DNA of 64,000 bases from an uncultured virus (IMG/VR IMGVR_UViG_3300045180_000051). Lineage: Duplodnaviria > Heunggongvirae > Uroviricota > Caudoviricetes. Under the pieces are notes generated by a model. That model saw only the letters and a program-made list of their open reading frames with translations. It had not been told where the DNA came from and ran no database searches. The stretch lies in IMG/VR virus record IMGVR_UViG_3300045180_000051, one strand, 5' to 3'. This document shows, in pieces, positions 1-64,000 of the stretch. Both the position numbers and the translations under genes were made by a program. Numbering within the stretch: the first letter of the stretch is position 1; every line of letters starts with the position of its first letter.

Positions 1-1527
1 TCAGGTGATCGTTGGGCCTGCGCTCATCCTATGATCAAAGCCCGGAAATACATCGGCCGTGATCGGCGCGAGCACATTGATTTTCAAGCCTGTGGGATCA
101 AAGTCGATGTCGCAGCGTGCCTTGAGTTCTTCGGCAAGAACAAGTCGGATAAGCCGCTGGCCAAAGCCGCGTCGTGAAGGTCGCGTAACGGAGGGACCAT
201 TGGTTTCCAGCCAACGCATCTGGAATTTCTTTTCGCCCTGATCATCGACAATATCCCAGCTGAAATCGATGCTGCCGTGCTCATTGGACAGGGCACCGTA
301 CTTCACCGCATTGGTTGTAAGCTCATAGAGACCGAGAGAAAGCGAGACCGTTACCCGGTCACTTACAAAGAGCGAAGGACCGCTCATGCGGATGCGATTG
401 CCAAAAGTTCTGTTGAACGGAGCCAATGCGGTATTGGCGATCTGCGTAATGGTTGCACCACCCCAGTCATCTTGCAACAGCATGTCATGCGCCTGGGCCA
501 GCGCATGAAGACGCTCGTTGAACAGCTGGCTTGCCTGTTCGGAACTGTTTGCATTGCGTAAAGTCTGGTTGGCGATGGATTGCACCATAGCCATGGAGTT
601 TTTGAAGCGGTGGGAGATTTCTCTTGTCACCAATGCCTTGTCAGCTTCGGTCTGCTTGCGTTCGGTCACATCCAGCATAACGCCAAGCAATGTCGGATTG
701 TCGCCGAGCAGCGCTTTGGCTCGTGTTTCCACCCAAATGGTCTGGCCGGCTCTGTTTACGATCCGATATTCCATGGAATACGGTTCGCCAGTTAAAAAAG
801 CAGCTTCCGTCTGTTGAATCACCGACATACGATCCTCAAGCGCGATCAGCTCGAGAATCTGGTCAAAATTGATGTGTTCGTCTTCCCTAAAACCAAAAAT
901 TCGGCGGCACTCAGCAGAACCGGTCACGCTCCCTGTCTTCAGATCACGGGTCCAATAGCCGATATTTGCGGCATTCACGATGTAATCAAGATAGTTCTGA
1001 TGCCGTCTGGTCTCACTGGAAAGCGTGTCACGCTCTTGTTGCAGCTCAACCAAACGCTTTAGCTCGAGCGTGACATCGAGTTGTGTGGAAACGAAATGCT
1101 GGATTACACCATCAGAGCTTCTGACTGGTGAAATGTGCAGCCGGTTCCAAAAGGCTTCGCCGGATTTCTTATAGTTTAATATGTCGATATCGATTGAAGT
1201 GCCCGCTGCAATTGCTGTTTTTATTGCAATCACATCCTCTGGATTGGTTCCAGAACCTTGCAGGAAACGGCAATTTTGGCCGATCACCTCATCTGTCGAA
1301 TATCCCGTCAGCAACAAAAAAGCTTTGTTCGCAAAGACAATTGGGTTGTCGGAAAATTGCGGATTGGTGATGAGCATAGGTGTGGGTGTATTTTCTACAG
1401 CCGCCAGAAAAGGATCGGCTTCTTTGGAAATCATGTCTGCAGCATAAAATCTGGATGCTTCCAACTCAGTTGACACGACAAACCCCACCATAAACGCGCT
1501 GTTACGACGCCCACCAGCCACGGGCAA
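1..1527 (-). CDS. LOV-PAS-HWE blue-light sensor histidine kinase (LOV-HK-like); true start may be downstream (~1490 or ~1435)
   Basis: LOV signature GQNCRFLQG, second PAS domain, HWE kinase H-box EISHRFKN and WxExxGP motif. Confidence 0.9.
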
Positions 1528-1574
1528 AACTAACTGATAATGTGAACCATGGCGAACAAAATCGATTTGAGACT

Positions 1575-1675
1575 TAAAGCAGTTCCAGCAAAAGTGGGAA
1601 CCGGTTTTGCGTCGGATAATGCTTAAAAAAATTCACAGCGGTTCCTGCGGTTCAGTCTTAACTGGAACCGCCGTA
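1575..1675. repeat. Bru-RS/RIME-like intergenic palindromic element
   Basis: ~100 bp with two imperfect inverted repeats (GCAGTTCCAGCAAAAGTGGGAACCGGTTTTGCGTCGGATAATGC; GCGGTTCC...GGAACCGC), resembling recalled Brucellaceae repeats. Confidence 0.6.
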
Positions 1676-1843
1676 AGTATGATTGGGAGCAACCTGACAT
1701 AGGTCTCAACTCACGAGATTGCTTTTCCCTAAATCGTGCCAGTCACTTGTCAGATGTATAGGGTGCTATATATTCCTCACTATCATTCAGCACACGTTCA
1801 TCTAGCATCGATAATGATGTGTGCAGTTGAACTGGAGAACAAG

Positions 1844-2365
1844 ATGATAAACACCTTGAAGAAAATGATGGTTGGCTTAGTCGGCGCAACTTTTATGATC
1901 GGTGCGATGGCACCTGTCTCTGCTGCTCCGGTCCTGCCAACTGCTCAGGTTGTTGATGCTAATAACGTCATGCAAGTGCGTGACCGTTGGGACCGTCGTG
2001 GTCATGGCAATTGGAACGGTCATCGTCCCGGCCGCCCTGGCTGGAATGGACACCGTCCCGGTCCGCGCCCGGGTTGGAACCATCATCGCCCGCGTCCAGG
2101 TTATTGGAATGGCCATCGCGGCTATAACCACTATCGCCATGGCTATCGTCGTCATAATGATGGCTGGTGGTATCCGTTGGCAGCTTTCGGCGCTGGAGCA
2201 ATCATCGGTGGTGCAATCGCTCAGCCAGCACCTCAGCCGGTTTACCGCGCTAGCAATAGCCATGTTCAGTGGTGCTATAACCGCTACAGATCATATCGCG
2301 CTTCGGACAATACGTTCCAGCCATATAATGGTCCGCGCCAGCAGTGCTATTCGCCTTACCGCTGA
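1844..2365 (+). CDS. BA14K family secreted lectin-like protein
   Basis: GGAG RBS before ATG 1844, signal peptide, G/H/R/W-rich repeats, C-terminal [12 protein letters not shown]...[12 protein letters not shown]. Confidence 0.9.
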
Positions 2366-2380
2366 TAGAAGTCGAAATCC

Positions 2381-2419
2381 GAAAAAAACAGCCGCCTCAA
2401 AAGGGCGGCTGTTTTCATT
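2381..2419. terminator. Bidirectional intrinsic terminator
   Basis: AAAAAACAGCCGCC-tcaaaag-GGCGGCTGTTTT between convergent genes. Confidence 0.8.
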
Positions 2420-2455
2420 TGAAGGTCAGATTATGACAAGACCATATTTGTGCGA

Positions 2456-4150
2456 TTAGCCGCCCCGCTGGTCATAGCCTTCAACGTCGTCGCCAGTCAT
2501 TTTATGATGTAAGTACTGTTTCAGGCGGTCAATTTGCTCCGCACTCCAGCCATCCACATCGGCGACTTCGATCCAAGCATCGACATAATGTTCGGGTGCA
2601 TAAACGTGGCCGTGTCCAATAGGCGTTGCGGTTGCGAACGCCATATCCAAGGCCAGCTGCAGCATGGTCACGACGGGATACCAGCGTAACTGTGGTGAAA
2701 CATCGGGACCACGCGGTTCGTTCATCCAGTCCGGCTGGCGGTAGAAAGAATGGCTGTCAAAAAACACGACTGCATCGCTGGCATATTGCAGATAGACGAT
2801 GCGTAGCGGTCCCCAACGGTCGCCGTTTCCAGGTGCCTCACCATTCTGGTTCATAAACCGAGCAAAAGAGCCGTCTTTGAAGACCGGCAGCCATTCCGGA
2901 GTGTCAGGATTACGGTCGCGCGTGATTTGCTTCCAGTCGCGGCTAGGGAAGGGAGGACCGCTCCATAATGCGCCGTTGATCGGGTCTGCCAGCATTTCGA
3001 ATAGCGAAACTGATTTCTCGGAATTCATCGCCCCGAGGCTTAAACCATAGAGATAGAGGCGAGGTCGTTTATCTTTTGGCAATGCCTTCCAGTAGTTGTA
3101 AACGGTGGTGAACAACGCACGCGAGGCCTCAGCGCCATATTCCGGCTGAAACAGAAGGGAAAGCGGGCTGTTGAGATAGGAATATTGCATCGCGATGCTG
3201 GCGACATTGCCATCGTGAAGATATTCGAGTCCATCCATGGCCGCAGGATCGACCCAGCCGGTTCCTGTGGGAGTAATGATTACCAGGATCGAGCGATCAA
3301 ATCCGTTTTGTCGTTTGAGTTCATCCAATGCTCGCTCAGCACGCTGCTTGGGGGTATCTGCAACATTCAAACCCGCATAAACGCGGATAGGGTCAATGGC
3401 CGGGCGTTTTGTGAACGATGATATTTCAGCGCCCGTTGGACCCGACGACACAAATTCGCGCCCTGCTCGGCCAAGCTCATCCCATTGAAGCAGTGATGCA
3501 GCACTTCCTGTTTTATCAGCCGCCAAAGGCTGGGGGCGATCAGGCTCGATTAGCGCGTCATATTCGCGAAACGAACGATCAAGCACTTCGAATGTGGATT
3601 GGATCAACAGGCCGTTTGCGATTGTCCAGATGAGGACAACGGTCACTGCAACACCAATGACGTTAGCTACTCTGCGAGGTACGACACGGTGTATTCGTGT
3701 AGAAATAAATCGGCCAAGCCCGATAAGACCGCGTGCCAAGAGCAGAAGGATCAAAAAGGTTATTACAGCTAGTCCGCAGACGCTTGCAGGATAGGCGCTG
3801 GGCACTGGCTCCATGCCCATCACGGCGCGGACTGAATTTTGCCAGCCGGCCGAAAAATAAAGCGCAGCTATAGCAACTGCAAGACAGATAAGGCCAACGA
3901 GTAAATTAACACGGCTGCGCAACCATTCCCCCGGCTCGGGCAGCTCCAGATAGTGCCAGACCCAACGCCAAAATACGCCCAGGCCATATCCAGAACCAAA
4001 TGCGACGCCGCACAATATGCCCTGCATGACATAGGTCCGGGGAACAAGGCTTGGTGTCAGTGCCGCTGCGAACAATAAAGTTCCGAGTGCAAGCCCTATG
4101 CCAGATAGGGAATGCCTGAATCGATAGAATGCATTGGCAACGAAGGACAT
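2456..4150 (-). CDS. Alpha/beta-hydrolase family membrane protein (Abhydrolase_9-like)
   Basis: N-terminal TM helices with LTPSL, PTGTGWVD, nucleophile elbow GLSLGA, GHGHVY. Confidence 0.85.
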   Translation of the reverse strand: MSFVANAFYRFRHSLSGIGLALGTLLFAAALTPSLVPRTYVMQGILCGVAFGSGYGLGVFWRWVWHYLELPEPGEWLRSRVNLLVGLICLAVAIAALYFSAGWQNSVRAVMGMEPVPSAYPASVCGLAVITFLILLLLARGLIGLGRFISTRIHRVVPRRVANVIGVAVTVVLIWTIANGLLIQSTFEVLDRSFREYDALIEPDRPQPLAADKTGSAASLLQWDELGRAGREFVSSGPTGAEISSFTKRPAIDPIRVYAGLNVADTPKQRAERALDELKRQNGFDRSILVIITPTGTGWVDPAAMDGLEYLHDGNVASIAMQYSYLNSPLSLLFQPEYGAEASRALFTTVYNYWKALPKDKRPRLYLYGLSLGAMNSEKSVSLFEMLADPINGALWSGPPFPSRDWKQITRDRNPDTPEWLPVFKDGSFARFMNQNGEAPGNGDRWGPLRIVYLQYASDAVVFFDSHSFYRQPDWMNEPRGPDVSPQLRWYPVVTMLQLALDMAFATATPIGHGHVYAPEHYVDAWIEVADVDGWSAEQIDRLKQYLHHKMTGDDVEGYDQRGG

Positions 4151-4485
4151 GAAAAACCAAAATGCTGGAATGAGTTACACCTATGAGCCTACAGTAACAT
4201 TTCAACAACAGGAATCGCTTTTTCAAAGCTCGAAATTTTTGGCTAGTTCGTCAATCCCGACGCGATTCTTTGTCGTCTCGGATGGGCGGGCGCGGAAATT
4301 TTGTTGATAAATGCACTTTTTGACGGTGGAAAATCGGCGGCGCACCCAGCTTATCGTGGAAATCTGCCGATTGGTGTCGTTTTTTTGAATTTATGTTGAA
4401 GAAACTTGATTTTATGGTGTTGACCATTCTGAAAGTCGCCCGTATGTTCCGCCGCACTTCCAGGGACGATTTGTTCCCCCTCTGG

Positions 4486-4561
4486 GAGCGCGTAGCTCAG
4501 CCGGTAGAGCAACTGACTTTTAATCAGTAGGTCCAGGGTTCGAATCCCTGCGCGCTCACCA
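4486..4561 (+). tRNA. tRNA-Lys(UUU), probable prophage integration site (attL)
   Basis: 76-nt cloverleaf GAGCGCG...CTGAC-TTTTAAT-CAG...TTCGAAT...CGCGCTC-ACCA; phage genes begin immediately downstream. Confidence 0.95.
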
Positions 4562-4610
4562 AAAACCTCCAACAATATCAAATATTTGAGCTTGGTGCGG
4601 CATCGCAATC

Positions 4611-4705
4611 CATGTGCCGCAAATGTTCAGGAATTTCCCAGAAAAACACGCATTTTCAGGATTTCGCGGGGAATCGACGGCACATGGTTTGACACACGGC
4701 ACATG
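4611..4705. repeat. Putative integrase arm-type binding sites
   Basis: ACGGCACATG direct repeats at 4677-4686 and 4696-4705, plus inverted GCGGCACATG at 4611-4620, next to the tRNA 3' end. Confidence 0.6.
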
Positions 4706-4707
4706 AC

Positions 4708-4911
4708 TTAAGCGGCGTGGTCTGCCTCTAGACTTTCCATCCATTTTTTGAGGCTGGATCGGCGAGCAGCAACAGTGCCACCGAGCTTAAAGCTAGGCAT
4801 AATTTTATCGTAGACCAACCGATACGCTTGGCGCCTTGTGACGCCCAGATAGTTGGCAATAGGTTCGACGCCCATAAGCAAATCAGCTTCGTTATCGTTT
4901 TCAGGATGCAT
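4708..4911 (-). CDS. Excisionase-like HTH DNA-binding protein
   Basis: 67 aa, GVEPIANYLGVTRRQAYRL HTH plus wing, adjacent to att. Confidence 0.75.
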   Translation of the reverse strand: MHPENDNEADLLMGVEPIANYLGVTRRQAYRLVYDKIMPSFKLGGTVAARRSSLKKWMESLEADHAA

Positions 4912-4999
4912 GTTGATTCCCTGATTGTTGTTAAATTGTGCGGAACAAAGATTCCTGGTCGGCGTTATCGCGGCAAATTCCCCTTTTAAGGATACGGAA

Positions 5000-5194
5000 A
5001 TGTGGCCGGTAAACAGGACGATTCATAATTTTTACTACCTCTCCGAGCAGCCGAATGGTCTTTGGGCTGTAAAGGAAACCGTCAGTCAGAACCCGGTTTC
5101 TCTCAATGGGCAGCTTTGTTGCTCGCTGAAGAAACGCGACGCTGAAGAACTGATTGAGTATCTGAATGGTTTGGATGAGGCGCTAGCGGCTTAG
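5000..5194 (+). CDS. Small hypothetical protein (family with 5273 and 26605 ORFs)
   Basis: AAGGA RBS; motif Y.L.E..NG.W.V. Confidence 0.55.
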   Translation: MWPVNRTIHNFYYLSEQPNGLWAVKETVSQNPVSLNGQLCCSLKKRDAEELIEYLNGLDEALAA

Positions 5195-5272
5195 TGGGCT
5201 ATTGACCAAACGGGATTTGAAATTAAACTTCGTCTCGTGATTGGAAAGTTAGTCCACATGGAGGGTAGTGGC

Positions 5273-5467
5273 ATGGCTGACCTTAGATATGATGTCCGCA
5301 GAGAGCAGGACGGTAGCTGGACGGTTGTTAATACTAACAATGCTCTGCCAGCAGCCGTGAATGGAACGCTGCTTCACGATTTGTCAGAGGACGAAGCTAG
5401 CGAGATGGCTTATCTGTTTAATCACTGCGACATTCGATGGAATAGGTATCCGATACGTCATCAGTAG
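5273..5467 (+). CDS. Small hypothetical protein (RYDVRREQDGSWTVV)
   Basis: GGAGGG RBS before ATG; similar to 26605..26814. Confidence 0.6.
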   Translation: MADLRYDVRREQDGSWTVVNTNNALPAAVNGTLLHDLSEDEASEMAYLFNHCDIRWNRYPIRHQ

Positions 5468-5608
5468 TTCTGACTAGTCGCTTACGAATTTCTGTGACTG
5501 GCAACGCCAGCTGAATGCGCTCTTGGTTGCGGAATCTATTTCGCAACCAACTTTGTAATTTGTTTCTGTTTCGTTCCTGTTGTAATAGCTCCCTGACAGG
5601 AGAGCAGA

Positions 5609-5872
5609 ATGAGCTACATCAGCACCAACAGAACGATTGGTGAGTGCATCAAGTACGGATACAGGATCACGGCTTACTGCAATGGCTGTCATCACAACGT
5701 TTCTCTGGACTTGCCCGCTCTTTCTGAAAAGCTTGGTGCGGATCACGGCGCAATGCACAATGATCTTGTTCCAAAGCTTCGTTGCGTTGAATGCAGAGGC
5801 AAGAATATCGGTCTTATCTTCACGCATCAGAGCGCCGAGGTTGAAGGCATGGCCAAGTTCCCGAAGTATTAG
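5609..5872 (+). CDS. Small Zn-ribbon phage protein
   Basis: AGGAG RBS; CxxC...CxxC; imperfect GTTT-N7-GTTC box at 5562-5576. Confidence 0.7.
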   Translation: MSYISTNRTIGECIKYGYRITAYCNGCHHNVSLDLPALSEKLGADHGAMHNDLVPKLRCVECRGKNIGLIFTHQSAEVEGMAKFPKY

Positions 5873-5877
5873 GGTCA

Positions 5878-6174
5878 TCACTTCCCCCTTTCTTGCAGTG
5901 CGGTGCGGCGTCTTTGGTGCTGGATGAGCGCGGTATGCCCGCCTTTTACCCATACAGACATTGACCATTCACAACCGGAAGCCAGTCCGACACCATTGCA
6001 CATGCCAATGTGCGTCTCTCGCCCATTGCATCCACAATGACATTTGCGGCGGGAGTTGCGCGGCTCCATGTATCGGGTCTGCGTTTCCGAATTTCCGTAC
6101 TGGCCCCATGATTGGGTGCCTTCCGTCATCGCGACCTTCAACGCCTGTGGTGAGAGTTTTGACAGATCAGCCAT
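5878..6174 (-). CDS. Hypothetical phage protein (Cys-rich)
   Basis: Part of the tightly packed leftward early operon. Confidence 0.6.
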   Translation of the reverse strand: MADLSKLSPQALKVAMTEGTQSWGQYGNSETQTRYMEPRNSRRKCHCGCNGRETHIGMCNGVGLASGCEWSMSVWVKGGHTALIQHQRRRTALQERGK

Positions 6175-6375
6175 CTACTCACTGCCTTTCAGGGCTTGGC
6201 GACGACGCTCAACCATTTCAGCAACTTCTGACAAGTTGTCGTCTGTCATGCAGAAATCACGATCAGGTAAACCCGGAGTTCTAACGAGAACAGTGATCTT
6301 GCTGCCCGATTTGAAGCAACCGAGTATTGCATCCATAGCGTCCGCCGTTATGTGGGTTGCATCTTCCAGCTTCAT
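6175..6375 (-). CDS. Hypothetical phage protein
   Basis: ATGA coupling with the upstream gene. Confidence 0.6.
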   Translation of the reverse strand: MKLEDATHITADAMDAILGCFKSGSKITVLVRTPGLPDRDFCMTDDNLSEVAEMVERRRQALKGSE

Positions 6376-6653
6376 TCGCTCTTCTCCCCTAGTGGGCTGG
6401 CGTTGAGCATGGCTGAAAAAATCTGATCAGCCGAGTATATGCATGACCCGTAGACATGTTCAGAGGAAATGGCTTCTTCTTTTCCAGATTTTTGCATCGC
6501 CTCTGTCGGCTCCTGTAGAGCGGCGAGGATGGTGGAAATGGCGGCTTCTGCATGCCGACGAAAACGCGACGGGTCAGGTATTGGGCTTTCACCATATGCG
6601 TCGGCAATAGCCATTCGATAGCTGACCTCATTAATGAGTTCCTTACTCGCCAT
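6372..6653 (-). CDS. Hypothetical phage protein (start MASKEL)
   Basis: GGAGG RBS; operon context. Confidence 0.6.
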   Translation of the reverse strand: MASKELINEVSYRMAIADAYGESPIPDPSRFRRHAEAAISTILAALQEPTEAMQKSGKEEAISSEHVYGSCIYSADQIFSAMLNASPLGEKSE

Positions 6654-6835
6654 GGCTGGCCCTCCCGCGAACAACGATCTGTGTCTTGGTGCGATAGACG
6701 TAGAGAGGGTTTGAAAACCCATCAGTCGTGAAGATGACGCCGTTTCGTATCCCGATGCTGTCCGGGTGCCGCCTCACGAAATGTGGGGCTAATGAGGCGG
6801 CGCGGCACAGGTCATGCTCATCTACATTCACAAGC

Positions 6836-7195
6836 TTAATTGCCAGCATAGCTGGCCTCCTTTGCGCGCAAGATGGCGATGCAGAGCGCGATGGCAAGAT
6901 TGAAGCCGGTTGCATCGTGTGAAGGTGTGACGCCAATCCGCGCCCACGGCTTGGTCTCTTTGGTCTGTCCCCATCCGATAAGGACGTTAGCGCCCGGCAA
7001 CACCCTCTCAGCCAGCGCGATAGCCGCGTCTACAGAGGCGGTGTAGGCGGGGAAAGTATTTGGCACCACTCTGTAATTGCCAAGTAATTCATGGCCTAGT
7101 TTCATATTTGGCTTAGCGCCAAAATGGATTGAAATCTCTGCATCCACTTCCCTATCAGGCCCGTCCAGCTTGGATAGTCTGTCAATGAGGGTCAT
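6836..7195 (-). CDS. Hypothetical phage protein (ABA-sandwich-like)
   Basis: GPDREVDAEI...PAYTASVDAAIAL...AIALCIAILRA pattern; GGAGG RBS. Confidence 0.65.
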   Translation of the reverse strand: MTLIDRLSKLDGPDREVDAEISIHFGAKPNMKLGHELLGNYRVVPNTFPAYTASVDAAIALAERVLPGANVLIGWGQTKETKPWARIGVTPSHDATGFNLAIALCIAILRAKEASYAGN

Positions 7196-7234
7196 GGCTT
7201 ATCCTCCAAGGCTGCGCGGGCTTTGCGTGGATTT

Positions 7235-7930
7235 TCAAAAACCATCAGCATCCCACTTTACTGTTTTGTTTTTCTCGTTTTCGGCCTTTAGAGCTTCATA
7301 CTGGCCACGCCAATAATCAAGGTCTGATAGTGCATTCTTCGCATTGCCCTTCGCGCCGTTAAGGTCGTGCTCCAACTCCTTAACCCGCGCAGTCAGCGCC
7401 GCGTTGTCGGCTCGAAGATTAACAAGCTCCTGACAAGCCAAGTCCATCAGGGCATAAGCTTCCGGCTGATAGCCAGTAATGCCAGCGCCGATGATCTTCA
7501 TCCACTTATCGAGGTCGCCTTCAAACCTTAGACGCTCCTGCTCAACCTTCGCCGCAATGATGTACTCAGCCTGCGAGCGGGTGACGAGTTCGCGAAGTTC
7601 GTAAGGAATGCCAGTTTCATCTTTCCCGTTCGTCTTGATGAATGATAATTCACTAGGCAAGCGAGGATTGCGCCATTGATGATTGCCGGTTTGAAGCAAG
7701 CAACGCATTTGCGTTTCAACCGTCTCCAATTCCGAAACCGGCGCGGCGGGGCGGGTGTTCATCGGCAAGAGCGGTGCGTTAATGATCGGCGTAGTGTTCG
7801 TGCCAAGCCGTTCGTCGCTGCCACCAAGTTCGGCCATTTGGTTGAACGTGTTTTCCATGTCCTTATTCATTGGATTCACCTGTTTGTTTTGTGGCCCGTC
7901 GCCTGCAAAGATCGTGAAAGGCATAACCAA
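7235..7930 (-). CDS. Hypothetical phage protein with C-terminal coiled coil; start probably ~7870
   Basis: Long ORF in the early operon. Confidence 0.55.
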   Translation of the reverse strand: MVMPFTIFAGDGPQNKQVNPMNKDMENTFNQMAELGGSDERLGTNTTPIINAPLLPMNTRPAAPVSELETVETQMRCLLQTGNHQWRNPRLPSELSFIKTNGKDETGIPYELRELVTRSQAEYIIAAKVEQERLRFEGDLDKWMKIIGAGITGYQPEAYALMDLACQELVNLRADNAALTARVKELEHDLNGAKGNAKNALSDLDYWRGQYEALKAENEKNKTVKWDADGF

Positions 7931-7971
7931 TGGCGACGCCAGACATCCAGATTAGGGAGATGAAGATCAAT

Positions 7972-8202
7972 TCATTCGCCATGGTTGCTGTCTCCTGTCG
8001 GGTGGGCTAGTGCTTTAATGAGAGCGTCGGCGTTGAGGACGGCAATGCTGGCATGGCTATGCGCATCACGTTCGGCATACTGGATGCCGTCAGCCTCGAT
8101 TATCGCGGCCATGAATTTAACGGCGGCGTATTCTCGGAAAGACATGCCAAGCGCTTCAACTGTACTGCCTGCGACGATTGGGAATGCTGGTTTGTCTCTC
8201 AT
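7972..8202 (-). CDS. Small phage protein (PAFP...GMSFREYAA family; related to 59259)
   Basis: Common phage motif GM(S/T)xR(D/E)YxA. Confidence 0.65.
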   Translation of the reverse strand: MRDKPAFPIVAGSTVEALGMSFREYAAVKFMAAIIEADGIQYAERDAHSHASIAVLNADALIKALAHPTGDSNHGE

Positions 8203-8927
8203 TCCGACGCTCCCGGTGAGGCTGGGAGGGCAATCGGAAGCGCCGAGCCTGTCGGCTTTGCAGCTTGTTTCGCGCGGATTTTCTCGACCTTTGTCCAGAT
8301 GCGAGCAAGTTCATCCTCCCCGGCCTTGTTCATATCCAAGCCAGAAGCCAGACACAAAGCAGCAAGAGTGACCATAACGCCGCCGACTTCCTGATGCGGT
8401 TCGCCAATGTCTCGGTTAAAGACGTAATCAACTAAGGCATGGGCGCGGTCGGCGCCGTAACCTATGGATTGAACAAGCTCTAATGCTTCCTCAACGAAGC
8501 GGTCGCAACGCTCAAGCTTGTCGTTGGAGATTTACTCACCGAAACAAGCCAGCATCCAAGGCTTAACGCGATCCTGAAAAGCACCATCCGCTACAGGCTG
8601 AGACGAGAGGGCAGAGTAAAGCGTCAGAATATCTTTTCTTGCATCCTCAAGGGCGTACGTGATTTGGGCTGTGCTACCCTTCATGACATCTGAAGGCTTC
8701 ATACCGCGCCAGCGCTCTATGCTTCTCTCTAGCGCCGCTTCCTCCAACGCCTGCGCACGCGGTGATGGGGCTTTCAGCGCAACCATCATTTCGTAACAGC
8801 CGTTGATGATAACGCTTCGATCATCAGCGCTTACGATAGAAGACACTCCGTCACTGTGACGGTTTCCTGCAAGCCTCGATAGAGCTTTCGTGAGGTCTGA
8901 GGTTGGCGCCTGCTCATTGACCGACAT
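8199..8927 (-). pseudogene. Phage protein with MazG-like C-terminal domain, interrupted by an in-frame TAA at 8532-8534
   Basis: Frame reads ...WMLACFGE*ISNDKLERCDRFVEEALELVQ...EVGGVMVTLAAL... and ends in a TGA overlapping the next gene's ATG. Confidence 0.7.
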
Positions 8928-9096
8928 AACGCACCTCATCACCAACGACGACGGCCCGACCTGTTGCCGCCAGACGGCGAGCAACGGGCAGGGGAACCCC
9001 AGTGCTTCCAACAGAAGCCCGGCCTATGCGCTGCGGGCCTAGCCGCAATGCGTTGAGATAGGCAGCGTCGATACTGTTGCCGCGTTTGTCCATCAC
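8914..9096 (-). CDS. Hypothetical phage protein
   Basis: Coupled to the upstream gene. Confidence 0.5.
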   Translation of the reverse strand: MMDKRGNSIDAAYLNALRLGPQRIGRASVGSTGVPLPVARRLAATGRAVVVGDEVRYVGQ

Positions 9097-9326
9097 GCCG
9101 CCCTCCGCTTGAAAAGACGGCGATTGTCGTTGGCTGGTCGCACACGGCGCATACGGATCTTCTCGCCCGTTTTGCGCGACACGTCATATGCAATGTCTTT
9201 GATCTTTGCGGCAGTCGCCGGGTCACTCACGCGATGCCAACGGGCAATCGAAAGGATTGCTGCTGCTGTGGTGCCCTGAGCAATGAACTCGTCGGCGGTA
9301 AGAATGTGCGTGTGTCTGTTAGACAT
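9093..9326 (-). CDS. Hypothetical protein ending PANDNRRLFKRRAA
   Basis: Preceded by ACACGAGGAG element. Confidence 0.7.
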   Translation of the reverse strand: MSNRHTHILTADEFIAQGTTAAAILSIARWHRVSDPATAAKIKDIAYDVSRKTGEKIRMRRVRPANDNRRLFKRRAA

Positions 9327-9428
9327 GAATAGATGCTCCTCGTGTGGTTTTGGTAAGCGTGACGACCTGTGGCGTGAAAACGCTCGGATCGTCGATGGCT
9401 GGAAATCCTGGGGCGATACGCCCCGTCG

Positions 9429-9629
9429 CTATCTTCTCTTGTCGCGCTCTTCTATCTTTGCATCGATCCACGCTTCCACTTCGGTGCGGACAAATGCGAT
9501 GCGCTTGACGCCTATCTGAACAGGTGCAGGAAAGTGACCTTCCTTCGCCAGCGACGAGATCAGAAAACGCGACATAGTTGTGGCTTCCGTCACTTCGGTA
9601 GGCGACATAAGGCGTGGCTTGTCGTCCAT
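9429..9629 (-). CDS. AlpA family transcriptional regulator
   Basis: EVTEATTMSR...GHFPAPVQIGVKRIAFVRTEVEAWI. Confidence 0.85.
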   Translation of the reverse strand: MDDKPRLMSPTEVTEATTMSRFLISSLAKEGHFPAPVQIGVKRIAFVRTEVEAWIDAKIEERDKRR

Positions 9630-9856
9630 CACAACACCCCCATCGCGCCGACGCCCACAACAACGCAAAACCCAATGACAACAGTCATCTCAACGGCTTC
9701 ACGCGCTGCGTATCGTATCCAAGGCATGGGGCGAGCGTGCTTTTTGGCGCGGTAATCAGGGCGCCGCATTGGCTCATCGCTGCCCGCACGCGCGGCGTCT
9801 GTCTGCAGGTCTGGTTCCATATCGGCGAGCATTTCCAGCAGGGCGCGGTTCATCAC
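9629..9856 (-). CDS. Hypothetical protein with C-terminal TM helix
   Basis: Coupled ORF with hydrophobic C terminus. Confidence 0.55.
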   Translation of the reverse strand: MMNRALLEMLADMEPDLQTDAARAGSDEPMRRPDYRAKKHARPMPWIRYAAREAVEMTVVIGFCVVVGVGAMGVL

Positions 9857-10176
9857 GCAGCCTCCGCCATCTCGTGGTCTTCGCTGGCGATAGTCTCAAC
9901 GCTGCCGGGCATCTCGTCGACGAGTGCCTGATCGCTGGTAGCAATCGCGCCGCTTGTCTGGAAGACTTCGTATGTTTCGCCCGGGCAGAGCTTGGCGAGG
10001 CGCGTCGCCTCTGCCAGTGCTTGCTCAAAGGAGCCGTGTTCATACGGTAGGGTAGTGGCAACGCTAACGCGGCCGGTATGCTTGCCGCGGCGGAATACAA
10101 AGAATCCGCCGCCGATGACTTCGTTCTTCCGAGGTGCTGGCGATCTTCTTCTTCTCGGGGTTTTCGCGTTCGTCAT
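9853..10176 (-). CDS. First gene of the leftward early operon, hypothetical (ends AEAA)
   Basis: ACACGAGGAG RBS downstream of the PL-like promoter. Confidence 0.7.
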   Translation of the reverse strand: MTNAKTPRRRRSPAPRKNEVIGGGFFVFRRGKHTGRVSVATTLPYEHGSFEQALAEATRLAKLCPGETYEVFQTSGAIATSDQALVDEMPGSVETIASEDHEMAEAA

Positions 10177-10241
10177 TGGGTTACTCCTCGTGTTTGGTTG
10201 GTTCAGCAGATCGAGCTGGTGAGGCTGTCTTCGTGCTGTTC

Positions 10242-10300
10242 TGTCACCTATATATGCTTATCAGTCACCGCATGTCAACATCAACGATGACAAAAACACA
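10242..10300 (-). promoter_or_regulatory. PL-like early promoter/operator
   Basis: TTGACA (10273-10278) with TATATA -10 (10249-10254); mirror image of 11343-11400. Confidence 0.75.
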
Positions 10301-10337
10301 TCGACGAAATTCACAGGGTTAACCAAACATGAAGAAT

Positions 10338-10352
10338 GTTCTTGAAATGTTC
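10338..10352 (+). promoter_or_regulatory. Alphaproteobacterial LexA (SOS) box
   Basis: GTTC-ttgaaat-GTTC (GTTC-N7-GTTC). Confidence 0.7.
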
Positions 10353-10398
10353 TCATTATGATGGAATCATAATTCCAGTGTTAAGGGTGTGAGGTGTC

Positions 10399-10626
10399 AT
10401 GTATCCGCTGTTTGTCGTGCAAGGATTTACTGCGTGCAGGTGGGGTGTAATCCCTGACACTCCGATCCAGGTTGATACGGAAGATCATGCGCTGAGGCTG
10501 GCTCATCGCTTGGCTTGCGAAAAGCCTGCCGTCCTTGCTTTATACAGATGGAATAATGAGACGCAGATCATCGCAGCTATCGGGCGTGTACCTGATAGCG
10601 CGCTTGAAGCTGTAGCTAATGGCTAG
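10399..10626 (+). CDS. Small putative SOS-regulated protein (related to 63307..63546)
   Basis: GAGGT RBS; LexA box upstream. Confidence 0.65.
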   Translation: MYPLFVVQGFTACRWGVIPDTPIQVDTEDHALRLAHRLACEKPAVLALYRWNNETQIIAAIGRVPDSALEAVANG

Positions 10627-10629
10627 CTT

Positions 10630-11307
10630 TTAACGAGTGTTGTATTTCCCAACAACGCGATGGCAGACAGGCCAATCCGCTCGAAATTCCTTGAATTCCT
10701 TGTGCGGGTTGTACTGCTCTAACATCCATTCGCGATCATTGAAGCCGACAAGTCGTTTGATGATCGCTTCGTTCTCGTCCATTGCACTTGTGTGATAAAG
10801 AATTACGTCTTCATCACGAACTGGCGGCAAATTCGGGTTTACGAGTGCGGTTTCGCCGGGGCGATAGGCAGGAACCATGGACTCTCCGGACAATAGAAGT
10901 CCGTATCCACCCTTAACGCCCTGCAGTACGGCAGGCATTTTCATATAGCTGATTGGATCAAAGGTGATGATGACGTGGCCATCGCCGCCCTTGGCCGCTG
11001 CATAGACCGGCAGGCCGCGTTCCTGGCTAACAAGCTGCTCGCCCGGAATGGGTGAAGGCGTGAAAGTATCGGAAATTGGTTTAGCTGATGTAGCGGCCAT
11101 TTCGCCATTACCAAAAGCTAGCCAATCCTCATTTAGATCGAGCGCACGAGCGAGGCGGGCAACAAAATCGACGCTTGCGCCGCGTTTCCCGCCTTCCAAC
11201 AGACTGATCGACGACTTGTCGCGCCCAATAAGGGCGGCAAGGTCAGCCTGGCTCATTCCTTTAAGTTCACGCGCCGAACGAAGGCGCTGCGCGAAATCTT
11301 TGTCCAT
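10630..11307 (-). CDS. CI-like phage repressor (XRE HTH plus S24 autopeptidase)
   Basis: RLRSARELKGMSQADLA HTH, A-K-G-G cleavage-site region, GESM serine and IIKRL lysine. Confidence 0.9.
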   Translation of the reverse strand: MDKDFAQRLRSARELKGMSQADLAALIGRDKSSISLLEGGKRGASVDFVARLARALDLNEDWLAFGNGEMAATSAKPISDTFTPSPIPGEQLVSQERGLPVYAAAKGGDGHVIITFDPISYMKMPAVLQGVKGGYGLLLSGESMVPAYRPGETALVNPNLPPVRDEDVILYHTSAMDENEAIIKRLVGFNDREWMLEQYNPHKEFKEFRADWPVCHRVVGKYNTR

Positions 11308-11342
11308 GATGCGCTTTTCGCATAAAGTTGTGAAAATGTAAC

Positions 11343-11400
11343 GTGCGTTTTTGTCATCACATGTTGACAGTGGTGCGAATCTGTCATATATAGGTGTCAT
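11343..11400 (+). promoter_or_regulatory. PR-like early promoter/operator
   Basis: TTGACA (11364-11369)-N17-TATATA. Confidence 0.75.
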
Positions 11401-11844
11401 CAACCGGCGCAGAAGACGCTGGAATCACAAAATGGCAGGCAACGAATTGAACATCCTTCCAAGGATCACCGCCATCGAAAGATAGGCAAGTTTAACAGGG
11501 TAATAGAGGAGAGACGTAATGACGAATTCAGCCGCAAGAAGCGAAAACGTTTCTACTAAACCGCCGTAGAAATAACAGGGACACTGGTCGCTTAACAGCG
11601 GCTGGTGCTTTCGGCGTAGCCAAGGGACACTCGCATACCAAGGTCAGCAAGCCACGTCGAAAATTTTAAAGGCGGAGTTTATGAGCCGGCACCACCCGCT
11701 GCTCGCTCCGCCTCGTAATCAGAAGGGTACACGAGGAGTTTTTCAACACCAAACCCTTCTTTTCCTTCGCGAGTACCACCCCGCGCAGGACCACAGATGG
11801 CTTCACCAAGGCCATTTGTCAACCAACACCAACACGAGGAGAGC

Positions 11845-12123
11845 ATGAAAGATTATGAAACAATAGAAGAGGTGCATCGTATGCACGAGGCAAGCGCCAC
11901 TCCGACTGAGATTGGAAACGCGCTTAGCCTGCCCAGATCGACAGTGGCTTCAATTCTGCGCCGCCCGATCCCAAAATCTACAGCCGACCGCATCATTGTG
12001 CGGTGTGTTTCTAACGGTGGTTGGTCCACGGCCAATCACTGTGTGAGTTATATCGCAATGCCACGCATTCGTGCGCTGGAAGCCGCGAACGATAACTTTG
12101 AGCCGGGCGCAATCGCAGCCTGA
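11845..12123 (+). CDS. HTH protein ending in an ssrA-like tail (AANDNFEPGAIAA)
   Basis: TPTEIGNALSLPRSTVASILRR HTH; ACACGAGGAG RBS. Confidence 0.75.
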   Translation: MKDYETIEEVHRMHEASATPTEIGNALSLPRSTVASILRRPIPKSTADRIIVRCVSNGGWSTANHCVSYIAMPRIRALEAANDNFEPGAIAA

Positions 12124-12203
12124 GCAAAGATGGCCGTGTCGGAATTATAGACCTACGTATTCTTGACCGGCCACAGATCAACCTCCTGACAGGAGGAATA
12201 TCA

Positions 12204-12407
12204 ATGAAATCCCATAGCTTGCGTGAGCCACACAAGGCTTACCAAACCAAATTCACGCGGACTGGCGAGCGGGACACGACAAACCGCAAGCCTTATCGGA
12301 CGGCTGCGCAGAAGCTTCATGCCCGCGACACCGCCGTCCTTAAAGACGGTCGATACGTCTCAAACGCTCCTGTGTCCTTCAGCAGAACGAAACGGGGTGC
12401 AGCGTGA
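12204..12407 (+). CDS. Small basic hypothetical protein
   Basis: AGGAGG RBS. Confidence 0.65.
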   Translation: MKSHSLREPHKAYQTKFTRTGERDTTNRKPYRTAAQKLHARDTAVLKDGRYVSNAPVSFSRTKRGAA

Positions 12408-12709
12408 CTTGCGAATGCGGTGACTGCTGGGATCTGCCCGGCTCAATTGTGACCCACAAGCTGACAGGCTGGAAGGGCATCATCATTGGCGATCGAGACG
12501 GCTGCATGTACCTCACTGTGCGGTTCTGGATACCAGATACCGGGCTTGGGACAATCGAAGTTTCGCGCTTCGAAGTTGAACCACCGGCCAATGATGGCGA
12601 CGGCGGTGGCGGCCCTGAGGTCGGAACAGAAGAAGACAATGTCATTCCGGTCGATTTCACCAAGGGCGTGAAGCTGACCAAAAAAACCAAAACACGAGGA
12701 GTAGCTTGA
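12404..12709 (+). CDS. Hypothetical protein
   Basis: GTGA coupling. Confidence 0.6.
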   Translation: MTCECGDCWDLPGSIVTHKLTGWKGIIIGDRDGCMYLTVRFWIPDTGLGTIEVSRFEVEPPANDGDGGGGPEVGTEEDNVIPVDFTKGVKLTKKTKTRGVA

Positions 12710-13686
12710 TGGGTAAATTTAAAGCTGGATTTAAGGTTAGAAGCCTGGTGACGCAGATCGACGTTCGCGCAGGCGAACTGTACGAGGTAAAAACCGTCGA
12801 GAATGGCGGTGTTTGGGTTATCGACGGTGTTGGCGACGAGTTCTATTTGACGTCAGATGAGTTTGAAATTCTGCCTTTTGCGGCGCAAACGTTTAAGGTC
12901 GGCGACCGGGTGCGTTTGACTATTGATGAAGGCGAGGGCCGTAATAGCGGTTCCATCGGTGTCATCGAGGAAATCAAGAATAATTATGCGCGCGTATTGT
13001 TCGACGCGCCTTTTGGTGGATGGGGAACAACAGGGCGCAATTGGCACGCACAATTATCCGACCTTGTAGCCGCTCCCCTCAAAATCGAAGCAGGCAAATA
13101 CTACCGTACGCGTGACGGCCGTAAGGTTGGGCCTATGATGGCACGAAATAATGATTCATATGCATTTGCTGCTGATATAGCCGGTGATATCGGGATCCGC
13201 ATCTTCCAGAAAGACGGTGTTCACGGATCACGCTGGATAGGCAATGAGCCAAATCTCGACCTCATCGCCGAATGGCTCGACGAGCCTGTCAAAGCAGCTG
13301 CACCGGTCCAGTTTACGATGCGAAACTTTAAGCTCACATTTGAGCCCGTCGCAAAACCCGCCATCGTCGCGCTGATCGAAAACGGCCAGCCAAAGCCGTC
13401 CACGCTGCCGTTCGTTCACGCCAATGAAACGTTGGCCGCAAAGGAAGCCGCGCGTCTAGCAGGTGTCCACAAGGGCCAGGAATTCGGCGTGTATGTGCTG
13501 ACGCAGAAGGTGAGTGAGCCTGCACCATCCTATAAGCACGAATGGCAACGCTTCGCTGCAAAGGGTGAGAAGCTTTCAGCGATCAAAGAGCTGCGATCTG
13601 TGACTGGTCTCGGGCTCAAGTCGGCAAAGGACGCCGTCGACCACTGGATCGCTCACGACGAGCCTTACTCGCGCATCGCCGCCTAA
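12709..13686 (+). CDS. Mosaic multidomain protein with KOW/SH3-like modules and a C-terminal ribosomal bL12-CTD-like domain
   Basis: FKVGDRVR modules; KLSAIKELRSVTGLGLKSAKDAVD. Confidence 0.7.
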   Translation: MGKFKAGFKVRSLVTQIDVRAGELYEVKTVENGGVWVIDGVGDEFYLTSDEFEILPFAAQTFKVGDRVRLTIDEGEGRNSGSIGVIEEIKNNYARVLFDAPFGGWGTTGRNWHAQLSDLVAAPLKIEAGKYYRTRDGRKVGPMMARNNDSYAFAADIAGDIGIRIFQKDGVHGSRWIGNEPNLDLIAEWLDEPVKAAAPVQFTMRNFKLTFEPVAKPAIVALIENGQPKPSTLPFVHANETLAAKEAARLAGVHKGQEFGVYVLTQKVSEPAPSYKHEWQRFAAKGEKLSAIKELRSVTGLGLKSAKDAVDHWIAHDEPYSRIAA

Positions 13687-13751
13687 CCAGTAAATCCCAC
13701 CGATAAACCAACCAGCCCCGCTGCAATCGCGGCGGGGAATGAGGAGGTATT

Positions 13752-14042
13752 ATGCACAATAGACCGAATGCATTACAGCGGGTCCTGAGCCGTGAATATG
13801 GTGAAGACCGACTTCTAGGAATGCCAGCACGCGATCAGATGCACCATGATCGTCGATTGAATGAGATGGCGCAGATGACTGGCGGCCGTGGGTTTCGCAC
13901 CCCTTCGAAGGAAGTTCGACGCTTCGCTGACGGCACCACTCGTGGCGAGCGTAAGTGCAAGCGCCGTGAAACAGCCAATGCGGTTATTCGTGCAGCGCAC
14001 GAAGCAGCGTGGGCCCGCACTGCGTATGAGGCCAGCCTATGA
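13752..14042 (+). CDS. Hypothetical basic protein
   Basis: GAGGAGG RBS. Confidence 0.65.
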   Translation: MHNRPNALQRVLSREYGEDRLLGMPARDQMHHDRRLNEMAQMTGGRGFRTPSKEVRRFADGTTRGERKCKRRETANAVIRAAHEAAWARTAYEASL

Positions 14043-14485
14043 CGGCGCCGTGGAGCAACCAGCCCTTCAAAGACTACGTCGTCGAGGACGACCGCATCTT
14101 GTCCAGCGAAACGACGCTCGGCCTTGGTGACCGCTTCGTCATGGGGCTGGCAGTTGTCGCAGCCTTAGCACTGGCCATCGGCTTTTACTCATGGGTGCTG
14201 TCGTGAACGTCGTCACTCCAGCCGGTAATGGCACCGGGAAGATTGCACGTTCGCTGGCTCTGACCGGTTTTACGCTCGGTCTCTTGCTGATCGTGGCAGG
14301 ATTCATTTTCTGGAACGCCGTGCTGCCTTTCTACGGCCTGCTTTATTTGTGGGGTGGCCAATGATCTACCCACGGTTTCCCACGCTGGCAACTTCTGCGC
14401 CAGTCTGGCTGATCGGCTCACTCATCCTGCTGACCATGATGATCGTCATTCAACTTACCCACTAACCACACACGAGGAGTTAATT

Positions 14486-15301
14486 ATGGCTATTGATTTC
14501 AGCCAATTGAGACGCGCCGAAGATCCATATCCGCCTATTTTCATTATCTATGGGGGCGAGGGGCTAGGAAAAACTAGCTTTGCAGGAGAGTGGCCAAACC
14601 CGTTCTACGTGCGAACTGGTGCGAATGAGCGACCTCCTGTTGGTGTTGATATGATGTCGTTCGGATTGACTGAAACGTATTCTGAGTTTCTTGATCAGAT
14701 TGACTGGATGCTCGAGGCAGATCATGACCGATTAACCTTCGTTCTTGATACTGTTGATAGCCTCGAGGCTCTAGTAATCGACGAAGCGTGCGCGCGACAT
14801 GGTTGGCAAACAATCAGCGATGGCAAGTTTGCTGAGCCGAAGAATGCTACGGCAGAAATCTGGCGTGAAGTGATCAAGAAGCTCACAGAACTAAAGACGG
14901 CTGGCTACGCAGTTGTGTTGATAGCTCATGTGACAACCAAAACCGACCCTGGTGTTACAACCGATAGCTACCCTCGTTATCGCCTTAATCTGAGAATGCA
15001 GGATGACGCTAATTCGTTAGCCCATGCTGCTGATATCGTTGGGTTTATTCATCAACGGGTTTCGATCCAAAAAGAGGCGGGAGGCTTTCACAAGGATAAC
15101 GTCAAAAAACGAGGCGAGGGAAGTGGGGAGCGGCTAATTGGTATCGAAGAGCGTCCCGGCTTTATCGCTAAAAATCGACATAAGCTGACGGGTGCATTGC
15201 CGTATAAAGCCGGGCAAGGATATGCAGTTTTCCAGCCCCATATTATTGAGCCGTATGGCCGCGTAGTTCAAGGTGCAGACGCAGAGCAAGAAGCTGCTTA
15301 A
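14486..15301 (+). CDS. AAA_24/Sak4-like ATPase (recombination)
   Basis: Walker A GGEGLGKT, Walker B VLDTVD, VLIAH, AKNR. Confidence 0.85.
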   Translation: MAIDFSQLRRAEDPYPPIFIIYGGEGLGKTSFAGEWPNPFYVRTGANERPPVGVDMMSFGLTETYSEFLDQIDWMLEADHDRLTFVLDTVDSLEALVIDEACARHGWQTISDGKFAEPKNATAEIWREVIKKLTELKTAGYAVVLIAHVTTKTDPGVTTDSYPRYRLNLRMQDDANSLAHAADIVGFIHQRVSIQKEAGGFHKDNVKKRGEGSGERLIGIEERPGFIAKNRHKLTGALPYKAGQGYAVFQPHIIEPYGRVVQGADAEQEAA

Positions 15302-15303
15302 CC

Positions 15304-15912
15304 GTGCTCCATGACAACGATAACGCGCTTCCGCGCACGCGTGCGGAAGCTAAGAAAATCGGTGCGAAGCACTACTTCACCGGGCTTCCCTGTAAGCGTG
15401 GACATATCGCCGAGAGATCGACGAAAGATGCGATCTGTCAAGAATGCAATAGAGAGCGGTCGCGTGAATTTGCACGAGAATACCCCGAAATAAAGAAGAA
15501 AAGAGATCATGAATACTATTGGTCGGACCCTGAAGCTCGCAGGGAAACAGCGCGTATTTATGCCGCAGCCAATGCAGAAACAGCGCGAATACGTGCAGCT
15601 GAATGGCGGATAGCAAATCCGGAGCGCGCTGCGCACAATGATAGAGTTAAACGAGCAAGAAAGCGTGGCGCAGAGGGTAGTCATACTCTGAAAGAGATTG
15701 CAGATCTTCTCAAAAAACAGAACTACCGATGCATTTATTGCGACGCGTCAATCAGAAAGAAGAAAAACCGTCATGTCGATCATATCATGCCACTCAAGTT
15801 GGGCGGATCGAATGACATAATCAACATACAATTACTTTGCCCGACTTGTAACATGTCAAAGAAGGCGAGCCATCCGGTAGACTATGCTCGTCGCATAGGA
15901 CGACTTATCTAA
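15304..15912 (+). CDS. HNH endonuclease
   Basis: YFTGLPCKRGH N-terminal module; CIYC...HVDHIMP...GGSN...N...CPTCN. Confidence 0.85.
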   Translation: MLHDNDNALPRTRAEAKKIGAKHYFTGLPCKRGHIAERSTKDAICQECNRERSREFAREYPEIKKKRDHEYYWSDPEARRETARIYAAANAETARIRAAEWRIANPERAAHNDRVKRARKRGAEGSHTLKEIADLLKKQNYRCIYCDASIRKKKNRHVDHIMPLKLGGSNDIINIQLLCPTCNMSKKASHPVDYARRIGRLI

Positions 15913-15940
15913 CCACACCACCAACACGAGGAACTAACAC

Positions 15941-16501
15941 ATGGCGAGACTTGGAACGGCGTTTGACGCAACCCAACACGACACGACGCAGTCGGACTAT
16001 TCCGAACTGCCGAACGGCACATACAAGATGGAAATCGAGGCGGCCGACGTGGTGCCGACTTCGACCGGCAGCGGCACCATTCTGAAAACAACGCTGAAGG
16101 TGCTCGAGCCCGCTGAATATGCTGATCGCAAGCTGTTCAACAACTACAACATTGAGAACAAGAACCCGACCGCTCAGGAAATTGGTCAAAGGCAATTTGC
16201 CAGCCTTTGCCGCGCGCTCGAAATGTCTTCGGTAGAAGACACCGACGATCTGCTCTTTAAGTCGTTCACGGTGCGAGTAGCCCTCGGCAAGCCTTCAAAG
16301 GACGGCCAGTATCCGGCGCGTGCCGAGATCAAGAAATACTTCTTCCCTGACGAAAACAACGTGCCTGAGCCGAGCATTGACGCTCAACAGCCTGCGGCGG
16401 CAGCGCAGCGACCAGCCAATGACAACCGACCTGCAGCGGCAAACAACAACAAGCCCGCGCAGCCTGCAAAAGCTGCGGGCAGCCGTCCTTGGTCTAAGTA
16501 A
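15941..16501 (+). CDS. DUF669-like ssDNA-binding protein
   Basis: LPNGTYKMEI...RKLF...N...AQEIGQRQFASLC; lies near the Sak4-like ATPase. Confidence 0.75.
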   Translation: MARLGTAFDATQHDTTQSDYSELPNGTYKMEIEAADVVPTSTGSGTILKTTLKVLEPAEYADRKLFNNYNIENKNPTAQEIGQRQFASLCRALEMSSVEDTDDLLFKSFTVRVALGKPSKDGQYPARAEIKKYFFPDENNVPEPSIDAQQPAAAAQRPANDNRPAAANNNKPAQPAKAAGSRPWSK

Positions 16502-16563
16502 GCACCAAAAAGCTGCCGGTGCTTTCGCGCCGGTAGCCCACCGAACCAACACGAGGAGTTTTT

Positions 16564-17367
16564 ATGGCTTACGAATCCGAGCGCAGACAGATCGATGGTG
16601 CGCTTCCGATACGCTTCGACGGTGCGTTTGTTGCTGGTGGCGCAGTCACAAGCGTCTTTACCGGGACTGACATCAATGACGTTGACTTGTATTTCAAATC
16701 TCGCCGCGCATTCGAGCGAGCTATTTATGACGCATATGAGGAAGGCCTATGGTGCGTGGCTGCCAGCAAGCGCGCCGTGACCTTCACCGATCAGAGCAAC
16801 AATATTGCTCAGCTGATGTATTTTGACTTCTTCCCAAGTGCCCAGTCTATTTTTGACGCTTTTGACTTCACCATCTGCATGGGCGCGGTGGATCTGGATG
16901 CAGGCGCCAACAGCCCAGATTCCGGATTTACCTTTCATCCTGACTTTCTGAAGCACAACAGCCAGCGCTTTCTGAAATTCAATGCTGGCACTCGCTATCC
17001 ACTCGCGTCAGCTACACGCGTCCTGAAGTATCAACAGCGTGGCTACACGATAGGCAAAGGCGATATTATGAAAGTTGCCTTGGCCGTTCGGGGTGTGAAA
17101 ATTGAAACTTGGGAAGATCTGAAAGACCAGATCGGCGGCGCGTATGGTGACAAGGTTGTGTTGGGTAATGAGGACAAGCCCTTCACCATTGAGGCGGCTA
17201 TCGAGGCACTGACTGTTGACGATGCCGAAAGCGAACCATGGGTGCAACCGGCCAACGATAACATGCCGGGCAGTGCCGAAGCGCTGCTGAACCACCTTGC
17301 CGATCTCAATGGCATCGAATTTGTTCCGCCTGAGCTTGACGAAGACGGCTGGCCTCTAGCAGCCTAA
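16564..17367 (+). CDS. Pol-beta superfamily nucleotidyltransferase-like protein
   Basis: VAGGAV...DINDVDLYF (hGG...DxD), FDFT, R..KY..RGY. Confidence 0.7.
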   Translation: MAYESERRQIDGALPIRFDGAFVAGGAVTSVFTGTDINDVDLYFKSRRAFERAIYDAYEEGLWCVAASKRAVTFTDQSNNIAQLMYFDFFPSAQSIFDAFDFTICMGAVDLDAGANSPDSGFTFHPDFLKHNSQRFLKFNAGTRYPLASATRVLKYQQRGYTIGKGDIMKVALAVRGVKIETWEDLKDQIGGAYGDKVVLGNEDKPFTIEAAIEALTVDDAESEPWVQPANDNMPGSAEALLNHLADLNGIEFVPPELDEDGWPLAA

Positions 17368-17425
17368 AAACCAACCACGGCGCGGTCACCAGCCGCGCCT
17401 AAACCACCAACACGAGGAGAAGCCC

Positions 17426-18484
17426 ATGCGGGTAACGCTTGACCGAGCGCAGCTAGCGCACGCCTTGTCGACAGTGACGAAGGCAGTTGAAGCCAGAACG
17501 ACAATTCCTATTCTTGGCAACGTGCTCTTGTCCGCTGACAAAGGACAGTTGAGCATCACCGGCACAAATCTTGATCTGGAAATCAGCACCAGCTTGCCGG
17601 TTCTGGATAGCCAGGACGGCACTGTCACGGTCGCGGGTAAGCTGCTTCTGGATATTGCCAAGCGGGCCACAAGTGACGTTAACTTGGAAGCCGACGGCAA
17701 TCATCTGGTTGTCAAATCTGGCAAAAGCCGTTTCAAGCTGGACACACTGCCAGCTACTGACTTCCCGTCCTTCAATCGCGGAAGCTTCGACACCACGATC
17801 GAAGTGGATCTCGCTTCGCTCGTGCAGACAGTCCAGTTTGCGGTCAGTACCGAAGAAACCCGTTATTACCTGAACGGCGTATTTCTGGAAGCCAAGGACG
17901 GACATATCGTTGCCACAGCGACAGATGGGCATCGTCTCGCGTCAACACGCATTGAACAGGAGGCCGCGTTTGCTCCGGTCATTCTGCCTAACAAGCTGCT
18001 GTCATTGCTGCCGACCGGCGTTGTGTCGGTTTCGTTGTCGTCGAACAAGGTGATGGTCGAGAGCGGTTCGACAGTCATCGTGTCGAAACTCGTCGACGGC
18101 ACATATCCAGATTACGAGCGCGTCATTCCAAAGCCATCGGAGCGTGTAGCTACGCTATCGGCAAAAGCATTGCGCGAAGCTGTTGGACGTACATCAGTTA
18201 TCGCCAGCGAGCGTGGTAAGGCGGTTCGGTTCTCATTTGCTTCGGATGCTCTCACGCTGAATGTTGCTAATCCCGATCGCGGCGACGCAACTGAGAAAAT
18301 GGAAGTCAACTTCAGCAGCGAGCCTCTGACGATTGGTTTCAACGGTCAGTATGTCACCGACCTCATGAGTGCATTCGGTACAGATGAAGTCACGATGTCG
18401 ATGGCAGATTCTGGTTCGCCTGCACTGATCACGTCAGCCGGTCGGCCGGGATACAGGTGCGTGCTTATGCCGATGCGGGTCTGA
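17426..18484 (+). CDS. dnaN: Phage-encoded DNA polymerase III beta sliding clamp
   Basis: TIPILGNVLL, EETRYYLNGV, ATDGHRL, GTYPDYERVIP, C-terminal VLMPMRV. Confidence 0.95.
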   Translation: MRVTLDRAQLAHALSTVTKAVEARTTIPILGNVLLSADKGQLSITGTNLDLEISTSLPVLDSQDGTVTVAGKLLLDIAKRATSDVNLEADGNHLVVKSGKSRFKLDTLPATDFPSFNRGSFDTTIEVDLASLVQTVQFAVSTEETRYYLNGVFLEAKDGHIVATATDGHRLASTRIEQEAAFAPVILPNKLLSLLPTGVVSVSLSSNKVMVESGSTVIVSKLVDGTYPDYERVIPKPSERVATLSAKALREAVGRTSVIASERGKAVRFSFASDALTLNVANPDRGDATEKMEVNFSSEPLTIGFNGQYVTDLMSAFGTDEVTMSMADSGSPALITSAGRPGYRCVLMPMRV

Positions 18485-18486
18485 AT

Positions 18487-18765
18487 ATGAGCAAGAATCC
18501 ATACAAAGACGGCAAGCGCTCGTACCACAATTGCTACGGACAAAATCCATACAGCGATGCATTTAAACGCAGCGAATGGCAGCGTGGTTATGATGAAGCG
18601 GAAGAAGCCGACGATGCGGAACGCAATGCGCAAATCTCAAGGTGGAATGACCTTTGGAACGTCCCAGAACGCGCCAAAGATGCATACATCGCCATGGAAG
18701 ATGACTTCTGCCCGCAGCGAGTGCTGGACTTCATGATTGCGATGTACCCGGAGGCTAGCGAATGA
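18487..18765 (+). CDS. Hypothetical protein
   Basis: NPY...EWQRGY motif; operon context. Confidence 0.6.
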   Translation: MSKNPYKDGKRSYHNCYGQNPYSDAFKRSEWQRGYDEAEEADDAERNAQISRWNDLWNVPERAKDAYIAMEDDFCPQRVLDFMIAMYPEASE

Positions 18766-18953
18766 CCATGGTTACGTTAAACCCACCCACAGAAACCGCG
18801 ATTTTCAACGCCGTTGAGTATGCACTGCGGCACGAACCAGTCACAGAAATAGACTCTGACGAGGGCGGGGAATTTGAGATCGAAATCATTGATCCGCATT
18901 CCTTAGTGCCTTTCGCAACGTGCTTGCTACGCGAGTTGGGAGTTACAAGCTGA
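18762..18953 (+). CDS. Small acidic hypothetical protein
   Basis: ATGA coupling. Confidence 0.55.
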   Translation: MTMVTLNPPTETAIFNAVEYALRHEPVTEIDSDEGGEFEIEIIDPHSLVPFATCLLRELGVTS

Positions 18954-19231
18954 TGCCTAAGTTTTCAGTGCGATACACCTTCCATGGCAGATCATCCACA
19001 TTCATTGAGGCCGAAAGCCTTGATGCCGCCAAGTCTAAGATAGATGCGGATATTGAGCGTGATGACTTCGAACTGGATGCCGATGAGCTCGACGATGTTG
19101 ATTACAACATTTCCGAGATGCACCCCGTAACGCGTGACGGACGTGAGATTTGGACAACAAACGTTCGTGACGGAGATATTCGCGGTCATCAGTCATCATT
19201 GGAATCGTCACCGCTTTTCGGTGGTTCCTAG
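18953..19231 (+). CDS. Small acidic hypothetical protein
   Basis: TGATG coupling. Confidence 0.55.
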   Translation: MPKFSVRYTFHGRSSTFIEAESLDAAKSKIDADIERDDFELDADELDDVDYNISEMHPVTRDGREIWTTNVRDGDIRGHQSSLESSPLFGGS

Positions 19232-19233
19232 TC

Positions 19234-20169
19234 GTGGCCCCACTCCCCAAACCTCAATCGACAACCGTCGGCGCGATCTATGCTGCTTACGAGGCCCAGG
19301 AGAAATCCTGGGACTCATGGGGCATCAGCGTGGGCGAGGCGGGCACCGAATGCGACAGGGCACTTTGGTATGGCTTCAGGTGGGCATCAGCTCAAGAAGT
19401 CCATAGCGGACGCCAGCTGCGCTTGTTTGAAACGGGTAATATCGAAGAAGATCGGCTCGTTGCTGATCTCGAGCGCATCGGCGTCGACGTATACGGGCAG
19501 CAAGACAAGATCCGGCTTGTATCTGGCTTTGTGCGCGGCAAGTGCGACGGCAAGGCAATGAATGTGCCGGAGGCGTCGAAGACAGAACACCTGTTAGAGT
19601 TTAAATCAAGCAATGCCAAGGGCTTCGCGCTGATTGTTAAGGACGGCTGTCAGAAAGCAAAGCCGTTGCACTATGCGCAGTGCCAGCTTGGAATGCATGC
19701 CTTCGGTTTGAGCCGCTGCCTTTATCTCGTCTCATGCAAGGACAGTGACAGCCTTTATTCAGAGCGCATCGAATACGATCTTGAATTCTGCCTGCGCCTA
19801 GTTGCGCGCTGCGAACGCATCGTGTTTTCGGACATGCCGCCGAGCAGAATTAGCGAAAACCCGGAGTTCTTTGGGTGCACGTTTTGCAAGCACAAGGCCG
19901 TCTGTCATCACGATGCACAGCCGCGTGTGAACTGCCGCACATGCCTTCATGCTCAGCCTGAAAGCGGCGGCGATTGCCATATTTCATGCGCGCGATGGGC
20001 AAAGCCATTATCGATCGACGAACAGCGCGACGGGTGCCCTGCTCATTTGTATCTGCCGGGCATGGTGCATGGCGAACAGATCGATGTCGACGAGGAGGCG
20101 GAGACGATCACTTATCGCATGAAGTCGGGAGAGGTTTGGGTGGATGGAATTAGTAGGAAGGTGGAATGA
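19234..20169 (+). CDS. Cas4-like PD-(D/E)xK exonuclease
   Basis: ECDRALWY, GKCDG, LLEFKS, HYAQCQ, CxxC clusters. Confidence 0.85.
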   Translation: MAPLPKPQSTTVGAIYAAYEAQEKSWDSWGISVGEAGTECDRALWYGFRWASAQEVHSGRQLRLFETGNIEEDRLVADLERIGVDVYGQQDKIRLVSGFVRGKCDGKAMNVPEASKTEHLLEFKSSNAKGFALIVKDGCQKAKPLHYAQCQLGMHAFGLSRCLYLVSCKDSDSLYSERIEYDLEFCLRLVARCERIVFSDMPPSRISENPEFFGCTFCKHKAVCHHDAQPRVNCRTCLHAQPESGGDCHISCARWAKPLSIDEQRDGCPAHLYLPGMVHGEQIDVDEEAETITYRMKSGEVWVDGISRKVE

Positions 20170-20695
20170 CATGCATCCGGGCGTAAGAGAACGAGTGGGC
20201 TTTATCGCCCTCGAAGCTCCATATACAGCCAAAATACAAATAGAAAGGAGTTCTGTCTTCCTTCCATCTTGCTCTAAATTTTAAGATCGCTTGATCCGGG
20301 TCGGAGTTAGCACCGCAACCTCTAAGCCGATGCGGTATATCAAAAATGTATGATGCATCTCCGGTATCTGCTCTTCTGATTATATCATCCAATAGCGATA
20401 CGGTTTCTTTGTGATGCTTAAGAACTTCAACATCACCTTTATATTCTAGCCATATTTTATGGACCAGGAGAGGTTTCCTATTGTGGTTTACAATTTCGAA
20501 CCTCACGCGAGCAGCGTATTCGCCCGTTTTATAATCGTCTTGATAGGCACTGAAGCTTGCAGAAACGTTTCCTAGGACAGCGTCAGCCTGCCTTTTCGCA
20601 TGCTTCGAAGAAACGAACGCGAATCCTGCCGCTATGGCAGCTACTACTGCAGACACAACGGAAATGTAATCATTAGGCTTGAGGTCAAAATCCAC
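20150..20695 (-). CDS. Opposite-strand accessory protein with N-terminal TM helix (moron)
   Basis: AT-richer insert between nuclease and helicase genes. Confidence 0.65.
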   Translation of the reverse strand: MDFDLKPNDYISVVSAVVAAIAAGFAFVSSKHAKRQADAVLGNVSASFSAYQDDYKTGEYAARVRFEIVNHNRKPLLVHKIWLEYKGDVEVLKHHKETVSLLDDIIRRADTGDASYIFDIPHRLRGCGANSDPDQAILKFRARWKEDRTPFYLYFGCIWSFEGDKAHSFSYARMHVIPPSY

Positions 20696-20696
20696 A

Positions 20697-22454
20697 ATGC
20701 TAACCTTACGAAACTACCAGTCAGAAGCAATAGACGCCGTTTTCGACTATTGGCAAGAGGAGGCGGGCAATCCGCTTGTTGATCTTGCGACCGGCTGCGG
20801 CAAGTCGTTGGTCATGGCGTCTCTGATCCAGCGCCTTGTTGAAGGCTGGCCTGATATGCGCGTGATGGTCGTTACGCACGTCGCGGAACTGATCGAACAG
20901 AATTATCTAGAATTGCTTGGCGTCTGGCCGTTTGCACCTGCAGGCATCTATTCGGCTGGTCTGGGGCGTCGTGATGCGCGCAGTCAGATTGTGTTTGCTG
21001 GCATTCAGACGGTTCACAACAAGGCGAAGCAAATCGGACACATTGACGTCCTGATGGTCGACGAGTGCCACCTGATCCCGATCAACAGCAACACGATGTA
21101 TCGCAAGTTCATTGATGCTCTGCTCGAGATAAACCCGGACATGAAGATTCTCGGACTGACTGCCACACCGTATCGGCTGGACACCGGTCGCTTGGATGAG
21201 GGCGCAGATCGCCTGTTTGACCAGATCGTCTACACATACGGCGTTGCTGACGGAATCCGTGACGGCTTCCTTGCTCCGCTAACGAGCAAGCCGACGGCAA
21301 CAGAATATGACGTAAACGGCGTCGGACGGCTCGGAGGAGATTACAAACAGCGCGCGTTAGAAGAGGTGATCAATCGAACCGACCTCAATGACGCAGTAGT
21401 TTCTGAGATTATCGCGAAAGGCAATGATCGTCGCTCCTGGCTTTGTTTCTGCGCCGGCGTAAAGGCTGCGCTGGACGTGCGCGACGTATTCAGATCTCGC
21501 GGCATTACGTGCGAGGCTGTCACGGGGGATACTCCGAAGGAAGAACGCCGCCGCATCCTTGAGGACTTCAAAGCCTACCGCATCCAGTGCGTGACGAACA
21601 ATTCAGTTCTTACAACAGGATTCAATCATAAGGGCGTTGATTTAATTGCATTTATGCGCCCAACTTTGTCTTTGAGTTTGTATGTCCAAATGGCTGGCCG
21701 CGGCACTCGTCCGCTCTACAAGCCAGGCGCACCACTGGATACGGTTGAGGATCGGCTTGCTGCTATCTCGGCAGGCCCTAAACGTAATTGCCTCGTCCTG
21801 GATTTCGCGAAACTCGTCGATCGGCATGGTCCTGTCGACATGGTCGAGCCGAAAGCACCGAGTGCTGGTAATGGGGAGCCGCCAATCAAGATCTGCCCAA
21901 CCGTACCTGACGACAGCGGGGCGGTCGGTTGCGGTGAGAAGGTGCACATCTCGCTGATGAAGTGCCCGTGCTGCGGATATGACTTCCCGCCGAATGAGGA
22001 CGAAAAGCTAACCCGACAAGCCGCCGACGTTCCGATTGTCAGCACCGCCGAGGCTGAATGGCGCAAGGTGACAGGGCGGACGTTTCATTTCCACGAAGGC
22101 AAGGGCGACAAACCGCCGTCGGTTAAATGCAGTTACATCGCGGGCTATACGCAGATCAATGAATGGCTATGCCCGCAGCACAGTGGATTCGCACAAACCA
22201 AAGCGCATCGATGGTGGACGCAGCACGGAGGTCAGCGGCCGTTTCCAAAGACGGTCATGGAATGGCTTGAACGACAGCGTGAGTTGCTTACCACCGACGA
22301 AATCAGTGTCGTTCCGAACGGCAAGTACTGGAATGTGAAAGACGTACGTCCTGGCCTTAGTCTCGAGGCCGATAACGACAATTCGCCGGAGCCTGCGAAC
22401 GACAATGTTTCGGTAGGTCTTTCGGAGATGCTGGACGACGAGATTCCTTTCTGA
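20697..22454 (+). CDS. SF2 DEAD/DEAH-box helicase (RadD/YejH-like) with Zn finger
   Basis: LRNYQ Q motif, ATGCGKS, DECH, TATP, QMAGRGTR; ends DDEIPF. Confidence 0.9.
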   Translation: MLTLRNYQSEAIDAVFDYWQEEAGNPLVDLATGCGKSLVMASLIQRLVEGWPDMRVMVVTHVAELIEQNYLELLGVWPFAPAGIYSAGLGRRDARSQIVFAGIQTVHNKAKQIGHIDVLMVDECHLIPINSNTMYRKFIDALLEINPDMKILGLTATPYRLDTGRLDEGADRLFDQIVYTYGVADGIRDGFLAPLTSKPTATEYDVNGVGRLGGDYKQRALEEVINRTDLNDAVVSEIIAKGNDRRSWLCFCAGVKAALDVRDVFRSRGITCEAVTGDTPKEERRRILEDFKAYRIQCVTNNSVLTTGFNHKGVDLIAFMRPTLSLSLYVQMAGRGTRPLYKPGAPLDTVEDRLAAISAGPKRNCLVLDFAKLVDRHGPVDMVEPKAPSAGNGEPPIKICPTVPDDSGAVGCGEKVHISLMKCPCCGYDFPPNEDEKLTRQAADVPIVSTAEAEWRKVTGRTFHFHEGKGDKPPSVKCSYIAGYTQINEWLCPQHSGFAQTKAHRWWTQHGGQRPFPKTVMEWLERQRELLTTDEISVVPNGKYWNVKDVRPGLSLEADNDNSPEPANDNVSVGLSEMLDDEIPF

Positions 22455-22464
22455 AGCAAGCCCC

Positions 22465-22592
22465 AAAAACAAGAACGCCCGCTGCACTGGGAGGAGGAGT
22501 GTGCAACGGGCTGATCTGGAAAGCGCGGCTATTGGGAGGAGGAGTGCCACGCTTCGAGTTCAGCCTCTGGGAGGAGGAGTGAGACTGAACAA
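22465..22592 (-). ncRNA. Cuckoo/ar14-family-like sRNA with three CCUCCUCCC hairpins
   Basis: TGGGAGGAGGAGTG at 22488, 22533 and 22568, each inside an inverted repeat; 3' U-run; TTGTAA-N17-TATCTT upstream on the minus strand. Confidence 0.8.
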
Positions 22593-22668
22593 CCTGAAGA
22601 TAGGTAGCTGGTATGATGATTACAATGGGCGATGGTGCACATCAGTTATGCAGCATATGCATGGCCAT

Positions 22669-23071
22669 AAAAACGGAAAACCGCCCGGCAGCGCCGAAGC
22701 GCGCGCAGGCGGTCTTATCCTCCCAGACGAGGACCGTTTAGCAGTATTAGTTTAGTAAAGCAACAAGTACCGATAAGTACATAATCCCACAAAGTTAGTG
22801 GTATTTGATTTCTTCTTATGAGTACATGGGTGGCCCAGCGTTCTTATTCAGAAAAGGCCCGTATCGCGCTTGGGCGGGGGGCTTGGGTCGCGCGATACGG
22901 GTGCCGTCCTGCGAACAGGATGCCGACATTAAATAGGTACGAGCGCTGAATTCGGAAATGACAGTTTGTTGCAGTTGCAAATTGTTAGTGCAGCAACCAA
23001 AAAAAGTCGCCCTGCAGCGCGAGCTGTCAGAGCGACTGCGTACGACGCCCCCACCCGGAAGCCGATACGCA
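22669..23071 (-). ncRNA. Three further putative hairpin sRNAs (22669-22740, 22852-22925, 22999-23071)
   Basis: GC-rich hairpins ending in U-runs on the minus strand, separated by AT-rich promoter-like spacers; no credible ORF. Confidence 0.55.
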
Positions 23072-23199
23072 ATTCAAACGTAACATCAAAGGCATGCAAG
23101 TAAAAGTTACATTTACTTTAGATTCCTGTTGCGTCGAATGACGACCCCACCACAATGAGCATTACCCGGCCTTACCAGCCAACCACACGAGGAGCAGAA

Positions 23200-23964
23200 A
23201 TGAAAAATCCAGACACAGAAACATACGATCCGTACAACGCCAGAACCACGACGCAGGCAGGACACAACAACCCGCCGACCTCCGCATATGAGACGATCAA
23301 GCAAGAAATCGAAGACCTGTATGGAGAAGCCAAACTGTTTGCTGACGGCGAAGCGATCGACAATCAGGCTCTCGCTGATGCCGTGACGGAACTGCACGAC
23401 AAGTTGAATGATGCTGGCAACCGTGCCGATACCGCTCGCAAGACCGAAGCCAAGCCGCACGATGATGCCAAAGCTGAAATCCAGGCGCGTTACAATAAGC
23501 TGATTGGCAACACTAAAACGTCAGGCAAGGGCAAGGTCGTGCTCGGCAAGGAAGTGTTGCAGGGGCTCCTGACACCATGGCGCAATAAGGTTGCCGCTGA
23601 AAAGGAAGCTGCTGCCAAGGCAGCGCGTGAAGAAGCCGACCGCGTAATTCGCGAGGCGCAGGAAGCTATACAAGCGAGCGCTGGCAATCTGGAAGCGCGC
23701 GAGCAGGCCGAGGAACTGGTCAAGGAAGCGAAACAAGCTGACCGTTGGGCGAAGCGCGAAGACAAGGCAGCAACGTCTGGCACTGGCCTTCGCTCGGTAT
23801 GGCATTGCGATCTAATTGACGAAGGTGTGGCTTTGGGTTGGGCATATGGCCGTGCGCCGGAGCGATTCAAAGCTGTTGTGCAGGCAATGGCCGAGGAAAC
23901 CGTACGCGCCGGTATGCGTCAGGTGCCGGGTTTCAATGTGCGTGAGGAAAGGGTGGCGCGGTGA
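23200..23964 (+). CDS. Conserved phage coiled-coil protein
   Basis: ACACGAGGAG RBS; GHNNPP, GLRSVW, VPGF motifs. Confidence 0.75.
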   Translation: MKNPDTETYDPYNARTTTQAGHNNPPTSAYETIKQEIEDLYGEAKLFADGEAIDNQALADAVTELHDKLNDAGNRADTARKTEAKPHDDAKAEIQARYNKLIGNTKTSGKGKVVLGKEVLQGLLTPWRNKVAAEKEAAAKAAREEADRVIREAQEAIQASAGNLEAREQAEELVKEAKQADRWAKREDKAATSGTGLRSVWHCDLIDEGVALGWAYGRAPERFKAVVQAMAEETVRAGMRQVPGFNVREERVAR

Positions 23965-24146
23965 TGGCGAAGCTAGATCCTGCTAATTATGTGCCGCGCA
24001 TAAAAAGCTTGCGCGAGCAGGGGGTGGGGCTGGATGAGGCAAGGAAGCAGGTAGACCGTGAGTACCTGCTGAACGCGATCGATAACGCGTCCAACTTCTA
24101 TGAACTGCGTGGTGTAATGCGCGCCTGCATGGAGAAGGTGCTGTGA
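23961..24146 (+). CDS. Hypothetical protein
   Basis: Coupled ORF. Confidence 0.55.
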   Translation: MMAKLDPANYVPRIKSLREQGVGLDEARKQVDREYLLNAIDNASNFYELRGVMRACMEKVL

Positions 24147-24343
24147 GCAACTACGGCGACCAATTCATGAAATGCCCCGAATGCGGAGGCAGGTCAGAAG
24201 CGGGATGCGTTGACGTAGGCGTCGGCCTGTACATTCGCGACGAATATATCTGCGATTGCGGTTATAATTCTGCCGCAGATGGACGGATGAATGTGGGAGA
24301 TTACGACGACTGGTTTCCCGAGCTATCCGGCAATATCATATAG
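24143..24343 (+). CDS. Small Zn-ribbon protein
   Basis: CPECG...CDCG. Confidence 0.55.
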   Translation: MSNYGDQFMKCPECGGRSEAGCVDVGVGLYIRDEYICDCGYNSAADGRMNVGDYDDWFPELSGNII

Positions 24344-24535
24344 CAGTCGAAGGCGGTCTTTTGCGGCTATAACGTTAGAGCTGACTTCATTGCTAAGGGC
24401 GTTATTGGTGAAAGTTGCATCCCACTTGCCTTCTCCTAAGGGGAAGACACGTATCGTTGTCCAATCCCCCATAGGATCAACGGCTTCTTGAATCATCCGG
24501 CTTAATTCATCAGCTGTCTTACATTGCGTAGTCAT
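24323..24535 (-). CDS. Small opposite-strand accessory protein
   Basis: GGGAGG RBS before MTTQCK. Confidence 0.55.
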   Translation of the reverse strand: MTTQCKTADELSRMIQEAVDPMGDWTTIRVFPLGEGKWDATFTNNALSNEVSSNVIAAKDRLRLLYDIAG

Positions 24536-24619
24536 TAGGTTTGCCTCCCCTTTGGGCAACTCTATCACACACCCCGCCAGCCACCAACTGGCGGGTTACC
24601 ACACACGAGGAGAGAATGA

Positions 24620-25195
24620 ATGCATGCACCGCTACCCAGCGGGCCTTTCGGCTGCGTCCTTGCGGACCCGCCATGGTCTTTCAGAACATACGGAAAAAAA
24701 GACGTTGCACCGGCACGAGGCCGTCAGCCTTACGGCGTGATGTCACTTGACGATATCAAAGCGCTGCCTGTCGAACAGGTATGCGCTCGCGACTGTTTGT
24801 TGTTCATGTGGACGGTTTCACATTTGCAGGCTGCTGCATTCGATGTGGCAGCTGCATGGGGATTCAAACCTGTCAGCGTTGCTTTTGTCTGGGACAAAGG
24901 CCGCATGGGTATGGGTTACTGGACACGGCAGGAAGTTGAGATCTGTCATCTTTTCAAACGCGGTAAGCCTCGCCGTCTATCGAAAGGTGTGCGCTCACTG
25001 ATCAAGGCTCCGCGCCGCGAGCATTCCCGCAAGCCGGATGAGCAATACGGACGCATCGAGAAGCTGGTCGATGGTCCTTATCTCGAGCTCTTCGCCCGGC
25101 AAGCGTGGCCGGGCTGGTCTTCATGGGGCAACGAGTCTGAGAAGTATGTGGCTGCCAACGATAATCAAGATTTGCAGGGGAGGATGGCAGTATGA
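24620..25195 (+). CDS. MT-A70 family N6-adenine methyltransferase
   Basis: LADPPW, GMGYWTR, HSRKP, LELFAR, WGNE. Confidence 0.9.
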   Translation: MHAPLPSGPFGCVLADPPWSFRTYGKKDVAPARGRQPYGVMSLDDIKALPVEQVCARDCLLFMWTVSHLQAAAFDVAAAWGFKPVSVAFVWDKGRMGMGYWTRQEVEICHLFKRGKPRRLSKGVRSLIKAPRREHSRKPDEQYGRIEKLVDGPYLELFARQAWPGWSSWGNESEKYVAANDNQDLQGRMAV

Positions 25196-25509
25196 GCCAT
25201 CCAGATCAATGCCAAGTCTGCTTCCGTCACGCCGTTGGTCTCGGCGTGCAGGAACACAAAGAGCCGATCCGATGGCTATGCAAGGAATGCGCTGACATAG
25301 CCGAGCATATCCGTTCCCGCCGCAGACTCGATCCTTACGAACTACGCGCACTTGATACCGGCGTTGAGGCGGTCGGGGCTTTCCTATCAAGCATCAACAA
25401 AACCGACCTTGCTGAGTGCGACGAGCTGGAAGCACGCATGCTGGTGAAAGCCGCATGGGAGGGCTGCGGGCGAGGGATGCGGGAAGCTCTTAAAGAAGCT
25501 CCATTTTAG
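25192..25509 (+). CDS. Hypothetical Zn-finger protein
   Basis: CQVC...CKEC; ends EAPF. Confidence 0.65.
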   Translation: MSHPDQCQVCFRHAVGLGVQEHKEPIRWLCKECADIAEHIRSRRRLDPYELRALDTGVEAVGAFLSSINKTDLAECDELEARMLVKAAWEGCGRGMREALKEAPF

Positions 25510-25522
25510 GAAAGGCGCCGTT

Positions 25523-26638
25523 TTGACCGCCTACTATAACGAATTCGATCCGAAAGCTGCCGCTTGGCTGCGGGAGCTAATCAAGGCAGGACACATAGCA
25601 CCGGGAGATGTTGATGAGCGTTCAATTGTCGATATTCGACCTGCCGACCTCGTCGGATACACACAATGCCACTTCTTTGCCGGCGTCGGCGTCTGGTCCT
25701 ACGCATTGCGTCGAGCTGGATGGTCCGACGAACGTCCTGTCTGGACAGGTTCTTGTCCCTGCCAACCTTTCAGCGCGGCAGGCAAAGGAGATGGGTTTGA
25801 TGACGAGCGGCACCTATGGCCGCACTTCCACTGGCTTATTCAAAACTGCCGACCTGCAGTCGTCTTTGGCGAGCAGGTTGCGAGCAAGGACGGACTTGGC
25901 TGGCTCGACCTTGTACAAGCTGACTTGGAAGGATCGGGCTACGCCAGCGGGGCGGTCGATACCAGCGCTGCGGGCTTCGGTGCGCCGCACATCCGACAGC
26001 GACTCTACTGGGTTGCTGAGCGGGTACCCAACTCCAACGAAATCGAACGGGGACGGCGGGCAGATTGCGAAAGATTGCAGCCCGACAGGCCGACGTTCGG
26101 ACGGATCAAAGGCGACCGTTTCATTGAACCAGATTTGCCAGTTAACGGGCTGGTCGACGGCATCCGCTCGGGACTGGAAGGACACGGGGGCGGACCTGAA
26201 GCCGAGGTCGGACGGAACGGAGAGGTTCGACCAGTTACCGAGGCAAGCGAATTTGGCGGGCTGGCCGACAACGAGGGCTTCGGACGGAGAGAACAATGCT
26301 GGATCTCTCCGCGGGGCCGAGAACGAAGCCAACCGCAAGGGGTGGAACAACGATCTGGGAGTGGCGGTATTTTCCGCAGTCCGGAACGAACCGGCCCGAC
26401 TAACGGCCTCTGGTCAGATGCTGACTGGCTCCACTGCCGGGATGGAAAGTGGCGGCCAGTTGAACCCGGCACATTCCCGCTGGCTCATGGGGCTGCCGCC
26501 CGAGTGGGACGATTGCGCGGTTACGGCAATGCAATCGTTGCGCCCGCCGCGCAAGCCTTCATCGAAGCGTATCGCGAAACCGAATTAGTTGCAGCCAACG
26601 ACAATCACTGCAGCAATACGCTGTGGCCCTCCGCATAG
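25523..26638 (+). CDS. DNA cytosine-C5 methyltransferase, alpha-type polypeptide (motifs I-VIII and X)
   Basis: FFAGVG, GSCPCQPFS, GEQV, APHIRQRLYW, RLRGYGNAIV. Confidence 0.9.
   Translation: MTAYYNEFDPKAAAWLRELIKAGHIAPGDVDERSIVDIRPADLVGYTQCHFFAGVGVWSYALRRAGWSDERPVWTGSCPCQPFSAAGKGDGFDDERHLWPHFHWLIQNCRPAVVFGEQVASKDGLGWLDLVQADLEGSGYASGAVDTSAAGFGAPHIRQRLYWVAERVPNSNEIERGRRADCERLQPDRPTFGRIKGDRFIEPDLPVNGLVDGIRSGLEGHGGGPEAEVGRNGEVRPVTEASEFGGLADNEGFGRREQCWISPRGRERSQPQGVEQRSGSGGIFRSPERTGPTNGLWSDADWLHCRDGKWRPVEPGTFPLAHGAAARVGRLRGYGNAIVAPAAQAFIEAYRETELVAANDNHCSNTLWPSA
25614..26588 (+). CDS. Nested alternative-frame polypeptide, probable C5 MTase beta subunit (TRD-like repeats plus motif IX)
   Basis: ~324-codon open +1 frame, GGGAG RBS 6 nt upstream, (Y/W)(P/S)T modules, LNPAHSRWLMGLPPEW. 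Confidence 0.65.
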   Translation: MSVQLSIFDLPTSSDTHNATSLPASASGPTHCVELDGPTNVLSGQVLVPANLSARQAKEMGLMTSGTYGRTSTGLFKTADLQSSLASRLRARTDLAGSTLYKLTWKDRATPAGRSIPALRASVRRTSDSDSTGLLSGYPTPTKSNGDGGQIAKDCSPTGRRSDGSKATVSLNQICQLTGWSTASARDWKDTGADLKPRSDGTERFDQLPRQANLAGWPTTRASDGENNAGSLRGAENEANRKGWNNDLGVAVFSAVRNEPARLTASGQMLTGSTAGMESGGQLNPAHSRWLMGLPPEWDDCAVTAMQSLRPPRKPSSKRIAKPN

Positions 26639-26814
26639 AGATGGTTGAGTAGGCCAGCGGTGTAGTTGGCCTGCCACTGCTCAAACCCGGTTTGAACGTT
26701 ACCGCCTAGCTCGGCTACTTGTTCCGTCACTTTATCAATAACGGCCCAGGTTCCGTCTGGCATTTCTCGAATGCTGTATCTGGCTTCGTTCATTGGTTTT
26801 CTCCAAGGAAACAA
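26605..26814 (-). CDS. Small opposite-strand protein (RYSIREMPDGTWAVID); start probably MNEARY ~26793
   Basis: GGAG RBS; similar to 5273..5467. Confidence 0.6.
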   Translation of the reverse strand: MFPWRKPMNEARYSIREMPDGTWAVIDKVTEQVAELGGNVQTGFEQWQANYTAGLLNHLYAEGHSVLLQ

Positions 26815-26816
26815 AC

Positions 26817-28994
26817 ATGCATACTAACATCACATCCGTCGTCGAAGAAGACCCAATGCTCGATGTTGCGCTGTCGTATCAGGCGCAAAACTGGCCAGTC
26901 TTTCCTTGCCGCCATCGCGACGATGAATATGTCGATCAGGACGGTTGTATTGAAATCCTCGCCACCAAGACTCCGCTCACGAGCAACGGGTTCCGCGGCG
27001 CGACGCTAAACGAGCGCATCGTGCGGGAATACTGGCGCCGCAATCCATCAGCTATGATCGGCGTACCAACCGGTGCGCCTATTGGTGCATGGGTTCTTGA
27101 TATAGATCCGAAACACGGCGGCGACGAAACGCTGGCAGCACTTGAATTAGCGCACGGCGCGCTTCCAGCAACACTGACCGCCGAAACCACGAGCGGCGGC
27201 CGTCACTACTTCTTTCGTCATCGTCAGGGTGTTCGCAACCGCGGCGCGCTTGGCTCCGGTGTCGACGTTCGTGGTGACGGGGGGTATGTCATTGCGGCCG
27301 GGAGCGTGCCGGAGGTTGGCCTGCCTTATCGCTGGATATCAGACCAAGAGCCGGTTGACGCGCCAGACTGGCTGCTGGAGCTGGTGCTGCCCCGCTCATA
27401 TGAGAGCACTTACACCACGGCACCGTCTGTGAGCGGCAAGATTAACGATCGTTATGTCGAGCGTGCAGTTCAATCCGAACTGGACGATCTTGCGCTTGAA
27501 CCGATGGGCAACCGCAACAACCGGCTGAACGACGCCGCGTTCCGCTTGGGCACATTCGTCGGGGCTGGTGCCCTGGCTGAATCCGAAGCGCGCGCTCTGC
27601 TGCAGGATGTGGCAAGAGGCTGGGGCCGAGATTGGCCGCGCTGCGTCAAGACCATCGATAACGGCCTTGCTGCTGGTGCCCGCAGCCCACGTAGCGTGCC
27701 GCAGAATGATAACGACAACACGCGTCTGGTCGATATCAGCCGCATGATTGCCAATGGCTTGGCGAAAGCGGAGGCGCGCACTGACGTTATTACCGAGCAA
27801 GTTGCGGACTTCGATGAGAATATTAGCAATAGTGAACAAGCCACTGAAAATAAACGCGCAATCATTGCAACGCCGTTCGTCTGGAAGGACCCTGCGACGC
27901 TCCCACGGCGCGAGTTTGCGTTCGGTAAGCACTTCATTCGCAAGTATGTTTCGGTGACAGTCGCGCCGGGTGGTCTTGGCAAAACTGCGAACAGCATCGT
28001 CGAGGCGCTGGCCATGGCTTCGGGTAAAGCGCTCAATGGCACGAAGCCTCCGAAGCGCCTGAAGGTCTGGTTGTTTAATGCCGAAGATCCGCGCGACGAG
28101 CTCGAGCGCCGTATCATGGCCGCTTGTATTCATTTCAATCTTAAGCCAGCGGATATCGATGGGCATCTCTTTCTAGACACAGGCCGCGAGCAAGAATTGG
28201 TCATTGCGATCGATGACAAGAAAGGCGTGCGGATTCAGGAGCCAGTTGTTGAAGCTGTCGTTGAAACGATCTCTGAACTTGGCATTGACGTGATGATTGT
28301 TGACCCGTTCGTGTCGACGCACCAGGTCAATGAAAACGACAACGGCGCAATCGACAAGGTGGCCAAGCTTTGGGCGCAGGTCGCTGACCGGACGAATTGC
28401 TCTATCGATATCGTGCATCATTTGCGTAAGGTGAGCGATCGTGAAGCGACGGTTGAAGATGCTCGCGGCGCGGTCTCTCTTATCGGTGCGGCACGTTCGG
28501 TGCGGGTGCTTAACCGCATGTCGGAAGCGCAAGCCAGTGAGGCTGGCCTTACACACGAAGCGCGCTTCTCATATTTCAGCGTGGTCTATGGCAAATCTAA
28601 TTTGTCAGCACTTTCGCACAAGGCTGACTGGCGGAAGCTGGAAAGTGTCGCTCTGGGGAACGGGCAGGGCCTGACCAAGCCTCAAGACCATGCGCCAGTC
28701 GTGACGTCATGGGCATGGCCGACGAGCGAGGAAGTTGCTGAAACACTGACCGAAGACGAACGCGACGCAATACGAGGGGTTGTGAACGGCGGTATGTACA
28801 AGCCGGCACCGCAGGCCAAGGATTGGGTAGGGCGTGCCGTGGCGTATGCACTGCAGCTGGACGTCGACGAAGAGACAGACAAGAAGCGTGTCGGCATGAT
28901 CACCAAGGCGCTGTTCGCGGAGGGCTTCCTCATGAAGGTGGAAGACCGCGACCCTGTTCAGCGCAGGGCGACGACGTTTGTTCGAGCGATGTAA
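26817..28994 (+). CDS. Prim-Pol primase-polymerase fused to an AAA_25 (RepA-like) helicase
   Basis: WPVFPC, VLDID, TTSGGRHYFF, DVRGDGGYV; APGGLGKT, IVDP, IVHH, ARGA. Confidence 0.9.
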   Translation: MHTNITSVVEEDPMLDVALSYQAQNWPVFPCRHRDDEYVDQDGCIEILATKTPLTSNGFRGATLNERIVREYWRRNPSAMIGVPTGAPIGAWVLDIDPKHGGDETLAALELAHGALPATLTAETTSGGRHYFFRHRQGVRNRGALGSGVDVRGDGGYVIAAGSVPEVGLPYRWISDQEPVDAPDWLLELVLPRSYESTYTTAPSVSGKINDRYVERAVQSELDDLALEPMGNRNNRLNDAAFRLGTFVGAGALAESEARALLQDVARGWGRDWPRCVKTIDNGLAAGARSPRSVPQNDNDNTRLVDISRMIANGLAKAEARTDVITEQVADFDENISNSEQATENKRAIIATPFVWKDPATLPRREFAFGKHFIRKYVSVTVAPGGLGKTANSIVEALAMASGKALNGTKPPKRLKVWLFNAEDPRDELERRIMAACIHFNLKPADIDGHLFLDTGREQELVIAIDDKKGVRIQEPVVEAVVETISELGIDVMIVDPFVSTHQVNENDNGAIDKVAKLWAQVADRTNCSIDIVHHLRKVSDREATVEDARGAVSLIGAARSVRVLNRMSEAQASEAGLTHEARFSYFSVVYGKSNLSALSHKADWRKLESVALGNGQGLTKPQDHAPVVTSWAWPTSEEVAETLTEDERDAIRGVVNGGMYKPAPQAKDWVGRAVAYALQLDVDEETDKKRVGMITKALFAEGFLMKVEDRDPVQRRATTFVRAM

Positions 28995-29000
28995 GAAGGC

Positions 29001-29025
29001 AAGCGGGGCTTAGGCTCCGCTTTTT
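29001..29025 (+). terminator. Intrinsic terminator
   Basis: AAGCGGGGC-ttag-GCTCCGCTTTTT. Confidence 0.7.
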
Positions 29026-29073
29026 GCGTTTACTCAACATTAACTATGTAATTTTCTGATTATTGGAGAGTCT

Positions 29074-29490
29074 ATGAGTATGAATGGTTTAAGCTGGGCG
29101 TCTATTCGACAGATGGTTGCACCAGCCGTTAAGGCGAAAACTAACGGGAAATGCTATTACTGTGGCGTCAATCTTGATGGCGTATTTGACGTTGAGCACT
29201 TGGTTCCACAAGCCAGAGGCGGCACCCATGCGCTTAAGAACCTTGTTCCATCATGCAAACCGTGTAACAGCGAAAAAGGGGCAAAATCTCTCGAAGATTG
29301 GCGCGATTACAAGCATATGCTGATTGCATGTCGAGACTTCCGCTTACCATCTTTCAATGCTCGCCAAGTGTCATGGCTACGCTCCCAAGGGTTCGAACCA
29401 TATGAGTCGGTTCCTAAACCAACATTCTGGTTCGAAATGGAGCGGGCTGCTCACAACGATAACGGTCCATTGTCAGAAATTGCAGCTTAA
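29074..29490 (+). CDS. HNH endonuclease
   Basis: CYYCG...VEHLVP..RGG...NLVPSCKPCN. Confidence 0.85.
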   Translation: MSMNGLSWASIRQMVAPAVKAKTNGKCYYCGVNLDGVFDVEHLVPQARGGTHALKNLVPSCKPCNSEKGAKSLEDWRDYKHMLIACRDFRLPSFNARQVSWLRSQGFEPYESVPKPTFWFEMERAAHNDNGPLSEIAA

Positions 29491-29524
29491 AATGCAACCT
29501 GCTGTCACAATACAAATACAACTA

Positions 29525-29700
29525 AAAGTTTGCGTAAGTCTTGTTGCGTAAGTCTCAAAAAACCTAAAAAGACTTGCGCAAAAGCACGCTGCTTTTAGTG
29601 CGTAAGAGTTCTTATATAGAAACTTACGCACAAAGCGCGCAGCGCGTAGTTCTATGCGTTTGAGAACTACGCACTTTTTAGAAAATTTCCTGATTAAAAA
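29525..29700. repeat. Iteron-like repeat cluster, candidate replication origin
   Basis: TTGCGTAAGTCT at 29530 and 29544, inverted variants at ~29570 and ~29621, further variants to ~29674, AT-rich flanks. Confidence 0.6.
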
Positions 29701-29850
29701 ATACAACCTGATTTGAGGTTGGTTGAAATTATGCCGGTTGACGCTTGACCGACCTGTCACTCCCACCATGATGTGAATTGTTCCGCTACCAACGGGACAA
29801 CGCCAACGGAAGCCCACCAAGCTGACGCACCATGAACATGAGGAGAGACC

Positions 29851-30399
29851 ATGACACGAAGACGTGCGCTGAAAGGCGCGTCTATTTCCAAACCTGCGGC
29901 AAAACCAAAAGCCACGACGCAAACCGTCCGCATTAATGGCGTCCGGACAATCATCACGACACGCAATGGCAAGGTAACCACAAAAGCAGCATTGCCTCTA
30001 GAATGGGAATTGCAAGCTGCACAAGTTCGCAGCCTGCGCAGATTGCCAGAATACGTGCACACAGCGCGAGACGTGAGGCCAGGAACATTCACACTGGCCG
30101 GAGATCAGAACGCAGCCAAGCGAGGCCCCAAGGCAAGAGCCGAAGCATTAGCTGCAGGACTGACGCCGGGAGAAGCAGACGTCCGGATCTATCTCTACGG
30201 TGGTGTGCTGCGGCAGATTGAAAACAAGGTCGGCAAGGCAAAGCTCGAACCAAGCCAGATCACCCGCCATCCGTTGCTTGATGCTCTCGGTTTTCCAGTC
30301 GTGGTCGTCAGGGCTGTCACCGAAGAAGATGCAGCTGAGCAGGCAGTGAAGCTGGTTAAAGGCTGGCTGAGTGAAAACGCGACATACCAAGCCGCGTAA
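29851..30399 (+). CDS. VRR-NUC-like nuclease
   Basis: EWELQ...GLTPGEADV...IENKVG...SQ. Confidence 0.7.
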   Translation: MTRRRALKGASISKPAAKPKATTQTVRINGVRTIITTRNGKVTTKAALPLEWELQAAQVRSLRRLPEYVHTARDVRPGTFTLAGDQNAAKRGPKARAEALAAGLTPGEADVRIYLYGGVLRQIENKVGKAKLEPSQITRHPLLDALGFPVVVVRAVTEEDAAEQAVKLVKGWLSENATYQAA

Positions 30400-30427
30400 G
30401 TGACGAACCAAACACGAGGAGAATTTT

Positions 30428-30793
30428 ATGATCGTAGCAAATGATAATTTACCAGAAAGCGTAACCATCATCGGGTCGATGGATGTGGTGAAATCGTCAG
30501 AAATTGAGGAATATTTCTCTAAAAAATATGGTGAGCCGCGTGGAGGTTATTTCATCAAGGTAAAAGGGGCAGACGGAAAAAGATACGCCGTCGCAGCCAA
30601 GTGTCAGTTTACGGAAGAGGTCACCGACGATGGTGAAAAATTCATAGACCGTGATGGGTGGGCTGTGGAGTGGCATGATTCAGAACGTTCAGCGGCCAAA
30701 ACCCTGAAAGAAGGGTGGAAGTACGCAGACAAAGAAACTGAATGCTGCGACGAAGAGACGGAATACGAGAGCTTTGATGAGGATGCAGCATGA
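30428..30793 (+). CDS. Acidic hypothetical protein
   Basis: ACACGAGGAG RBS; N-terminal ANDN, C-terminal AA. Confidence 0.65.
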   Translation: MIVANDNLPESVTIIGSMDVVKSSEIEEYFSKKYGEPRGGYFIKVKGADGKRYAVAAKCQFTEEVTDDGEKFIDRDGWAVEWHDSERSAAKTLKEGWKYADKETECCDEETEYESFDEDAA

Positions 30794-31707
30794 GCAAGTC
30801 CAGCCGTCATGGATCTATCGCAGAACAGCTTAAAGCTCTAATGGCTTATCGCAATCGTCCTGAAGAAGAATATGAGCCGATGCAGACGAACTGGTCAGTC
30901 ACTCCATCTGCGAATGACAACGATCCTGAAGAAGTTGCTGACATGGGATTCGAGCGTAAACGCCTTGTCACCCCCTCGGTGCAGGCCATCATGGAAAGTG
31001 TTGCGTCTGGCGAATTAGAAACAAACGACCGAGGTCAGACAGTAAGGATAGGTCGCCTGCGTTTCAGTGACGGCCACCAAACCGAGGTTGGTTACGTTCT
31101 GGGCATCGATGGTGACGTAATTCAGGCAGATATTCGGATGCCGACGGGTTCAATGCTTGGCTGTCGTGACAAAACGGACGTTCAGTCAGGTGGTGGCGAT
31201 GATCCACGGCAGATCGTTGACAGCAATCACTATTTTGCCGCCACGCTCGATACTCAGCCACCCCGTTACATTCCAAACGGCAAGCGCCGCAATGGTCAGA
31301 GTTTCACCGCCGAGCAATCAGCAAAGGCTTTGGCTGAGGCCTACGCTAACACAGATATGTCCAAGGTTACCTACACTCGGTATCCGAAAGGACTGCCGTG
31401 CGGGTCGCCAAAGATCGCTGATAGCTTCCTTGGTATGCGCAAGACAACTTGTGCTGGTGGTGGCGGTGAAAAGTGGGAGGACACACTCACTGCAATGATT
31501 GAGCGCGATGTGTGGTTTGATGCTCTTCAAGAGTTGAAGGACAGGGATCGAGAGGTATTGGAAGCAGCGCTTGAAGCCAAGACCTATACTGATGTTGGCC
31601 GTTCAGCTGGCATGTCCGAGGAATACTCTCGTCGAAAAGGGGGTAGGCGAGCTTTGCTGTCTGCAAACGATAATTTGGCAGCCGCAATCAAAAAATACGC
31701 AGCCTAG
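30790..31707 (+). CDS. Hypothetical protein, possible late-gene regulator (C-terminal sigma-r4-like HTH)
   Basis: LQELKDRDREVL...TYTDVGRSAGMS; last gene before the late region. Confidence 0.55.
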   Translation: MSKSSRHGSIAEQLKALMAYRNRPEEEYEPMQTNWSVTPSANDNDPEEVADMGFERKRLVTPSVQAIMESVASGELETNDRGQTVRIGRLRFSDGHQTEVGYVLGIDGDVIQADIRMPTGSMLGCRDKTDVQSGGGDDPRQIVDSNHYFAATLDTQPPRYIPNGKRRNGQSFTAEQSAKALAEAYANTDMSKVTYTRYPKGLPCGSPKIADSFLGMRKTTCAGGGGEKWEDTLTAMIERDVWFDALQELKDRDREVLEAALEAKTYTDVGRSAGMSEEYSRRKGGRRALLSANDNLAAAIKKYAA

Positions 31708-32041
31708 GTCCATATTTCGTGATCTCACGGAGAGTATAGTGAAGGGGTTCAACCGCTATGCGGTTGCCCCACACTGTTCCGTGCGCAATGGCGACGGACC
31801 CGAAGACATGCTGCAGTAAGGTGCAGTCTCTGAGCTTCGGGTAACTACCCGACGACGGTATTCAGTCGTCAATCTGAAAAGCAAGCGCAGTCCCCTGCAG
31901 TCATTGGCGCGCAGACATAGGCAGTGCACGCCTGCATTGCGCTTGCCAATCTATTCAAATCCCCGGCGCCGTTTCTCCTCCGGCAGACGGGATACGGCGG
32001 GTTGAGCTCATTCCTGTGGGTTCCCCGCCGATCATTTTCAT

Positions 32042-32117
32042 CTGGGTGTAGCTCAGTTGGTAGAGCGCTCGGCTTGGGTCCGAGAGGTCGCAGGTTCAAA
32101 TCCTGCCACCTTGACCA
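32042..32117 (+). tRNA. Phage tRNA-Pro(UGG), acceptor-stem mismatch
   Basis: Cloverleaf with CTCGG-CTTGGGT-CCGAG anticodon arm, TTCAAAT, ACCA. Confidence 0.85.
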
Positions 32118-32137
32118 GTTTCATTAAGGACAATCAA

Positions 32138-32214
32138 TGCGGAGTGGAGAAGTGGTCATCTCGCTTGGCTCATAACCAAGAGATCGTCGGTTCGAATCCG
32201 ACCTGCCGCAACCA
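32138..32214 (+). tRNA. Phage tRNA-Met(CAU), fMet-like, bulged acceptor stem
   Basis: CTTGG-CTCATAA-CCAAG anticodon arm, TTCGAAT, ACCA. Confidence 0.8.
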
Positions 32215-32305
32215 AACAAGACCAGCAACGCCTTCTGCCGCCACGATATATTGTGGGTTAAGTGCAGGCGCACCCAAGCTGGTTACTATCGTGAGGAGTA
32301 ATTCC

Positions 32306-32482
32306 ATGTTTGATCGTCTATTCCGAATTGCCACGGACGTTGTGACGACTCCCGTCGCCGTTGTGGCCGACGTCGTTACGTTGGGTGGGTTGATCAATGA
32401 TCGTGACGAGCCATATACGCTTACGAAGGCTCGCCGCATTGGCAGCGACACAGCTAAGATCGTAGACAAGCTGGCGTCGTGA
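32306..32482 (+). CDS. Small conserved phage protein (PVAVVADVVTLGG)
   Basis: GAGGAG RBS. Confidence 0.6.
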   Translation: MFDRLFRIATDVVTTPVAVVADVVTLGGLINDRDEPYTLTKARRIGSDTAKIVDKLAS

Positions 32483-32766
32483 CACAGCGCACATGGGTTC
32501 ACCTCTATAAGACTGCCAGATGGCAGCGAATGCGTGAGCGACAACTGACTGACCAACCGCTCTGCATGTTCTGCCTGCATGTTGGTGACGTAGAACCGGC
32601 GACGGTTTGCGATCATGTCATCGCTCATAAGGGCGACGAGTTCCTCTTCTGGGATGCAGGCAACCTCCAGTCGCTTTGCAAGACGTGCCACGACCGAACC
32701 AAGCAGCGCTTGGAGCGAGGTCAGGACATCGTGACCTTTGGGGCCGACGGATGGCCGGTAGATTAA
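32479..32766 (+). CDS. Terminase-associated HNH endonuclease (HK97 gp74-like)
   Basis: PLCMFC...ATVCDH...NLQSLCKTCHD; upstream of terS. Confidence 0.85.
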   Translation: MTQRTWVHLYKTARWQRMRERQLTDQPLCMFCLHVGDVEPATVCDHVIAHKGDEFLFWDAGNLQSLCKTCHDRTKQRLERGQDIVTFGADGWPVD

Positions 32767-32862
32767 CCATGCAATTCTCGACCTCTTGCATGGTTAGGCG
32801 GGTGAGCTCCGGCTCCCCGCCAATTCACATGAGGTCGTCAAGGAGTCGAGACCTTGAGCATT

Positions 32863-33729
32863 ATGAATTCCTTAGATTGGCAACAGCCAGCAAACGACAA
32901 TAACAGTGCTTGTATGCAGTGCGGCATCGAGATCAATGGCCCAAAGACGAAGCTATATTGCGGTAAGGCGTGCTCATCAAAGGCAAAGCGTATCCGTGAT
33001 AAAGCCTTAGGGAAGGCGCACAATGATGGAGCGCCTGATCACATATGCGAGGAGTGTGGATCAGTCTTTCAACGCAGAAAAGACAGCCATAATGTTGCAA
33101 GGTTCTGTTCTAGATCATGTGGATTTGCTGCTCAGTCGAACTTAAATGCCAAGCAGCGACACGCCGAAACAATTAAATCGTTCAAAGTTTCCTATACTGT
33201 AAAGCGCAGTATTTGCCTTGAATGCGGATTGAGATTTCAAGCCGACATTCTATCTCAATCGATATGTTCAGATGCGTGCCGTGATGCGCGTACTAAGTTT
33301 CAGTCACAGCAAGCGCAGGCATCGAAGTCCGACATTGATCGCTCTGAAAGAGTTTGCCCAGAGTGCTCGATAATATTCGCACCAGTGTACGGAAGGGCCC
33401 ATTCGCGGTTTTGCACAGATGCATGCTCGCAGAAGAACTTACGGAGAAAAGGTAGCGCTAAGCGCAGAGCACGCATGAAGGGTGTGGCAAATGATAACTT
33501 CGATCCTATTGAGATCCTGTCTCGAGATGGATGGAAGTGTCAGATGTGCGGTGTAAAAACACCTAAGCGCTTACGCGGAACAACCGATCCTCGTGCGCCA
33601 GAGCTGGATCACATCATACCGATTTCTCTTGGCGGTGACCATACCCGCATTAACACTCAGTGTTCGTGCAGACAATGCAACGGAAACAAAGGTGCATCAC
33701 TTCTCGGTCAACTTCGATTGTTTGGCTAG
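32863..33729 (+). CDS. HNH endonuclease with repeated CxxC...(F/Y)CSxxC zinc modules
   Basis: Four Cys modules plus RDGWKCQMC...LDHIIP...CRQCN; ends QLRLFG. Confidence 0.8.
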   Translation: MNSLDWQQPANDNNSACMQCGIEINGPKTKLYCGKACSSKAKRIRDKALGKAHNDGAPDHICEECGSVFQRRKDSHNVARFCSRSCGFAAQSNLNAKQRHAETIKSFKVSYTVKRSICLECGLRFQADILSQSICSDACRDARTKFQSQQAQASKSDIDRSERVCPECSIIFAPVYGRAHSRFCTDACSQKNLRRKGSAKRRARMKGVANDNFDPIEILSRDGWKCQMCGVKTPKRLRGTTDPRAPELDHIIPISLGGDHTRINTQCSCRQCNGNKGASLLGQLRLFG

Positions 33730-33833
33730 GGGGTATATTGCAACTCGTCAGCTTTCGATTCCAACGGAACGGCGAGGGTCCATCGCGCACGCATCCACAA
33801 TTCAAAATATGACCCCTCTAAAGGATTTATGCC

Positions 33834-34220
33834 ATGGCGAGGCCAAGAACGCCTCGCGCCAAGGCGGCAGTAGAGGCAAGTGATAAAAAAAACCCGCAGC
33901 GCTTCAAAAACCGCACCGACGCCAAGGCCGATGGCCCGCTCGGCAATCCTCCCGCATGGTTGAAGGATACGCCGGAGCTAAAAGCCAAGGCTGCATGGAA
34001 GCTGTTTGAAAAAGAGCTGCCGTGGCTGAACCAGTCGCACCGCACGTTGGTCGGTATGGCGGCAAATATTCAGGGCCGCATCATGGCTGGGCAAGAAGTT
34101 GGCGTGCAGGCGATGAACTTGCTGCGTCAGATGCTTGGCCAGATGGGTGCAACGCCTGCGGACGCATCGAAAGTTGCGACTGGCGACGACGGCGATGAGA
34201 AGGATGATCTGCTTGACTGA
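33834..34220 (+). CDS. terS: Terminase small subunit
   Basis: MARPRTP, PPAWL, GATPADASKV; directly before terL. Confidence 0.8.
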   Translation: MARPRTPRAKAAVEASDKKNPQRFKNRTDAKADGPLGNPPAWLKDTPELKAKAAWKLFEKELPWLNQSHRTLVGMAANIQGRIMAGQEVGVQAMNLLRQMLGQMGATPADASKVATGDDGDEKDDLLD

Positions 34221-34221
34221 T

Positions 34222-36075
34222 ATGCCTGCGCTGGAGCGTGTGAGCGCTTACGCGCAAGCTGTCATTGACGGCACTGAGATTGCAGGCCCGCACGTTCGGA
34301 ACGCTTGCCAGCGTCATTTCGACGATTTGGCTACCGGTCATGAGCGCGGGCTCTGGTTTGACGATGAGGAAGCGGATCGTGTGTTTCGCTTCTTCGAAGA
34401 GCGATTGAAGCTCTCAGAAGGCCAGTTCGAAGGTAAGCCATTTAAACTGCATGCCTCACAGGCCTTCAAGCTCGGTTCGTTGTTCGGTTGGAAGCGTGAA
34501 GACGGTTCCCGCCGTTTTCGTCGTGCTTACATCGAAGAAGGCAAGGGCAACGGTAAATCTCCATTCGCTGGCGGTGTCGGCCTTTTTGGATTGATCGCCG
34601 ACAAGGAAGCGGGCGCGCAGATTTATGCGGCTGCTGCTAAGAAAGAACAGGCAGGGATTCTCTTTCAGGATGCTGTGAAAATGGCGCGGGCTGCACCTGC
34701 TTTGATGCAGCGCGTGAAGTTCAGCGGTGGTATTGGTCGCGAGTTCAATATTGCGCACCACAAATCACAATCTTTCTTCCGTCCGATCTCAAAGGATTCG
34801 GGAAAGTCGGGTTCTGGTCCACGACCGCATTTCGCGCTTTGCGACGAGGTGCACGAGCATCCAGATCGATCGACGATGGAAATGCTCGAGCGCGGCTTCA
34901 AGTTTCGTCGCCAGCCGCTGCTACTGATGATTACGAACTCTGGCAGCGACAAGAACAGCATCTGCTGGGAAGAACACGAGCACGCAGTTCGGGTTGCGGC
35001 TGGGACGCAGACGCCAGACGAGGTGTTTAATTACGTCGGTGAGGTCATCGATGACACGACCTTTGCATGGGTTTGTGCGCTCGATAAGGGTGATGACCCT
35101 CTGAACGATCCGACTTGCTGGAAGAAAGCTAATCCACTTCTCGGTGTGATTCTGACGCACGAATATCTTGCAGGCGTTGTTGCTCAGGCCAAGCAGATGC
35201 CGGGCAAGCTGAACGGCATTCTGCGTCTGCACTTTTGCTGCTGGACCGATGCCGATAAGGCATGGATGCCGCGTGAGACTGTCGAAAGCGTCATGGACGA
35301 CTTCGACCCTGAAGAGGAACACGCAGACAAGCCTGTCTTTATGGGCGTCGACCTTTCCGGCAGTAAGGATATGACTGTTCTTGCCTGTGTGATTCCTACG
35401 GGTTTCATGGAAATGGAACGTGATGACGGAGCTACCGTCAGTCTGCCGACCTTTGATGCGTGGGTTGAGGCTTGGACGCCACAGGAAACTCTGCAAGCCA
35501 GAGCGCAGGCCGACAAAGCGCCGTATGAGCTATGGGTGCAGCAAGGCTGGCTCAATGCCACGCCGGGCAAACGTGTCCGATATGACTTTGTTGCGGCACG
35601 ACTTCAGAAGCTTGATCAGAAGTTTGAAATCAAAGCCATTGCTTACGACCGCTACGCTTACGACAAGTTTCGCGAAGAGGTAGACGCGCTCGGCATTGAA
35701 GTTGATCATGTTGCACATCCGCAGGGTGGTAAGGTCAGGGCTAAGCCCGAACCATCGAAAGTTGAAGCCGCAAAAGCCGCTGGCCTGCCACCCCCGCAAG
35801 GCTTGTGGATGCCGGGCTCGGTACTGGCGCTAGAAGACATGATCATCGACGGGCGCATTCGTTTAAGGCGAAACCCGGTGTTGATGACTGCCCTCATGGG
35901 CGCCACGTTCGATCACGACCCGCAAGAAAACCGCTGGTTTGTAAAAACGAAAGCTTCGGTTCGTATCGATGCGGCGGTAGCTTTGGCGATGGCTATTGGT
36001 GCTGCGATGGACACTCCGATTGAGCCAGAAGAAAACCTCGATGACTTTATCAATAACATGGTCGTCATCGCCTAA
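34222..36075 (+). CDS. terL: Terminase large subunit
   Basis: KGNGKS Walker A, DEVHEH, GVDLS, RIDAAVA. Confidence 0.95.
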   Translation: MPALERVSAYAQAVIDGTEIAGPHVRNACQRHFDDLATGHERGLWFDDEEADRVFRFFEERLKLSEGQFEGKPFKLHASQAFKLGSLFGWKREDGSRRFRRAYIEEGKGNGKSPFAGGVGLFGLIADKEAGAQIYAAAAKKEQAGILFQDAVKMARAAPALMQRVKFSGGIGREFNIAHHKSQSFFRPISKDSGKSGSGPRPHFALCDEVHEHPDRSTMEMLERGFKFRRQPLLLMITNSGSDKNSICWEEHEHAVRVAAGTQTPDEVFNYVGEVIDDTTFAWVCALDKGDDPLNDPTCWKKANPLLGVILTHEYLAGVVAQAKQMPGKLNGILRLHFCCWTDADKAWMPRETVESVMDDFDPEEEHADKPVFMGVDLSGSKDMTVLACVIPTGFMEMERDDGATVSLPTFDAWVEAWTPQETLQARAQADKAPYELWVQQGWLNATPGKRVRYDFVAARLQKLDQKFEIKAIAYDRYAYDKFREEVDALGIEVDHVAHPQGGKVRAKPEPSKVEAAKAAGLPPPQGLWMPGSVLALEDMIIDGRIRLRRNPVLMTALMGATFDHDPQENRWFVKTKASVRIDAAVALAMAIGAAMDTPIEPEENLDDFINNMVVIA

Positions 36076-36092
36076 CTCACGACGGAGCGAAT

Positions 36093-37337
36093 ATGGGCTT
36101 CATTGATCGATGGGTCGGAAAACCCATCAAGCTCACCGACGGCGAGTTCTGGCGAGGTTTCTTCGGCCTTGGAACGACTTCAGGTGAAACAGTCACTTAC
36201 GAAAAAGCTCTTGAGCTTGATGCAGTCTGGGCGTGCGTAAATCTCGTAGCGAACTCGGTAAAGACGCTCCCATGCAACGTGTTCAAGGACGACGGCGTCA
36301 CAATCGATCGTGAAAACGTTCTGTATGAACTGCTTCACGATATGCCCAATCTTGATGACACAGCGTCTGATTTTTGGGCGATGGTGGCCATGTGCCTTTG
36401 TCTGGACGGTAACTTTTTCGCCGAAAAGAAGATGAACGGTGGTCGCCTTACAGCTTTGAATCCGTTTCATCCGCTCGCCGTTAAGGTCTGCCGTGACGAT
36501 CGGAACAATCGATACTACGAAGTGACCGAAACCGCCAAAGGTAAGTCAGGCACGATCCGTCGTATCAGCGAAGACAAAATGTTCCACGTTCGTGGGATGG
36601 TCATTCCCGGCTGTGATCGCGGTCTTTCGCCAATTGGCGTGGTCCGGAACACTGTCGGGAACGCGCTTGCGGGTGAAAAGACGGCCGGCAAAATGTTTGC
36701 CAACGGCATGCAGGTTGCGGGCGTACTTTCATCTGACCAGATCCTAAAATCAGAACAGCGTAAACAGCTTGGTGAAGTTCTTGGCCAGTTTGCCGGGTCT
36801 GAAAAGGCCGGCAAGATTGCTGTTCTGGAAGCTGGGCTTAAATACCAGCAGCTAACGATCAATCCTCAAGACGCACAGATGCTCGAAACGCGCCAGTTCA
36901 GCGTTGAGCAGATATGCCGTATCTTCGGCGTGCCCCCTGTCATGATTGGTCATGCTTCAAACGGGACGACGACGTGGGGCAGCGGGATTGAGCAACTTAT
37001 CCTGCAGTTTACTAAGACCTGCCTTACGCCATTGCTGCGCAGCATTGAATCGGCCGTCTATCGCGATTTGCTAGATGCAAAGACCCGTAAAACGACAGTC
37101 GTGAAGTTCAATATGGAAGGCTTGCTGAGAGGCGATAGCCAAGCGCGCGCTGACTTCCTGCAGAAGATGGTCAATACCGGCATTTATACGCCAGATGAGG
37201 CGCGTAGTTACGAAAACAAGGCGTCAAAACCGGGCGGCGATCAGCTCATCGTCAACGGAACAATGCAACCTTTGCACGGCATCGGCCACAACGGCGAACC
37301 ATCGCTTGATGATGCGCCCGAAACGCGCGCTGCTTAA
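36093..37337 (+). CDS. HK97-family portal protein
   Basis: AVWACV, GLSPI, ICRIFGVPP, LLRGD. Confidence 0.95.
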   Translation: MGFIDRWVGKPIKLTDGEFWRGFFGLGTTSGETVTYEKALELDAVWACVNLVANSVKTLPCNVFKDDGVTIDRENVLYELLHDMPNLDDTASDFWAMVAMCLCLDGNFFAEKKMNGGRLTALNPFHPLAVKVCRDDRNNRYYEVTETAKGKSGTIRRISEDKMFHVRGMVIPGCDRGLSPIGVVRNTVGNALAGEKTAGKMFANGMQVAGVLSSDQILKSEQRKQLGEVLGQFAGSEKAGKIAVLEAGLKYQQLTINPQDAQMLETRQFSVEQICRIFGVPPVMIGHASNGTTTWGSGIEQLILQFTKTCLTPLLRSIESAVYRDLLDAKTRKTTVVKFNMEGLLRGDSQARADFLQKMVNTGIYTPDEARSYENKASKPGGDQLIVNGTMQPLHGIGHNGEPSLDDAPETRAA

Positions 37338-37346
37338 GGATACTTT

Positions 37347-38468
37347 ATGAAATTCGAACACATTTTGACAGCCTTTGAGGCTGAACCGTGGGCGATTCAG
37401 CGCGAAAAACTGGCAGTCCTCGCGGATATTATCGCAGCTCGTGCTGCCGGTGATAAGTTTGTGACGTCTGAGTTTGTTGCTGCTGTTTCTGATGCTCGGG
37501 CGAAAGAGATTGCGGAAACCGATGGTAAGGTTGCAGTAATTCCCGTTTACGGGGTGCTTTCTGACCGTATGGACATGTTTTCTGCAATGAGCGGAGGCAC
37601 TTCATATGCCGGCATCAAGCGGCAGCTCCACAAGGCGCTGTCGAATGACGATGTTAAGGCCGTCGTGCTTGACGTTGATAGCCCAGGCGGTTCTGTACCT
37701 GGTACCGACGAGCTGGCCACCGAGATTCGCAAGCTACGCGGTGGCGAAAAGCCGATCATTGCGCAGGTCAACAGTCTTGCCGCAAGTGCCGCATACTGGT
37801 TGGCATCGTCCGCTGACGAAATCGTTGTTACGCCTTCGGGCCGAGCTGGTTCGATCGGTGTCTACACCGCGCATGATGACATTTCGGCCGCCTTGGATAA
37901 GGCGGGCGTTAAGCGGACGTATATTTCCGCGGGCAAGCACAAGGTCGAAGGCAACGAAACCGAGCCGCTTGGCAAGGAAACACTGGCGTATATTCAGGAA
38001 AGCGTGAACCGTTCGTATGAACGCTTCCTAACAAGCGTTGCCGATGGTCGCGGTATCACAAAAGCCCGCGTGGAAGCTGACTTCGGTCAGGGCAGAGTTT
38101 TCTACTCGGAAAAGCTCATCGAGCTGGGTATGGCTGACCGTGTCGCAACGCTTGACGAGACACTGGCACGCTTTGGTGCCGAAACCGAGCCAGCATATGT
38201 GCGCAGGGTGAAAGCATCTAACGCCGCAAAGGCTGATGCAGCCAGGCTTCTTGCTACTAAAATGGCAACAGGCGAACAGATTACCAAACGCGAATTCGAG
38301 AACGGTTTGAAGGGTCTTCTAAATCTATCGAATTCTGAGGCAGAGCGGGCCGCTCGGCTCTACCTCAAGGAAGGTCAGGGGGCTCCTGACGTCGAGACGG
38401 ATGCTGCTGCTTTGGCAGCCCTAAACCGGCTTTTGGCCGAAGCAAACACACCACTCATCAAAATTTAA
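37347..38468 (+). CDS. S49 (SppA-like) prohead protease
   Basis: DSPGG, AASAAYW, GSIGV. Confidence 0.9.
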   Translation: MKFEHILTAFEAEPWAIQREKLAVLADIIAARAAGDKFVTSEFVAAVSDARAKEIAETDGKVAVIPVYGVLSDRMDMFSAMSGGTSYAGIKRQLHKALSNDDVKAVVLDVDSPGGSVPGTDELATEIRKLRGGEKPIIAQVNSLAASAAYWLASSADEIVVTPSGRAGSIGVYTAHDDISAALDKAGVKRTYISAGKHKVEGNETEPLGKETLAYIQESVNRSYERFLTSVADGRGITKARVEADFGQGRVFYSEKLIELGMADRVATLDETLARFGAETEPAYVRRVKASNAAKADAARLLATKMATGEQITKREFENGLKGLLNLSNSEAERAARLYLKEGQGAPDVETDAAALAALNRLLAEANTPLIKI

Positions 38469-38478
38469 GGAGCCACAC

Positions 38479-39687
38479 ATGGCTGATAACGTACTTGCCG
38501 ATAAAATCGGCGAGCTTGGTACTTCGCTTGCCTCCATCAAGGAACAGGTCGGCAATCTCGCTGTAGACTTTACGTCGAAACTTGCTGCTAACGGCGAGGT
38601 TTCTGCTGAACTCAAGGAAAAGACCGACAAGGCACTTTCTGAGCTCGGAGACATGACCACACGCCTTGGCGATCTCGAAAAGCGCGCCGCCCGTGAAAAG
38701 GACGAGGGCGCCAACGAACAGAAGTCGCTTGGCGACATGGTTATCGACTCTGCCGATTATAAGGCGGGGATGCTGACGGGTGCGTCCCGCGGTTCGATCA
38801 AGGTGACGGCAGATCGTGCTGCAATCACTTCGGCCAACACCACTGTGGGCGCTGGTCGTAGTCAGGGCACGTCACTCGTTCCAGGTGCACGCGTGCCGGG
38901 CATCTTTGGTCTGCCAGAGCGTACTCTGACGATCCGCGATCTCGTGCTTCCGGGCCAGACTTCTTCGAGCTCTATCGAGTACGTGAAGGAAACCGGCTAC
39001 ACGAACAATGCGGCTCCTGTCGCTGAAACGACTGCAAAGCCATATTCGGACCTGACGTTCGATATGACCTCCGCGCCGGTTCGCACTATTGCTCATCTGT
39101 TCAAGGCTTCGCGCCAGATCTTGGACGATGCTCCGGCCCTTCGTTCCTACATCGATGGCCGTGCTCGTTATGGTCTGCGCTTTGCGGAAGAAAATCAGCT
39201 ACTCAATGGCTCTGGTACTGGCCAGAACATTCACGGTCTGGTTCCGCAGGCAACTGCGTTTAGCCCAGCCTTCACTTTGCCAGGTGCAACAGGTATTGAC
39301 CGCCTTCGCCTCGCAATCCTTCAGGTGGTTCTTGCTGAGTATCCGGCCACAGCTTTTGTCCTCAATCCAATTGATTGGACGAAGATTGAGCTAACCAAAG
39401 ATGCGGGCGGCAATTACATCATCGGCAATCCGCAGGGATCGCTGACGCCAACTCTCTGGAACCTGCCAGTGGTTTCCACGCAGGCTATGGCTGCAGGCGA
39501 ATTCCTCACTGGTGCGTTCAGCTTCGCTGCACAGATCTTCGATCGTCTCGATATCGAAGTGTTGCTGTCGAGCGAGAACGTCGACGACTTCGAAAAGAAT
39601 ATGTTCACGATCCGCGCGGAAGAGCGACTGGCATTCGCCGTCTATCGTCCAGAGTCGTTCGTTACCGGCGACGTCGAAGGCGCTTAA
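38479..39687 (+). CDS. HK97-fold major capsid protein
   Basis: N-terminal coiled-coil delta domain, SRQILDDAP, LLNGSG, IRAEER. Confidence 0.95.
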   Translation: MADNVLADKIGELGTSLASIKEQVGNLAVDFTSKLAANGEVSAELKEKTDKALSELGDMTTRLGDLEKRAAREKDEGANEQKSLGDMVIDSADYKAGMLTGASRGSIKVTADRAAITSANTTVGAGRSQGTSLVPGARVPGIFGLPERTLTIRDLVLPGQTSSSSIEYVKETGYTNNAAPVAETTAKPYSDLTFDMTSAPVRTIAHLFKASRQILDDAPALRSYIDGRARYGLRFAEENQLLNGSGTGQNIHGLVPQATAFSPAFTLPGATGIDRLRLAILQVVLAEYPATAFVLNPIDWTKIELTKDAGGNYIIGNPQGSLTPTLWNLPVVSTQAMAAGEFLTGAFSFAAQIFDRLDIEVLLSSENVDDFEKNMFTIRAEERLAFAVYRPESFVTGDVEGA

Positions 39688-39733
39688 TGGGGGACGGGGA
39701 GCTTCAGCTCCCCTTTTCCAGATTGGAGAGAAC

Positions 39734-39976
39734 ATGACTGATTTTCTAGAAGTTAAAGCCCTAAAGACTTTTGCTCTCGGCAAAGATCTAAAAACTCGCA
39801 AGAGCCCGTCTTTCGAAGTTGAAGCTGGCGAAGCTCGACAGCTGGAAGCACAGGGCCTTGTGTCTTTGGCTGGCAAGACAGATGCGACTAAGGAAGCGGA
39901 CGGCGTCACGCCAGAGAATGGCACCAAGCTCAAGCAGAAGGCGAAATCAGATGGCAGTATCGACAAAGACACGTAA
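39734..39976 (+). CDS. Small head-region protein
   Basis: GGAG RBS after the capsid terminator. Confidence 0.6.
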   Translation: MTDFLEVKALKTFALGKDLKTRKSPSFEVEAGEARQLEAQGLVSLAGKTDATKEADGVTPENGTKLKQKAKSDGSIDKDT

Positions 39977-40068
39977 GAAACGGGTCGCCAGCTATATCGG
40001 TGCCGGGGTTGTCACTCCAAATCCTCAGCCCGAACCGGAGCCAGAAGTGCCGCCTGAAGGTGGTGGCG

Positions 40069-40401
40069 ATGGCACTAATTGATCCTGCTGTATTCAAGCG
40101 TCACCTTCGTGTTTTTCACGACGACGAAGACGACGAGCTGACGCTTTATCTCGTCGCCGCGGAAACTGTGGTCACTGAATACCTCGATCGCGAGGTCGTA
40201 GCGGCGGGTCAAACGCCGTCACTTGCTGACGGCATCGTCATTAATGCCGCTATTTCGGCGGCCATTCTGCTTGTCGGTGCAGACCTTTACGAAAATCGCG
40301 AGCCTGACACCGCATCCAGCGGAGACGCAGTTTTGCCGAGACATGTTCGAGCGCTGCTCTCGGCGTACCGAGTTTGGCGGGTTGAAGAAGAGGTGCCGTA
40401 A
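40069..40401 (+). CDS. Head-tail connector (gp6-like)
   Basis: KRHLRV...AILLVGADLYENRE...VRALL. Confidence 0.85.
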   Translation: MALIDPAVFKRHLRVFHDDEDDELTLYLVAAETVVTEYLDREVVAAGQTPSLADGIVINAAISAAILLVGADLYENREPDTASSGDAVLPRHVRALLSAYRVWRVEEEVP

Positions 40402-40566
40402 TGCCCCACGTCCGCTTCTCCGAAGACTTCGACTGGAAGCCGCTCCCGCAAGTCACCATCGCATATAAGGCTGGCTGGTCAGGGCGTGTCACCACACCTT
40501 GCGCGAATTCTGCTGTCGCAAGCAACAAGGCTGTACGTCTGAAAACTCCGAAAAAAGGTGAGAAGG

Positions 40567-40917
40567 ATGGCGAAACGTAAGGGCGCAGGCGCGCTCAACA
40601 ACATCGTCGTCTTTCAGCAGCGCGAAGCGGTGCGGGACGAAGGCGGTGGCACTAGCCAAGAGTGGGTAGACAAGTTCGAAACTTCTGCTCGTTTACAGCC
40701 ACGCCTAGGTTCCGAAACGGACATTGCGTCCCGTACGCAGGGCATCCAGCCGTATACGCTCGTTGTCAGAAGCGAAACGCGAACAAGAGGCGTTACGCCG
40801 TCTTGGCGGGCTAGGAACAAGCGAACCGGTGTTCTTTACGAGATCCAGTCATGTGCCAACCCGGACGAAGTTAATCAGTACATCGAAATGCGCGCTGTCG
40901 TGCAGGGCGGTGGCTGA
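40567..40917 (+). CDS. Head closure/head-tail adaptor
   Basis: DEGGG...W; position after the connector. Confidence 0.75.
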   Translation: MAKRKGAGALNNIVVFQQREAVRDEGGGTSQEWVDKFETSARLQPRLGSETDIASRTQGIQPYTLVVRSETRTRGVTPSWRARNKRTGVLYEIQSCANPDEVNQYIEMRAVVQGGG

Positions 40918-41390
40918 TGGCTATCGGTGCTCGTATTCTGGGGCTTGCTAAACTCGAACAGAAGTTCAAGCGCTTGCCGAAAGTCGCTCGCGACATGGTT
41001 CGCGGGGCTATGGAGCAGGGTGCTGAAGATATCGTCGATATGATGAAACGTCGTGTTGCTGAAGATGACGGCGCACTACGGGAAAGCATTGGCTGGACGT
41101 GGGGTAAAGCACCAAAAGGCAGCATGGTGATCGCGACAGTCGAAGCCAGCCTTGCAGCTGATTGGACAATCACGATCTTTGCAGGAAACAAAGAAGCTTA
41201 CTACGCTCGCTGGGTTGAGTTTGGCACGGTAGGCTTTGCCAATAAAGGCATGTTTCCAGGCACAAAGAACCCCGGTCAGGGAAAGCAACCATTCTTCTAC
41301 GTGACGTGGCGAGCCAAAGACAAAGAAACAAAACGCCGTATTCGTCGAGCCATCACCAAAGCAGCAAAAACAGTAGCCGCAGGAGGCTGA
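40917..41390 (+). CDS. HK97 gp10-like neck protein
   Basis: DDGALRESI, YYARWVEFGT, QPFF. Confidence 0.85.
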   Translation: MAIGARILGLAKLEQKFKRLPKVARDMVRGAMEQGAEDIVDMMKRRVAEDDGALRESIGWTWGKAPKGSMVIATVEASLAADWTITIFAGNKEAYYARWVEFGTVGFANKGMFPGTKNPGQGKQPFFYVTWRAKDKETKRRIRRAITKAAKTVAAGG

Positions 41391-41393
41391 TGG

Positions 41394-41813
41394 ATGGACC
41401 CTGTATGGGAACTTCAAACCGCTATCTATGCGCGGTTATCGCAGAATGCTGCGCTGACAACGCTAATCGGCGCGGACAAGGTCTATGACAATCCTCCCGC
41501 AGATCCGAATGGCAACATACCGGCCGCAACTTATCCGTATGTTTCATTCGGCAGCGCTTCGTCTTCTGATGACAGTGCCGATTGCGTTGATGCGGTTGAC
41601 GTTATTTTCCAAATTAATTGCTGGTCGTCTCTGCCGAGTCAGAAACAGGTTAGGCAAATCGCTGACGCTGTGACCAAGGCACTTAGACGATGGGAACCGC
41701 CGCTCACAGTAAATGCTCTCGTCACCTTCGATCCTTGGCGCACTGACTACATCCGCGCTCCCGGCGTCAATCAGGCGTCACTCCAGTACACGGCAGTCAT
41801 CGAGACGCCGTAG
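41394..41813 (+). CDS. Tail completion/terminator protein (DUF3168-like)
   Basis: LQTAIYARL, VYD, YPYVSFG. Confidence 0.8.
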   Translation: MDPVWELQTAIYARLSQNAALTTLIGADKVYDNPPADPNGNIPAATYPYVSFGSASSSDDSADCVDAVDVIFQINCWSSLPSQKQVRQIADAVTKALRRWEPPLTVNALVTFDPWRTDYIRAPGVNQASLQYTAVIETP

Positions 41814-41886
41814 CCCGCACAGTCGGATTTCACCACTCATTCTCTTTTAAGGTCGCCATAGGTGGCCTTTTTTGTTGGAGGCCGCA

Positions 41887-42336
41887 TTGGCTCAAGCAAC
41901 GACTATCAAGGGCGGCAAATTCCGCGTCCTTATCGGCAACGATGCCGACCCAATTGTATACGAAAACCCATGCGGCTTCACGCAGCGGTCTATTACAATC
42001 AACAAGGGCCTCGAAGAGGTCAATGTTCCTGACTGTACCGATCCTGATAAGGTCGATTGGGTTGGGCGCGATGCAACCAGTCTTTCGATGAGTATCAGTG
42101 GGGAAGGCGTACTTGCCGCTGAAAGCGTCGATGTTTGGCTAGATGCGGTCGACAGTCTCGAATCCATTCCAGTGAAGGTTGAGTGGGAATTTCCTGCAAA
42201 AACCATTACGTGGACCGGCTTCATGCATGTTGAAAGCATTGAGGCGGGCGCAACCAACGGCCAGCGCGCGACGCTGAATGTCAGCTTGCAGTCTGACGGT
42301 GTTATGGTTCGCACATCTACGCCGGCTACACCATAA
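41887..42336 (+). CDS. Tail tube (major tail) protein
   Basis: GGAGG RBS with TTG start; PCG, PDC, ISGEG, SDG. Confidence 0.8.
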   Translation: MAQATTIKGGKFRVLIGNDADPIVYENPCGFTQRSITINKGLEEVNVPDCTDPDKVDWVGRDATSLSMSISGEGVLAAESVDVWLDAVDSLESIPVKVEWEFPAKTITWTGFMHVESIEAGATNGQRATLNVSLQSDGVMVRTSTPATP

Positions 42337-42761
42337 TGAGCCGTGACGCATCGATCGAGCTAACCTGGGCGGATGATGATTACACCTTCCGCCTTGGGTG
42401 GAGCGAACTCGAAGCACTCCAGGAGGCCTGCGATGCGGGCCCCTGGGTTATTCTTGAGCGGCTTCACAACAAGCAATGCCGGTCTGGTGAGATTGCTGAT
42501 GTTATCAGGCAGGGGCTCATCGGTGGCGGTTTGAAGCCGCCTGAAGCCACAAAGCTGGTTCAGAGATACGTCAAAGAGCGTGTGTCTGATTTGGCTGAGA
42601 ATCTCTTATTTGCGATAGCTATTTTGCAAACCGCCCTTCAGGGAGCGCCTGAAGAGCCATTGGGGGAGCCGGGGGCGGCAAGTCAGGAGGGGAACAACTC
42701 GACAGTCTCCCCAATGGAAAGATCAGATTTGCCGCAATCTACGGAAACGGTGCAGTTCTAG
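42336..42761 (+). CDS. Tail assembly chaperone (GTA gp10-like), with probable -1 frameshift extension to 42910
   Basis: FRLGW.EL..LQE.CDAGP, GLIGGG; overlapping -1 frame open to TGA 42910. Confidence 0.8.
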   Translation: MSRDASIELTWADDDYTFRLGWSELEALQEACDAGPWVILERLHNKQCRSGEIADVIRQGLIGGGLKPPEATKLVQRYVKERVSDLAENLLFAIAILQTALQGAPEEPLGEPGAASQEGNNSTVSPMERSDLPQSTETVQF

Positions 42762-42918
42762 GATTTACGCCGCAAGACGTTGGCAAAATGTCGATGTGGC
42801 AATACATGGCTGCGCTTGATGGTTACATCAAAGCGAATACGCCAGACGAGCCCGGTAAGCTTTCAGAAACCGAGAAAGACGATCTTTGGGATTGGATTAA
42901 GGCTGGGTGATGCTGGCC

Positions 42919-43233
42919 TTACCAATACTTTACGCCGATGTTCTTATCATGCCATGCCCGTCCGACTGTGTAGTTTAGACACCGGTCAACTTCGCCTCGG
43001 GCTTTCGCAAAGCTATCAGCGTGACCGTCCGGACTGCCGTTCTTCCAAGAGTTCAGGGCTTTTACCCAAACATCGCAATCGGCCTCGTAGTCCCTAAGTG
43101 CTTGTTCTGCGCTAGCTGAACGCGCCGCAGCAACATACTGCGCAGCCCGGTACTCATTCCAAAAATAGTACCCGACGAACGCGATAACCGCGATGCAGGC
43201 CGCGCCGACCAATACTTTCATCCACATCCCCAA
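42919..43233 (-). CDS. Opposite-strand membrane-anchored accessory protein (moron)
   Basis: N-terminal TM helix; sits between the chaperone and tape measure genes. Confidence 0.65.
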   Translation of the reverse strand: MGMWMKVLVGAACIAVIAFVGYYFWNEYRAAQYVAAARSASAEQALRDYEADCDVWVKALNSWKNGSPDGHADSFAKARGEVDRCLNYTVGRAWHDKNIGVKYW

Positions 43234-43279
43234 GTTCGCGTGACTGCGAGCTTTTTTTCTTATCAGGACATCGTTTAGT

Positions 43280-46200
43280 ATGGCAAGAACCGACCTCGAA
43301 AGTCTGGTTGTTCAGCTTTCTGCTGACTTCAAGTCATTTGAAAAAAGCCTGGCCCGCGCCAACGATGTTTCTAATCGCCAATTTAATGCGATTGAACGAC
43401 GCGCCCGCCAGATGAACAAGAATCTGGATAGTATTTTCACGCGCTCGTTTAGCGGCCTCACGGCACCGCTCGCCGGAATCGGCGCTGCACTCGGTGTCGA
43501 TCAGCTTCGCAAGATGACTGATACGTGGACGGATATGACGTCCCGCGTCAATCTTGCCGCAGGGTCGATCGATAAAGGTACCGAGGTCATGGGCCGTCTC
43601 GGCGACATGGCTCGCCGTACGTATTCGGATCTGACCCAAACAGCCGAAAGCTATCTATCCAATGCTACAGCTGTTCGCGAGCTTGGATATAACACCGATG
43701 AATCGCTAAACTACACCGAGGCGTTGAACAATGCGCTCGTGGTTTCAGGAGCTAAGGGCGATCGAGCTGCACGAGTTATCGATGCGCTCGCCAAAGCTAT
43801 GGCGACCGGCAAGTTGCAAGGCGATAACCTCAATACGGTGATTGAATCCGGCGGCCGCGTTGCGGAAGCGTTGGCAGCTGGTCTTGATACGACAGTTGGC
43901 GGCCTGCGCAAGCTTGGTTCGCAGGGCAAGATCACGGGCAACGACATTGTTCGCGGCCTATCGAGCCAGATGGAAACGCTGCGTCAGGAAGCGGCCGACA
44001 TGCCAGCGACGATCGGCGACGGCTTTACGCTTCTGAATAATGCTCTGCTTCAGTATGTTGGCAATGCTGACAGCGCAGCTGGCGTATCTGCGAAGATTTC
44101 CGAAGCGCTGGTCATGATTGCCGACAACTTCGACAAGGTTGCAGATGGCGCTTTGCAGGTTGCCGCGGTAATCGCTGGTGCCCTAGTGGGGCGTTCGCTC
44201 GCGGGTATGATCCGTACATTAGGTCTTGCTGGTACTGCACTGGCGAGTTTCACTAAGGCGTTGGCAGCTGCCCGGACTATGGGTGGCCTTACTACAGCCT
44301 TCGGTGGCCTTGGTGCCGCTGCTGGCCCTGTTGGTATGATCATCGGCGGTGCTGTCGTTGGTTCCCTAGCACTCTATTCTGCCAATGCAGCAGATGCCTC
44401 CAATCGGTCACAGAAGTTCGAAAAGGACTTGGAATCGTTAGGACTTCTGGCTCCGCGTGTTGCTGAAGGAATCGAGAGTGCAGCTGTTTCCCTTGAAAAA
44501 TTGGGGAAAGAAAAAACTGCACAGAAGATTCGTTCTATCGCTGATGAGCTTGATCGAATTCGGAACGGTGGAAACTTTGGCGCGGTAGGCGACGAACTGA
44601 ATGCTATCGCGGGCAAAGCTAGGTCTGGTGGAGTCATCAGGCTTTGGGATGATGATGCTGATAGCAAGGCGCGCACCGAAATCATTGAACTGACTGCCGG
44701 TCTGCAGAATATGCAGATTACAACTGACAAAGTTCGAGAGCGAATGAATGCTATTCGCTCCACGCCGATCAGCGATCCAGTCAAAGACCTTGCCAATGAG
44801 TTAGACCGTTCTGCTCAGAAAATGGCGGCATTACAGGCGCAATCGATTTCCTACGGCGAAATGCCGGGGCTCAAGGTCGCGCAAGAGGAGATCAACGCTG
44901 TTATCAGCGACTTTGATCGACTCGAAAAAATGGAAATTATCACATCTGAGCAGCGCAAAGCCTTAGAGGATGCGCTGAGAAAGCTGCGCGATACTGGCGA
45001 TGGGGCGGTTGAGGCGCGCGCTGCGCTCGCATCGATAGGCGGCGTTAGCTTTAGCACAACGCTGAGCGGCCTTGATGGGTTGATTGATCGTGTCTCGACG
45101 CTCTACCAGCAGTTGGCGATTGCCCAACAGGTTATGGGCCAGATATCCGGTGCGCAAAATGCCATCGAAGATCGCTCGACCCGTTCAGCTAAAGATCCAT
45201 ACATCATGCAGCGTGAAGCTGCGAATGAGTATGAACGCGATCAGATGCGGTTGGCGGCGCTCAGCAAAAAGGAACACGCGCTCGAAATGGAGCGCAAGAA
45301 AGTTCGCGACGCAGCCACTAGAGATGGCATAGCTCTCGAAGCGGATGCTATCGACCGAATCGCGAAAGCGAACCTTGCCGCACAGGAAAGCCGAACCGCC
45401 GAAGGCAAGAAGCCGAAGAAAGAAAAAAAGACACCGGCTGAAAAATTCGACACTACGGTTCAGGACGCTAACGACCGGACAGCTGCACTTGTCGCGGAAA
45501 CTGAGGCTCTTCGCCAGATCAATCCACTAATTGATGATTACGGCTTCGCAGCTGAAAAGGCACGCACCGAGCAGGAGTTGCTTAATGCAGCTCAAAAGGC
45601 TGGCATTGCCATCACTCCTGAACTCCGTTCGCAGATTGCGCAAACTGCCCAGCAGTGGGCGCTCGCAACTGCGGAAGCGAATAAGCTCAACGAAGCGCAA
45701 GGCGAGTTAAGGCAAAAATCCGAAGAATGGCGCAGCACCGAGCTCGATGCGTTCAAGGGATTGGTGACGGATCTGTCATCTGGAAAAGACGCTGTTGAAG
45801 CCCTGACCGACGCAGTACAAAAGCTGATCGATAAGCTGCTGGACATGACGTTGAACAACCTTTTCGAAGGTCTATTCGGGAAGTCAGGAAGTCTGTTCGG
45901 CGGGTTCATGGGTTTCAAAGACGGCGGACTGCCTAAGTTTGCCAATGGAACGCCTTCGCGACTCGGTCCCGGCCTCATTCGTGGACCTGGAACTGGTCGC
46001 AGTGATAGCATACTTGCGCGAGTATCGAACAAAGAGTTCATCACGAACGCTCGTTCGACAGCAAAACATCGTGGGCTTCTTGAAGCGATCAATGAGGATC
46101 GATTGCCTGCATTTGCGACCGGCACACCAAGTCTGCGCGCCCCATCAATGCCGATACTCAGCGCTCCACAAAGAGCGGGAGCCGCAGGCCCGATGCGTGT

Positions 46201-46363
46201 GGATGTTGTGACCCGGTTCGAGAATGACGGAAACTTCCATTCGTATGTCGAGAACGTGTCTCAGAGCGCCAGCACAAGAACCGTCAAAGCATACGACAAA
46301 TCAGGCCCGATGCGTTTTGCGCGGGACAGTAAGCAGGCATCGAGGCGGGGGTTAGTGCGATGA
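43280..46363 (+). CDS. Tail tape measure protein
   Basis: 1027 aa, Ala-rich helical, N-terminal tape-measure domain, GPGTGRSDSI...EF. Confidence 0.9.
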   Translation: MARTDLESLVVQLSADFKSFEKSLARANDVSNRQFNAIERRARQMNKNLDSIFTRSFSGLTAPLAGIGAALGVDQLRKMTDTWTDMTSRVNLAAGSIDKGTEVMGRLGDMARRTYSDLTQTAESYLSNATAVRELGYNTDESLNYTEALNNALVVSGAKGDRAARVIDALAKAMATGKLQGDNLNTVIESGGRVAEALAAGLDTTVGGLRKLGSQGKITGNDIVRGLSSQMETLRQEAADMPATIGDGFTLLNNALLQYVGNADSAAGVSAKISEALVMIADNFDKVADGALQVAAVIAGALVGRSLAGMIRTLGLAGTALASFTKALAAARTMGGLTTAFGGLGAAAGPVGMIIGGAVVGSLALYSANAADASNRSQKFEKDLESLGLLAPRVAEGIESAAVSLEKLGKEKTAQKIRSIADELDRIRNGGNFGAVGDELNAIAGKARSGGVIRLWDDDADSKARTEIIELTAGLQNMQITTDKVRERMNAIRSTPISDPVKDLANELDRSAQKMAALQAQSISYGEMPGLKVAQEEINAVISDFDRLEKMEIITSEQRKALEDALRKLRDTGDGAVEARAALASIGGVSFSTTLSGLDGLIDRVSTLYQQLAIAQQVMGQISGAQNAIEDRSTRSAKDPYIMQREAANEYERDQMRLAALSKKEHALEMERKKVRDAATRDGIALEADAIDRIAKANLAAQESRTAEGKKPKKEKKTPAEKFDTTVQDANDRTAALVAETEALRQINPLIDDYGFAAEKARTEQELLNAAQKAGIAITPELRSQIAQTAQQWALATAEANKLNEAQGELRQKSEEWRSTELDAFKGLVTDLSSGKDAVEALTDAVQKLIDKLLDMTLNNLFEGLFGKSGSLFGGFMGFKDGGLPKFANGTPSRLGPGLIRGPGTGRSDSILARVSNKEFITNARSTAKHRGLLEAINEDRLPAFATGTPSLRAPSMPILSAPQRAGAAGPMRVDVVTRFENDGNFHSYVENVSQSASTRTVKAYDKSGPMRFARDSKQASRRGLVR

Positions 46364-46977
46364 TCGATCTTCTCTCAACCGTCCGCTTCGTGCCGTCGTA
46401 CCCAATGCTGAACAACCCGACCAGCCAGACAAAATTCGGCGGTCGGGTTATTTCGACGGTTGAGTTCGTTGATCCTTATCGCACTGTGGATATGGAAACT
46501 TTACCGATGAAGGCCAGTGAGGCCGTTCAGCTTCAGGCTTTTATTGCGGCTGCCAAGGGCGGCATGGAAACGATTGTCTATCGTCCGAAGCATATATGCA
46601 TTCCCCGCGCTTATTGGGGTGATCCGAACAATTCTCACATCACCGGCACAGCATCGCGCGGAACGGTGACAGGCGGATACACTGTTCAGCTAACAGGTGT
46701 TGTTCCGGGTTTGCAGTTGATGGACGGTGATATGTTCTCACTGAAGAGCGGTGATTACCGTCAGTTCTTGCAGGTGGCATATGGTGGCGGCGCAACAGCT
46801 GTCAGCACGACGATCACTGTTAAGGTGGATCAGCCGATTGCGTCTTATATCGCAACCGGCGCAACGGCTCGTTTCAAGCAGCCAGAAATGAATGCCCGAC
46901 TTGTGAGAGACAGCTTTCAGATGTCGAAAGGTCCGCGCCCGACTGCATCTTTCCAGCTGATCGAGGTGCCGAAGTGA
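46360..46977 (+). CDS. Distal tail protein-like
   Basis: Position directly after the tape measure gene. Confidence 0.65.
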   Translation: MIDLLSTVRFVPSYPMLNNPTSQTKFGGRVISTVEFVDPYRTVDMETLPMKASEAVQLQAFIAAAKGGMETIVYRPKHICIPRAYWGDPNNSHITGTASRGTVTGGYTVQLTGVVPGLQLMDGDMFSLKSGDYRQFLQVAYGGGATAVSTTITVKVDQPIASYIATGATARFKQPEMNARLVRDSFQMSKGPRPTASFQLIEVPK

Positions 46978-46998
46978 TGGACGACTTGTAGAGCCGTA

Positions 46999-47172
46999 TC
47001 AATGATGAGATTTGCTGATCGATCCAGTAATTGTCCGGTCGATCGCAACAGTCATGCGGCTATCGGAGCCGTACGCCGAATAGACAGCAAGCATTGCCAG
47101 AACCATTGGTGTGGCAAGGATGGCGCTTCTGATTGCGGTTTCTGCGATTGGTGAGCGGGATCGTTTTCTCAT
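46999..47172 (-). CDS. Small membrane protein (57 aa, ends DRTITGSISKSHH), moron
   Basis: Translated by hand; TM segment plus D..TGSI motif. Confidence 0.5.
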   Translation of the reverse strand: MRKRSRSPIAETAIRSAILATPMVLAMLAVYSAYGSDSRMTVAIDRTITGSISKSHH

Positions 47173-47274
47173 GATCTTTTAATGTCGGATTTAGCTTAAA
47201 GCTAAGTAAAACGGTGTGGTTAATCATCTGTATCCTTCACTAAAGCCAGCCCACAGTTATCATTAGGAGGCTTC

Positions 47275-47841
47275 ATGGCTTTCCCAACTCGTCTACAGCA
47301 ATTGCTGGAAGAGGGGCGCATTGTTGTGCGCTCTCTTGGCGAATTCCAGTTCGGCACGGGCTTCTGGTATATGTGGAACGGCTCGTCCGAGTTCACTTGG
47401 AATGGCAACACGTACATTCCAAACCAGCTGATTGCGATTGAAGAACCGCCTTATCAGATGGGCGCCGAAGCACTGCCGATCACCATCACCATGCCGACCG
47501 CTGCGGATTACGGTGTGACGCCAGATAAGCTCGCCCAGATCGAAAGCGTCGATTACAAAGGCCGCACGGTTATTCTGTCGGATGCCTACTTTGATCCAGA
47601 CACGCGCGAACTGCTTCACGTCGAGCCGATGTATCGAGGTTTTATCGACACCATCGATCACGAAACGGATGGCGGCGAAATGGTTCTCAAAGCCAACGTG
47701 GAGACGTCAGCTTTGGAAAATCACCGTGACGGCTATCGCACCGCCTCGCACGAAGATCAGCAGCTCATTTCACCGGGCGACAAGTTCTTCGAATATGCCT
47801 CAGTGGTGAAGCGAGAGAATTTCCACATCACAGCACCGTAA
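47275..47841 (+). CDS. Tail tip protein
   Basis: AGGAGG RBS; YRGFID, DQQLISPGD.FFEY. Confidence 0.7.
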   Translation: MAFPTRLQQLLEEGRIVVRSLGEFQFGTGFWYMWNGSSEFTWNGNTYIPNQLIAIEEPPYQMGAEALPITITMPTAADYGVTPDKLAQIESVDYKGRTVILSDAYFDPDTRELLHVEPMYRGFIDTIDHETDGGEMVLKANVETSALENHRDGYRTASHEDQQLISPGDKFFEYASVVKRENFHITAP

Positions 47842-47849
47842 GGATCGCC

Positions 47850-48242
47850 ATGCGACATCCGGAATGGGAAAAACGCCTCGTGGCCGTCACGGAGGCGCAC
47901 ATAAACACGCCTCTGGTCTGGGGAAAGTCTGATTGTCTTCTCACCACATCCGACGCGATTGAAGCGGTTACGGGCATCGATCCTGCATCTGAAGTGCGAG
48001 GCAAATACAAAAGCCGCGCAGGTGCCTATCGCCTAATTAAACAGCGGGGTTTTTCCAGCTTAAGCGCCGTTCTGGCTGATCATTTCGAGGAAACGCCTGT
48101 TGCGATGGCGCAGCGGGGTGACGTTGGTATTTTTGAGAAAACTGTTGGCTACTTCTGTGAATACGGCTTCGCGGTGAAAGGCGAGGACGGTTTGCGCTTC
48201 CTGCCACGCACAATGGCCGAGAGGGCCTTCAAGGTTTCCTGA
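47850..48242 (+). CDS. Tail tip NlpC/P60-like (DUF6950-like) protein
   Basis: WGKSDC, AQRGDV. Confidence 0.75.
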   Translation: MRHPEWEKRLVAVTEAHINTPLVWGKSDCLLTTSDAIEAVTGIDPASEVRGKYKSRAGAYRLIKQRGFSSLSAVLADHFEETPVAMAQRGDVGIFEKTVGYFCEYGFAVKGEDGLRFLPRTMAERAFKVS

Positions 48243-50863
48243 TGTTTTACATTCTGGCGATTTTATTCGCGCTGTTGGCAACACCAGCGGCGGCGGACCC
48301 TGTTTCTATTGTGACAGGTCTTGTTGGCCTTGGCTCGTGGCTGTTCGGCGGTACTGTCCTTGCAAACATTGTGCTTGGCGGACTTCTGGTCGCCGCAAAA
48401 TACGCGCTCACGTCAATCTTTCAGCAGACGCCCAAGTCTTCGGCATCTGCCACAGAAACCAAATATGGTGAAAATCTCGTCCGTGAAGTCGGCCTCGGCG
48501 TATTTGGCACAATGGGGCATCACGTCTATCGCAATGCATTCGGTAAGGGCAACCGAATGGTGCAGGACGTGTTCAAGCTTTCCGACTTCCGCTGTGTTGA
48601 GCTTTTGCGCGTGCAGATGGATGGCGAGTGGAAGAGCCTTAGTCCAACCGATCAAACCTATGGACGTAAACTTCTTAACGTCCACGAAGGTGGCGAAGTC
48701 TGGGTTCGCTTCTATCAGGGAACGATGCAGCAAGCTGCCGACCCTCAGCTAATTGCGAATTCTAATCCTTCGGGACGTTGGACTTCTGCGCATCGTGGGG
48801 CAGGTATCTGCTACGTCGTGGTTACGTCCCGCATGGAGGCCGATAATCTGACTTCGCCGCCGAGCCTTATGTTCGAGGTTCGTGGCGCTCCATTGTATGA
48901 CCCGCGAAAAGACAGCACGGTTGGTGGATCAGGAACTCAGCGCAGAAACAATCAGGATAGCTGGGCTTTCTCCGATAATCCTGCTGTCATGATGTATAAT
49001 CTTGAACTAGGCATCTACAACGGCACGGAAAAGATCGTTGGTCGAGGCGTTGCGCAGAGCCGTTTGCCTTTGTCTGAATGGTTCACCGCGATGAATATCT
49101 GCGATGAAGCCATGTCAGACGGTAGCAAGCGCTATACGGCAGCATTGATTGCTTCATCTGGCGACGGGGTTACGCACGAAACCAATATGACGCCACTGCG
49201 CGAAGCTTGTGCAGGATCTTGGATTGAAGGCGTGACAGGTGAGTATCCAATCGTCGGCGCTAATCAGGCAGTCGTTGCGACGATCACTGATGACGATATC
49301 GCTTGGGAGAAGTCTTTCCAGCTGTCGTTAACGCGCACCCGGACTGATCTGGTCAACACTGTTGCGGCTTCTTATGTCAGCCCAGACTTGTTTTATGAAA
49401 CCACGTCGCTCACCACGCGCGTTGATGCAGCTGCATTGGCTCAGGATCGCGAGCGACTGGCTTCCAAGGTGGATTACACTGCCGTCACTGATCCGCGAGT
49501 AGGCGACCGTCTGGCAGATATCGCGATCCGGGCCTCACGCTATCAGGCGAACGGCAACTTTACCGTGCATCCGAAGTTCCTTGGACTGCAGGTTGGCCAG
49601 TGGGTTCAATGGGTATCAGCTCGCTATAACCGCACGATCAAGTTTCAGGTTCATTCGAAAGCCCTTGGCGCAATGGGCAGCGACAGTGTTCGCGATGTTT
49701 CAATCTCGTGGCAGGAGGTTGGCGACGGTATCTTTGATCCGACAGCTTATGCAACAAATCCGCCTGTTCCAACGCCGAATGGCGATCCGGATTATCTTGC
49801 TGAGGTCCAAAACTTCAACGCCGTCGCTAACAAGGTAATTGGCGCTGATGGTCAAGAGCATCCCGGCATTCGGTTGTTCTGGGATGCGATTGACGACATC
49901 ACTGTCGAAGGTGTTGACATCCAGTATTGGCCCGACAATGACCCGTCACAGGTATTCTCGTCGTTCGTGACCAAAGATGTAACCGTCTTTCAGATCGTGA
50001 ATGGTCTGACGAGCATCACTGATTGGTGGGTTAGAACAAGGCTTAGGGTGGCTTCGGGCACTCGTCCTGTGGCTTGGTCTGCTGCAGTCAAGGTGGCAAC
50101 TCTCGACGCTCGACGCGAGGACAGCCCTGTCGATTTTCCGCGACTGGATGACGATGTCAAAGGCCTCGTTAACTACATGACAGATGACTTGCGTGAGTTC
50201 AAAAGGCAGGCGCAGGAAAACGCAACAACGTCGGCAAGTGGACTATTGGATGCGTATTCTAATGTCCAGACAATCAGACGTGAGCTTACGAACACGTTTG
50301 GAACGGCTAAAGCATCATGGCAGGAAGATATCTTAACTGCCACAGGCCCAAACAGCGCCATTGGGCAGCAACTAACGCAGATCAATGTAAGCCTTGGCAC
50401 GAAGGCCGATGCAAGCACTGTTGTACTTCTTCAGAGCCGAGTTGATGGCGTCCAAGGCGATATGACTGCCATTTCCAATGCGCTGACTGAGGTCAATGCG
50501 TCGGTCAACGATATCAACGCGAATGGATCTCTGCGCTTTACGGCCACGTCGGGGAGCGGCGGGGCTTCAAGTAGAATTGCTGCGTTAGCACGGGTTGGGA
50601 TCGGTGACAGTTGGAAGCAAGCCGGTTGGTTCGTAAATGTTACTCAAACTTCGAGCCAGTTTGTTGTCATTGCCAATCAGTTCGCCATCGCAGATCCGAA
50701 TACTGACGGCAGCTTCACGTATCCGTTTGTTGTCGAGAATGGACGTGTCGTGATGGAAAATATCGTTGTAGGGACCGTGAAGTTTAAACGGCTTCAGTCC
50801 GATAACAACAAATTCGACGCACGCGGCGATGGAAACAATGCGTATCTGAGGATTATCGTTTAA
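48242..50863 (+). CDS. Central tail fibre/host-specificity protein (gpJ-like)
   Basis: VRGAPLYDPR, SDNPA, C-terminal coiled coil and PFVVENG. Confidence 0.85.
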   Translation: MFYILAILFALLATPAAADPVSIVTGLVGLGSWLFGGTVLANIVLGGLLVAAKYALTSIFQQTPKSSASATETKYGENLVREVGLGVFGTMGHHVYRNAFGKGNRMVQDVFKLSDFRCVELLRVQMDGEWKSLSPTDQTYGRKLLNVHEGGEVWVRFYQGTMQQAADPQLIANSNPSGRWTSAHRGAGICYVVVTSRMEADNLTSPPSLMFEVRGAPLYDPRKDSTVGGSGTQRRNNQDSWAFSDNPAVMMYNLELGIYNGTEKIVGRGVAQSRLPLSEWFTAMNICDEAMSDGSKRYTAALIASSGDGVTHETNMTPLREACAGSWIEGVTGEYPIVGANQAVVATITDDDIAWEKSFQLSLTRTRTDLVNTVAASYVSPDLFYETTSLTTRVDAAALAQDRERLASKVDYTAVTDPRVGDRLADIAIRASRYQANGNFTVHPKFLGLQVGQWVQWVSARYNRTIKFQVHSKALGAMGSDSVRDVSISWQEVGDGIFDPTAYATNPPVPTPNGDPDYLAEVQNFNAVANKVIGADGQEHPGIRLFWDAIDDITVEGVDIQYWPDNDPSQVFSSFVTKDVTVFQIVNGLTSITDWWVRTRLRVASGTRPVAWSAAVKVATLDARREDSPVDFPRLDDDVKGLVNYMTDDLREFKRQAQENATTSASGLLDAYSNVQTIRRELTNTFGTAKASWQEDILTATGPNSAIGQQLTQINVSLGTKADASTVVLLQSRVDGVQGDMTAISNALTEVNASVNDINANGSLRFTATSGSGGASSRIAALARVGIGDSWKQAGWFVNVTQTSSQFVVIANQFAIADPNTDGSFTYPFVVENGRVVMENIVVGTVKFKRLQSDNNKFDARGDGNNAYLRIIV

Positions 50864-52404
50864 TGGTCAGTTGGTTTGTAGGTTGGAAACCGGGCGTGGG
50901 CGCGGTGATGAAAGTCAATAAATATGACAGTGATTGGCCGTTAGACGTCCCGAATGATGCTCATAACCGCTTCTATTTCAACTCGGAGGCAAGCAATCTT
51001 TCGTATGTTTTTCGCCATTTCCAGACAGCAAAACGGCTAAACAAAGCAGACTATCCCAACGGGAACTACGGTTTAGTTTCTAATTCCCTTAGCGATGCAT
51101 GGGTAATGCAGACGACGACAGGTTCATTCGATGTCAACGAATATCGGATCTACGGCTGCATAGGAAGGATGCCAGACCTCGGCGGGATAATACCGTTCGC
51201 CGAGTGCAAGTTTATATCCTCAGATGGAACTGCTCGCGTCCTTTACAATAACAAGCCGAGCAGTTCCGGCGCATATTATCAGTCTGTCACCAACTCAGCT
51301 ATTACAGCGAACGTCTATCCAGAAGCGCACCAAGGCAAATTCGGTTATCAGGATATTCCCGCGGCGCTTGGTTATTCAGGTTGGGCAATCAGACCGACCA
51401 ATCAAGCGGCCGGGATTGTTGCCTACATCGGCGGCGACCAGGAGTTCATGACGTCCATGATCTGGGATCTACCTTGCAATAATGTGCCGATACCCAGACC
51501 GAGCGGAACGCCTGTGAGCGGGCAAATCATGTTTGAAGCATCGCCCACTCGAATAAAGCTGGCAAGGCCGGGGTTTTCCATCGACACGGCTACGGGCCGA
51601 CAACTGATCATGGATAGCGACAGAACGCCGATCAAAGTGATCATGATGGGGACCACGGGAGCGGTGCAGCCCGGCACAAGTTTGTTTGTTCCGAAGCCAT
51701 CCTCAATCGACTTCGATCTCTCGCCATCGATGGTCTGTGACACGATCTGCAGCCTGAATGGTTGGGATTTTGCAATCCCTCCAGTCAACCTCAATAGCGG
51801 GCTAAACGAGGAAAGAACGTGGGTTGACTATCGTGTTGAGCTCGGTGGCATTCGTTTCTTTGTGACGGGAACGCACGCTGTTTCCATCAAATATATGCTC
51901 TATGCGACCGGGTTGCAGGGGTATTCATCTGGGGGCAGCGCTATAATCCGGAAGGTCGAAGGGCAATACCTGCAGATCAAACGACCGGGTTCGAGCGATG
52001 TGGCGCCCGGCTATAACGATATCCTTCTTGATACTCGCTTCGCAGCCGTTACCGTTCTCGCTGAAAGTTATGTACCAACGTCAAGCTTTACTGAAAGCGC
52101 TTCGGTGCATTGGCGATATGGCAAGGTTGGTCATCGGATAAACTTCGATCCTCAAGGCCTCTTTATCTTCCCGAAGGTCATTTATGATTTCGGCAATTTC
52201 TACCGCAACGGCACGCATGACATGTATATCACGCCGGGGAGTGGAGCTGTCGAAGCTTTGCGATACTCGACTTCAACCGTTGTGCGTGACGATCACATCA
52301 TCATGCATATGAACCCCGGAAACTCGTCGGGGCCAGTCAACAGCAGCGGTTTCCCTGAACCCGTCGGCGCTCGTTATTTCATCCTCGGAGCTGCAACGCT
52401 CTAA
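50863..52404 (+). CDS. Tail-associated protein
   Basis: 513 aa beta-rich, internally repeated RPG...D...L..D motif; coupled. Confidence 0.65.
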   Translation: MVSWFVGWKPGVGAVMKVNKYDSDWPLDVPNDAHNRFYFNSEASNLSYVFRHFQTAKRLNKADYPNGNYGLVSNSLSDAWVMQTTTGSFDVNEYRIYGCIGRMPDLGGIIPFAECKFISSDGTARVLYNNKPSSSGAYYQSVTNSAITANVYPEAHQGKFGYQDIPAALGYSGWAIRPTNQAAGIVAYIGGDQEFMTSMIWDLPCNNVPIPRPSGTPVSGQIMFEASPTRIKLARPGFSIDTATGRQLIMDSDRTPIKVIMMGTTGAVQPGTSLFVPKPSSIDFDLSPSMVCDTICSLNGWDFAIPPVNLNSGLNEERTWVDYRVELGGIRFFVTGTHAVSIKYMLYATGLQGYSSGGSAIIRKVEGQYLQIKRPGSSDVAPGYNDILLDTRFAAVTVLAESYVPTSSFTESASVHWRYGKVGHRINFDPQGLFIFPKVIYDFGNFYRNGTHDMYITPGSGAVEALRYSTSTVVRDDHIIMHMNPGNSSGPVNSSGFPEPVGARYFILGAATL

Positions 52405-52427
52405 CAATCCGAAAATCGGAGAATATA

Positions 52428-53612
52428 ATGGCTGTTTTGTCAGATTACACCTCTGGCAGGATTTCGCTCGCCAACGGTTCGGTTACTGTTACCGGCACCG
52501 GAACGCTGTTTAATGTTGCGAAATTCCGTGAAGGCGACACGCTACAAATTCAAAACCTGACAGCGGTCATTGCGAGTGTGAACAGCGATACCTCGCTGAC
52601 GCTTACAGCGCCGTGGACGGGGACAACTCTCACCAATGCTGTATATCGCGCTCGCTATCTTCCTGACGGTGCTCGTGTGACCGCCCAGGCAACAACTCTT
52701 ATTGAGCTTCTTGGGAATGGCAACCTGCAGTCGCTAGCTGGTCTGACGGGAGCCGCGGACAAAGGCATCATGTTCACAGGCGCGGGAACTGCCGGAACGT
52801 TTGATCTAAGTGAAATTGGACGGAGAATTGCGGCAATTACCGATGGCGTTTCATCGCAAATCATTCAGGGAGATGGAACGCGGGTTGCTAAATCATCTTT
52901 GCCAATTAGCGCTGCTACACAAACTGCCCTTGATGCTAAGGCACCGATAGCTACCCCTGTTTTTCAAGGTCAAACGGATATCTTGAGGGGTAGTTTACGT
53001 TTTCGTGGCGACCAAAACGTCAATCAAAATCTTATTGTTGTTCAGGAGTTTGGCACTCAACGATGGGGAATAGATTACGTCTATACTGACCAGTCTCTCC
53101 GAATTCAAGCTTTTACGGGAGGCACTTGGACGGGTGAAGCGGTCATTTTCAGACCCAACAAAAGTGTAGCTTTTCTTGGAACAATCTCAAAGGCTGGCGG
53201 CACTTTCGAAATTGATCACCCGTTGGACCCCTTCAACAAAAATCTGCGCCATGGATTTGTTGAAAGTACGGAATATGTGAACATTTATCGCGGTATGGTC
53301 GATCTTGTTGATGGGCGAATGTCTGTCGATATTGATGCTGCTTTCGGCATGACGGATGGAACCTTCGCAGCGCTCAACGCTGACGTGATAGTTTCATCAT
53401 TGCAAAACCAGTATGGGCCGGATCGCGTATGGGTCGAGGCTCCAGCCGACAGCGGCAAATTCACCATTATCTGTGAAGATACGGAAAGCACGGCAACTAT
53501 CGCTTGGATGGTGACTGGACGCCGTAATGATGCCTTTGTGCGTTCTGATCTCGATCCGAATACCGACAGTGAAGGCCGGTTCATTCCAGAGTTTGACAAG
53601 GAGGATGCATAA
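52428..53612 (+). CDS. Tail fibre with C-terminal chaperone-like domain
   Basis: GSVTVTGTGTLF, LAGLTGAADK, FEIDHPLDP...LRHGFVES. Confidence 0.8.
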   Translation: MAVLSDYTSGRISLANGSVTVTGTGTLFNVAKFREGDTLQIQNLTAVIASVNSDTSLTLTAPWTGTTLTNAVYRARYLPDGARVTAQATTLIELLGNGNLQSLAGLTGAADKGIMFTGAGTAGTFDLSEIGRRIAAITDGVSSQIIQGDGTRVAKSSLPISAATQTALDAKAPIATPVFQGQTDILRGSLRFRGDQNVNQNLIVVQEFGTQRWGIDYVYTDQSLRIQAFTGGTWTGEAVIFRPNKSVAFLGTISKAGGTFEIDHPLDPFNKNLRHGFVESTEYVNIYRGMVDLVDGRMSVDIDAAFGMTDGTFAALNADVIVSSLQNQYGPDRVWVEAPADSGKFTIICEDTESTATIAWMVTGRRNDAFVRSDLDPNTDSEGRFIPEFDKEDA

Positions 53613-54094
53613 TGTCCGTAACGCAGCAGGTTCCAGACTTGTCAGGTCTGGGAAAAAAAGGTCTGCCGATGCATTACCAAGCGTTCGGTATCGAACCGCC
53701 TATGAAGACCGTTCCGGTTGAAGATGGCGAACCTGTCACCGACAACCCCGGCATGACGATACCAGAGTACGTAGCGGCAAAGCGCTGGGAGGCAGAGGTC
53801 GGTGGAATTGAGGTTGATGGATTGCTCATAGCTACCGACGATCGCTCAAAGATGATGATCTCAGGCGCTCGCGTTGCTGCACAGGGAAATCCAGAATTTT
53901 CCACTCAATGGAAAACGGCGACGGGAGAGTTTCTTATGGTCGACGCTGCAACAATCATCGCAGTTAGCGATGCTGTTCTCGATCATGTCGCCCAGTGCTT
54001 TGCTGTTGAAGCTTCAATCACAGCAGATATTAAAACGGGCGTCGATTTCACGTTCGCGGATATTGATGAAATCTTTGCTCGCCATTTTCCCTAA
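53612..54094 (+). CDS. DUF4376-like tail fibre assembly protein
   Basis: KRWEAEVGGI...TDDRS...WK...HVAQCFAVE. Confidence 0.8.
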   Translation: MSVTQQVPDLSGLGKKGLPMHYQAFGIEPPMKTVPVEDGEPVTDNPGMTIPEYVAAKRWEAEVGGIEVDGLLIATDDRSKMMISGARVAAQGNPEFSTQWKTATGEFLMVDAATIIAVSDAVLDHVAQCFAVEASITADIKTGVDFTFADIDEIFARHFP

Positions 54095-54125
54095 CTGACA
54101 GACCGCACCGCCCTTGAGGCGGTTT

Positions 54126-54224
54126 TCACACCCTGCGCCATATCCAAAAGCAGAGAGCAAGAGCAAGTAGCGCTATAATCGCCAGCAGCGCGATGTTGTC
54201 TTCCATAACGTCAATCAGAAACAT
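54126..54224 (-). CDS. 32-aa hydrophobic peptide MFLIDVMEDNIALLAIIALLALALCFWIWRRV
   Basis: GGAGGGG RBS; single TM helix with basic tail. Confidence 0.55.
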   Translation of the reverse strand: MFLIDVMEDNIALLAIIALLALALCFWIWRRV

Positions 54225-54266
54225 TTGCCCCTCCACTTATCGCGCTAAGTATAACGGGCAATTGTG

Positions 54267-55065
54267 AAAGAAAAACCCCAGACACCGGCGGGGGGGCTGG
54301 GGTTGCACCGCCTCTATAGCCCCCGCAAGGCGAGTGCAACCGTCCTTTACCATAAGGTAAAATATTAACAGTCCCTACTTTGTGATTAGATCTCACAAAA
54401 AAACCCCGATCTGCTTGGGGGCTGTACCGGGGTCTGCGCTTTGTTGCCTTTGGGGTGCAACATTGCGCCTGTTCATCATTTCAGAATGTGGCGGAAAAGA
54501 AAAGCCCCGGCATGTGGAATGAAGGATAGCACGAGCCGGGGCTTGCGCATCAACGGGCATGCAGTTGTCTCAGCGCGCAATCTCAATAGCAAAAAATGCA
54601 AGAAATAAAACCCCGGCAGGATCGCACAACCATGCCGGGGTTGCGTTCAAAAGCAATTATCAGGACCCGTTGAACGCAGCCTCTAAATTAGCAACGGCTA
54701 TACAAAAAGAAAAGCCCCAGAGGCGCTTGAAATCTCTGGGGCCTGACCCGGCAGGCGGGCAGCCATGAACCGGGGTTACTCACGTTACATTCAAGCGGGG
54801 GCTGTGATGCCGTGAATAAGCAACGAATTAGCGCCCATGTTTTCAACGTCAAGGGCGGAAAAATAAAACCCCAGCTCGTGGGTAATCATTCCGAGCTGGG
54901 GCTTATCACTGGTGCAACACGAGCAACTGCTTCGATACAGTGAATGGTTAGAAACTAGGGCGGAAAAATGATGAGGCAAGATCAGATAAAAACCCCGGCC
55001 AGCGGGGGCTGAACCGGGGCCGCGCACCGGGATTGAAGCTGAGGAGCTCGGGACGGCGCGCAGGC
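54267..55065 (-). ncRNA. Tandem array of seven putative two-hairpin sRNAs
   Basis: Units at ~54267, 54397, 54495, 54603, 54704, 54859 and 54988, each a 5' hairpin plus a CCCC(A/G)G...GGGG hairpin and U-tract. Confidence 0.7.
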
Positions 55066-55102
55066 AAATATTCTCACAACCTTATGAAAAGGCAATGCTT
55101 CG

Positions 55103-55768
55103 CTAGAACTTGTAAGCAATGCCGAGTGTAGCGGTATGTTGGCTTAGACGGCGAGCCCAATCCCTAACAAGATCTTGTTTGCCGAAGTCGTTGTAACGAT
55201 ATGCAACGCGACCGATGATGTTTTGTGTGATTGCCCAATCCGCTCCAGCGCCAATGTTCCAGCCATTTCTGTCTATATCTGACTTGGCGTATGAAGAAAG
55301 ATAACCCGGAGTGACGGCATCGCTCATTAGGCTAAACCAGCCCCGTGAGTATCCAGCAGTGATGTAGGGCAGATACTGTCCGAAGGCGTAGCCAAGGCGT
55401 CCATTGACCGACGCTGTCGCTTTTGACCGAAATCTCTCTTGGAAATAAGCATCGTCACTTGCGGTGTTTAACACCCAAGGAAGTTTGTCAGCTTTGAATT
55501 CGCCGCCTGTGAATTCTACGGAAACTTCTGGACCGAATACCCACTGGCCATGTTGGAAATTGTATCCGACATAGCCGCCACCTGTGACGTTAGCGCCGTC
55601 CGCACTGTAATATTGGTTCCAAATATCAAACGGTGTGTCTGTCTTCGCTTTAGACCATCTCGCACCGATGCTCACGCCCCCATAGATGCCGGACCAGTCA
55701 AATGTCTCGGCAACAGCGGTGTTCGTCCACGCGGCAGCGACAACGGTAACAATAAGTAAATGCTTCAC
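55103..55768 (-). CDS. Omp25/Omp31/RopB-family outer-membrane beta-barrel (lysogenic conversion)
   Basis: Signal peptide, DWSGIYGG, GGYVGYNFQ, RLGYA, C-terminal GIAYKF. Confidence 0.9.
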   Translation of the reverse strand: MKHLLIVTVVAAAWTNTAVAETFDWSGIYGGVSIGARWSKAKTDTPFDIWNQYYSADGANVTGGGYVGYNFQHGQWVFGPEVSVEFTGGEFKADKLPWVLNTASDDAYFQERFRSKATASVNGRLGYAFGQYLPYITAGYSRGWFSLMSDAVTPGYLSSYAKSDIDRNGWNIGAGADWAITQNIIGRVAYRYNDFGKQDLVRDWARRLSQHTATLGIAYKF

Positions 55769-55840
55769 AGAAATCTCCCCAAGCCTGCCCAGCGCGGAGA
55801 GTATGACGAGAATTTCAAATCTGCAACTCTAAGAAAGTAA

Positions 55841-55927
55841 ATCGAAAAGGCTGCCGTCACTAAAGCGATACCGCATGTCTTCACGGATGAAGGCGACTAC
55901 GTTTACAACCCGAAAGACCCGGGCGGC
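55841..55927 (+). pseudogene. Remnant of a GH108-type endolysin N terminus
   Basis: Translates KAIPHVFTDEGDYVYNPKDPGG (cf. EGGYVNHPxDPGG); no start codon, no continuation. Confidence 0.55.
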
Positions 55928-55971
55928 GTAGTGCCCGGCTGCACAATCTTCTTTTTTGTCTTAGCGAAAAA

Positions 55972-56331
55972 TTATTCGCACTGATACCGGGCCTCATACT
56001 GCGGCTCGAAGACAAGAGAAATGTCGTTAACCCGACAGGTGCGGCCCTTTGATGCTAGGAATGCTTCTGCCGCATCACGGTAGACCACTTCGGCGTTCAT
56101 TGGATTGTAGGCTCCGAACGTTGCTCCTTTAACAACTCCACCTCCAAAGGAAGCGCCTAAGGTGGGAGTTATCATTAAGCGGTTTTCAGTCGGCTTATCG
56201 TAAATCCGATATCCAGTGCCTGATGGCGCTGTATACGACACCGGCTTAACGCTCGAATAGTGCTGCATAGCATAGTTCGCACCTGCGCATCCCGTCAGCG
56301 CTAGCAGCGCCACAATTCCCAAACGTTTCAT
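55972..56331 (-). CDS. Lipoprotein (moron)
   Basis: MKRLGIVALLALTGC lipobox. Confidence 0.75.
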   Translation of the reverse strand: MKRLGIVALLALTGCAGANYAMQHYSSVKPVSYTAPSGTGYRIYDKPTENRLMITPTLGASFGGGVVKGATFGAYNPMNAEVVYRDAAEAFLASKGRTCRVNDISLVFEPQYEARYQCE

Positions 56332-56372
56332 TCCCGCCCTCACAAGTTGTGGCGGCAATCTAGGACAATCAA

Positions 56373-57236
56373 ATGAACAAAACAACGTTCTTCGCGTATG
56401 CGAGGCGCGCGCCTTTTGGCGGCCGTTTGAGCCAGGCTCAGGTTGATGGCACATCGGCTATCTTGGCCGAAGCCGAGCGCCGCAATTTACCCGACGAGCA
56501 GACCGCCTATATCCTTGCGACTGTCTTTCATGAGACTGGCGGCAAGATGCAGCCGGTCATCGAGAATCTGAACTACACCAGTGCGGCGCAAATTCGGAAG
56601 ACATGGCCAAAGCGCTTTTCGTCAATCGCATCGGCCCAGCCATATGTTCGCCAGCCTCAAAAGCTCGCTAATAAGGTCTATGGCGGCCGCATGGGTAACG
56701 ACAGCGTTAATGACGGCTGGACTTATCGCGGGCGAGGCCTGCCTCAGATTACAGGCGAGGACAACTACAAGAAGTTCGGTATTGCCGATGCGCCAGAGAA
56801 GGCGCTGGAGTTAGCCACGGCAATCCGTATCCTCTTTGAAGGCATGGTGCTGGGCAAGTTCACTGGGCGCAAGCTGAGTGACTTTTTCGGCAAGGGCAAA
56901 ACAGATCCTGAAGGCGCGCGTGTCATCGTCAACGGCACCGACAAGGCCACGCTGATCTCCGGCTATTATCGCAACTTCCTAGACAGCCTGATTGCTGCGC
57001 GGGAAATGAAGGCCGCTGCTCCTGATGACGCCAAGCCTGACGACGTGCCTTTGCTCAAGGATAAGACGGTGCAGACCATCGTCGCAGCTGGTGGCGGTAC
57101 GTTCTTGACTGGCCTTATCAGCGCCGTGTCGAACCCGTGGGCATTCTTGACAGTCGCACTAGTGCTCGTCGCCATCGGTGGCGGTTTCTGGCTCTGGCAT
57201 ACAGACAGGCTCGAACTGAAGAGGGTGGCGGCGTGA
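56373..57236 (+). CDS. GH19-type endolysin with C-terminal TM segments
   Basis: HETGG, ENLNY, ANKVYGGRMGN, YRGRGLPQITG. Confidence 0.9.
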   Translation: MNKTTFFAYARRAPFGGRLSQAQVDGTSAILAEAERRNLPDEQTAYILATVFHETGGKMQPVIENLNYTSAAQIRKTWPKRFSSIASAQPYVRQPQKLANKVYGGRMGNDSVNDGWTYRGRGLPQITGEDNYKKFGIADAPEKALELATAIRILFEGMVLGKFTGRKLSDFFGKGKTDPEGARVIVNGTDKATLISGYYRNFLDSLIAAREMKAAAPDDAKPDDVPLLKDKTVQTIVAAGGGTFLTGLISAVSNPWAFLTVALVLVAIGGGFWLWHTDRLELKRVAA

Positions 57237-57417
57237 GGATCGTAATTGATTACGATGCTGATGCGCAGACTGCTGAAGTCGCGATTGGCGAAAAGGTCCA
57301 GTGTTGGACCGGTGTGCACCTAACGCTCGCGCAAGGCATCACCGAAACTCGCGATGGGTATCTGATCCGCCGCGAATGCGACGGTTCGAAGTCCTTGCTT
57401 CTTACAGGAGAGTAAGC

Positions 57418-57654
57418 ATGACCTTCCTCCTAGCACTTCGCTCCAAGTTGACAGGCTACGCCGTTGCTCTGAGCGCGGCGTTGGCCGTCCTTGTCAGCGC
57501 GTACCTCAAAGGCCGGTCCGACAGCAAAACAGCTCAGGCCGCGCGCGAAGCACAATCGGCAACCAAAGCACGGAAGATAGAAAATGAAGTCAGCCGTCTT
57601 GATGACAGCGCTGTTGACGCTCGGCTTGCTAAGTGGATGCGCGACAAGCGGTAA
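57418..57654 (+). CDS. i-spanin (Rz-like)
   Basis: N-terminal TM plus coiled coil; overlapped by a lipoprotein ORF. Confidence 0.7.
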   Translation: MTFLLALRSKLTGYAVALSAALAVLVSAYLKGRSDSKTAQAAREAQSATKARKIENEVSRLDDSAVDARLAKWMRDKR

Positions 57655-57769
57655 CTATTGCGATGTGGCGGGGGTGATCTACGCCAGCCACGACGACACG
57701 TCAGAAACCAAGCGCCAGATCCTGGCCGAGAATGAGAAAATGGAAAAGCTGTGCGGGGTACGGCCTTGA
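57584..57769 (+). CDS. o-spanin lipoprotein (Rz1-like)
   Basis: LLSGC lipobox, overlapping frame. Confidence 0.7.
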   Translation: MKSAVLMTALLTLGLLSGCATSGNYCDVAGVIYASHDDTSETKRQILAENEKMEKLCGVRP

Positions 57770-57771
57770 GG

Positions 57772-57954
57772 TCAGTTGCCCAAAGGCTCAGTCACTCCCG
57801 GGGTTTGCTCTTTCGGCATGAACGCCCGTCTCTCTTCGTATTTCACGATGAAGACTATAGCTGCCAGTGCAACAATCACCGGCACCGCGATGCATAAAAC
57901 CCGCAGAACCGCACCGAAGATTTCTCCAATCAAACTGTTCGATACCTGTCTCAT
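57772..57954 (-). CDS. Small membrane protein (moron)
   Basis: Hydrophobic segment. Confidence 0.45.
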   Translation of the reverse strand: MRQVSNSLIGEIFGAVLRVLCIAVPVIVALAAIVFIVKYEERRAFMPKEQTPGVTEPLGN

Positions 57955-58033
57955 GCCGCAATCATATCAGCAAAGACCTTAAGCGAACACAAAGGGGCAC
58001 ATTAACTATGTTTAATCTAAAGAGAAACGAAGC

Positions 58034-58369
58034 ATGACCGGACCTGAAATCATGGGCGTTGTCGGCTTCATCGTGATGCTCTTTGGCTTTTTGTTTGGCC
58101 TTTGGAAGTACGTCGACAGCAAGATCAACGCTGCGAGAAATGAAACGGCCGCCAAAGCCGAAGCAGCCACAGCGCTCGCCGCACTGACGCGGCAGGAGCT
58201 GTCAGACTATAAGCTACGTGCGGCTGAGACCTTCGCCACAAAGGCCGGGATGCAGGAACAGACCTCGCAGATCATGCGCGCCATTGAAAGCGTCGCAAAC
58301 CGCATCGACGGACTCACCGAGCGCATGGATCGTGTGTTTGAGCAGAAGACAACGCGGGCTAGGGGGTGA
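58034..58369 (+). CDS. Membrane-anchored coiled-coil protein (holin/lysis-associated candidate)
   Basis: One N-terminal TM helix; lysis module context. Confidence 0.6.
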   Translation: MTGPEIMGVVGFIVMLFGFLFGLWKYVDSKINAARNETAAKAEAATALAALTRQELSDYKLRAAETFATKAGMQEQTSQIMRAIESVANRIDGLTERMDRVFEQKTTRARG

Positions 58370-58374
58370 GCGAT

Positions 58375-59139
58375 TCAGTTGGGCGCGGTAAAACGACGGA
58401 AGGATGGCGTCACATGATCTTCGCGATCCTTCTCAAGCATTCGCAACATGTTTTCACCGTACCCTGGCACCGCATAAACACTTATCGTTCTAATATTGTT
58501 CTTCCCCAGTCCAGTCTTTAGGTAGTGCTCACTAACAGCTGTCGGACGTGGAGGACGTGGCGACAGTATTTCAATAAAGCAGCCTCCGAACATAAACGTA
58601 AGGTTTACGCCATTCTTGTTTCGGAGGATGCGTGGCGAAAGCATTATCTTTGCTAAATTGACGTCATTGCCGTGAATATGATCAAATAATCGGCTTATTC
58701 TCACGGCATAATGAGCCAATGACTTGTGTGAATTATCCGAAAAAAGAGATTTGATTTGATCCTCGTGATGACGGGATAATTTGAAATTCTGATAAAACTC
58801 AGCGTCACTTTTACTGGCTCGCCAAGCAACTGATAACATTGCACGAGAAATTGAACGAGCGTCGTTAGCACATATAGTTCGTTGTCTATCTAATTTTTCA
58901 ATAATTTGCTGCAGTGGTATATCAAAATTGACATTGAAATGGCTCTCACATTCAGCGCAGAGCATCGGGCAGTCACCGCTAGCTTGCGTTACGCTATTTG
59001 GAGAGTTGTCAGTTTTATATTTTACTGCCTGACCATTACTCTTTGCGGATCGAAAATAGCTGTTGGGAATTGCATGTGATCTGGAGAGCTTTTTCTCTTG
59101 CTGGCAAAATGCGCAAACTCCGATTGTCGCCTTCGACAT
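58375..59139 (-). CDS. AT-rich accessory protein with N-terminal HNH-like Zn motif
   Basis: CAFC...SHAIP...LCAECE. Confidence 0.65.
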   Translation of the reverse strand: MSKATIGVCAFCQQEKKLSRSHAIPNSYFRSAKSNGQAVKYKTDNSPNSVTQASGDCPMLCAECESHFNVNFDIPLQQIIEKLDRQRTICANDARSISRAMLSVAWRASKSDAEFYQNFKLSRHHEDQIKSLFSDNSHKSLAHYAVRISRLFDHIHGNDVNLAKIMLSPRILRNKNGVNLTFMFGGCFIEILSPRPPRPTAVSEHYLKTGLGKNNIRTISVYAVPGYGENMLRMLEKDREDHVTPSFRRFTAPN

Positions 59140-59258
59140 GCAAATCCCCCCCCCCGAATCCTAAATTTCACCCATCATACTTGACGCCCCTTTCACTTCC
59201 ACCACAATGACAAATTGCGGGCCACCAACCCGCAAACCAATCAACACGAGGAGACTGT

Positions 59259-59543
59259 ATGTCCGAACAGGCACAGGGCGCGGGTGCGCGCGTAAATACG
59301 GGTGGGCCTGCCCATCCATTCCTTACATGGCAAAATCCGCAAGGGTTCCGTATAGGCAGTCTTCATGAAGGTCTGACGATACGTGATCATTTTGCGGGGC
59401 AGGCGTTGCAAGGTCTTATTGGCGGATCGCACCATGAGATGGCGACCTTCGCAGAGACGAACAATACAACAATCGTAAAGGTGGCCGCCTCGTTAGCTTA
59501 CGCATACGCCGACGCCATGATCGTTGCCAGAGGTGCCGCGTGA
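59259..59543 (+). CDS. Small phage protein (GGPAHP...GLTIRDHFAGQALQG)
   Basis: ACACGAGGAG RBS; related to 7972..8202. Confidence 0.7.
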   Translation: MSEQAQGAGARVNTGGPAHPFLTWQNPQGFRIGSLHEGLTIRDHFAGQALQGLIGGSHHEMATFAETNNTTIVKVAASLAYAYADAMIVARGAA

Positions 59544-60253
59544 GTAAGACTTTTGCAGTCGCCGACCTTCACGGACGATACGATCTATTGCTGGCCGCAA
59601 TCGAACGCATCGAACAAAGCAGCCACTCTGGTGGCACCATTGTATTCATGGGCGATTACGTTGACCGTGGGCCGCAAAGCGCACAGGTCATTGAACGACT
59701 GATGCAAGGGCCGGATGACCCGAAACGCTGGAAATGGGTATGTTTGCAGGGAAATCATGAAGAGATCATGTTGACCTGCCTTTTCGCCACTGGCCTCGCG
59801 GGCTCGTATTGGATGCCGAACGGTGGCGGCGCGACACTTCTGTCGTACGGAGCAAAGGAAGGCGGATCTATATCCTCAGCGCTCACGCTTGTTCCACAGT
59901 CGCACATCGATTGGCTTAAAGCCCTGCCTATGATCCACTTGGATGAGCATCGTGTGTTCGTTCATGCCGGCGTTGACGAGACTATCCCGCTCGATAAGCA
60001 GACGAAACAGACCATGCAATGGATGCTGTATCCAGATGGATATGAAGGCGGGCATCGCGAAAGGCACGTTGTTCATGGCCATCATCAATTTGAAGATGGC
60101 CCGTTGCTATTTTCAGGACGCACTGACCTCGACACCTTCGCTTGGTATACCGGCCGTCTAGTGGTCGGCGTGTTCGACGACAGTAAGCCCGGCGGCCCGG
60201 TCTCCACGATTGAGATCAAAGGCCCGTCAATACACGAGCTTCGAGGACAATAA
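59540..60253 (+). CDS. Ser/Thr protein phosphatase-like metallophosphoesterase (lambda PP/NinI-like)
   Basis: ADLHG, GDYVDRG, GNHE, VHAG, HGH. Confidence 0.9.
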   Translation: MSKTFAVADLHGRYDLLLAAIERIEQSSHSGGTIVFMGDYVDRGPQSAQVIERLMQGPDDPKRWKWVCLQGNHEEIMLTCLFATGLAGSYWMPNGGGATLLSYGAKEGGSISSALTLVPQSHIDWLKALPMIHLDEHRVFVHAGVDETIPLDKQTKQTMQWMLYPDGYEGGHRERHVVHGHHQFEDGPLLFSGRTDLDTFAWYTGRLVVGVFDDSKPGGPVSTIEIKGPSIHELRGQ

Positions 60254-61507
60254 ATGCTTTCCAAACAAGAACTAGCCCGCCGTGTTGCTGCATATCAGCA
60301 GCACGGCACGATAACGAAGGCTGCGCACGCGTGCGGCGTCAAGAAGTCTGCATTTCACGACAGCATCAAACGCGCGGCTGAGCTCGGGCTGATGGGTCCG
60401 AAAGAAACGCTGCCCGGTTATACAATCAAAAGCCTGACCGAGACGCCGAACGGCACGTACATGCGCCAGACGAAAGAGGCTGGCCCTGTCTACGAAGCGA
60501 CTGCCGGTCTAGCGGTTAAAGGCAAGACGACGCTCGTTAACAGCGAAGGGCGCATCGTCACGCAGCACATCATGGAACGTGCGGACGCCGACCAACAGCG
60601 TGCAGCAATCACGGCCATGGTTGAAGCACTAAAAGAAGATTTGCCGCGCGTTTCGATTATGCCGGCGCCAAAGGGGTGTCGCGAGGATCTGTTGAATCAG
60701 TTCACGATCACTGACAACCATTTCGGCATGATGTCGTGGCGCGAAGAAACTGGCAGCGATTACGATCTGCGGATTGCCGAGCAGCTATTGCTTGATTGGT
60801 TCTCTGCGGCTGTGGCACAGGCTCCCGACGCTCACACGGCCATTCTGGCGCAGTTGGGCGACCTTATGCATCACGATGCGCTTGAAAGCGTCACGCCTGC
60901 CCACAAGCATGTTCTGGACGCTGACAGCCGCCTGCAGAAAGTCATTCGCATTGTGATCCGAACGATCCGCCGCATCATTGATATGCTTTTGCAGAAGCAC
61001 GAGCGCGTTCATGTCGTGATGGCTTCGGGGAATCACGACCCGGCCTCATCCGCATGGCTTCGTGAGATGCTCGCCGTTATGTATGAAGACGAACCTCGCA
61101 TCACTGTCGATAATTCACCGTCGCTCTATTACGCATTCGAGTGGGGCAGCACGATGCTTGCCTATCATCACGGGCACAAGCGAGGAGTCGCAAATATCGA
61201 GGGCACGATTGCTGGCATGTTCCGTGGAATGTTTGGCCGCTCGCTACACGCCTACGTGCATATCGGACACCGACACAGCGACGATGCCAGAAAAGGCACG
61301 CTGATGTATGTCGAGCAGCATGAAACGCTCGCAGCACCAGACGCTTATGCCGCTGGCGGTGGGTGGCTGTCTGGTCGATCAGCTAAACGGATAACCTATA
61401 GCAAGCAGTTTGGTGAAGTCGGTCGCGACATTCTCCGGCCCGAGATGGTCGCAGGGAAGTATGCGGCATCTAATGATAATGCGAAAAGTCAAAGGGCTGC
61501 AGCCTAA
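60254..61507 (+). CDS. HTH-fused calcineurin-like metallophosphoesterase
   Basis: N-terminal HTH; TDNH, GD, GNHD, HHGH, GHRH. Confidence 0.8.
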   Translation: MLSKQELARRVAAYQQHGTITKAAHACGVKKSAFHDSIKRAAELGLMGPKETLPGYTIKSLTETPNGTYMRQTKEAGPVYEATAGLAVKGKTTLVNSEGRIVTQHIMERADADQQRAAITAMVEALKEDLPRVSIMPAPKGCREDLLNQFTITDNHFGMMSWREETGSDYDLRIAEQLLLDWFSAAVAQAPDAHTAILAQLGDLMHHDALESVTPAHKHVLDADSRLQKVIRIVIRTIRRIIDMLLQKHERVHVVMASGNHDPASSAWLREMLAVMYEDEPRITVDNSPSLYYAFEWGSTMLAYHHGHKRGVANIEGTIAGMFRGMFGRSLHAYVHIGHRHSDDARKGTLMYVEQHETLAAPDAYAAGGGWLSGRSAKRITYSKQFGEVGRDILRPEMVAGKYAASNDNAKSQRAAA

Positions 61508-61510
61508 CCG

Positions 61511-61747
61511 TCAGCCCTTTTGGGACGCTAGATAGTCTGCAACGGCCGCTCGAATTTCAGTTTCAAGTTGGCTGGTTTGTGCCAAAATTTCTTTCATGGC
61601 TAAATCCTTATTGTCGATGAATGGGGAACGCATCCTTCCGTCTATTGGTGGAGCTATTGGGCCATATTCCACGACCACCTTCTTGCCGGAGAACTGCACA
61701 GTGATGGATGCTGAGTTCCCAACGTACTTGGCGTCTAATATTTGCAT
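61511..61747 (-). CDS. Small opposite-strand protein
   Basis: GGGAGG RBS. Confidence 0.6.
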   Translation of the reverse strand: MQILDAKYVGNSASITVQFSGKKVVVEYGPIAPPIDGRMRSPFIDNKDLAMKEILAQTSQLETEIRAAVADYLASQKG

Positions 61748-61853
61748 ATCGGCCTCCCTGATTGTTTATCAGTGTAGGCTGGGAAACCGCATCAAGACAA
61801 TACCAACCACGCCGCCCACCAAGCGGCGTTTCACCACAACACGAGGAGAGCAT

Positions 61854-62285
61854 ATGCTTGAAGAAGCAGAAGACCAAGCCGCACGCGCAGCTGTTGAAGG
61901 GCGGCTGTTAAGAACAGGGGTTATAAGGTGCCTGCCAAAACCTTATAACGACAACCGTCAACCACTCTCCATCATCGAAACACCTTACAGCGGCGACGTG
62001 GACGGCAACATAGCATATGCACGAGCGTGCCTCTTAGACAGCCTGCGACGAGGCGAGGCACCGATTGCTAGCCATTTGCTGCACACGCAAGTGTTGGACG
62101 ATATGCGGCCCGATGAACGGTCGTTGGGCATTGAGGCCGGTCTTGCCTGGTATCGTGTGGCTACGAAATGCGTTGTTTACTCTGATCGTGGTATCAGCGC
62201 CGGAATGAAGATGGGCATCGATCGAGCGATGCAGCACGATGTGGCAGTTGAGTACCGAAGCATTGAGAATAGGGCAGCGGCATGA
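61854..62285 (+). CDS. Nucleoside-deoxyribosyltransferase-like fold phage protein
   Basis: ETPYSGD...N..YAR...PIASHL...GISAGM; ACACGAGGAG RBS. Confidence 0.65.
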   Translation: MLEEAEDQAARAAVEGRLLRTGVIRCLPKPYNDNRQPLSIIETPYSGDVDGNIAYARACLLDSLRRGEAPIASHLLHTQVLDDMRPDERSLGIEAGLAWYRVATKCVVYSDRGISAGMKMGIDRAMQHDVAVEYRSIENRAAA

Positions 62286-62479
62286 TGGGCGAAAATATTG
62301 CAGCGATTAAACTTGAGCGTCACATCGAGGAGAGAATTGCAGCAGCCGTCCTTGCAGAAAGGCAGCGGTGTGCTGCGATAGCGATCTGCGTATTCGACGA
62401 TGAGGATGCGTGGTCGGATATACATAGAATTGCAGGAGGCATTATTGCCGAAGCCATTATTGAAGGAGACACAGCATGA
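62282..62479 (+). CDS. Hypothetical protein
   Basis: AERQRCAAIA motif; coupled. Confidence 0.55.
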   Translation: MMGENIAAIKLERHIEERIAAAVLAERQRCAAIAICVFDDEDAWSDIHRIAGGIIAEAIIEGDTA

Positions 62480-62808
62480 ACCAATTCCATGTTGGGCAAA
62501 AAGTGGTCTGCATCGACAGTGCCGTCGGCTTTGAACAGTATCTCGAAATCAAGGAAGGCGAGATTTACGAGATCTCGTGGATTGGTCCGTTCGAGCATTA
62601 CACGCAAGGCAGTTTCATCGGCGTACGTCTCAATGGCGTAGATCGCGGAACTTGCCCGCAGTTCGGTTATGAAAACCCGCCGTTTGCTGCAAGGCGCTTC
62701 CGACCGCTTGTGGAAAATAAGCTGTCAGCATTGCGCGGATTGTTGGCAGGTGGGCCTTTGACTGAGAAGTTCGAGGAGCCGAAGCGTAAGGTGAGGGAAG
62801 AAGTATGA
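62476..62808 (+). CDS. Hypothetical protein (FHVGQKVVCID...RFRPLV)
   Basis: Coupled; GGAG RBS. Confidence 0.65.
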   Translation: MNQFHVGQKVVCIDSAVGFEQYLEIKEGEIYEISWIGPFEHYTQGSFIGVRLNGVDRGTCPQFGYENPPFAARRFRPLVENKLSALRGLLAGGPLTEKFEEPKRKVREEV

Positions 62809-63092
62809 TACGCTATAAAGGACCAGTAACCCGTCTAGGCGACATCACCGTCCACGGCCTTCCTTCAACTGTGACCTCCGATGGCGGCTCGACCAGCTAT
62901 TACGAGTTGCCAGATGGTGCGAGTGAGCTAAACGACCTTATTGAGTACAAAGGCATGTCCTTTGCGCTCGGCAACATCTTTAAGGCTTGTTATCGTTTTG
63001 GCGAGAAGGACGCAGCCAGCCGCCTTTACGATCTGAATAAGATCATATTCTTTGCCGAGAGATTGAAGGCGATCGAACTGCGCGCGAAGTAA
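62805..63092 (+). CDS. DUF3310-like protein
   Basis: GGSTSYY...DLIE...F..GNIFKA.YR...DL.K. Confidence 0.7.
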   Translation: MIRYKGPVTRLGDITVHGLPSTVTSDGGSTSYYELPDGASELNDLIEYKGMSFALGNIFKACYRFGEKDAASRLYDLNKIIFFAERLKAIELRAK

Positions 63093-63105
63093 GTCACGAC
63101 CAGGG

Positions 63106-63185
63106 AAAGCCCCGGCACGAGAGGTGTGATCGGGTTGCCGGGGCTGCGCTTCGCGTGGACCCAGCTTCCTGTCACGAAGCGCGGC
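63106..63185 (-). ncRNA. Solo copy of the two-hairpin sRNA unit
   Basis: GCGCTTCG...CGAAGCGC then AGCCCCGGCA...TGCCGGGGCTTT; TGaTAGAAT just upstream. Confidence 0.55.
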
Positions 63186-63306
63186 AAAATTCTATCAAAA
63201 TGAATTTTCATTGAAAAGTGCATTTTAACTCTGTTGGGTCGCCACAGATGCAATGCCTAGCTAAAAATAAACCCCGCTTTGACGGGTTTTGGTTTGAGGC
63301 GTCTTA

Positions 63307-63546
63307 TTATTCCATGTCGGGGATCTCGCCAAACTGGAAAATAATGGCTGGAGGTCCATATTCACCGATATCTGGATCTGCTTCCCGGCTCCAAGCGACA
63401 ATCCCCGAATGCTTTCCTTCAAGGCTGGTCGCAGCTTTCATTGCACGGCCTTCGGTCTCAAACGACATTGGATCGAATGCAGGAACGAGCTCACCGTCAT
63501 CATTCTTATCAAAGGCAGCAACCACGATAAGACGCGCATTAGCCAT
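63307..63546 (-). CDS. Small putative SOS-regulated protein (related to 10399..10626)
   Basis: VVAAF...GELVP...A.K.A..L...G..AWSR...FGEIPD. Confidence 0.7.
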   Translation of the reverse strand: MANARLIVVAAFDKNDDGELVPAFDPMSFETEGRAMKAATSLEGKHSGIVAWSREADPDIGEYGPPAIIFQFGEIPDME

Positions 63547-63551
63547 TCAGG

Positions 63552-63686
63552 TCACTTCCCGTTGGTGTCTTTGTCGAGATCAGAATTATCGCGGTTCGAC
63601 GTTCCACCTGCTTTTTTCGAACCTTTGGCTTTACCTGTTTTTGGTTCTACTGGGCGGACAGGGGTGTTCGTAAACTTAATTGCCAT
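63552..63686 (-). CDS. 44-aa basic peptide MAIKFTNTPVRP...
   Basis: AGAAAG RBS; directly downstream of the LexA box. Confidence 0.45.
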   Translation of the reverse strand: MAIKFTNTPVRPVEPKTGKAKGSKKAGGTSNRDNSDLDKDTNGK

Positions 63687-63716
63687 GAGTCTTTCTAATT
63701 CGTCTCCGCTTCGGAT

Positions 63717-63731
63717 GTTCCCATAATGTTC
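63717..63731 (-). promoter_or_regulatory. LexA (SOS) box
   Basis: GTTC-ccataat-GTTC. Confidence 0.7.
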
Positions 63732-63821
63732 TCATTTTGATTGAGAGTCAATCACCGTTATCATGGTTGAGGTATATGTGCCTGAGTGACTAATTATTTG
63801 CATCGGTTCCTACCGGTGCAG

Positions 63822-64000
63822 TCAAAACAGACTAGTTTGTTCTTCCTTATTGTCATTGCTTGGCGTCAGGTCGAGCAAGGCCTCATCCGGCAATGGCTTC
63901 TGCATTACCTTCGCTTCATCCCATGGCGCACGCAACCACGCGTCAATCTCCTCGGTCGTGCGGAGAATTACCGGCATTGCCTTCGGGTGAACTGGCTTTA
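63822..64000 (-). CDS. SOS response-associated peptidase (SRAP/YedK family), 3' part
   Basis: Hand translation KPVHPKAMPVILRTTEEIDAWLRAPWDEA...QTSLF*. Confidence 0.8.
   Translation of the reverse strand, partial: KPVHPKAMPVILRTTEEIDAWLRAPWDEAKVMQKPLPDEALLDLTPSNDNKEEQTSLF

Follow-up and report, generated by a model that had tools for sequence, protein, structure and literature searches.

Several phage proteins, such as lambda O, MuA and the Mu repressor, are controlled by ClpX. Natural ClpXP substrates with ssrA-like C-termini (the C-motif-1 class) also carry genetically encoded ClpX-client signals, as the phage proteins described here probably do; to our knowledge, the examples of both kinds each concern one protein and have no signal other than that for ClpX, and we know of none described as copying the SspB-binding head of the ssrA tag or as extending to many proteins of one phage. 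Many DNA-metabolism proteins that are otherwise unrelated share a short peptide at a disordered end, as is familiar from the C-terminal tip of SSB and from clamp-binding motifs.

In Caulobacter, whose tmRNA tag is AANDNFAEEFAVAA, a genetically appended ssrA tag leads to very rapid proteolysis, and deletion of sspB slows it, according to the passages of PMC9393093 on this tag. For E. coli, the relevant parts of PMC8512704 state that the ssrA head binds SspB and that ALAA engages ClpX; a head with a weak end results in SspB-dependent degradation, and a head alone in binding without degradation. The same parts describe engineered modular ssrA degrons (AANDENY...ADAS), E. coli laboratory designs with the same separable adaptor-binding head and strong or weakened ClpX end as the tails reported below, whose modules give constitutive degradation, SspB-dependent degradation or binding only (PMC8512704). 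Among phages, the CI protein of a staphylococcal phage is likewise under ClpX control (part of PMC10584840), and Pseudomonas phage pf16 likewise interferes with this pathway, through the SspB-like adaptor gp18 (part of PMC5587285).

The window, i.e., the whole 64,000-nucleotide stretch analysed here (IMG/VR record IMGVR_UViG_3300045180_000051), contains a prophage that is a member of the phage 16-3 group. Whereas pf16, as described in that part of PMC5587285, copies the adaptor, this prophage appears to copy the tag; a search of the window revealed neither an SspB homologue nor a ClpX-docking tail of the SspB type. We consider it reasonably probable that the prophage evolved short linear motifs mimicking the host ssrA tag, in 17 non-virion proteins. 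No published description of such mimicry was found in the open-access literature.

The host is Brucella (formerly Ochrobactrum) pseudogrignonensis. The left prophage junction lies at a tRNA-Lys(ttt) gene (4486..4561, + strand), and the type strain of the species has a mosaic variant prophage at the same junction. The type strain possesses tmRNA, an SspB with a C-terminal FRKK tail and a ClpX with the zinc-finger domain; the SspB C-terminus ...SLDSFRKK is conserved in 25 SspB sequences, and SspB is present in 60/61 genomes of the host's order. The sequence-only reading had taken the Caulobacter tag as its reference, but the relevant one is the host's own, which in the type strain is ANDNKAQGYALAA. 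All 32 tags read from the host order (four plus 28, the latter from 28/29 loci) start with ANDN, end with AA and are 12-13 residues long. Their NDN stands at position -11 from the end in 26/28 and at -12 in 2/28, and at -12 in 4/4 tags of the host clade.

Eight phage proteins end in tails that resemble the native tag in their (A)ANDN head, their length of 12-14 residues, their location at the extreme C-terminus and, in five of them, their Ala-Ala end. In all eight, NDN stands at -11 to -13, i.e., at the native spacing. The comparison with the host tag bore out that the motif corresponds to the invariant head and end of this tag. The variable middle is not copied, and the residue after NDN, mostly Tyr in the native tags, is not kept; if alphaproteobacterial SspB needs this residue, binding of the phage tails could be weak. 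In contrast to the native tag, many phage carriers have the head only, or a head far from AA, at the N-terminus or in a linker. Furthermore, a true tmRNA tag was rejected, because the tails do not come from trans-translation, in which the tmRNA frame is appended to proteins on stalled ribosomes: each is the gene-encoded, in-frame end of an ORF with its own stop codon. No tmRNA gene was found in the window. The tails are mimics of the ssrA tag, not tags proper.

The motif counts were obtained from 100 called prophage ORFs (18,677 aa) and compared with 2000 shuffles. The caller was crude and greedy (at least 40 aa, longest first), and the set includes some spurious ORFs, which dilute the signal and do not create it. 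We observed 22 in-frame NDN (shuffle mean 1.70), 12 ANDN (0.18), 17 ORFs with terminal AA (1.22), eight tails with NDN at -11 to -13 (0.03) and four NDN within the N-terminal 16 residues (0.10), and for each of these counts 0/2000 shuffles were as high. NDN is the top-enriched tripeptide of the prophage and ANDN its top-enriched tetrapeptide. The 12 ANDN and 22 NDN sites are spread over 17 proteins, mostly DNA-metabolism enzymes, in which the motif sits outside the family profiles. Terminal AA is linked to NDN within the same protein (9/17 vs 8/83, p=1.6e-4), also when four genomes are pooled (27/66 vs 40/321, p=3.6e-7). The host sample, drawn from 20 genomic stretches of the type strain (449 ORFs, 109,674 aa), contained 5 NDN (6.3 expected), no ANDN and no terminal NDN, and 18 of its ORFs (4%) end in AA, which suggests that an AA end by itself is not necessarily a strong degron. 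The prophage differs from this sample in AA ends (Fisher test, p=2e-5) and in NDN (p=1.5e-14). The proposed phage-versus-host count thus came out as enrichment of both elements, and the motif enrichment itself is confirmed as real and far above chance; the estimate of about 18 AA-ending ORFs is corrected to 17. The claim that capsid and tail proteins lack the motif agreed with our data: the virion module (21 ORFs, 6,460 aa) has 0 NDN, all 22 being located in the other 79 ORFs, and its single AA end (1/21) is that of the portal, as had been noted. Counting against a degron reading, terminal AA is missing from eight of the 17 NDN carriers, and only five of the eight tails end in AA, the remaining three ending in AV, SA or LF.

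All seven C-terminal tails quoted in the sequence-only reading were found at the ORFs to which it had assigned them, and an eighth was added. Complete tag mimics terminate two small proteins. The 77-aa ORF 9093-9326 (-) ends in ANDNRRLFKRRAA (9093..9134, -; NDN at -12), and an orthologous tail, RPANDNRRPFKRRAA, is present in a viral contig. The 108-aa ORF 11797-12123, which faces the CI-like repressor gene 10630-11403, ends in ANDNFEPGAIAA (12085..12123, +; NDN at -11), with the variant AANDNYEQPGAIAA in the type strain. Two methyltransferases have the head with a weaker end: the MT-A70 enzyme 24620-25195, whose Pfam domain stops at residue 172 of 191, ends in ANDNQDLQGRMAV (25154..25195, +; head at -12, weak end AV), and the C5 enzyme 25523-26638 in ANDNHCSNTLWPSA (26594..26638, +; head at -13, end SA). 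The HNH endonuclease 29074-29490, with its HNH domain at residues 27-74 of 138, ends in HNDNGPLSEIAA (29452..29490, +; NDN at -11, end IAA). ORF 30790-31707 (phrog_36072) ends in ANDNLAAAIKKYAA (31663..31707, +; NDN at -13) and has a second ANDN at 30910-30921; both NDN sites are kept in its orthologues in NV1.1.1 and RHph_TM3_3_14B. The DNA-repair exonuclease 60254-61507, an orthologue of 16-3 p044, ends in SNDNAKSQRAAA (61469..61507, +; NDN at -11), a 14-15 residue extension past the conserved SPEMVxG core that occurs in 4/4 phages of the 16-3 group and in 0/5 other phages. The additional tail, SNDNKEEQTSLF (63822..63860, -; head at -11, no AA end), belongs to the partial ORF 63822-63977 (-), which runs off the end of the window; the earlier SRAP label found no confirmation, the only match of this ORF being phrog_1599, a family of unknown function.

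The other sites lie near N-termini, in linkers or at a distance from the C-terminus. Four proteins had been said to combine a separate (A)NDN with terminal AA, and all four do: the excisionase-like HTH protein 4708-4911 (NDN 4891..4899, -, N-terminal residues 5-7; ends HAA), ORF 16564-17367 (ANDN 17251..17262, +, residue 230; ends LAA, a split architecture), ORF 30428-30793 (ANDN 30437..30448, +, N-terminal residues 4-7; ends DAA) and ORF 61596-62285 (NDN 61947..61955, +, residue 118, just N-terminal of DUF7768; ends AAA). The ORFs previously placed at 11845 and 61854 exist, although these positions are internal starts and the ORFs are called from 11797 and 61596. The motif was also located, as claimed, in the SSB-like, helicase, primase and two HNH proteins. 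The HNH/endonuclease VII protein 15304-15912 has NDN at N-terminal residues 5-7 (15316..15324, +), and 16-3 p084 has it at the same residue 5. HNH protein 32854-33729 carries ANDN at residues 13-16 (32890..32901, +) and again at 33487-33498. In the DUF669 SSB-like protein 15941-16501, ANDN (16415..16426, +) stands 27 residues from the end; NDN is equally far from the end in 3/4 orthologues, and at 26 in RHph_TM3_3_14B. SF2 helicase 20679-22454 has a C-terminal tail with two NDN sites (DNDN and PANDN; 22374..22406, +) followed by the tip LDDEIPF (22434-22451), and both sites and the DDE[IV]PF tip are retained in 4/4 orthologues. Primase 26793-28994 has NDNDN (27705..27719, +) in the linker between its Prim-Pol and AAA_25 domains (residues 26-193 and 361-548) and a further NDN at 28335-28343, so that NDN occurs at residues 305, 307 and 515. 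Since the helicase, the primase and the SSB-like protein presumably need to persist, their possession of the head also counts against a degron reading.

At the DNA level, the pattern AAYGAYAAY has 30 matches on both strands: 22 in-frame sense in called ORFs, two in another frame, five antisense and one intergenic. The codon variety noted previously was reproduced, the eight tails using seven distinct xNDN 12-mers, which argues against a DNA repeat. The DNA 3' of the motif has a mean identity of 24% among the tails (maximum 43%), and tail DNA is 10-33% identical to the host ssrA tag DNA, the longest shared exact word being 12 nt. This low nucleotide similarity, both between copies and to the host tag frame, led us to reject an origin of the motif as repeated DNA or from captured ssrA DNA. 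Selection of the motif at the protein level, to which these comparisons point, holds. The same enrichment was revealed in 16-3, NV1.1.1 and RHph_TM3_3_14B, at orthologous positions around which the neighbouring residues diverge; four of the five 16-3 tails end in VA, CA or KA. The two control phages, lambda and Rhizobium phage RHph_Y5A, show no such enrichment, and its absence from RHph_Y5A suggests that the motif is no general requirement on such hosts.

The carriers are probably handed to the host SspB-ClpXP, as far as their sequences indicate; that SspB binds them, that ClpXP degrades them and which purpose the motifs serve is what we infer from them. The motifs lie in loose termini and linkers of non-virion proteins, where the head [Pro/Ala]-Ala-Asn-Asp-Asn copies the invariant tag start read by the SspB adaptor, and the C-terminal Ala-Ala the part read by ClpX. 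A head and AA at native spacing (NDN at -11 to -13) would constitute a complete genetically encoded degron; a head with a weaker end (AV or SA, and VA, CA or KA in 16-3) may lead to SspB-dependent degradation, and a head alone may tether the protein to SspB, destruction not necessarily following. A complex prediction that paired residues 1-125 of host SspB with the 64-108 segment of the 11797 product scored 0.34, the best of three controls scoring 0.00, and may reflect the model's memory, because SspB-tag complexes have been solved (relatives 2qaz and 2qas). Contact agreement between runs was at least 57% and the partner pLDDT at least 46. The mark used for such scores was reached by 116/157 solved complexes and 2/215 mismatched pairs, and mark-reaching scores of 0.60 or below came from only 18 of the solved complexes, plus both mismatches.

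As an alternative, the motifs could act in trans, the heads saturating SspB, or the tails occupying ClpX, during lytic growth. This would suit the eight of 17 carriers whose head is not accompanied by terminal AA and the presence of replication proteins among the carriers, and for E. coli a tag reduced to the head is described as bound by SspB yet not degraded (the relevant parts of PMC8512704). ClpXP capacity is, moreover, limiting and saturable by many tagged proteins, a "proteolytic queueing" described in part of PMC12013620. We nevertheless regard such jamming as unlikely: the linkage of NDN to AA within proteins and the native spacing in 8/8 tails would be needless for a pure decoy, and a single abundant decoy would do, whereas the motif is found on 17 unrelated proteins and we saw no small protein dedicated to such a decoy role. 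If jamming were true, other substrates would be stabilised or host quality control switched off, rather than the turnover of the carriers being timed. The earlier interpretation stands as sequence-level mimicry on non-virion proteins; its further suggestion of timed turnover or adaptor titration is kept here as conditional, the data being compatible with turnover in cis and with titration in trans.

Docking on another hub, such as the phage sliding clamp (17426-18484), the SSB-like protein or another phage or host factor, seems decidedly unlikely to us. It has a parallel in the clamp-binding and SSB-tip peptides at the ends of numerous DNA enzymes; nearly all carriers are DNA-metabolism proteins, a DnaN homologue is encoded by the prophage as well as by 16-3 and RHph_TM3_3_14B, and the SSB-tip-like DDEIPF end of the helicase implies that the phage does use terminal peptide motifs. 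However, the motif differs in sequence from these peptides, including what we take to be the clamp-binding consensus, and consists of the residues that are invariant in the 32 tags read from the host order, linked to terminal AA at the tag's own spacing. Small regulators without a DNA-enzyme role (9093 and 11797) carry complete tails, and the predicted SspB docking, 0.34 against 0.00 in the controls, may add weak support on the same side.

That the motif has no function and arose through chance or composition, from repeated DNA or from captured ssrA DNA, is scarcely credible: in its favour, the ORF calling is crude, phages often integrate next to tmRNA genes and the DNA pattern in viral contigs mostly marks tmRNA genes (63/80 without a 60-codon frame upstream), whereas every motif count was unmatched in the shuffles, the matches are specific to frame and strand, the DNA of one tail is related neither to that of the others nor to the host ssrA tag DNA, phages with 28-71% protein identity retain the motif at orthologous positions, ANDN and terminal NDN do not occur in the host sample and the control phages lack the enrichment.

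Returning to mimicry of the host ssrA tag, a graded set of ends (AA, AV, SA, VA, CA, KA or none) seems to be a product of natural evolution within a single phage proteome. The likely effect would be that nucleases, methyltransferases, regulators and replication proteins of the prophage are short-lived or scarce as long as ClpXP capacity is free.

Two short sequences recur in the proteins of the prophage: ANDN or NDN, the head that SspB reads at the start of the host tmRNA (ssrA) tag, and a terminal Ala-Ala (AA), the end that is read by ClpX. The motif is almost certainly real, selected at the protein level and copied from the invariant parts of the host tag. The window begins with host DNA (1-4486) encoding an HWE histidine kinase, a BA14K-like protein and an Abhydrolase_9 protein, followed by a tRNA-Lys gene (4486-4561). 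The prophage occupies the rest, from about 4.6 kb to the window end; besides a CI-like repressor and an endolysin, it carries genes for replication and DNA modification, a virion module at 33.8-54.1 kb and more early-type genes. The host gene at 2456-4150 encodes a protein with 99% identity to one of Brucella (formerly Ochrobactrum) pseudogrignonensis CCUG 30717, and host features were taken from this type-strain genome (G002). The prophage exonuclease shares 68% identity with p044 of Rhizobium phage 16-3; this phage, Sinorhizobium phage NV1.1.1, Rhizobium phage RHph_TM3_3_14B and the prophage are referred to here as the 16-3 group.

In the type strain, the same tRNA-Lys site is occupied by a mosaic variant of the prophage (L298, G002:C48:262001-281228), which matches window 4562-22884 in blocks of 86-99% identity with unrelated genes between the blocks. 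This variant has an additional motif-bearing C-terminal stretch (tail) of its own, GNDNVPATARRKKSA, on an ORF missing from the window. The nearest virus record (G001), 99.995% identical to window 15613-34156, was rejected as independent evidence. The prophage also encodes a full, three-domain DnaN sliding clamp (17426-18484), as do 16-3 and RHph_TM3_3_14B. Genes for tRNA-Pro(tgg) and tRNA-Met(cat) are located at 32042-32214, between the early region and the terminase genes, and NV1.1.1 has a tRNA-Met at the matching place. An outer-membrane beta-barrel gene (OMP_b-brl) is found on the opposite (minus) strand at 55103-55765, between the tail genes and the endolysin, and may act in lysogenic conversion as lambda lom does.

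For the motif counts, 100 prophage ORFs of at least 40 aa (18,677 aa) were obtained with a simple greedy longest-first caller; some of them are spurious and able only to dilute the signal. Counts were compared with the means of 2000 within-protein shuffles, none of which reached the observed values. NDN occurred 22 times (shuffle mean 1.70) and ANDN 12 times (0.18), and 17 ORFs ended in AA (1.22). Eight NDN sites lay within the last 16 residues (0.12), eight at exactly -11 to -13 from the C-terminus (0.03) and four within the first 16 residues (0.10). No tripeptide of the prophage was more enriched than NDN, and no tetrapeptide more than ANDN. Because Pro (nine sites) or Ala (six) stands two positions before NDN at 15 of the 22 sites, the motif can be written as [P/A]-A-N-D-N. 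The seven tails quoted in the sequence-only reading were all found, together with an eighth at 63822. The enrichment over the host that the same reading had proposed as a check was also borne out: 449 ORFs (109,674 aa) from 20 stretches (351,524 bases) of the type-strain genome contained five NDN (6.3 expected), no ANDN, no terminal NDN and 18 AA ends (4%), giving Fisher p = 1.5e-14 for NDN and 2e-5 for AA ends in the phage versus this sample.

The tmRNA tag of the type strain, predicted with ARAGORN, is ANDNKAQGYALAA. Within the host order, alpha_tmRNA was detected in 39 of 41 genomes and the tag could be read at 28 of 29 tmRNA loci, all 28 tags starting with ANDN and ending with AA. Tags are 12 residues long in 26 cases and 13 in two; therefore, the native NDN is positioned at -11 or -12. 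In the phage tails it stands at -11 in four, -12 in two and -13 in two, and the tag middle (mostly Tyr-Ala-Glu/Pro...) is absent. Judging from these comparisons, the parts that appear to have been copied by the phage are exactly the invariant parts of the tags. The Caulobacter tag as given in the sequence-only reading agrees with the printed one (PMC9393093). The tmRNA gene and sspB lie less than 3 kb apart on one contig, mostly at 100-700 bases, in 36 of the 39 order genomes with a tmRNA match (for example, G002:C49 138627-138997 and 141472-141996), and thus the tag and adaptor genes form a conserved pair in the host order.

The feature belongs to the proteins and not to the DNA. The degenerate word AAYGAYAAY had 30 matches on both strands, of which 22 were in-frame sense within called ORFs, two in another frame, five antisense and one intergenic. 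Codon use varied, as had been noticed from the sequence, with seven different xNDN 12-mers across the eight tails. Downstream of the motif the tail DNAs shared on average 24% identity (maximum 43%); they were 10-33% identical to the host ssrA tag frame, whose longest exact word in common with the window was 12 nt. DNA-level explanations were rejected, since the matches are frame- and strand-specific and the tail DNAs resemble neither each other nor the ssrA tag frame.

Head and end are linked. In the window, terminal AA was found in 9 of 17 NDN proteins versus 8 of 83 others (p = 1.6e-4), and, pooled over four genomes, in 27 of 66 versus 40 of 321 (p = 3.6e-7). The linkage also holds where the head is N-terminal (ORFs 4708 and 30428) or internal (16564 and 61596). 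The claim that virion proteins are free of the motif was upheld: the virion module (21 ORFs, 6,460 aa) had no NDN, and only its portal ended in AA, while the 79 non-virion prophage ORFs (12,217 aa) accounted for all 22 NDN and 16 AA ends. The carriers include HNH endonucleases, two DNA methyltransferases, a repair exonuclease, a helicase, a primase, an SSB-like DUF669 protein, an excisionase-like protein and small proteins adjoining the repressor. Domain and profile boundaries suggest that the tails are exposed; motifs lie outside the family profiles (the exonuclease profile ends at residue 399 of 417, the MT-A70 domain at 172 of 191), the primase sites fall in an inter-domain linker, and another site directly precedes DUF7768. 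The SF2 helicase (20679-22454) ends with LDDEIPF (22434-22451) directly after its two NDN sites, an ending that resembles the acidic tip at the C-terminus of bacterial SSB. The DUF669 protein has a conserved ...(R/N)PWSK end (window 16484-16498 and orthologues), which is PWGGK in RHph_TM3_3_14B.

The same motif was enriched in 16-3, NV1.1.1 and RHph_TM3_3_14B (NDN 18, 26 and 16; ANDN 15, 19 and 13, respectively; 0 of 2000 shuffles each), and among orthologues its position was kept with changed neighboring residues. It was retained in all four orthologues of the exonuclease and of the DUF669 protein, in all four helicases (two NDN sites followed by the DDE[IV]PF tip) and, with two sites, in the three members of the ORF 30790 family; HNH protein 15304 and p084 of 16-3 both have NDN at residue 5. 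Gains and losses also occur among the group phages: a Cas4 exonuclease tail is present in 16-3 and NV1.1.1 and absent in the window prophage, and the portal has ANDN...AA in 16-3 and RHph_TM3_3_14B and only RAA in the window. The control phages RHph_Y5A (NDN 3, ANDN 1, AA ends 6 of 113) and lambda (NDN 1, ANDN 0, AA ends 7 of 75) showed no enrichment.

In an alignment of nine exonucleases, the conserved SPEMVxG end was followed in the four 16-3-group phages by an ANDN-bearing extension of 14-15 residues; this extension was missing in two other Rhizobium phages and in phages of Pseudomonas, E. coli and Aeromonas. When the last 20 residues of the best 150 cluster representatives of this family (P0001-P0150) were scanned, NDN appeared in two, both the closest relatives, and so there was no sign of repeated independent gains in the family. 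Nineteen of these 150 ended in AA, far more than shared any other ending, and this suggests that the AA end is widespread in the phage exonuclease family beyond the ANDN clade; it often directly follows the conserved PEML core (...PEMLEAA). A DNA scan of viral contigs for ANDN-x7-AA-stop yielded at least 80 loci in at least 121 stretches. Among the matches listed, 17 of 80 loci close a reading frame that runs uninterrupted for 60 codons or more, orthologues of the 9093 and 11797 tails among them, and the others look like tmRNA genes.

The type strain possesses alpha_tmRNA, a 192-residue SspB and a ClpX with a zinc-finger domain. A search of 61 genomes of the order detected SspB in 60. Its C-terminus (...SLDSFRKK) is conserved across 25 aligned order sequences, and its closest relatives with solved structures are 2nys (Agrobacterium) and 2qas/2qaz (Caulobacter SspB). 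No SspB-type ClpX-docking tails were found on phage proteins within the window. A complex of host SspB residues 1-125 (25-row alignment) with residues 64-108 of the 11797 product was predicted with a weak-support score of 0.34 (runs 0.34, 0.33 and 0.40; best of three controls 0.00), at least 57% of contacts agreeing between runs and partner pLDDT of at least 46. Of 157 solved complexes, 116 reached the mark for this score, as did 2 of 215 mismatched pairs; scores of 0.60 or below were given by only 18 of the 116 passing solved complexes, but by both passing mismatches. Because SspB-tag complexes have already been solved, the pass may reflect model memory, and the predicted complex is a likeness, not binding.

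By analogy with published tags, we consider it probable on balance that the motif works through SspB binding and ClpXP degradation. In Caulobacter, proteolysis caused by an appended ssrA tag is reported to be so rapid that the tagged protein no longer supports viability, and sspB deletion lowers the basal proteolysis rate of ssrA-tagged protein (PMC9393093). The E. coli tag is described as modular, with AANDENY bound by SspB and ALAA engaged by ClpX; the head with a weakened end leads to degradation only with SspB, and the head alone to SspB binding without degradation (PMC8512704). These three behaviors are matched by the phage classes of head with AA, head with AV, SA, VA, CA or KA, and head alone. 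Four points weigh against reading the motif purely as a degron: the absence of AA from about half of the carriers, the commonness of weak ends in 16-3, the presence of the head on replication proteins that should persist and the lack of conservation of the residue after NDN. An alternative is that the motif jams the adaptor or the protease in trans; ClpXP capacity is reported to be limiting, with many tagged proteins queueing for it (PMC12013620), and still we regard such jamming as unlikely. Less likely again is docking to some other hub, such as the phage's own clamp. That a motif unmatched by any of the shuffles has no function is scarcely credible.

Limiting ClpXP, with the resulting queue, also underlies a more speculative extension of the degradation reading, about which we remain rather doubtful: a common degron might wire about 20 phage proteins into one proteolytic queue, acting as a noise filter and timer in the lysis-lysogeny switch. 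In the lysogen, SspB-ClpXP would remove leaky nucleases, methylases and regulators. Upon induction, mass expression of tagged proteins would saturate the adaptor and the protease, whereby all of these proteins would become stable at once, with a simultaneous block of host ssrA quality control. Graded ends (AA, then VA/CA/SA, then none) would fix the place of each protein in the queue, in what would amount to a natural version of the coupled-degradation circuits known from synthetic biology.

Both ClpXP degrons and SspB as an adaptor are familiar from textbooks, and individual phage proteins have been recognized as ClpX clients. The novelty here is the apparent copying of both host-tag modules onto a large share of the non-virion proteome of one phage. 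Searches of open-access literature found no description of phage proteins encoding the tmRNA tag head; the nearest case is a phage-encoded SspB analogue (PMC5587285). If true, our reading would represent proteome-wide motif mimicry in a bacterial virus and would add to the few natural substrates known for SspB in alphaproteobacteria, besides providing a ready-made set of naturally tuned degradation tags. It would also explain how temperate phages restrain their toxic early enzymes.

What the first reader, a model, noticed from the sequence alone, without database searches (positions are those of the whole stretch)
9336..61848. Start-associated element: CACCA-loop hairpin, C/A-rich linker, then ACACGAGGAG at 14 sites
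Seen: exact ACACGAGGAG at 9336(-), 10184(-), 11729, 11832, 12692, 14470, 16549, 17410, 23185, 24603, 30412, 59244 and 61839; ACACGAGGAA at 15924; variant ACATGAGGAG at 29836. It is always on the transcribed strand and, except 11729, 4-9 nt before a start codon. I saw none in host DNA or the head/tail genes. ACAC extends beyond the Shine-Dalgarno. Many copies are preceded by a hairpin with different stems but the same loop: CCCGCCAG-ccaccaa-CTGGCGGG (~24573), TTGCGGG-ccaccaa-CCCGCAA (~59215), ACGCCGC-ccaccaa-GCGGCGT (~61809), GGCGCGG-tcaccag-CCGCGCC (~17379), AGC-ctcacca-GCT (~10214,-), AGC-ccaccaa-GCT (~29811). Varying stems with a constant loop argue for an RNA structure. Inference: a regulon-wide RNA site, such as nut boxB/boxA-like antitermination, a translational control site like mycobacteriophage start-associated sequences, or an RNA processing signal.
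Basis: partly seen in the sequence, partly recalled or inferred. Interest (0 to 1): 0.78.

Follow-up and report, generated by a model that had tools for sequence, protein, structure and literature searches.

The report
Phage-private start signal before early genes
A temperate phage of Ochrobactrum-type soil bacteria puts the same ten-letter ribosome-binding tag, an unpairable C/A-rich lead-in and often a small CACCA-loop RNA hairpin in front of its early genes only, a private translation start signal much like one long known but never explained in mycobacteriophages.

Summary
ACACGAGGAG occurs 13 times in the window (0.12 expected), plus two one-letter variants. Fourteen of these 15 sites lie 3-9 nt before an ATG. 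All are on the coding strand of non-structural prophage genes and none is in host DNA or the head, tail or lysis genes. In five related host genomes 55 of 64 copies lie inside the one prophage. All 37 close relatives in IMG/VR carry the motif.

The 10 nt before the motif are 74-92% A or C. Twenty-two of 50 independent contexts have a hairpin there, and 13 of those show ACCA in the loop, on about eight unrelated stems. Motif start regions are predicted to be much more open than those of other phage genes, but their pairing to 16S rRNA is no stronger.

Best reading (about 0.45): a cis-acting translation start cassette. It combines a C/A-rich "ACA" enhancer or standby tract, a uniform Shine-Dalgarno sequence and an insulating hairpin. 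It is the alphaproteobacterial counterpart of the start-associated sequences of cluster K mycobacteriophages.

The exact ACAC and the CACCA loop still suggest an unknown reader. The prophage also carries an ar14 anti-Shine-Dalgarno sRNA. Antitermination (nut-like), RNA processing and recombination-linker readings gained no support. This scan noted CACCAC-loop hairpins before start sites in another phage.

The parts
9336..9345 (-). Motif ACACGAGGAG, 9 nt before the ATG at 9326 (77-aa ORF)
10184..10193 (-). Motif, 7 nt before the ATG at 10176 (107 aa). This is the first gene behind the leftward early promoter.
10204..10238 (-). Imperfect hairpin with a CUCACCA loop in the roughly 60-nt leftward leader, followed by the linker AACCAACCAA
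11729..11738 (+). Copy of the motif without a start codon, in the roughly 445-nt rightward leader. It is kept in relatives although both flanks vary. CCTCGT at 11711-11716 is complementary to its ACGAGG.
11793..11819 (+). 11-bp hairpin with a CACCA loop, followed by the linker CAACCAACACCA
11832..11841 (+). Motif, 3 nt before the ATG at 11845 (92-aa helix-turn-helix-like first rightward gene)
12692..12701 (+). Motif plus A/C tract embedded in the 3' end of the upstream ORF, 7 nt before the ATG at 12709 (325 aa)
14470..14479 (+). Motif, 6 nt before the ATG at 14486 (Sak4-like annealing protein)
15924..15933 (+). Variant ACACGAGGAA, 7 nt before the ATG at 15941 (DUF669 / SSB-like)
16512..16537 (+). 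11-bp hairpin with a UUUC loop, followed by the linker CCACCGAACCA
16549..16558 (+). Motif, 5 nt before the ATG at 16564 (267 aa)
17379..17399 (+). 8-bp hairpin with a CACCA loop, followed by the linker UAAACCACCA. Nucleotide diversity is 0.007 among 27 distinct relatives.
17410..17419 (+). Motif, 6 nt before the ATG at 17426 (DNA polymerase III beta clamp)
23185..23194 (+). Motif, 5 nt before the ATG at 23200 (exonuclease). A weak GGC-CUUACCA-GCC hairpin lies before it.
24573..24595 (+). 8-bp hairpin with a CCACCAA loop, followed by the linker UUACCAC. In relatives the same cassette stands before at least five different genes.
24603..24612 (+). Motif, 7 nt before the ATG at 24620 (MT-A70 methyltransferase)
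29778..29800 (+). 8-bp hairpin with a CUACCAA loop, followed by the 3-bp mini-hairpin AGC-CCACCAA-GCT
29836..29845 (+). Variant ACATGAGGAG, 5 nt before the ATG at 29851 (182 aa)
30412..30421 (+). Motif, 6 nt before the ATG at 30428 (121 aa)
59215..59235 (+). 7-bp hairpin with a CCACCAA loop, followed by the linker ACCAAUCA
59244..59253 (+). Motif, 5 nt before the ATG at 59259 (94 aa; first gene of the right-arm block)
61809..61829 (+). 7-bp hairpin with a CCACCAA loop, followed by the linker UUUCACCACA
61839..61848 (+). Motif, 5 nt before the ATG at 61854 (nucleoside 2-deoxyribosyltransferase-like)
22472..22597 (-). Prophage-borne ar14-family sRNA with three CUCCUCCUCCC (anti-Shine-Dalgarno) loops. 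It is a possible trans partner of the GAGGAG core and is not shown to act on it.

Best explanation
The element is a phage-private translation-initiation cassette read in the mRNA. It has four parts.

(1) A uniform Shine-Dalgarno core, (G)AGGAG, placed 3-9 nt before an ATG.

(2) Directly 5' of it, ACAC and a further 6-12 nt made almost only of A and C. Such a tract cannot pair with itself, so it keeps the ribosome-binding site single-stranded. It matches the C/A-rich 'ACA' enhancer and CA-repeat standby tracts that raise initiation in enterobacteria.

(3) Where a new translational unit begins after an intergenic gap, a stable stem-loop ending about 7-12 nt before the motif. Its loop usually displays another CACCA. 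I infer that it insulates the start site from whatever mosaic sequence lies upstream and protects the RNA.

(4) Restriction to the non-structural (early and replication) genes on both arms of the prophage.

Shown: the anatomy, the statistics, the specificity for this phage, the conservation and the predicted openness. Not explained by this reading alone: why ACAC is letter-perfect while the neighbouring linker drifts freely, and why a copy without a start codon is kept in the leader.
For: Position. Fourteen of 15 sites lie 3-9 nt before an ATG, always on the coding strand.

Composition. In 50 independent upstream contexts (288 instances, 204 distinct), positions -5 to -1 are 86-92% A or C and positions -10 to -6 are 74-84%.

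Openness. For motif start regions (n=14) against other phage genes (n=55), mean unpaired probability over -20..+3 is 0.64 against 0.44. Opening cost is 7.0 against 12.9 kcal/mol (Mann-Whitney p = 3e-7 and 3e-5).

Pairing to 16S. Pairing to the 16S tail is the same in both groups, -8.4 against -8.5 kcal/mol (p = 0.93). The distinguishing feature is therefore context, not Shine-Dalgarno strength.

Gene class. Among genes preceded by a gap of 25 nt or more, 10 of 16 non-structural genes carry the motif against 0 of 10 late genes. My own hypergeometric estimate is about 0.0015.

Phage specificity. In five host genomes 55 of 64 copies lie in the prophage. Of 41 CACCA-N0-12-GAGGAG-N3-9-ATG sites, 28 lie in the prophage. 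Only 3 of 301 genomes of the family have more than 10 copies, each clustered in about 55 kb.

Deeper conservation. Distant relatives keep the hairpin, a CACCAC tract and GAGGAG, but not ACAC. These are L043 and L045 (clamp 46% identical) and L057 (41%).

Selection at the clamp site. Hairpin diversity is 0.007 and motif diversity 0.037, against 0.20 at third codon positions. The linker has 10 different versions, all A/C-rich.

Literature (passages read). ACA motifs and C/A-rich tracts just 5' of the Shine-Dalgarno sequence enhance translation up to 100-fold in Salmonella (PMC3879156). Single-stranded CA-repeat tails of 16-18 nt act as ribosome standby sites (PMC5934652).
Against: A pure composition or enhancer effect predicts drift in the four letters before the Shine-Dalgarno sequence. 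Instead ACAC is exact in 190 of the distinct contexts, against 56 one-mismatch contexts, some of which are chance hits in coding sequence. Meanwhile the adjacent linker varies freely.

The copy at 11729 has no start codon and no A/C linker, yet it is kept in relatives with different flanks.

The loop CACCA sits at a nearly fixed distance, 19-28 nt and mostly 19-23, from the motif. That looks like a two-part binding site.

The enhancer literature is from enterobacteria, not alphaproteobacteria. Host genes almost never use this architecture, which is odd if it simply suits the host ribosome.

No expression data could be read.
Confidence: 0.45

Rival explanations
1. Operator for a dedicated trans-acting RNA-binding protein, phage- or host-encoded. 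A two-part site (CACCA in a loop or linker, plus ACACGAGGAG over the Shine-Dalgarno sequence) lets one factor switch the whole early regulon on or off. This would resemble CsrA at GGA hairpins or T4 RegA and RegB at early start sites.
For: The 10-mer is letter-perfect, including four letters the ribosome cannot pair with. The copy without a start codon is conserved in the leader. The loop-to-motif distance is fixed at 19-28 nt, and a second CACCA lies at -5 to -8 at 7 window sites. All five CACCA loops with stems of 7 bp or more in the window are next to a motif. The motif is restricted to one temporal gene class.
Against: No RNA-binding domain was found in the phage proteins at Pfam E up to 0.5 or in PHROGs. 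Only sub-threshold hits appeared (an RMF-like one, 19.4 bits against a cut-off of 27.9). Distant relatives keep the C/A tract and hairpin without ACAC, so the older layer needs no sequence-specific reader. A host factor would be expected to have host targets, but only 0-4 copies per genome lie outside the prophage.
Confidence: 0.22
2. Target set of ar14-type anti-Shine-Dalgarno sRNAs. The exposed GAGGAG of the early genes is paired by the CUCCUCCUCCC loops of ar14 sRNAs (5-7 gene copies per host genome, in some genomes one of them inside the prophage). That would give an RNA-level layer of immunity or timing.
For: An ar14 family member (70.8 bits against a gathering score of 58.8) lies inside the prophage at 22472-22597(-). 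It has three loops complementary to GAGGAG. About half of the full-length relatives carry it. All 5 host genomes have 5-7 ar14 matches. Predicted loop duplexes are somewhat stronger with motif start regions, -11.1 against -9.1 kcal/mol (p = 0.013), and these sites are unusually open. Notes from this scan report phage hairpin RNAs that mirror private ribosome-binding motifs in other phages; these are unchecked leads.
Against: Complementarity covers only the 6-nt GAGGAG and does not explain ACAC or CACCA. Sixteen of 55 other phage genes pair as well or better. Ten of about 20 full-length relatives lack the phage copy yet have equal motif counts. I searched for papers on NfeR1/ar14 but read only listings and abstract openings. 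That ar14 loops act as anti-Shine-Dalgarno repressors is otherwise from my own knowledge.
Confidence: 0.1
3. Portable gene-cassette linker. The shared 10-mer and hairpin are kept because recombination between copies swaps genes between phages while always regenerating a working start site, as proposed for the promoter-stem-loop cassettes of T4-type phages.
For: In relatives the CCCGCCAG-CCACCAA-CTGGCGGG-TTACCAC-motif cassette precedes at least five different genes. The clamp gene has four different upstream cassettes. In L033 the 16549-type hairpin is joined to the clamp gene exactly at the motif, with the gene in between lost.
Against: In the control, motif starts are not more mosaic than other gene starts. 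A different upstream sequence was found in 34 of 209 cases against 103 of 255. A different downstream sequence was found in 54 of 210 against 93 of 260. Recombination alone does not explain the fixed distance to the ATG or the early-gene restriction.
Confidence: 0.1
4. RNA punctuation. The hairpin plus linker marks endonucleolytic processing or protects 5' or 3' ends, so that each early cistron becomes a separately stable mRNA, as with the RNase III sites of T7.
For: Hairpins sit in intergenic gaps (median gap 121 nt for motif genes against 2 nt for others) and lack U-tracts, so they are not intrinsic terminators. Twenty-four of 50 upstream contexts fold with z below -2.
Against: Only 22 of 50 contexts have a hairpin. 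Two sites lie inside upstream coding sequence. The linker has almost no U, which from my own knowledge makes it a poor RNase E site. No end data exist, because contigs cannot show ends.
Confidence: 0.07
5. A nut-like antitermination site, or a DNA-level site such as a stoperator for the repressor.
For: The hairpins have a constant loop. Sites are oriented with transcription and occur on both arms.
Against: There are 14 sites at a fixed 3-9 nt from start codons. There is no boxA-like enrichment. The loops are not of GNRA type. The operator half-sites at the two early promoters (TGTCA/TGACA around TTGACA-N17/18-TATATA, read) do not resemble the motif. No site lies in the late genes.
Confidence: 0.04

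Closest known systems
[quoted passage not shown] 2011, PMC3203893, passages read; PMC12699233 of 2025, passages read, says the function still needs experimental verification)
   Same: A short asymmetric repeat contains AGGAG. There are 11-19 copies per genome. It lies 3-7 bp before start codons, mostly ATG, in one orientation. It occurs only in the non-structural half of the genome and is nearly absent from the host. Conserved letters extend beyond what 16S rRNA can pair with. About half the sites have an extra upstream inverted repeat. One copy has no start codon.
   Different: The sequence differs (ACACGAGGAG against GGGATAGGAGCCC), as do the phage lineage and host phylum. Here the upstream repeat has free stems and a fixed CACCA loop and behaves as an RNA hairpin. 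The ESAS arms are conserved in sequence, and their authors judged that they do not support RNA pairing. Here there is also an obligatory A/C-only linker.
C/A-rich 'ACA' translational enhancers upstream of Shine-Dalgarno sequences in Salmonella and E. coli (yifK, dppA, gltI; PMC3879156, passages read), and CA-repeat ribosome standby tails (PMC5934652, passages read)
   Same: A G-poor, unstructured C/A tract with ACA directly 5' of a GAGGA-type Shine-Dalgarno sequence. The position is flexible within some 10-45 nt. The tract must be single-stranded.
   Different: Those are single host genes and targets of the GU-rich sRNA GcvB. Here the element is a phage-wide, letter-perfect 10-mer with a hairpin-displayed CACCA, in an alphaproteobacterial phage. 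No GU-rich partner RNA was found in the window.
CsrA/RsmA two-part sites (a GGA in a hairpin loop plus a GGA over the Shine-Dalgarno sequence); from my own knowledge
   Same: A short motif appears once in a hairpin loop and again next to or over the Shine-Dalgarno sequence, some 15-20 nt apart, at many genes.
   Different: The motif is CACCA, not GGA, and no CsrA-like protein was found in the prophage.
Lambda nut (boxA/boxB) and promoter-stem-loop cassettes of T4-type phages; from my own knowledge
   Same: A hairpin with a conserved loop beside a conserved linear word, repeated in early regions.
   Different: Position is tied to start codons, not to promoters. No promoter-like hit lies at the internal sites. 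There is no boxA word.
CACCAC-loop hairpins before ribosome sites of an uncultured 84-kb soil phage
   Same: Free stems, a CACCA(C) loop, about 25 nt before the start codon, about 20 genes.
   Different: It is another genome. I could not see its sequence, its host or whether it has the ACAC-GAGGAG word.

Membership tests
Start-associated sequences (SAS) of cluster K mycobacteriophages | Match to GGGATAGGAGCCC with at most 2 mismatches (the search rule of Pope 2011 and PMC12699233) | tested here: not met
   The repeat here is ACACGAGGAG and shares only AGGAG. It is therefore an analogue, not a member.
Start-associated sequences (SAS) of cluster K mycobacteriophages | Many copies, one orientation, 3-7 bp before start codons, ATG-biased | tested here: met
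   Fourteen of 15 sites lie 3-9 nt before an ATG on the coding strand.
Start-associated sequences (SAS) of cluster K mycobacteriophages | Restricted to non-structural genes and nearly absent from the host genome | tested here: met
   No copy lies in 32854-58369. Fifty-five of 64 copies in five host genomes lie inside the prophage. Only 3 of 301 family genomes have more than 10 copies.
Start-associated sequences (SAS) of cluster K mycobacteriophages | Conserved letters beyond the reach of the 16S rRNA 3' tail | tested here: met
   The host 16S ends ...CACCTCCTTTCT. ACAC faces U, C and U, which gives no pairs.
Extended SAS (ESAS) | Imperfect 17-bp inverted repeats with a conserved arm sequence, judged not to form RNA hairpins | tested here: not met
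   Here about eight unrelated, fully complementary stems of 5-12 bp share only the loop.
C/A-rich / ACA translational enhancer | G-poor C/A tract with ACA within a few nt 5' of the Shine-Dalgarno sequence, single-stranded | tested here: met
   See the composition logo and the openness comparison.
C/A-rich / ACA translational enhancer | Measured stimulation of translation initiation | not testable with these tools
   No expression data were usable.
Lambda-type nut site | A boxA word next to a boxB hairpin with a GNRA-like loop, one or two sites per operon close to the promoter | tested here: not met
   The boxA-like word gave 12 hits against 14.5 expected, none beside a site. The loops are YCACCAR. 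There are 14 sites next to ribosome-binding sites.
Stoperator (L5-type repressor sites) | Same sequence as the operator at the early promoter, spread over early and late regions | tested here: not met
   The operator-like repeats at the two early promoters are TGTCA/TGACA. No motif lies in the late genes.
Any described RNA family (Rfam 15) | Covariance-model match | tested here: not met
   No match at any site at E up to 1 over 9000-31000. Only ar14 and a weak DUF3800-V hit appeared, both elsewhere.

The most novel reading that the evidence does not exclude
The CACCA loop (or linker) together with ACACGAGGAG forms a two-part RNA operator read by a dedicated, still unidentified factor. That factor switches translation of the whole early regulon of this phage family. 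It could be a phage protein, or the ar14 anti-Shine-Dalgarno sRNAs carried by the host and, in some lysogens, the prophage, acting on the exposed GAGGAG. This would be a post-transcriptional layer of lysis-lysogeny control. Together with the CACCAC-loop hairpins noted in an unrelated soil phage, it would point to a widespread, undescribed phage translation code.
Probability: 0.25. Interest if true: 0.8.

Novelty: new variant of a known kind. Interest (0 to 1): 0.52.

Why it matters
Start-associated sequences have been known in mycobacteriophages since 2011 without a mechanism. This is an independent, statistically clean case in phages of Gram-negative alphaproteobacteria. It adds clear evidence for an RNA hairpin and a link to C/A-rich enhancer and standby tracts that have been characterised experimentally. 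If the cassette simply maximises and standardises initiation, it is a natural, portable high-efficiency start module for alphaproteobacteria. If it has a dedicated reader, it defines a new kind of phage translational regulon. It would also explain why such private ribosome-site tags keep turning up in unrelated phages.

Tried and rejected
Close named phages. None was found in the GenBank phage collection; the best match covered 3% of the query, at a methyltransferase gene.

Own genome. None is held, so five related host genomes reached through loci served as the host background.

Public RNA runs. Twenty-three metatranscriptome runs hold the stretch, but only as assembled contigs with flat depth. 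They give no RNA ends, strands or levels, so nothing can be concluded about expression or processing.

Pairing of the C/A leader to 16S rRNA. The only complementary words (UGGUG at about 268 and about 1231) lie inside the 16S body, and I know of no role for them in mRNA binding. This idea was dropped.

GU-rich partner RNA in the window. None was found apart from the antisense strands of the sites themselves.

Recombination hot-spot idea. The control showed no excess mosaicism at motif starts.

Phage tRNA-Met at 32138-32214 as a private initiator. It has a G1-C72 pair and a weak anticodon stem, so it is of elongator type.

RNase P minihelix mimicry (a stem followed by NCCA). The CCA is usually 2-5 nt away from the stem, so this was not pursued.

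Other searches. Rfam had nothing at the sites. A 16S covariance search in G002 found nothing because of the draft assembly. A pattern search found the 16S end instead.

Full report
**1. The observation**

ACACGAGGAG occurs 13 times in the 64-kb window, at exactly the coordinates and strands given. Shuffles give 0.12 on average and never more than 2. Allowing one mismatch adds ACACGAGGAA (15924), ACATGAGGAG (29836) and ACACGCGGAG at 44451(-). The last is antisense inside a tail gene and is compatible with the 3.2 chance hits expected.

Fourteen of these 16 places are followed, 3-9 nt later, by an ATG that opens an ORF of 77-352 aa. Sites 11729 and 44451 have no start. Two further ones were found: an 11-bp stem with a CACCA loop at 11793-11819 and an 8-bp stem with a CUACCAA loop at 29778-29800.

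**2. Context**

Bases 1 to about 5000 are host DNA. They encode an HWE histidine kinase, a BA14K-like protein and an alpha/beta-hydrolase, plus tRNA-Lys. The rest is one large prophage that runs past the window's end.

Its early region holds:
- a CI-like repressor (10630-11403, minus strand)
- divergent early promoters, read directly from the sequence as TTGACA-N17-TATATA (rightward, 11364-11392) and TTGACA-N18-TATATA (leftward)
- a Sak4-like protein, an SSB-like DUF669 protein, a beta clamp, a Cas4-type exonuclease, a helicase, methyltransferases and a primase-polymerase

Two tRNAs follow. Then come terminase, portal, protease, capsid and tail genes (34135-54094) and an endolysin with an Rz-like protein (56373-57654). 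A second block of non-structural genes begins at 59259, with a phosphatase, an exonuclease, a deoxyribosyltransferase and a kinase-like protein.

The motif marks genes of the two non-structural blocks only. Among genes that follow a gap of 25 nt or more, 10 of 16 non-structural genes have it and 0 of 10 late genes do. Median upstream gap is 121 nt for motif genes and 2 nt for the others.

**3. Relatives and host background**

No named phage is close. IMG/VR holds 37 loci whose clamp protein is 89-100% identical, and every one carries 2-12 copies. Seven loci at 32-46% identity carry none.

In species-representative genomes the close relatives (93-95%) are prophages of Ochrobactrum-clade species. 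Some of these are now named Brucella pseudogrignonensis, B. pituitosa and B. rhizosphaerae.

In five such whole genomes the motif occurs 11-15 times. Fifty-five of the 64 copies lie in the one prophage span of about 50-75 kb, with the same left / right / far-right layout and a motif-free gap of 30 kb or more over the structural genes. In a sample of 301 genomes of the family only three have more than 10 copies, each as one cluster. The rest have counts no higher than the reversed control word.

The wider architecture CACCA-N0-12-GAGGAG-N3-9-ATG is also phage-specific, with 28 of 41 hits in the prophages.

**4. Anatomy**

From 288 instances (204 distinct) I kept 50 upstream contexts that differ by more than 35%. 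Positions -5 to -1 are 86-92% A or C, positions -10 to -6 are 74-84%, and G and T are rare.

Twenty-two of the 50 contexts have a hairpin of 5 bp or more that ends within 25 nt of the motif. Thirteen of these show ACCA in the loop, 19-28 nt before the motif. The others have UUCG- or UUUC-type loops and then carry the CACCA in the linker.

About eight unrelated stems share the loop core YCACCAR. In the window CACCA is 20 times denser before the sites than elsewhere, and all five CACCA loops on stems of 7 bp or more lie 21-28 nt before a motif. None of the hairpins is followed by a U-tract. Rfam has no family for the element.

**5. Selection**

At the clamp gene, 27 distinct relatives give these nucleotide diversities:
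- hairpin: 0.007
- 10-mer: 0.037 (four variants)
- clamp coding sequence: 0.093
- third codon positions: 0.20

The linker between hairpin and motif has ten versions of 6-11 nt, all A/C-rich and mostly containing CACCA.

Over all relatives there are 190 distinct exact contexts against 56 with one mismatch. Twenty-two of the latter are the ..GGAA form at the SSB-like gene, and some are chance hits in coding sequence.

In the distant relatives L043 and L045 (clamp 46% identical) the site before the clamp gene keeps a 10-bp hairpin with the same CACCA loop on a wholly different stem. A CACCAC tract and GAGGAG follow, but no ACAC. L057 (41%, a Pseudaminobacter prophage) has long CCACCACC tracts directly before GAGGAG or AAGGAG.

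The hairpin, C/A tract and Shine-Dalgarno sequence therefore form an older layer. The letter-perfect ACAC is a feature of the Ochrobactrum lineage.

**6. What the ribosome can and cannot read**

The host 16S rRNA ends ...GGAUCACCUCCUUUCU. GAGGAG pairs with it over six positions, one of them a G-U pair. ACAC faces U, C and U and cannot pair.

Predicted pairing to the 16S tail is no stronger for the 14 motif genes than for 55 other phage genes (-8.4 against -8.5 kcal/mol, p = 0.93). The tag is therefore not simply a stronger Shine-Dalgarno sequence.

What differs is openness. Unpaired probability over -20..+3 is 0.64 against 0.44, and the cost of opening -20..+15 is 7.0 against 12.9 kcal/mol (p = 3e-7 and 3e-5).

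**7. Mechanism I commit to (about 0.45)**

The element is a cis-acting start cassette. The A/C-only tract, which includes ACA, is the natural counterpart of two elements characterised experimentally in enterobacteria. One is the ACA / C/A-rich enhancers just 5' of the Shine-Dalgarno sequence in yifK, dppA and gltI (PMC3879156, passages). The other is single-stranded CA-repeat standby tails, maximal at 16-18 nt (PMC5934652, passages).

I infer that the hairpin insulates the start site from whatever mosaic module lies upstream, displays a further CACCA in single-stranded form, and may stabilise the RNA. Two sites (12692 and probably 9336) lie inside the end of an upstream ORF, which fits a translation signal better than a transcript-boundary signal.

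Shown: anatomy, statistics, conservation and predicted openness.

**8. What this does not explain**

- ACAC is fixed while the linker drifts.
- The loop-to-motif distance is nearly constant.
- The copy at 11729 has neither a linker nor a start codon, yet it is kept in relatives with at least five different flanks.

That copy lies in a roughly 445-nt leader that folds better than all 100 shuffles (z = -3.0). The word CCUCGU at 11711-11716 is complementary to ACGAGG of both the start-less copy and the real start site at 11832. An anti-Shine-Dalgarno / decoy switch on the first early gene is therefore conceivable, but I could not test it.

These points keep a dedicated reader alive as the main rival (0.22). 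No RNA-binding domain was found among the phage proteins.

**9. The ar14 lead**

Rfam finds an ar14-family sRNA inside the prophage (22472-22597, minus strand; 70.8 bits). It has three loops reading CUCCUCCUCCC. About half of the full-length relatives have it. All five host genomes give 5-7 ar14 matches, and in G002 and G004 one of them lies inside the prophage.

The loops are complementary to GAGGAG only. Predicted duplexes with motif start regions are slightly stronger than with other genes (-11.1 against -9.1 kcal/mol, p = 0.013), but 16 of 55 other genes do as well. This is a testable candidate partner, not an explanation of ACAC or CACCA (0.10).

**10. Other rivals**

*Recombination linker.* Cassettes are clearly shuffled. 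One hairpin cassette stands before at least five genes, four different cassettes stand before the clamp gene, and one junction lies exactly at the motif. But motif starts are no more mosaic than other starts (34 of 209 against 103 of 255 for upstream; 54 of 210 against 93 of 260 for downstream).

*Processing.* Untested, because contigs cannot show ends.

*Nut-like or stoperator-like readings.* These fail on the number and position of sites, the loop type, the boxA word and the operator sequence.

**11. Comparison and novelty**

In behaviour the element matches the start-associated sequences of cluster K mycobacteriophages point for point. It is not a member of that sequence family, and its upstream part is a true RNA hairpin, unlike ESAS.

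I found no description of it. The searches that bear on this are Rfam, my paper searches for start-associated sequences, Ochrobactrum phages and CA-rich enhancers, and the lack of a match in the phage collection. Supplements were not consulted.

Earlier notes of this scan report CACCAC-loop hairpins before start sites in an 84-kb soil phage, and several other private start hairpins. These are unchecked, but they suggest the phenomenon is recurrent.

I rate this a new variant of a known kind, with interest about 0.5. It is real and clean, and it gives the long-open SAS question a second, structurally clearer system. Its core is probably an ordinary, if elegant, translation enhancer.

Noticed in passing
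window 22472-22597 (-): An ar14-family (RF02344) sRNA with three CUCCUCCUCCC loops and a terminator lies inside the prophage, antisense to the early operon, in the 745-nt gap before the exonuclease gene. About half of the relatives have it. Host genomes give 5-7 ar14 matches each.
   Followed up: partly
window 11400-11845 (+): The roughly 445-nt leader of the rightward early operon is strongly structured (z = -3.0). It contains a 16-codon ORF (ATG at 11520, preceded by GAGGAG) and a CCUCGU word complementary to both nearby motif copies. It may be an attenuator or decoy switch.
   Followed up: partly
window 11364-11392 (+) and about 10249-10284 (-): Divergent early promoters read as TTGACA-N17/18-TATATA, each followed by GGTG(T/A)CA and flanked by TGTCA/TGACA repeats that are probably the repressor's operators. 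The consensus scan missed them because its rule requires T at the last -10 position.
   Followed up: no
window 23140-23165 and 59195-59215 (+): Two motif sites share an upstream TTG(C/A)NN-N18-CAATGA box with the common word CCACCACAATGA. It may be an internal phage promoter.
   Followed up: no
window 32042-32214 (+): Phage tRNA-Pro(UGG) and an elongator-type tRNA-Met/Ile(CAU) lie between the early and late regions.
   Followed up: partly
window 18457-18765 (+): A 102-aa ORF has a sub-threshold match to ribosome modulation factor (E 0.0011; 19.4 bits against a cut-off of 27.9). It is present in only 6 relatives. It could be an Rmf/CrpP-type accessory gene.
   Followed up: no
window 12709-13686 (+): A 325-aa early protein ends in a ribosomal L7/L12 C-terminal-like helix motif (Pfam E 1.8e-6 over 28 residues). 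Its meaning is unknown.
   Followed up: no
window 30790-31707 (+): The last gene before the late region (305 aa, phrog_36072) has a weak sigma-70 region 4 match (E 0.0014). It is a candidate late-gene activator.
   Followed up: no
window 55103-56454 (-): Leftward genes sit between the tail and lysis genes: an outer-membrane beta-barrel protein (PF13505, E 8e-15) and a weakly lipoprotein-like ORF (LPAM_1, E 0.054). They are probably lysogenic-conversion morons.
   Followed up: no
window 18477-19235 and 25526-26596: Contigs in public runs join across these stretches, which are replaced by 12 and 10 other letters. Co-occurring phage variants therefore lack three small ORFs or the C5-methyltransferase gene. 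Three runs also diverge just left of the ar14 gene, at 22465.
   Followed up: no
window 4486-4561 (+): tRNA-Lys(UUU) lies close to where phage-like genes begin. It may be the attachment site. No integrase was recognised in the window, so it may lie beyond 64000.
   Followed up: no
window 38440-38478 (+): The major capsid gene lacks the motif but has a C/A-rich leader (GCAAACACACCACUCAUCAAAAUUUAAGGAG). This fits C/A tracts serving as a general enhancer in this phage.
   Followed up: no

What the first reader, a model, noticed from the sequence alone, without database searches (positions are those of the whole stretch)
54267..55065. Tandem array of seven two-hairpin small-RNA units with conserved scaffold and variable loops
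Seen: 800 bp without a credible gene, between the tail fibre module and the Omp gene, resolves on the minus strand into seven units of ~75-90 nt (54267-54342, 54397-54469, 54495-54580, 54603-54680, 54704-54779, 54859-54947, 54988-55065). Each is a 5' hairpin directly followed by a (A/G)CCCC(A/G)G...GGGG hairpin and a U-tract. Stem ends are conserved while loops differ. The spacers contain -10-like elements (e.g. TGcTAATTT, TGtGAGAAT, CTTG...CTAGTT), suggesting separate transcripts. A CAGCCCCC loop motif recurs in units 1, 2 and 7. Known analogy: the prophage anti-sRNAs of EHEC, which pair a conserved terminator with a variable seed. Inference: a modular sRNA or sponge cassette expressed in the lysogen, each unit with its own target. 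I know of no description of such an array in alphaproteobacterial prophages.
Basis: partly seen in the sequence, partly recalled or inferred. Interest (0 to 1): 0.88.

Follow-up and report, generated by a model that had tools for sequence, protein, structure and literature searches.

The report
Prophage array of seven small-RNA genes
A prophage of an Ochrobactrum-type bacterium carries, between its tail-fibre and lysis genes, a row of seven short hairpin-forming units that look like separately transcribed small regulatory RNAs; related prophages share and reshuffle this layout, but expression has not been shown.

Summary
On the minus strand of 54267-55065 there are seven units. Each ends in a (A/G)CCCC(A/G)G...C(C/U)GGGG hairpin plus U-tract, and most have a 5' hairpin abutting it. 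No ORF there matches Pfam or PHROGs, and no Rfam family matches. The array sits in the moron slot of a siphovirus-like prophage of the Ochrobactrum/Brucella group, on the strand of the CI-like repressor and opposite all lytic operons.

Endolysin-anchored relatives (74 sources searched) carry 1-9 such units at the same place and on the same strand. The 5' stems covary: 6 of 10 pairs in an 11-sequence MAFFT alignment. The sense strand folds better than the antisense strand. Promoter hexamers stay fixed while their 16-nt spacers diverge. 5' modules and terminators reassort between phages.

My reading is a modular array of independently transcribed sRNA genes, probably using C-rich apical loops, at confidence about 0.55. 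Expression and targets are untested, because the RNA-labelled public runs covered the whole phage evenly.

- Unit 5 is about 116 nt with three hairpins.
- Three of the seven 5' hairpins are no more stable than shuffles.
- An eighth unit lies at 63103-63183.
- Small membrane-peptide genes travel with the units.

I class it as a new variant of a known kind (prophage and multicopy sRNAs).

The parts
54986..55063 (-). Unit 7. The 5' hairpin GCGCGCCG...CGGUGCGC has a CUCCUC apical loop. The terminator CCCCGG..CCGGGG has a CAGC-CCCC-GCUG tip and a U-tract. It also serves as the only terminator of the omp gene upstream.
   Evidence: R1 E 0.01; R2 43.2 bits; z -4.37; 5' hairpin z -3.97
55070..55078 (-). 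Extended -10-like element TGTGAGAAT in front of unit 7
   Evidence: It is conserved as TTGTGAGA in L019 although the DNA further upstream differs.
54860..54946 (-). Unit 6: a weak 5' hairpin (UCACUG...CAGUGA) and a 13-bp terminator stem with a 13-nt loop
   Evidence: 19.6 bits; z -4.84; 5' hairpin z -0.31. The terminator stem shows A-U to G-C compensation against L019.
54953..54980 (-). Promoter-like CTTGCC-N16-CTAGTT of unit 6
   Evidence: Both hexamers are identical in L019. The 16-nt spacer keeps its length but differs at 9 of 16 positions.
54704..54819 (-). The first carries an AGC-CCCC-GCU tip. The second is CCCCGG..CCGGG without a U-tract. The third is the terminator.
   Evidence: 3' part, 22.9 bits; z -3.41
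54826..54853 (-). Promoter-like CTTGAC-N16-CTAATT of unit 5
   Evidence: CTTGAC is identical in window, L019 and L061. The spacers diverge at fixed length 16. The -10 reads CTAATT / CTAGCT / CTAGTT.
54603..54678 (-). Unit 4: a 9-bp 5' stem UGCGUUCAA...UUGAACGCA abutting the terminator
   Evidence: R1 E 0.013; 39.3 bits; z -4.40. It is nearly identical in L013 and L061.
54685..54693 (-). Extended -10-like TGCTAATTT of unit 4
   Evidence: GTTGCTAATT is invariant in 4 of 4 aligned phages.
54495..54577 (-). Unit 3: a short 5' stem GCGC...GCGC and a terminator with a 23-nt loop (CUAUCCUUCAUUCC)
   Evidence: E 0.28; 35.9 bits; z -2.97; 5' hairpin z +0.57
54583..54591 (-). Extended -10-like TGCTATTGA of unit 3
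   Evidence: sequence reading only
54396..54470 (-). Unit 2: 5' hairpin GCGC..GUUGC..GCAAC..GCGC and a terminator whose loop holds CAGCCCCCAAG
   Evidence: E 0.6; 28.9 bits; z -4.47; z -2.93
54475..54483 (-). -10-like TGAAATGAT of unit 2
   Evidence: sequence reading only
54267..54355 (-). Unit 1. The 5' hairpin GUUGCAC...GUGCAAC has an apex holding GCGGGGGCU, the complement of the AGCCCCCGC motif of units 7 and 5. The terminator is CCCCAG..CUGGGG.
   Evidence: E 0.065; 32.7 bits; z -2.2. The whole-unit z is only -0.48.
54362..54370 (-). Extended -10-like TGTTAATAT of unit 1 (an alternative, TCTAAT, lies at 54385-54390)
   Evidence: sequence reading only; the start of unit 1 is uncertain
63103..63183 (-). 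Eighth, solitary unit of the same family, with TGATAGAAT at 63189-63197 in front of it
   Evidence: R1 E 0.016; 35.6 bits; z -3.87
55103..55768 (-). Moron gene for an outer-membrane beta-barrel protein, directly upstream of the array on the same strand
   Evidence: PF13505, E 7.8e-15
54126..54224 (-). A 32-aa single-helix membrane peptide ORF with RBS GGAGGGG, directly downstream of the array on the same strand. Peptide genes of this kind lie in the same slot of related loci, and one of them is a close variant of this peptide.
   Evidence: No family was found.

Best explanation
The 800 bp is a tandem array of seven separate small-RNA genes carried as morons by a temperate siphovirus-like phage of the Ochrobactrum/Brucella group.

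Each unit has three parts:
- its own sigma-70-type promoter, either CTTGAC-N16-CTAnTT or an extended -10 of the TGnTAnnnT kind;
- a body of about 75-116 nt that folds into a 5' hairpin standing directly on a second hairpin;
- an intrinsic terminator formed by that second hairpin, (A/G)CCCC(A/G)G...C(C/U)GGGG plus a U-tail.

The units lie on the strand of the CI-like repressor, opposite all lytic operons, so they would be made in the lysogen without late transcription. Unit 7 would also form the 3' end of the omp mRNA.

The conserved terminator base and U-tail give the RNA its 3' end and a chaperone-type handle. The variable, G-poor and C-rich apical loops of both hairpins are the likely contact sites. 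They include CUCCUC, the AGC-CCCC-GCU tip and CCUUC. They would pair with G-rich ribosome-binding regions of host, phage or rival-phage mRNAs and block translation, as in other multicopy sRNAs with C-rich loops.

Phages exchange whole units, and also 5' modules and terminators, at the conserved junctions, so each prophage carries its own set.

Shown here: the anatomy, strand specificity, covariation, promoter footprints, reshuffling and distribution. Inferred: transcription, stability, chaperone use, base-pairing and targets.
For: Anatomy and excess over chance.

Not coding and not a known RNA.

Context:
- Tail genes run on the + strand up to 54094, and endolysin plus spanin follow on + from 56373.
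- The CI-like repressor is on the - strand at 10633-11403, while the replication, packaging, head and tail genes identified are on the + strand.

Same place and strand in relatives. With model R1, which contains no window sequence, 131 matches at E<=1 were found in 74 sources (737 kb). 128 are on the strand opposite the endolysin. 2 of the 3 others are in L003, which is oriented the other way round.

Covariation:
- In an 11-sequence MAFFT alignment of one subfamily, 6 of the 10 pairs of the 5' helix have compensatory changes. 93.9% of cells are paired against 29-53% when partners are slid, and 0 of 500 shuffles reach the covariation score.
- On the model-fitted alignment of 104 distinct sequences, 16 of 18 pairs show changes on both sides and 97.3% of cells are paired.

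RNA-level strand asymmetry. The sense strand folds better than the antisense strand in 50 of 71 unique units (Wilcoxon p 8e-6). G-U pairs are 189 of 1650 in sense against 87 of 1526 in antisense.

Promoters:
- 30 of 56 units have a -10-like hexamer in the 23 nt upstream (background 0.21; AT-matched 0.32).
- 20 of 56 have an extended -10 (background 0.065 / 0.088; p 3e-8).
- In window versus L019 and L061, the hexamers of units 6 and 5 are conserved while the 16-nt spacers diverge at fixed length.

Modularity. 135 instances give 36 distinct array orders, 53 5'-module clusters and 37 terminator clusters. 6 5' clusters pair with more than one terminator cluster and 14 terminator clusters pair with more than one 5' cluster. 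A chimeric unit occurs in L008/L013. The alternative junction appears as loose ends at 54747/54783 in three runs.

Loops:
- Composition is C 30% and G 16%. CCC lies in an unpaired stretch in 35 of 71 units, against GGG in 4 of 71.
- AGCCCCCGCU occurs in the RNA sense in 19 of 85 loci.

Precedent that both a 5' loop and a terminator loop with C-rich motifs bind a ribosome-binding site: LhrC (PMC4132741, passages read).
Against: - No transcript evidence. The three RNA-labelled runs cover the whole 20 kb evenly, at depths like the DNA run, so they say nothing.
- No target was found. The longest complementarity to the rest of the window is 13 nt (E 0.64), and there is none of note in related loci.
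- Three of the seven 5' hairpins (units 6, 5, 3) are no more stable than shuffles, and unit 1 as a whole has z -0.48.
- 26 of 56 units lack a -10-like hexamer by my rule. The promoter calls for units 3, 2 and 1 are consensus reading only.
- The widest covariation count is on an alignment fitted to the structure, and model R2 contains window units.
- The subfamily with the cleanest covariation (A3) has no member in the window.
- Conserved terminator stems could reflect recombination rather than RNA function.
Confidence: 0.55

Rival explanations
1. Moron punctuation. The units are promoter and terminator boundary elements left behind by repeated insertion and loss of small moron genes. Their job, if any, is to insulate the tail operon from antisense transcription. 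Any short RNAs made are by-products without a trans function.
For: - The same CCCCGG..CCGGGG terminator type, with short loops, ends the small peptide genes in the same region.
- Some units directly follow coding genes and serve as their only terminator: the omp gene in the window and the two-peptide operon in L017, L027 and L071.
- The array faces the convergent tail operon.
- Several 5' hairpins are weak.
Against: - The 5' hairpins covary while their apical loops stay conserved.
- Promoters inside an insulator would defeat it.
- Arrays of up to 9 units occur with no ORF between them.
- Units 4 and 5 are kept nearly identical between phages whose tail protein J is only 52% identical.
Confidence: 0.2
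2. Partners of the small membrane peptides. The units are antitoxin-like or otherwise regulatory RNAs that hold down translation of the hydrophobic peptides (27-48 aa in my scan) encoded beside them, as in type I toxin-antitoxin systems.
For: - My scan found 54 small hydrophobic ORFs with an RBS (34 distinct sequences) on the same strand in the same region of related loci, often alternating with units.
- One such ORF lies at 54126-54224 with RBS GGAGGGG, which C-rich loops could cover.
- Units and peptides also occur together in a chromosomal remnant, L087.
Against: - RNA and peptide genes lie on the same strand, so there is no cis-antisense overlap.
- No complementarity longer than 13 nt exists anywhere in the window.
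- Toxicity of the peptides is unknown, and they match no family.
- Some arrays have many units for one peptide.
Confidence: 0.1
3. Protein decoys. The repeated hairpin-plus-U-tail modules act by titrating an RNA-binding protein, either an RNA chaperone or a host defence sensor, rather than by base-pairing.
For: - Many copies of one scaffold occur per prophage, and several prophages per genome: up to 14 matches in one genome.
- The conserved part is the terminator base and U-tail, the part that chaperones are known to hold. The Hfq-binding module paper was seen only as an entry in the reference list of PMC4104026; otherwise this is recalled.
Against: - The loops and 5' modules are diverse, yet conserved within each type. 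A pure decoy would not need that.
- No defence-system protein lies nearby: 6 neighbouring proteins were scanned in PADLOC, and the only match is a weak LeoB hit at E 0.0023.
Confidence: 0.08
4. DNA-level element: a REP/MITE-like repeat, or a set of protein or recombination sites, that works as DNA and not as RNA.
For: - The units are palindromic, clustered and found on mobile DNA.
- Assembly graphs break at the shared segment 54747-54783.
- Modules reassort at conserved junctions.
Against: - Only 13-31 pattern matches occur per 4.4-5.5-Mb genome, and the long-loop ones sit in a few clusters.
- Orientation is strictly one-stranded, with U-tracts on one side only.
- There is an excess of G-U pairs and better folding in the sense strand.
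- TRF finds no repeat.
- Terminal inverted repeats and target-site duplications were not tested. No transposase was seen among the window genes I annotated.
Confidence: 0.05

Closest known systems
Prophage anti-sRNAs of EHEC (AgvB, AsxR; Tree et al. 2014, PMC4104026, passages read)
   Same: - Carried in a moron site of temperate phages.
- Homologous copies have a highly conserved 3' region and variable 5' ends.
- They end in intrinsic terminators.
- Several copies per genome arise through several prophages.
   Different: - The EHEC RNAs are 51-60 nt, sit in convergent pairs 3' of PR', and are found in enterobacteria.
- Here the units are 75-116 nt and lie in same-strand tandem rows of up to 9 between tail-fibre and lysis genes.
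- Here the terminator loop varies as well.
- Sponge activity against core sRNAs is untested here.
Pas sRNAs of pathogenic E. coli prophages (Zhu, Shabalina, Storz, bioRxiv 10.64898/2026.05.13.724894; abstract and passages read)
   Same: - Prophage-borne sRNAs next to capsid or tail genes.
- A 3' stem-loop plus U-tract.
- Conserved 3' parts with divergent 5' parts.
- Copy number driven by multiple prophages.
   Different: That paper reports that most prophage regions hold a single Pas gene (2,751 regions) and that the copies are not tandem duplicates. Here tandem rows are the rule.
LhrC1-5 of Listeria monocytogenes (Sievers et al. 2014, PMC4132741; abstract and passages read)
   Same: - A multicopy sRNA with two stem-loops.
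- C-rich motifs sit in the 5' loop and in the terminator loop, and both bind a G-rich ribosome-binding region.
- The RNA is poor in G.
   Different: - LhrC is chromosomal, in a Gram-positive host, and its copies are near-identical, under one regulator, with a UCCC motif.
- Here the units are phage-borne and highly diverged, with motifs such as AGCCCCCGCU and CUCCUC.
- No target is known here.
ar14 / 'cuckoo' / CcsR RNAs of alphaproteobacteria (Rfam RF02344; properties recalled, not read here)
   Same: - Alphaproteobacterial.
- Often in tandem copies.
- C-rich loop motifs.
- One true ar14 copy lies elsewhere in this same prophage at 22472-22597(-).
   Different: The array units do not match RF02344 at any threshold used. 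As I recall, CcsR RNAs are cut from the 3' end of one transcript rather than having a promoter each.
NsiR1 of cyanobacteria (Rfam RF02399; tandem-array property recalled)
   Same: A row of short units, each with its own promoter and terminator. It gives the best sRNA-type Rfam scores for units 6 and 5 (18.0 and 15.6 bits).
   Different: The scores are far below the gathering score of 39 and rest on the terminator alone. The organism and context are unrelated.

Membership tests
Independently transcribed bacterial sRNA gene (generic class) | Intrinsic terminator: a G+C-rich stem followed by a U-tract | tested here: met
   Seven of seven units. Whole-unit z is -2.97 or lower in 6 of 7.
Independently transcribed bacterial sRNA gene (generic class) | Own promoter | tested here: inconclusive
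   There are consensus matches at all seven units. Enrichment across the family is 30 of 56 for -10-like and 20 of 56 for extended -10. Hexamer-conserved, spacer-diverged footprints exist for units 6 and 5. No transcription start data.
Independently transcribed bacterial sRNA gene (generic class) | No protein-coding potential | tested here: met
   The 7 longest ORFs in the array gave no Pfam or PHROG match at E<0.01.
Independently transcribed bacterial sRNA gene (generic class) | Conserved secondary structure with compensatory changes | tested here: met
   MAFFT alignment of a subfamily without window members; model-fitted alignment that includes window units.
Independently transcribed bacterial sRNA gene (generic class) | A discrete transcript is detected | not testable with these tools
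   The RNA-labelled runs are kept as contigs and cover the whole phage evenly.
Any Rfam family (ar14, NsiR1, C4 antisense RNA and others) | Covariance-model score at or above the gathering score | tested here: not met
   The best scores in the array are 15.6-20.6 bits against gathering scores of 39-55. Nothing falls on arrays in 7 related loci.
EHEC anti-sRNA family | 51-60 nt RNAs in convergent pairs 3' of PR', homologous 3' regions | tested here: not met
   The units are 75-116 nt, all on one strand, and lie between tail-fibre and lysis genes. The features are taken from PMC4104026. Sequence homology was not tested directly.
REP / MITE-type dispersed repeat | Many copies dispersed genome-wide | tested here: not met
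   There are 13-31 pattern matches per genome in 5 genomes, and the long-loop ones are clustered. At most 14 model matches occur per genome in 41 genomes.
REP / MITE-type dispersed repeat | Terminal inverted repeats and target-site duplications | not tested
   No such analysis was run.
Type III toxin-antitoxin RNA array (ToxI-like) | Near-identical short direct repeats next to an endoribonuclease toxin gene | tested here: not met
   TRF finds no repeat in the array. Mean column identity among units is 34%. No PADLOC match in the neighbours apart from a weak LeoB hit (E 0.0023) on one ORF.
Type I toxin-antitoxin system | A small hydrophobic peptide gene beside the RNA | tested here: met
   ORF 54126-54224(-). 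My scan found 54 small hydrophobic ORFs (34 distinct) in related loci. Toxicity is unknown.
Type I toxin-antitoxin system | Extended complementarity between the RNA and the peptide mRNA | tested here: not met
   No match longer than 13 nt in the window.

The most novel reading that the evidence does not exclude
The arrays are a recombining cassette system for regulatory RNA. The conserved promoter and the CCCCRG/CYGGGG terminator boundaries are the crossover points at which co-resident prophages swap 5' hairpins and terminator loops. Each prophage thereby fields its own, fast-changing set of C-rich-loop sRNAs. These would silence G-rich ribosome-binding sites, including those of the small membrane peptides that travel with them (a trans-acting, type-I-like toxin control) or those of rival phages, making the array a weapon in prophage-prophage competition.
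Probability: 0.15. Interest if true: 0.8.

Novelty: new variant of a known kind. Interest (0 to 1): 0.6.

Why it matters
Prophage-encoded sRNAs are known mainly from enterobacteria, and there they occur as single genes. Here a whole RNA family with no Rfam entry appears in tandem rows of up to nine diverged units. It was found in 31 of 41 sampled species of the genus that holds L068.

If the units are expressed, three things follow:
- They would be a compact natural example of modular sRNA evolution, with a fixed scaffold and exchangeable loops and 5' modules.
- They would be a new layer of lysogenic conversion in the Ochrobactrum/Brucella group.
- The link with many tiny membrane-peptide genes would give a testable lead to new toxin-control or phage-exclusion functions.

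Tried and rejected
- Expression from public runs. 24 runs hold the stretch, 6 of them labelled RNA. I laid three RNA-labelled runs and one DNA run on 44001-64000. All 30 bins are covered in all four runs at similar depth, and the data are contigs, so no verdict on transcription is possible.
- DNA similarity of the array to deposited phages and plasmids: no match. The closest deposited phage by endolysin is Sinorhizobium phage phi2LM21 at 50% identity. It has the same gene order but no unit at E<0.1.
- Whole-genome tools for the window: no assembly is held and no relatives are drawn for a virus record. I worked through loci instead.
- Long antisense targets: none in the window (maximum 13 nt) and none in related loci outside the arrays (one search covered one strand only, another the other).
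- Complement of the conserved apical loop of subfamily (a), searched in 5 genomes with up to 3 mismatches: one hit, not followed up.
- RNAduplex between unit 1 and the other units: full-length duplex energies are no better than shuffles, so the method was unsuitable (one search timed out).
- Rfam searches, tandem repeats and tRNAs: nothing in the array.
- Earlier findings of this scan: three look-ups, nothing held.
- Supplementary files of the papers were not opened. Lists of EHEC and Pas sRNA sequences in them might allow a direct sequence comparison, which I did not make.
Full report
OBSERVATION

Read on the minus strand, 54267-55065 contains seven hairpins of the form (A/G)CCCC(A/G)G-loop-C(C/U)GGGG, each followed by a U-tract. 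A strict scan puts the stems at 54276-54302, 54404-54432, 54505-54541, 54611-54640, 54715-54741, 54869-54901 and 54993-55019, with loops of 11-23 nt. The built-in consensus scan accepts loops of 3-8 nt only and so lists just units 7 and 1. Its total of 6 sites in 2.5 kb against 2.8 expected is therefore not the relevant test.

The relevant numbers are these. The pattern occurs 0 times on the plus strand of the 64-kb window and twice elsewhere on the minus strand. It occurs 13-31 times per genome in five host-type genomes of 4.4-5.5 Mb, with 0 for the reversed-pattern control.

Direct-repeat analysis finds the shared A-tract plus CCCC(A/G)G ends (families D1-D6). Tandem Repeats Finder finds nothing in the array. 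The units are alike in shape, not in sequence: mean column identity is 34% over 56 units.

Of 23 ORFs of 20 aa or more overlapping 54100-55100, the 7 longest lying in the array have no Pfam or PHROG match at E<0.01. There is no tRNA. No Rfam family reaches its gathering score; the best scores are 15.6-20.6 bits against 39-55.

Folded from their predicted starts, the units give z-scores of -4.37, -4.84, -3.41, -4.40, -2.97, -4.47 and -0.48 for units 7 to 1. Taken alone, the 45 nt upstream of each terminator give -3.97, -0.31, -0.2, -1.7, +0.57, -2.93 and -2.2. The 5' hairpin is therefore clear in units 7, 2 and 1, moderate in unit 4 and weak in units 6, 5 and 3.

CONTEXT

The window is a virus record. 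The gene map is as follows.
- A CI-like repressor lies on the minus strand at 10633-11403.
- The replication, packaging, head and tail genes identified lie on the plus strand. They include the tape-measure protein, a J-like fibre protein at 48242-50863 and fibre genes up to 54094.
- A minus-strand block follows: a 160-aa ORF (56454-55972), an outer-membrane beta-barrel gene (55768-55103; PF13505, E 7.8e-15), the array, and a 32-aa membrane-peptide ORF (54224-54126).
- Endolysin and an Rz-like spanin then follow on the plus strand.

The array is thus in a moron slot, on the repressor's strand and opposite every lytic operon. Unit 7 begins 40 nt after the omp stop codon with no terminator in between, so it would also end the omp mRNA.

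RELATIVES AND DISTRIBUTION

The endolysin retrieved 58 viral-contig loci and 19 genome loci. The genome titles name Brucella pseudogrignonensis, B. rhizosphaerae, B. pituitosa, Ochrobactrum spp., Falsochrobactrum and others.

One phage (L008/L013) has a 95% identical endolysin but only a 52% identical J protein. It has no omp gene and carries nine strict-pattern units at the same place, two of them nearly identical to window units 4 and 5.

A covariance model (R1) built from 11 units of other phages gave 131 matches at E<=1 in 74 sources (737 kb). 128 are on the strand opposite the endolysin, and 2 of the 3 others are in L003, which is oriented by its omp gene. R1 finds window units 7, 4, 1, 3 and 2, and also 63103-63183.

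The wider model R2 contains window units in its training set, and its E-values are rough. In the window, with filters off, it gives eight hits at E<0.002. All are on the minus strand: seven in the array and one at 63103-63183.

In whole genomes:
- 31 of 41 sampled species of the genus of G002 (the genome holding L068) have a match at E<=1e-4, with up to 14 per genome.
- In a sample of 151 genomes of its family, 68 have a match at E<=0.001. Only G002 (9) and G106 (5) have more than three.
- These tallies include one unpublished genome (G084) and one access-limited genome (G158).

Three further clusters were inspected:
- One lies behind tail-fibre genes of another prophage (L088).
- One lies beside a SocA/Panacea gene (L089).
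- One is a remnant that holds units plus the same small peptides next to chromosomal genes (L087).

The family is therefore genus-wide and clustered. It sits mostly in prophage moron regions and is not a dispersed REP/MITE-type repeat.

IS THE STRUCTURE SELECTED, AND AS RNA?

I aligned one subfamily with MAFFT: 11 sequences, none from the window, with the conserved apical loop AACCUU..GACGYGACUGG. In this alignment 6 of the 10 pairs of the 5' helix show compensatory changes. 93.9% of cells pair, against 29-53% when partners are slid by 1-3 columns, and 0 of 500 shuffles reach the observed covariation score.

On the model-fitted alignment of 104 distinct sequences, 16 of 18 pairs have changes on both sides and 97.3% of cells pair. 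That alignment leans towards the structure.

The sense strand folds better than the antisense strand in 50 of 71 unique units (mean difference -3.2 kcal/mol, Wilcoxon p 8e-6). It holds 189 G-U pairs in 1650 against 87 in 1526. This is the expected signature of an RNA read from the minus strand rather than a DNA palindrome. Base-composition skew could contribute to it.

PROMOTERS

Upstream of the seven units lie TGTGAGAAT, CTTGCC-N16-CTAGTT, CTTGAC-N16-CTAATT, TGCTAATTT, TGCTATTGA, TGAAATGAT and TGTTAATAT, at coordinates checked. The CTTGAC-N16/17-CTATAT consensus for alphaproteobacteria is recalled, not read here.

Across 56 two-hairpin units, 30 have a -10-like hexamer in the 23 nt upstream (background 0.21; AT-matched 0.32). 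20 have an extended -10 (background 0.065 / 0.088; p 3e-8).

The best evidence is comparative:
- Between the window and L019, the -35 and -10 hexamers of unit 6 are identical while the 16-nt spacer differs at 9 positions and keeps its length.
- For unit 5, CTTGAC is identical in three phages, the 16-nt spacers differ, and the -10 reads CTAATT, CTAGCT or CTAGTT.
- In the same alignment the terminator stem of unit 6 changes A-U to G-C on both sides.

Promoter calls for units 3, 2 and 1 rest on consensus reading alone.

MODULARITY

135 unit instances give 36 distinct array orders. Clustering gives 53 kinds of 5' module and 37 kinds of terminator. 6 5' kinds occur with more than one terminator kind, and 14 terminator kinds with more than one 5' kind.

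The window shares its first four units with L019 and units 5 and 4 with L013 and L061. Units 2 and 1 have 5' modules seen nowhere else in the set.

L013 carries a chimera of the 5' part of window unit 6 and the 3' part of unit 5, joined at GUGAGUAACCCCGG. That same alternative junction appears as loose ends at 54747/54783 in three of the four laid runs.

LOOPS AND LIKELY MODE OF ACTION

Unpaired stretches are C 30% and G 16%. 35 of 71 units have CCC unpaired, against 4 with GGG.

The 8-mer GCCCCCGC and its complement occur three times in the 64-kb window, all inside the array. It appears in the RNA sense in the terminator tip of unit 7 and the first hairpin of unit 5, and as the complement at the apex of unit 1's 5' hairpin. 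AGCCCCCGCU occurs in the RNA sense in 19 of 85 loci. Unit 7 also shows CUCCUC in its 5' apical loop.

This is the layout of sRNAs that cover G-rich ribosome-binding sites. In LhrC both the 5' loop and the terminator loop do so (PMC4132741, passages read).

I therefore commit to the following reading. These are independently transcribed small RNAs, made in the lysogen, that act by loop-mediated pairing. The conserved terminator and U-tail serve as 3' end and chaperone handle. The first half of that statement (separate functional RNA genes) I put at about 0.55. The pairing mechanism is inferred only, and I found no target.

RIVALS

- Leftover moron punctuation or an insulator (0.2). This fits the shared terminator type and the units that end coding genes. 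It does not fit the covariation, the internal promoters or the conservation.
- Partners of the small membrane peptides (0.1). This fits the striking co-occurrence: my scan found 54 small hydrophobic ORFs (34 distinct) in this slot of related loci. It lacks any extended complementarity.
- Protein decoys (0.08).
- DNA-level elements (0.05).

COMPARISON WITH WHAT IS KNOWN

What it works like: the EHEC prophage anti-sRNAs (conserved 3', variable 5', moron site; PMC4104026), the Pas sRNAs beside capsid and tail genes (preprint) and LhrC.

It differs from all three in being a same-strand tandem row of diverged units that recombine module by module in alphaproteobacterial prophages. The Pas paper states that its genes are mostly single per prophage and not tandem.

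Tandem sRNA rows as such are known: ar14/CcsR and NsiR1 (recalled). A true ar14 copy sits elsewhere in this prophage, but the units match neither model.

The paper on temperate Ochrobactrum phages marks Rho-independent terminators on its maps. In the passages I searched it says nothing about RNA genes or such an array (PMC5492332).

Six literature searches found no description of this family. They cover open-access papers and bioRxiv only, and supplements were closed.

VERDICT

This is a new RNA family in a new arrangement of a known kind. Interest is moderate to high but hinges on expression data.

Noticed in passing
window 54126-54224 (-); related loci, e.g. L017 2286-3207, L013 4111-4206: The same moron slot holds many tiny ORFs on the array strand (27-48 aa in my scan; 54 ORFs, 34 distinct), nearly all with one hydrophobic helix and many with a basic C-terminus. 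They often alternate with the RNA units. None matches a family. They could be type-I-toxin-like or exclusion peptides.
   Followed up: partly
window 63103-63183 (-): A solitary eighth unit of the same two-hairpin family lies far from the array, with TGATAGAAT in front of it. Its loop ACACCUCUCGUG recurs in other genomes.
   Followed up: partly
window 22472-22597 (-): A full ar14 (RF02344) sRNA match (70.8 bits) lies inside the phage's replication module, on the strand opposite the surrounding genes. This is a second kind of sRNA moron in the same prophage.
   Followed up: no
L014 6695-6789, L017 7203-7324, L024 6883-6977, L027 6858-6974 (-): Sub-threshold ar35-like matches (34.7-39.5 bits against a gathering score of 45) lie downstream of the lysis genes in four related prophages. 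In two of them they are next to cspA-thermoregulator-like matches.
   Followed up: no
window 56373-57236 versus 48242-50863: The endolysin is 95% identical to that of L008, while the J-like fibre protein is only 52% identical. The lysis cassette and the RNA array seem to travel together across different tail modules. The endolysin ends in a hydrophobic segment.
   Followed up: partly
window 54175: All three RNA-labelled runs read G where the window and the DNA run X2 read A. In each run this rests on one contig, about 52 nt from its end. It is probably a strain variant, and it lies inside the small peptide ORF.
   Followed up: no
window 54113, 54747, 54783: Contigs of several runs break here and continue into other sequence. 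The samples therefore hold at least one related phage with a different fibre end and a different unit order.
   Followed up: partly
window 32042-32114, 32139-32210 (+); 4486-4558 (+): Two adjacent tRNA genes lie just upstream of the terminase genes, and a third lies near the left end of the window.
   Followed up: no
L087 3038-3612 and 15610-16931 (-): Four tandem units plus the two-peptide operon lie among ordinary chromosomal genes. Two more units lie behind an autotransporter gene. This looks like a remnant of the moron region outside an intact prophage.
   Followed up: partly
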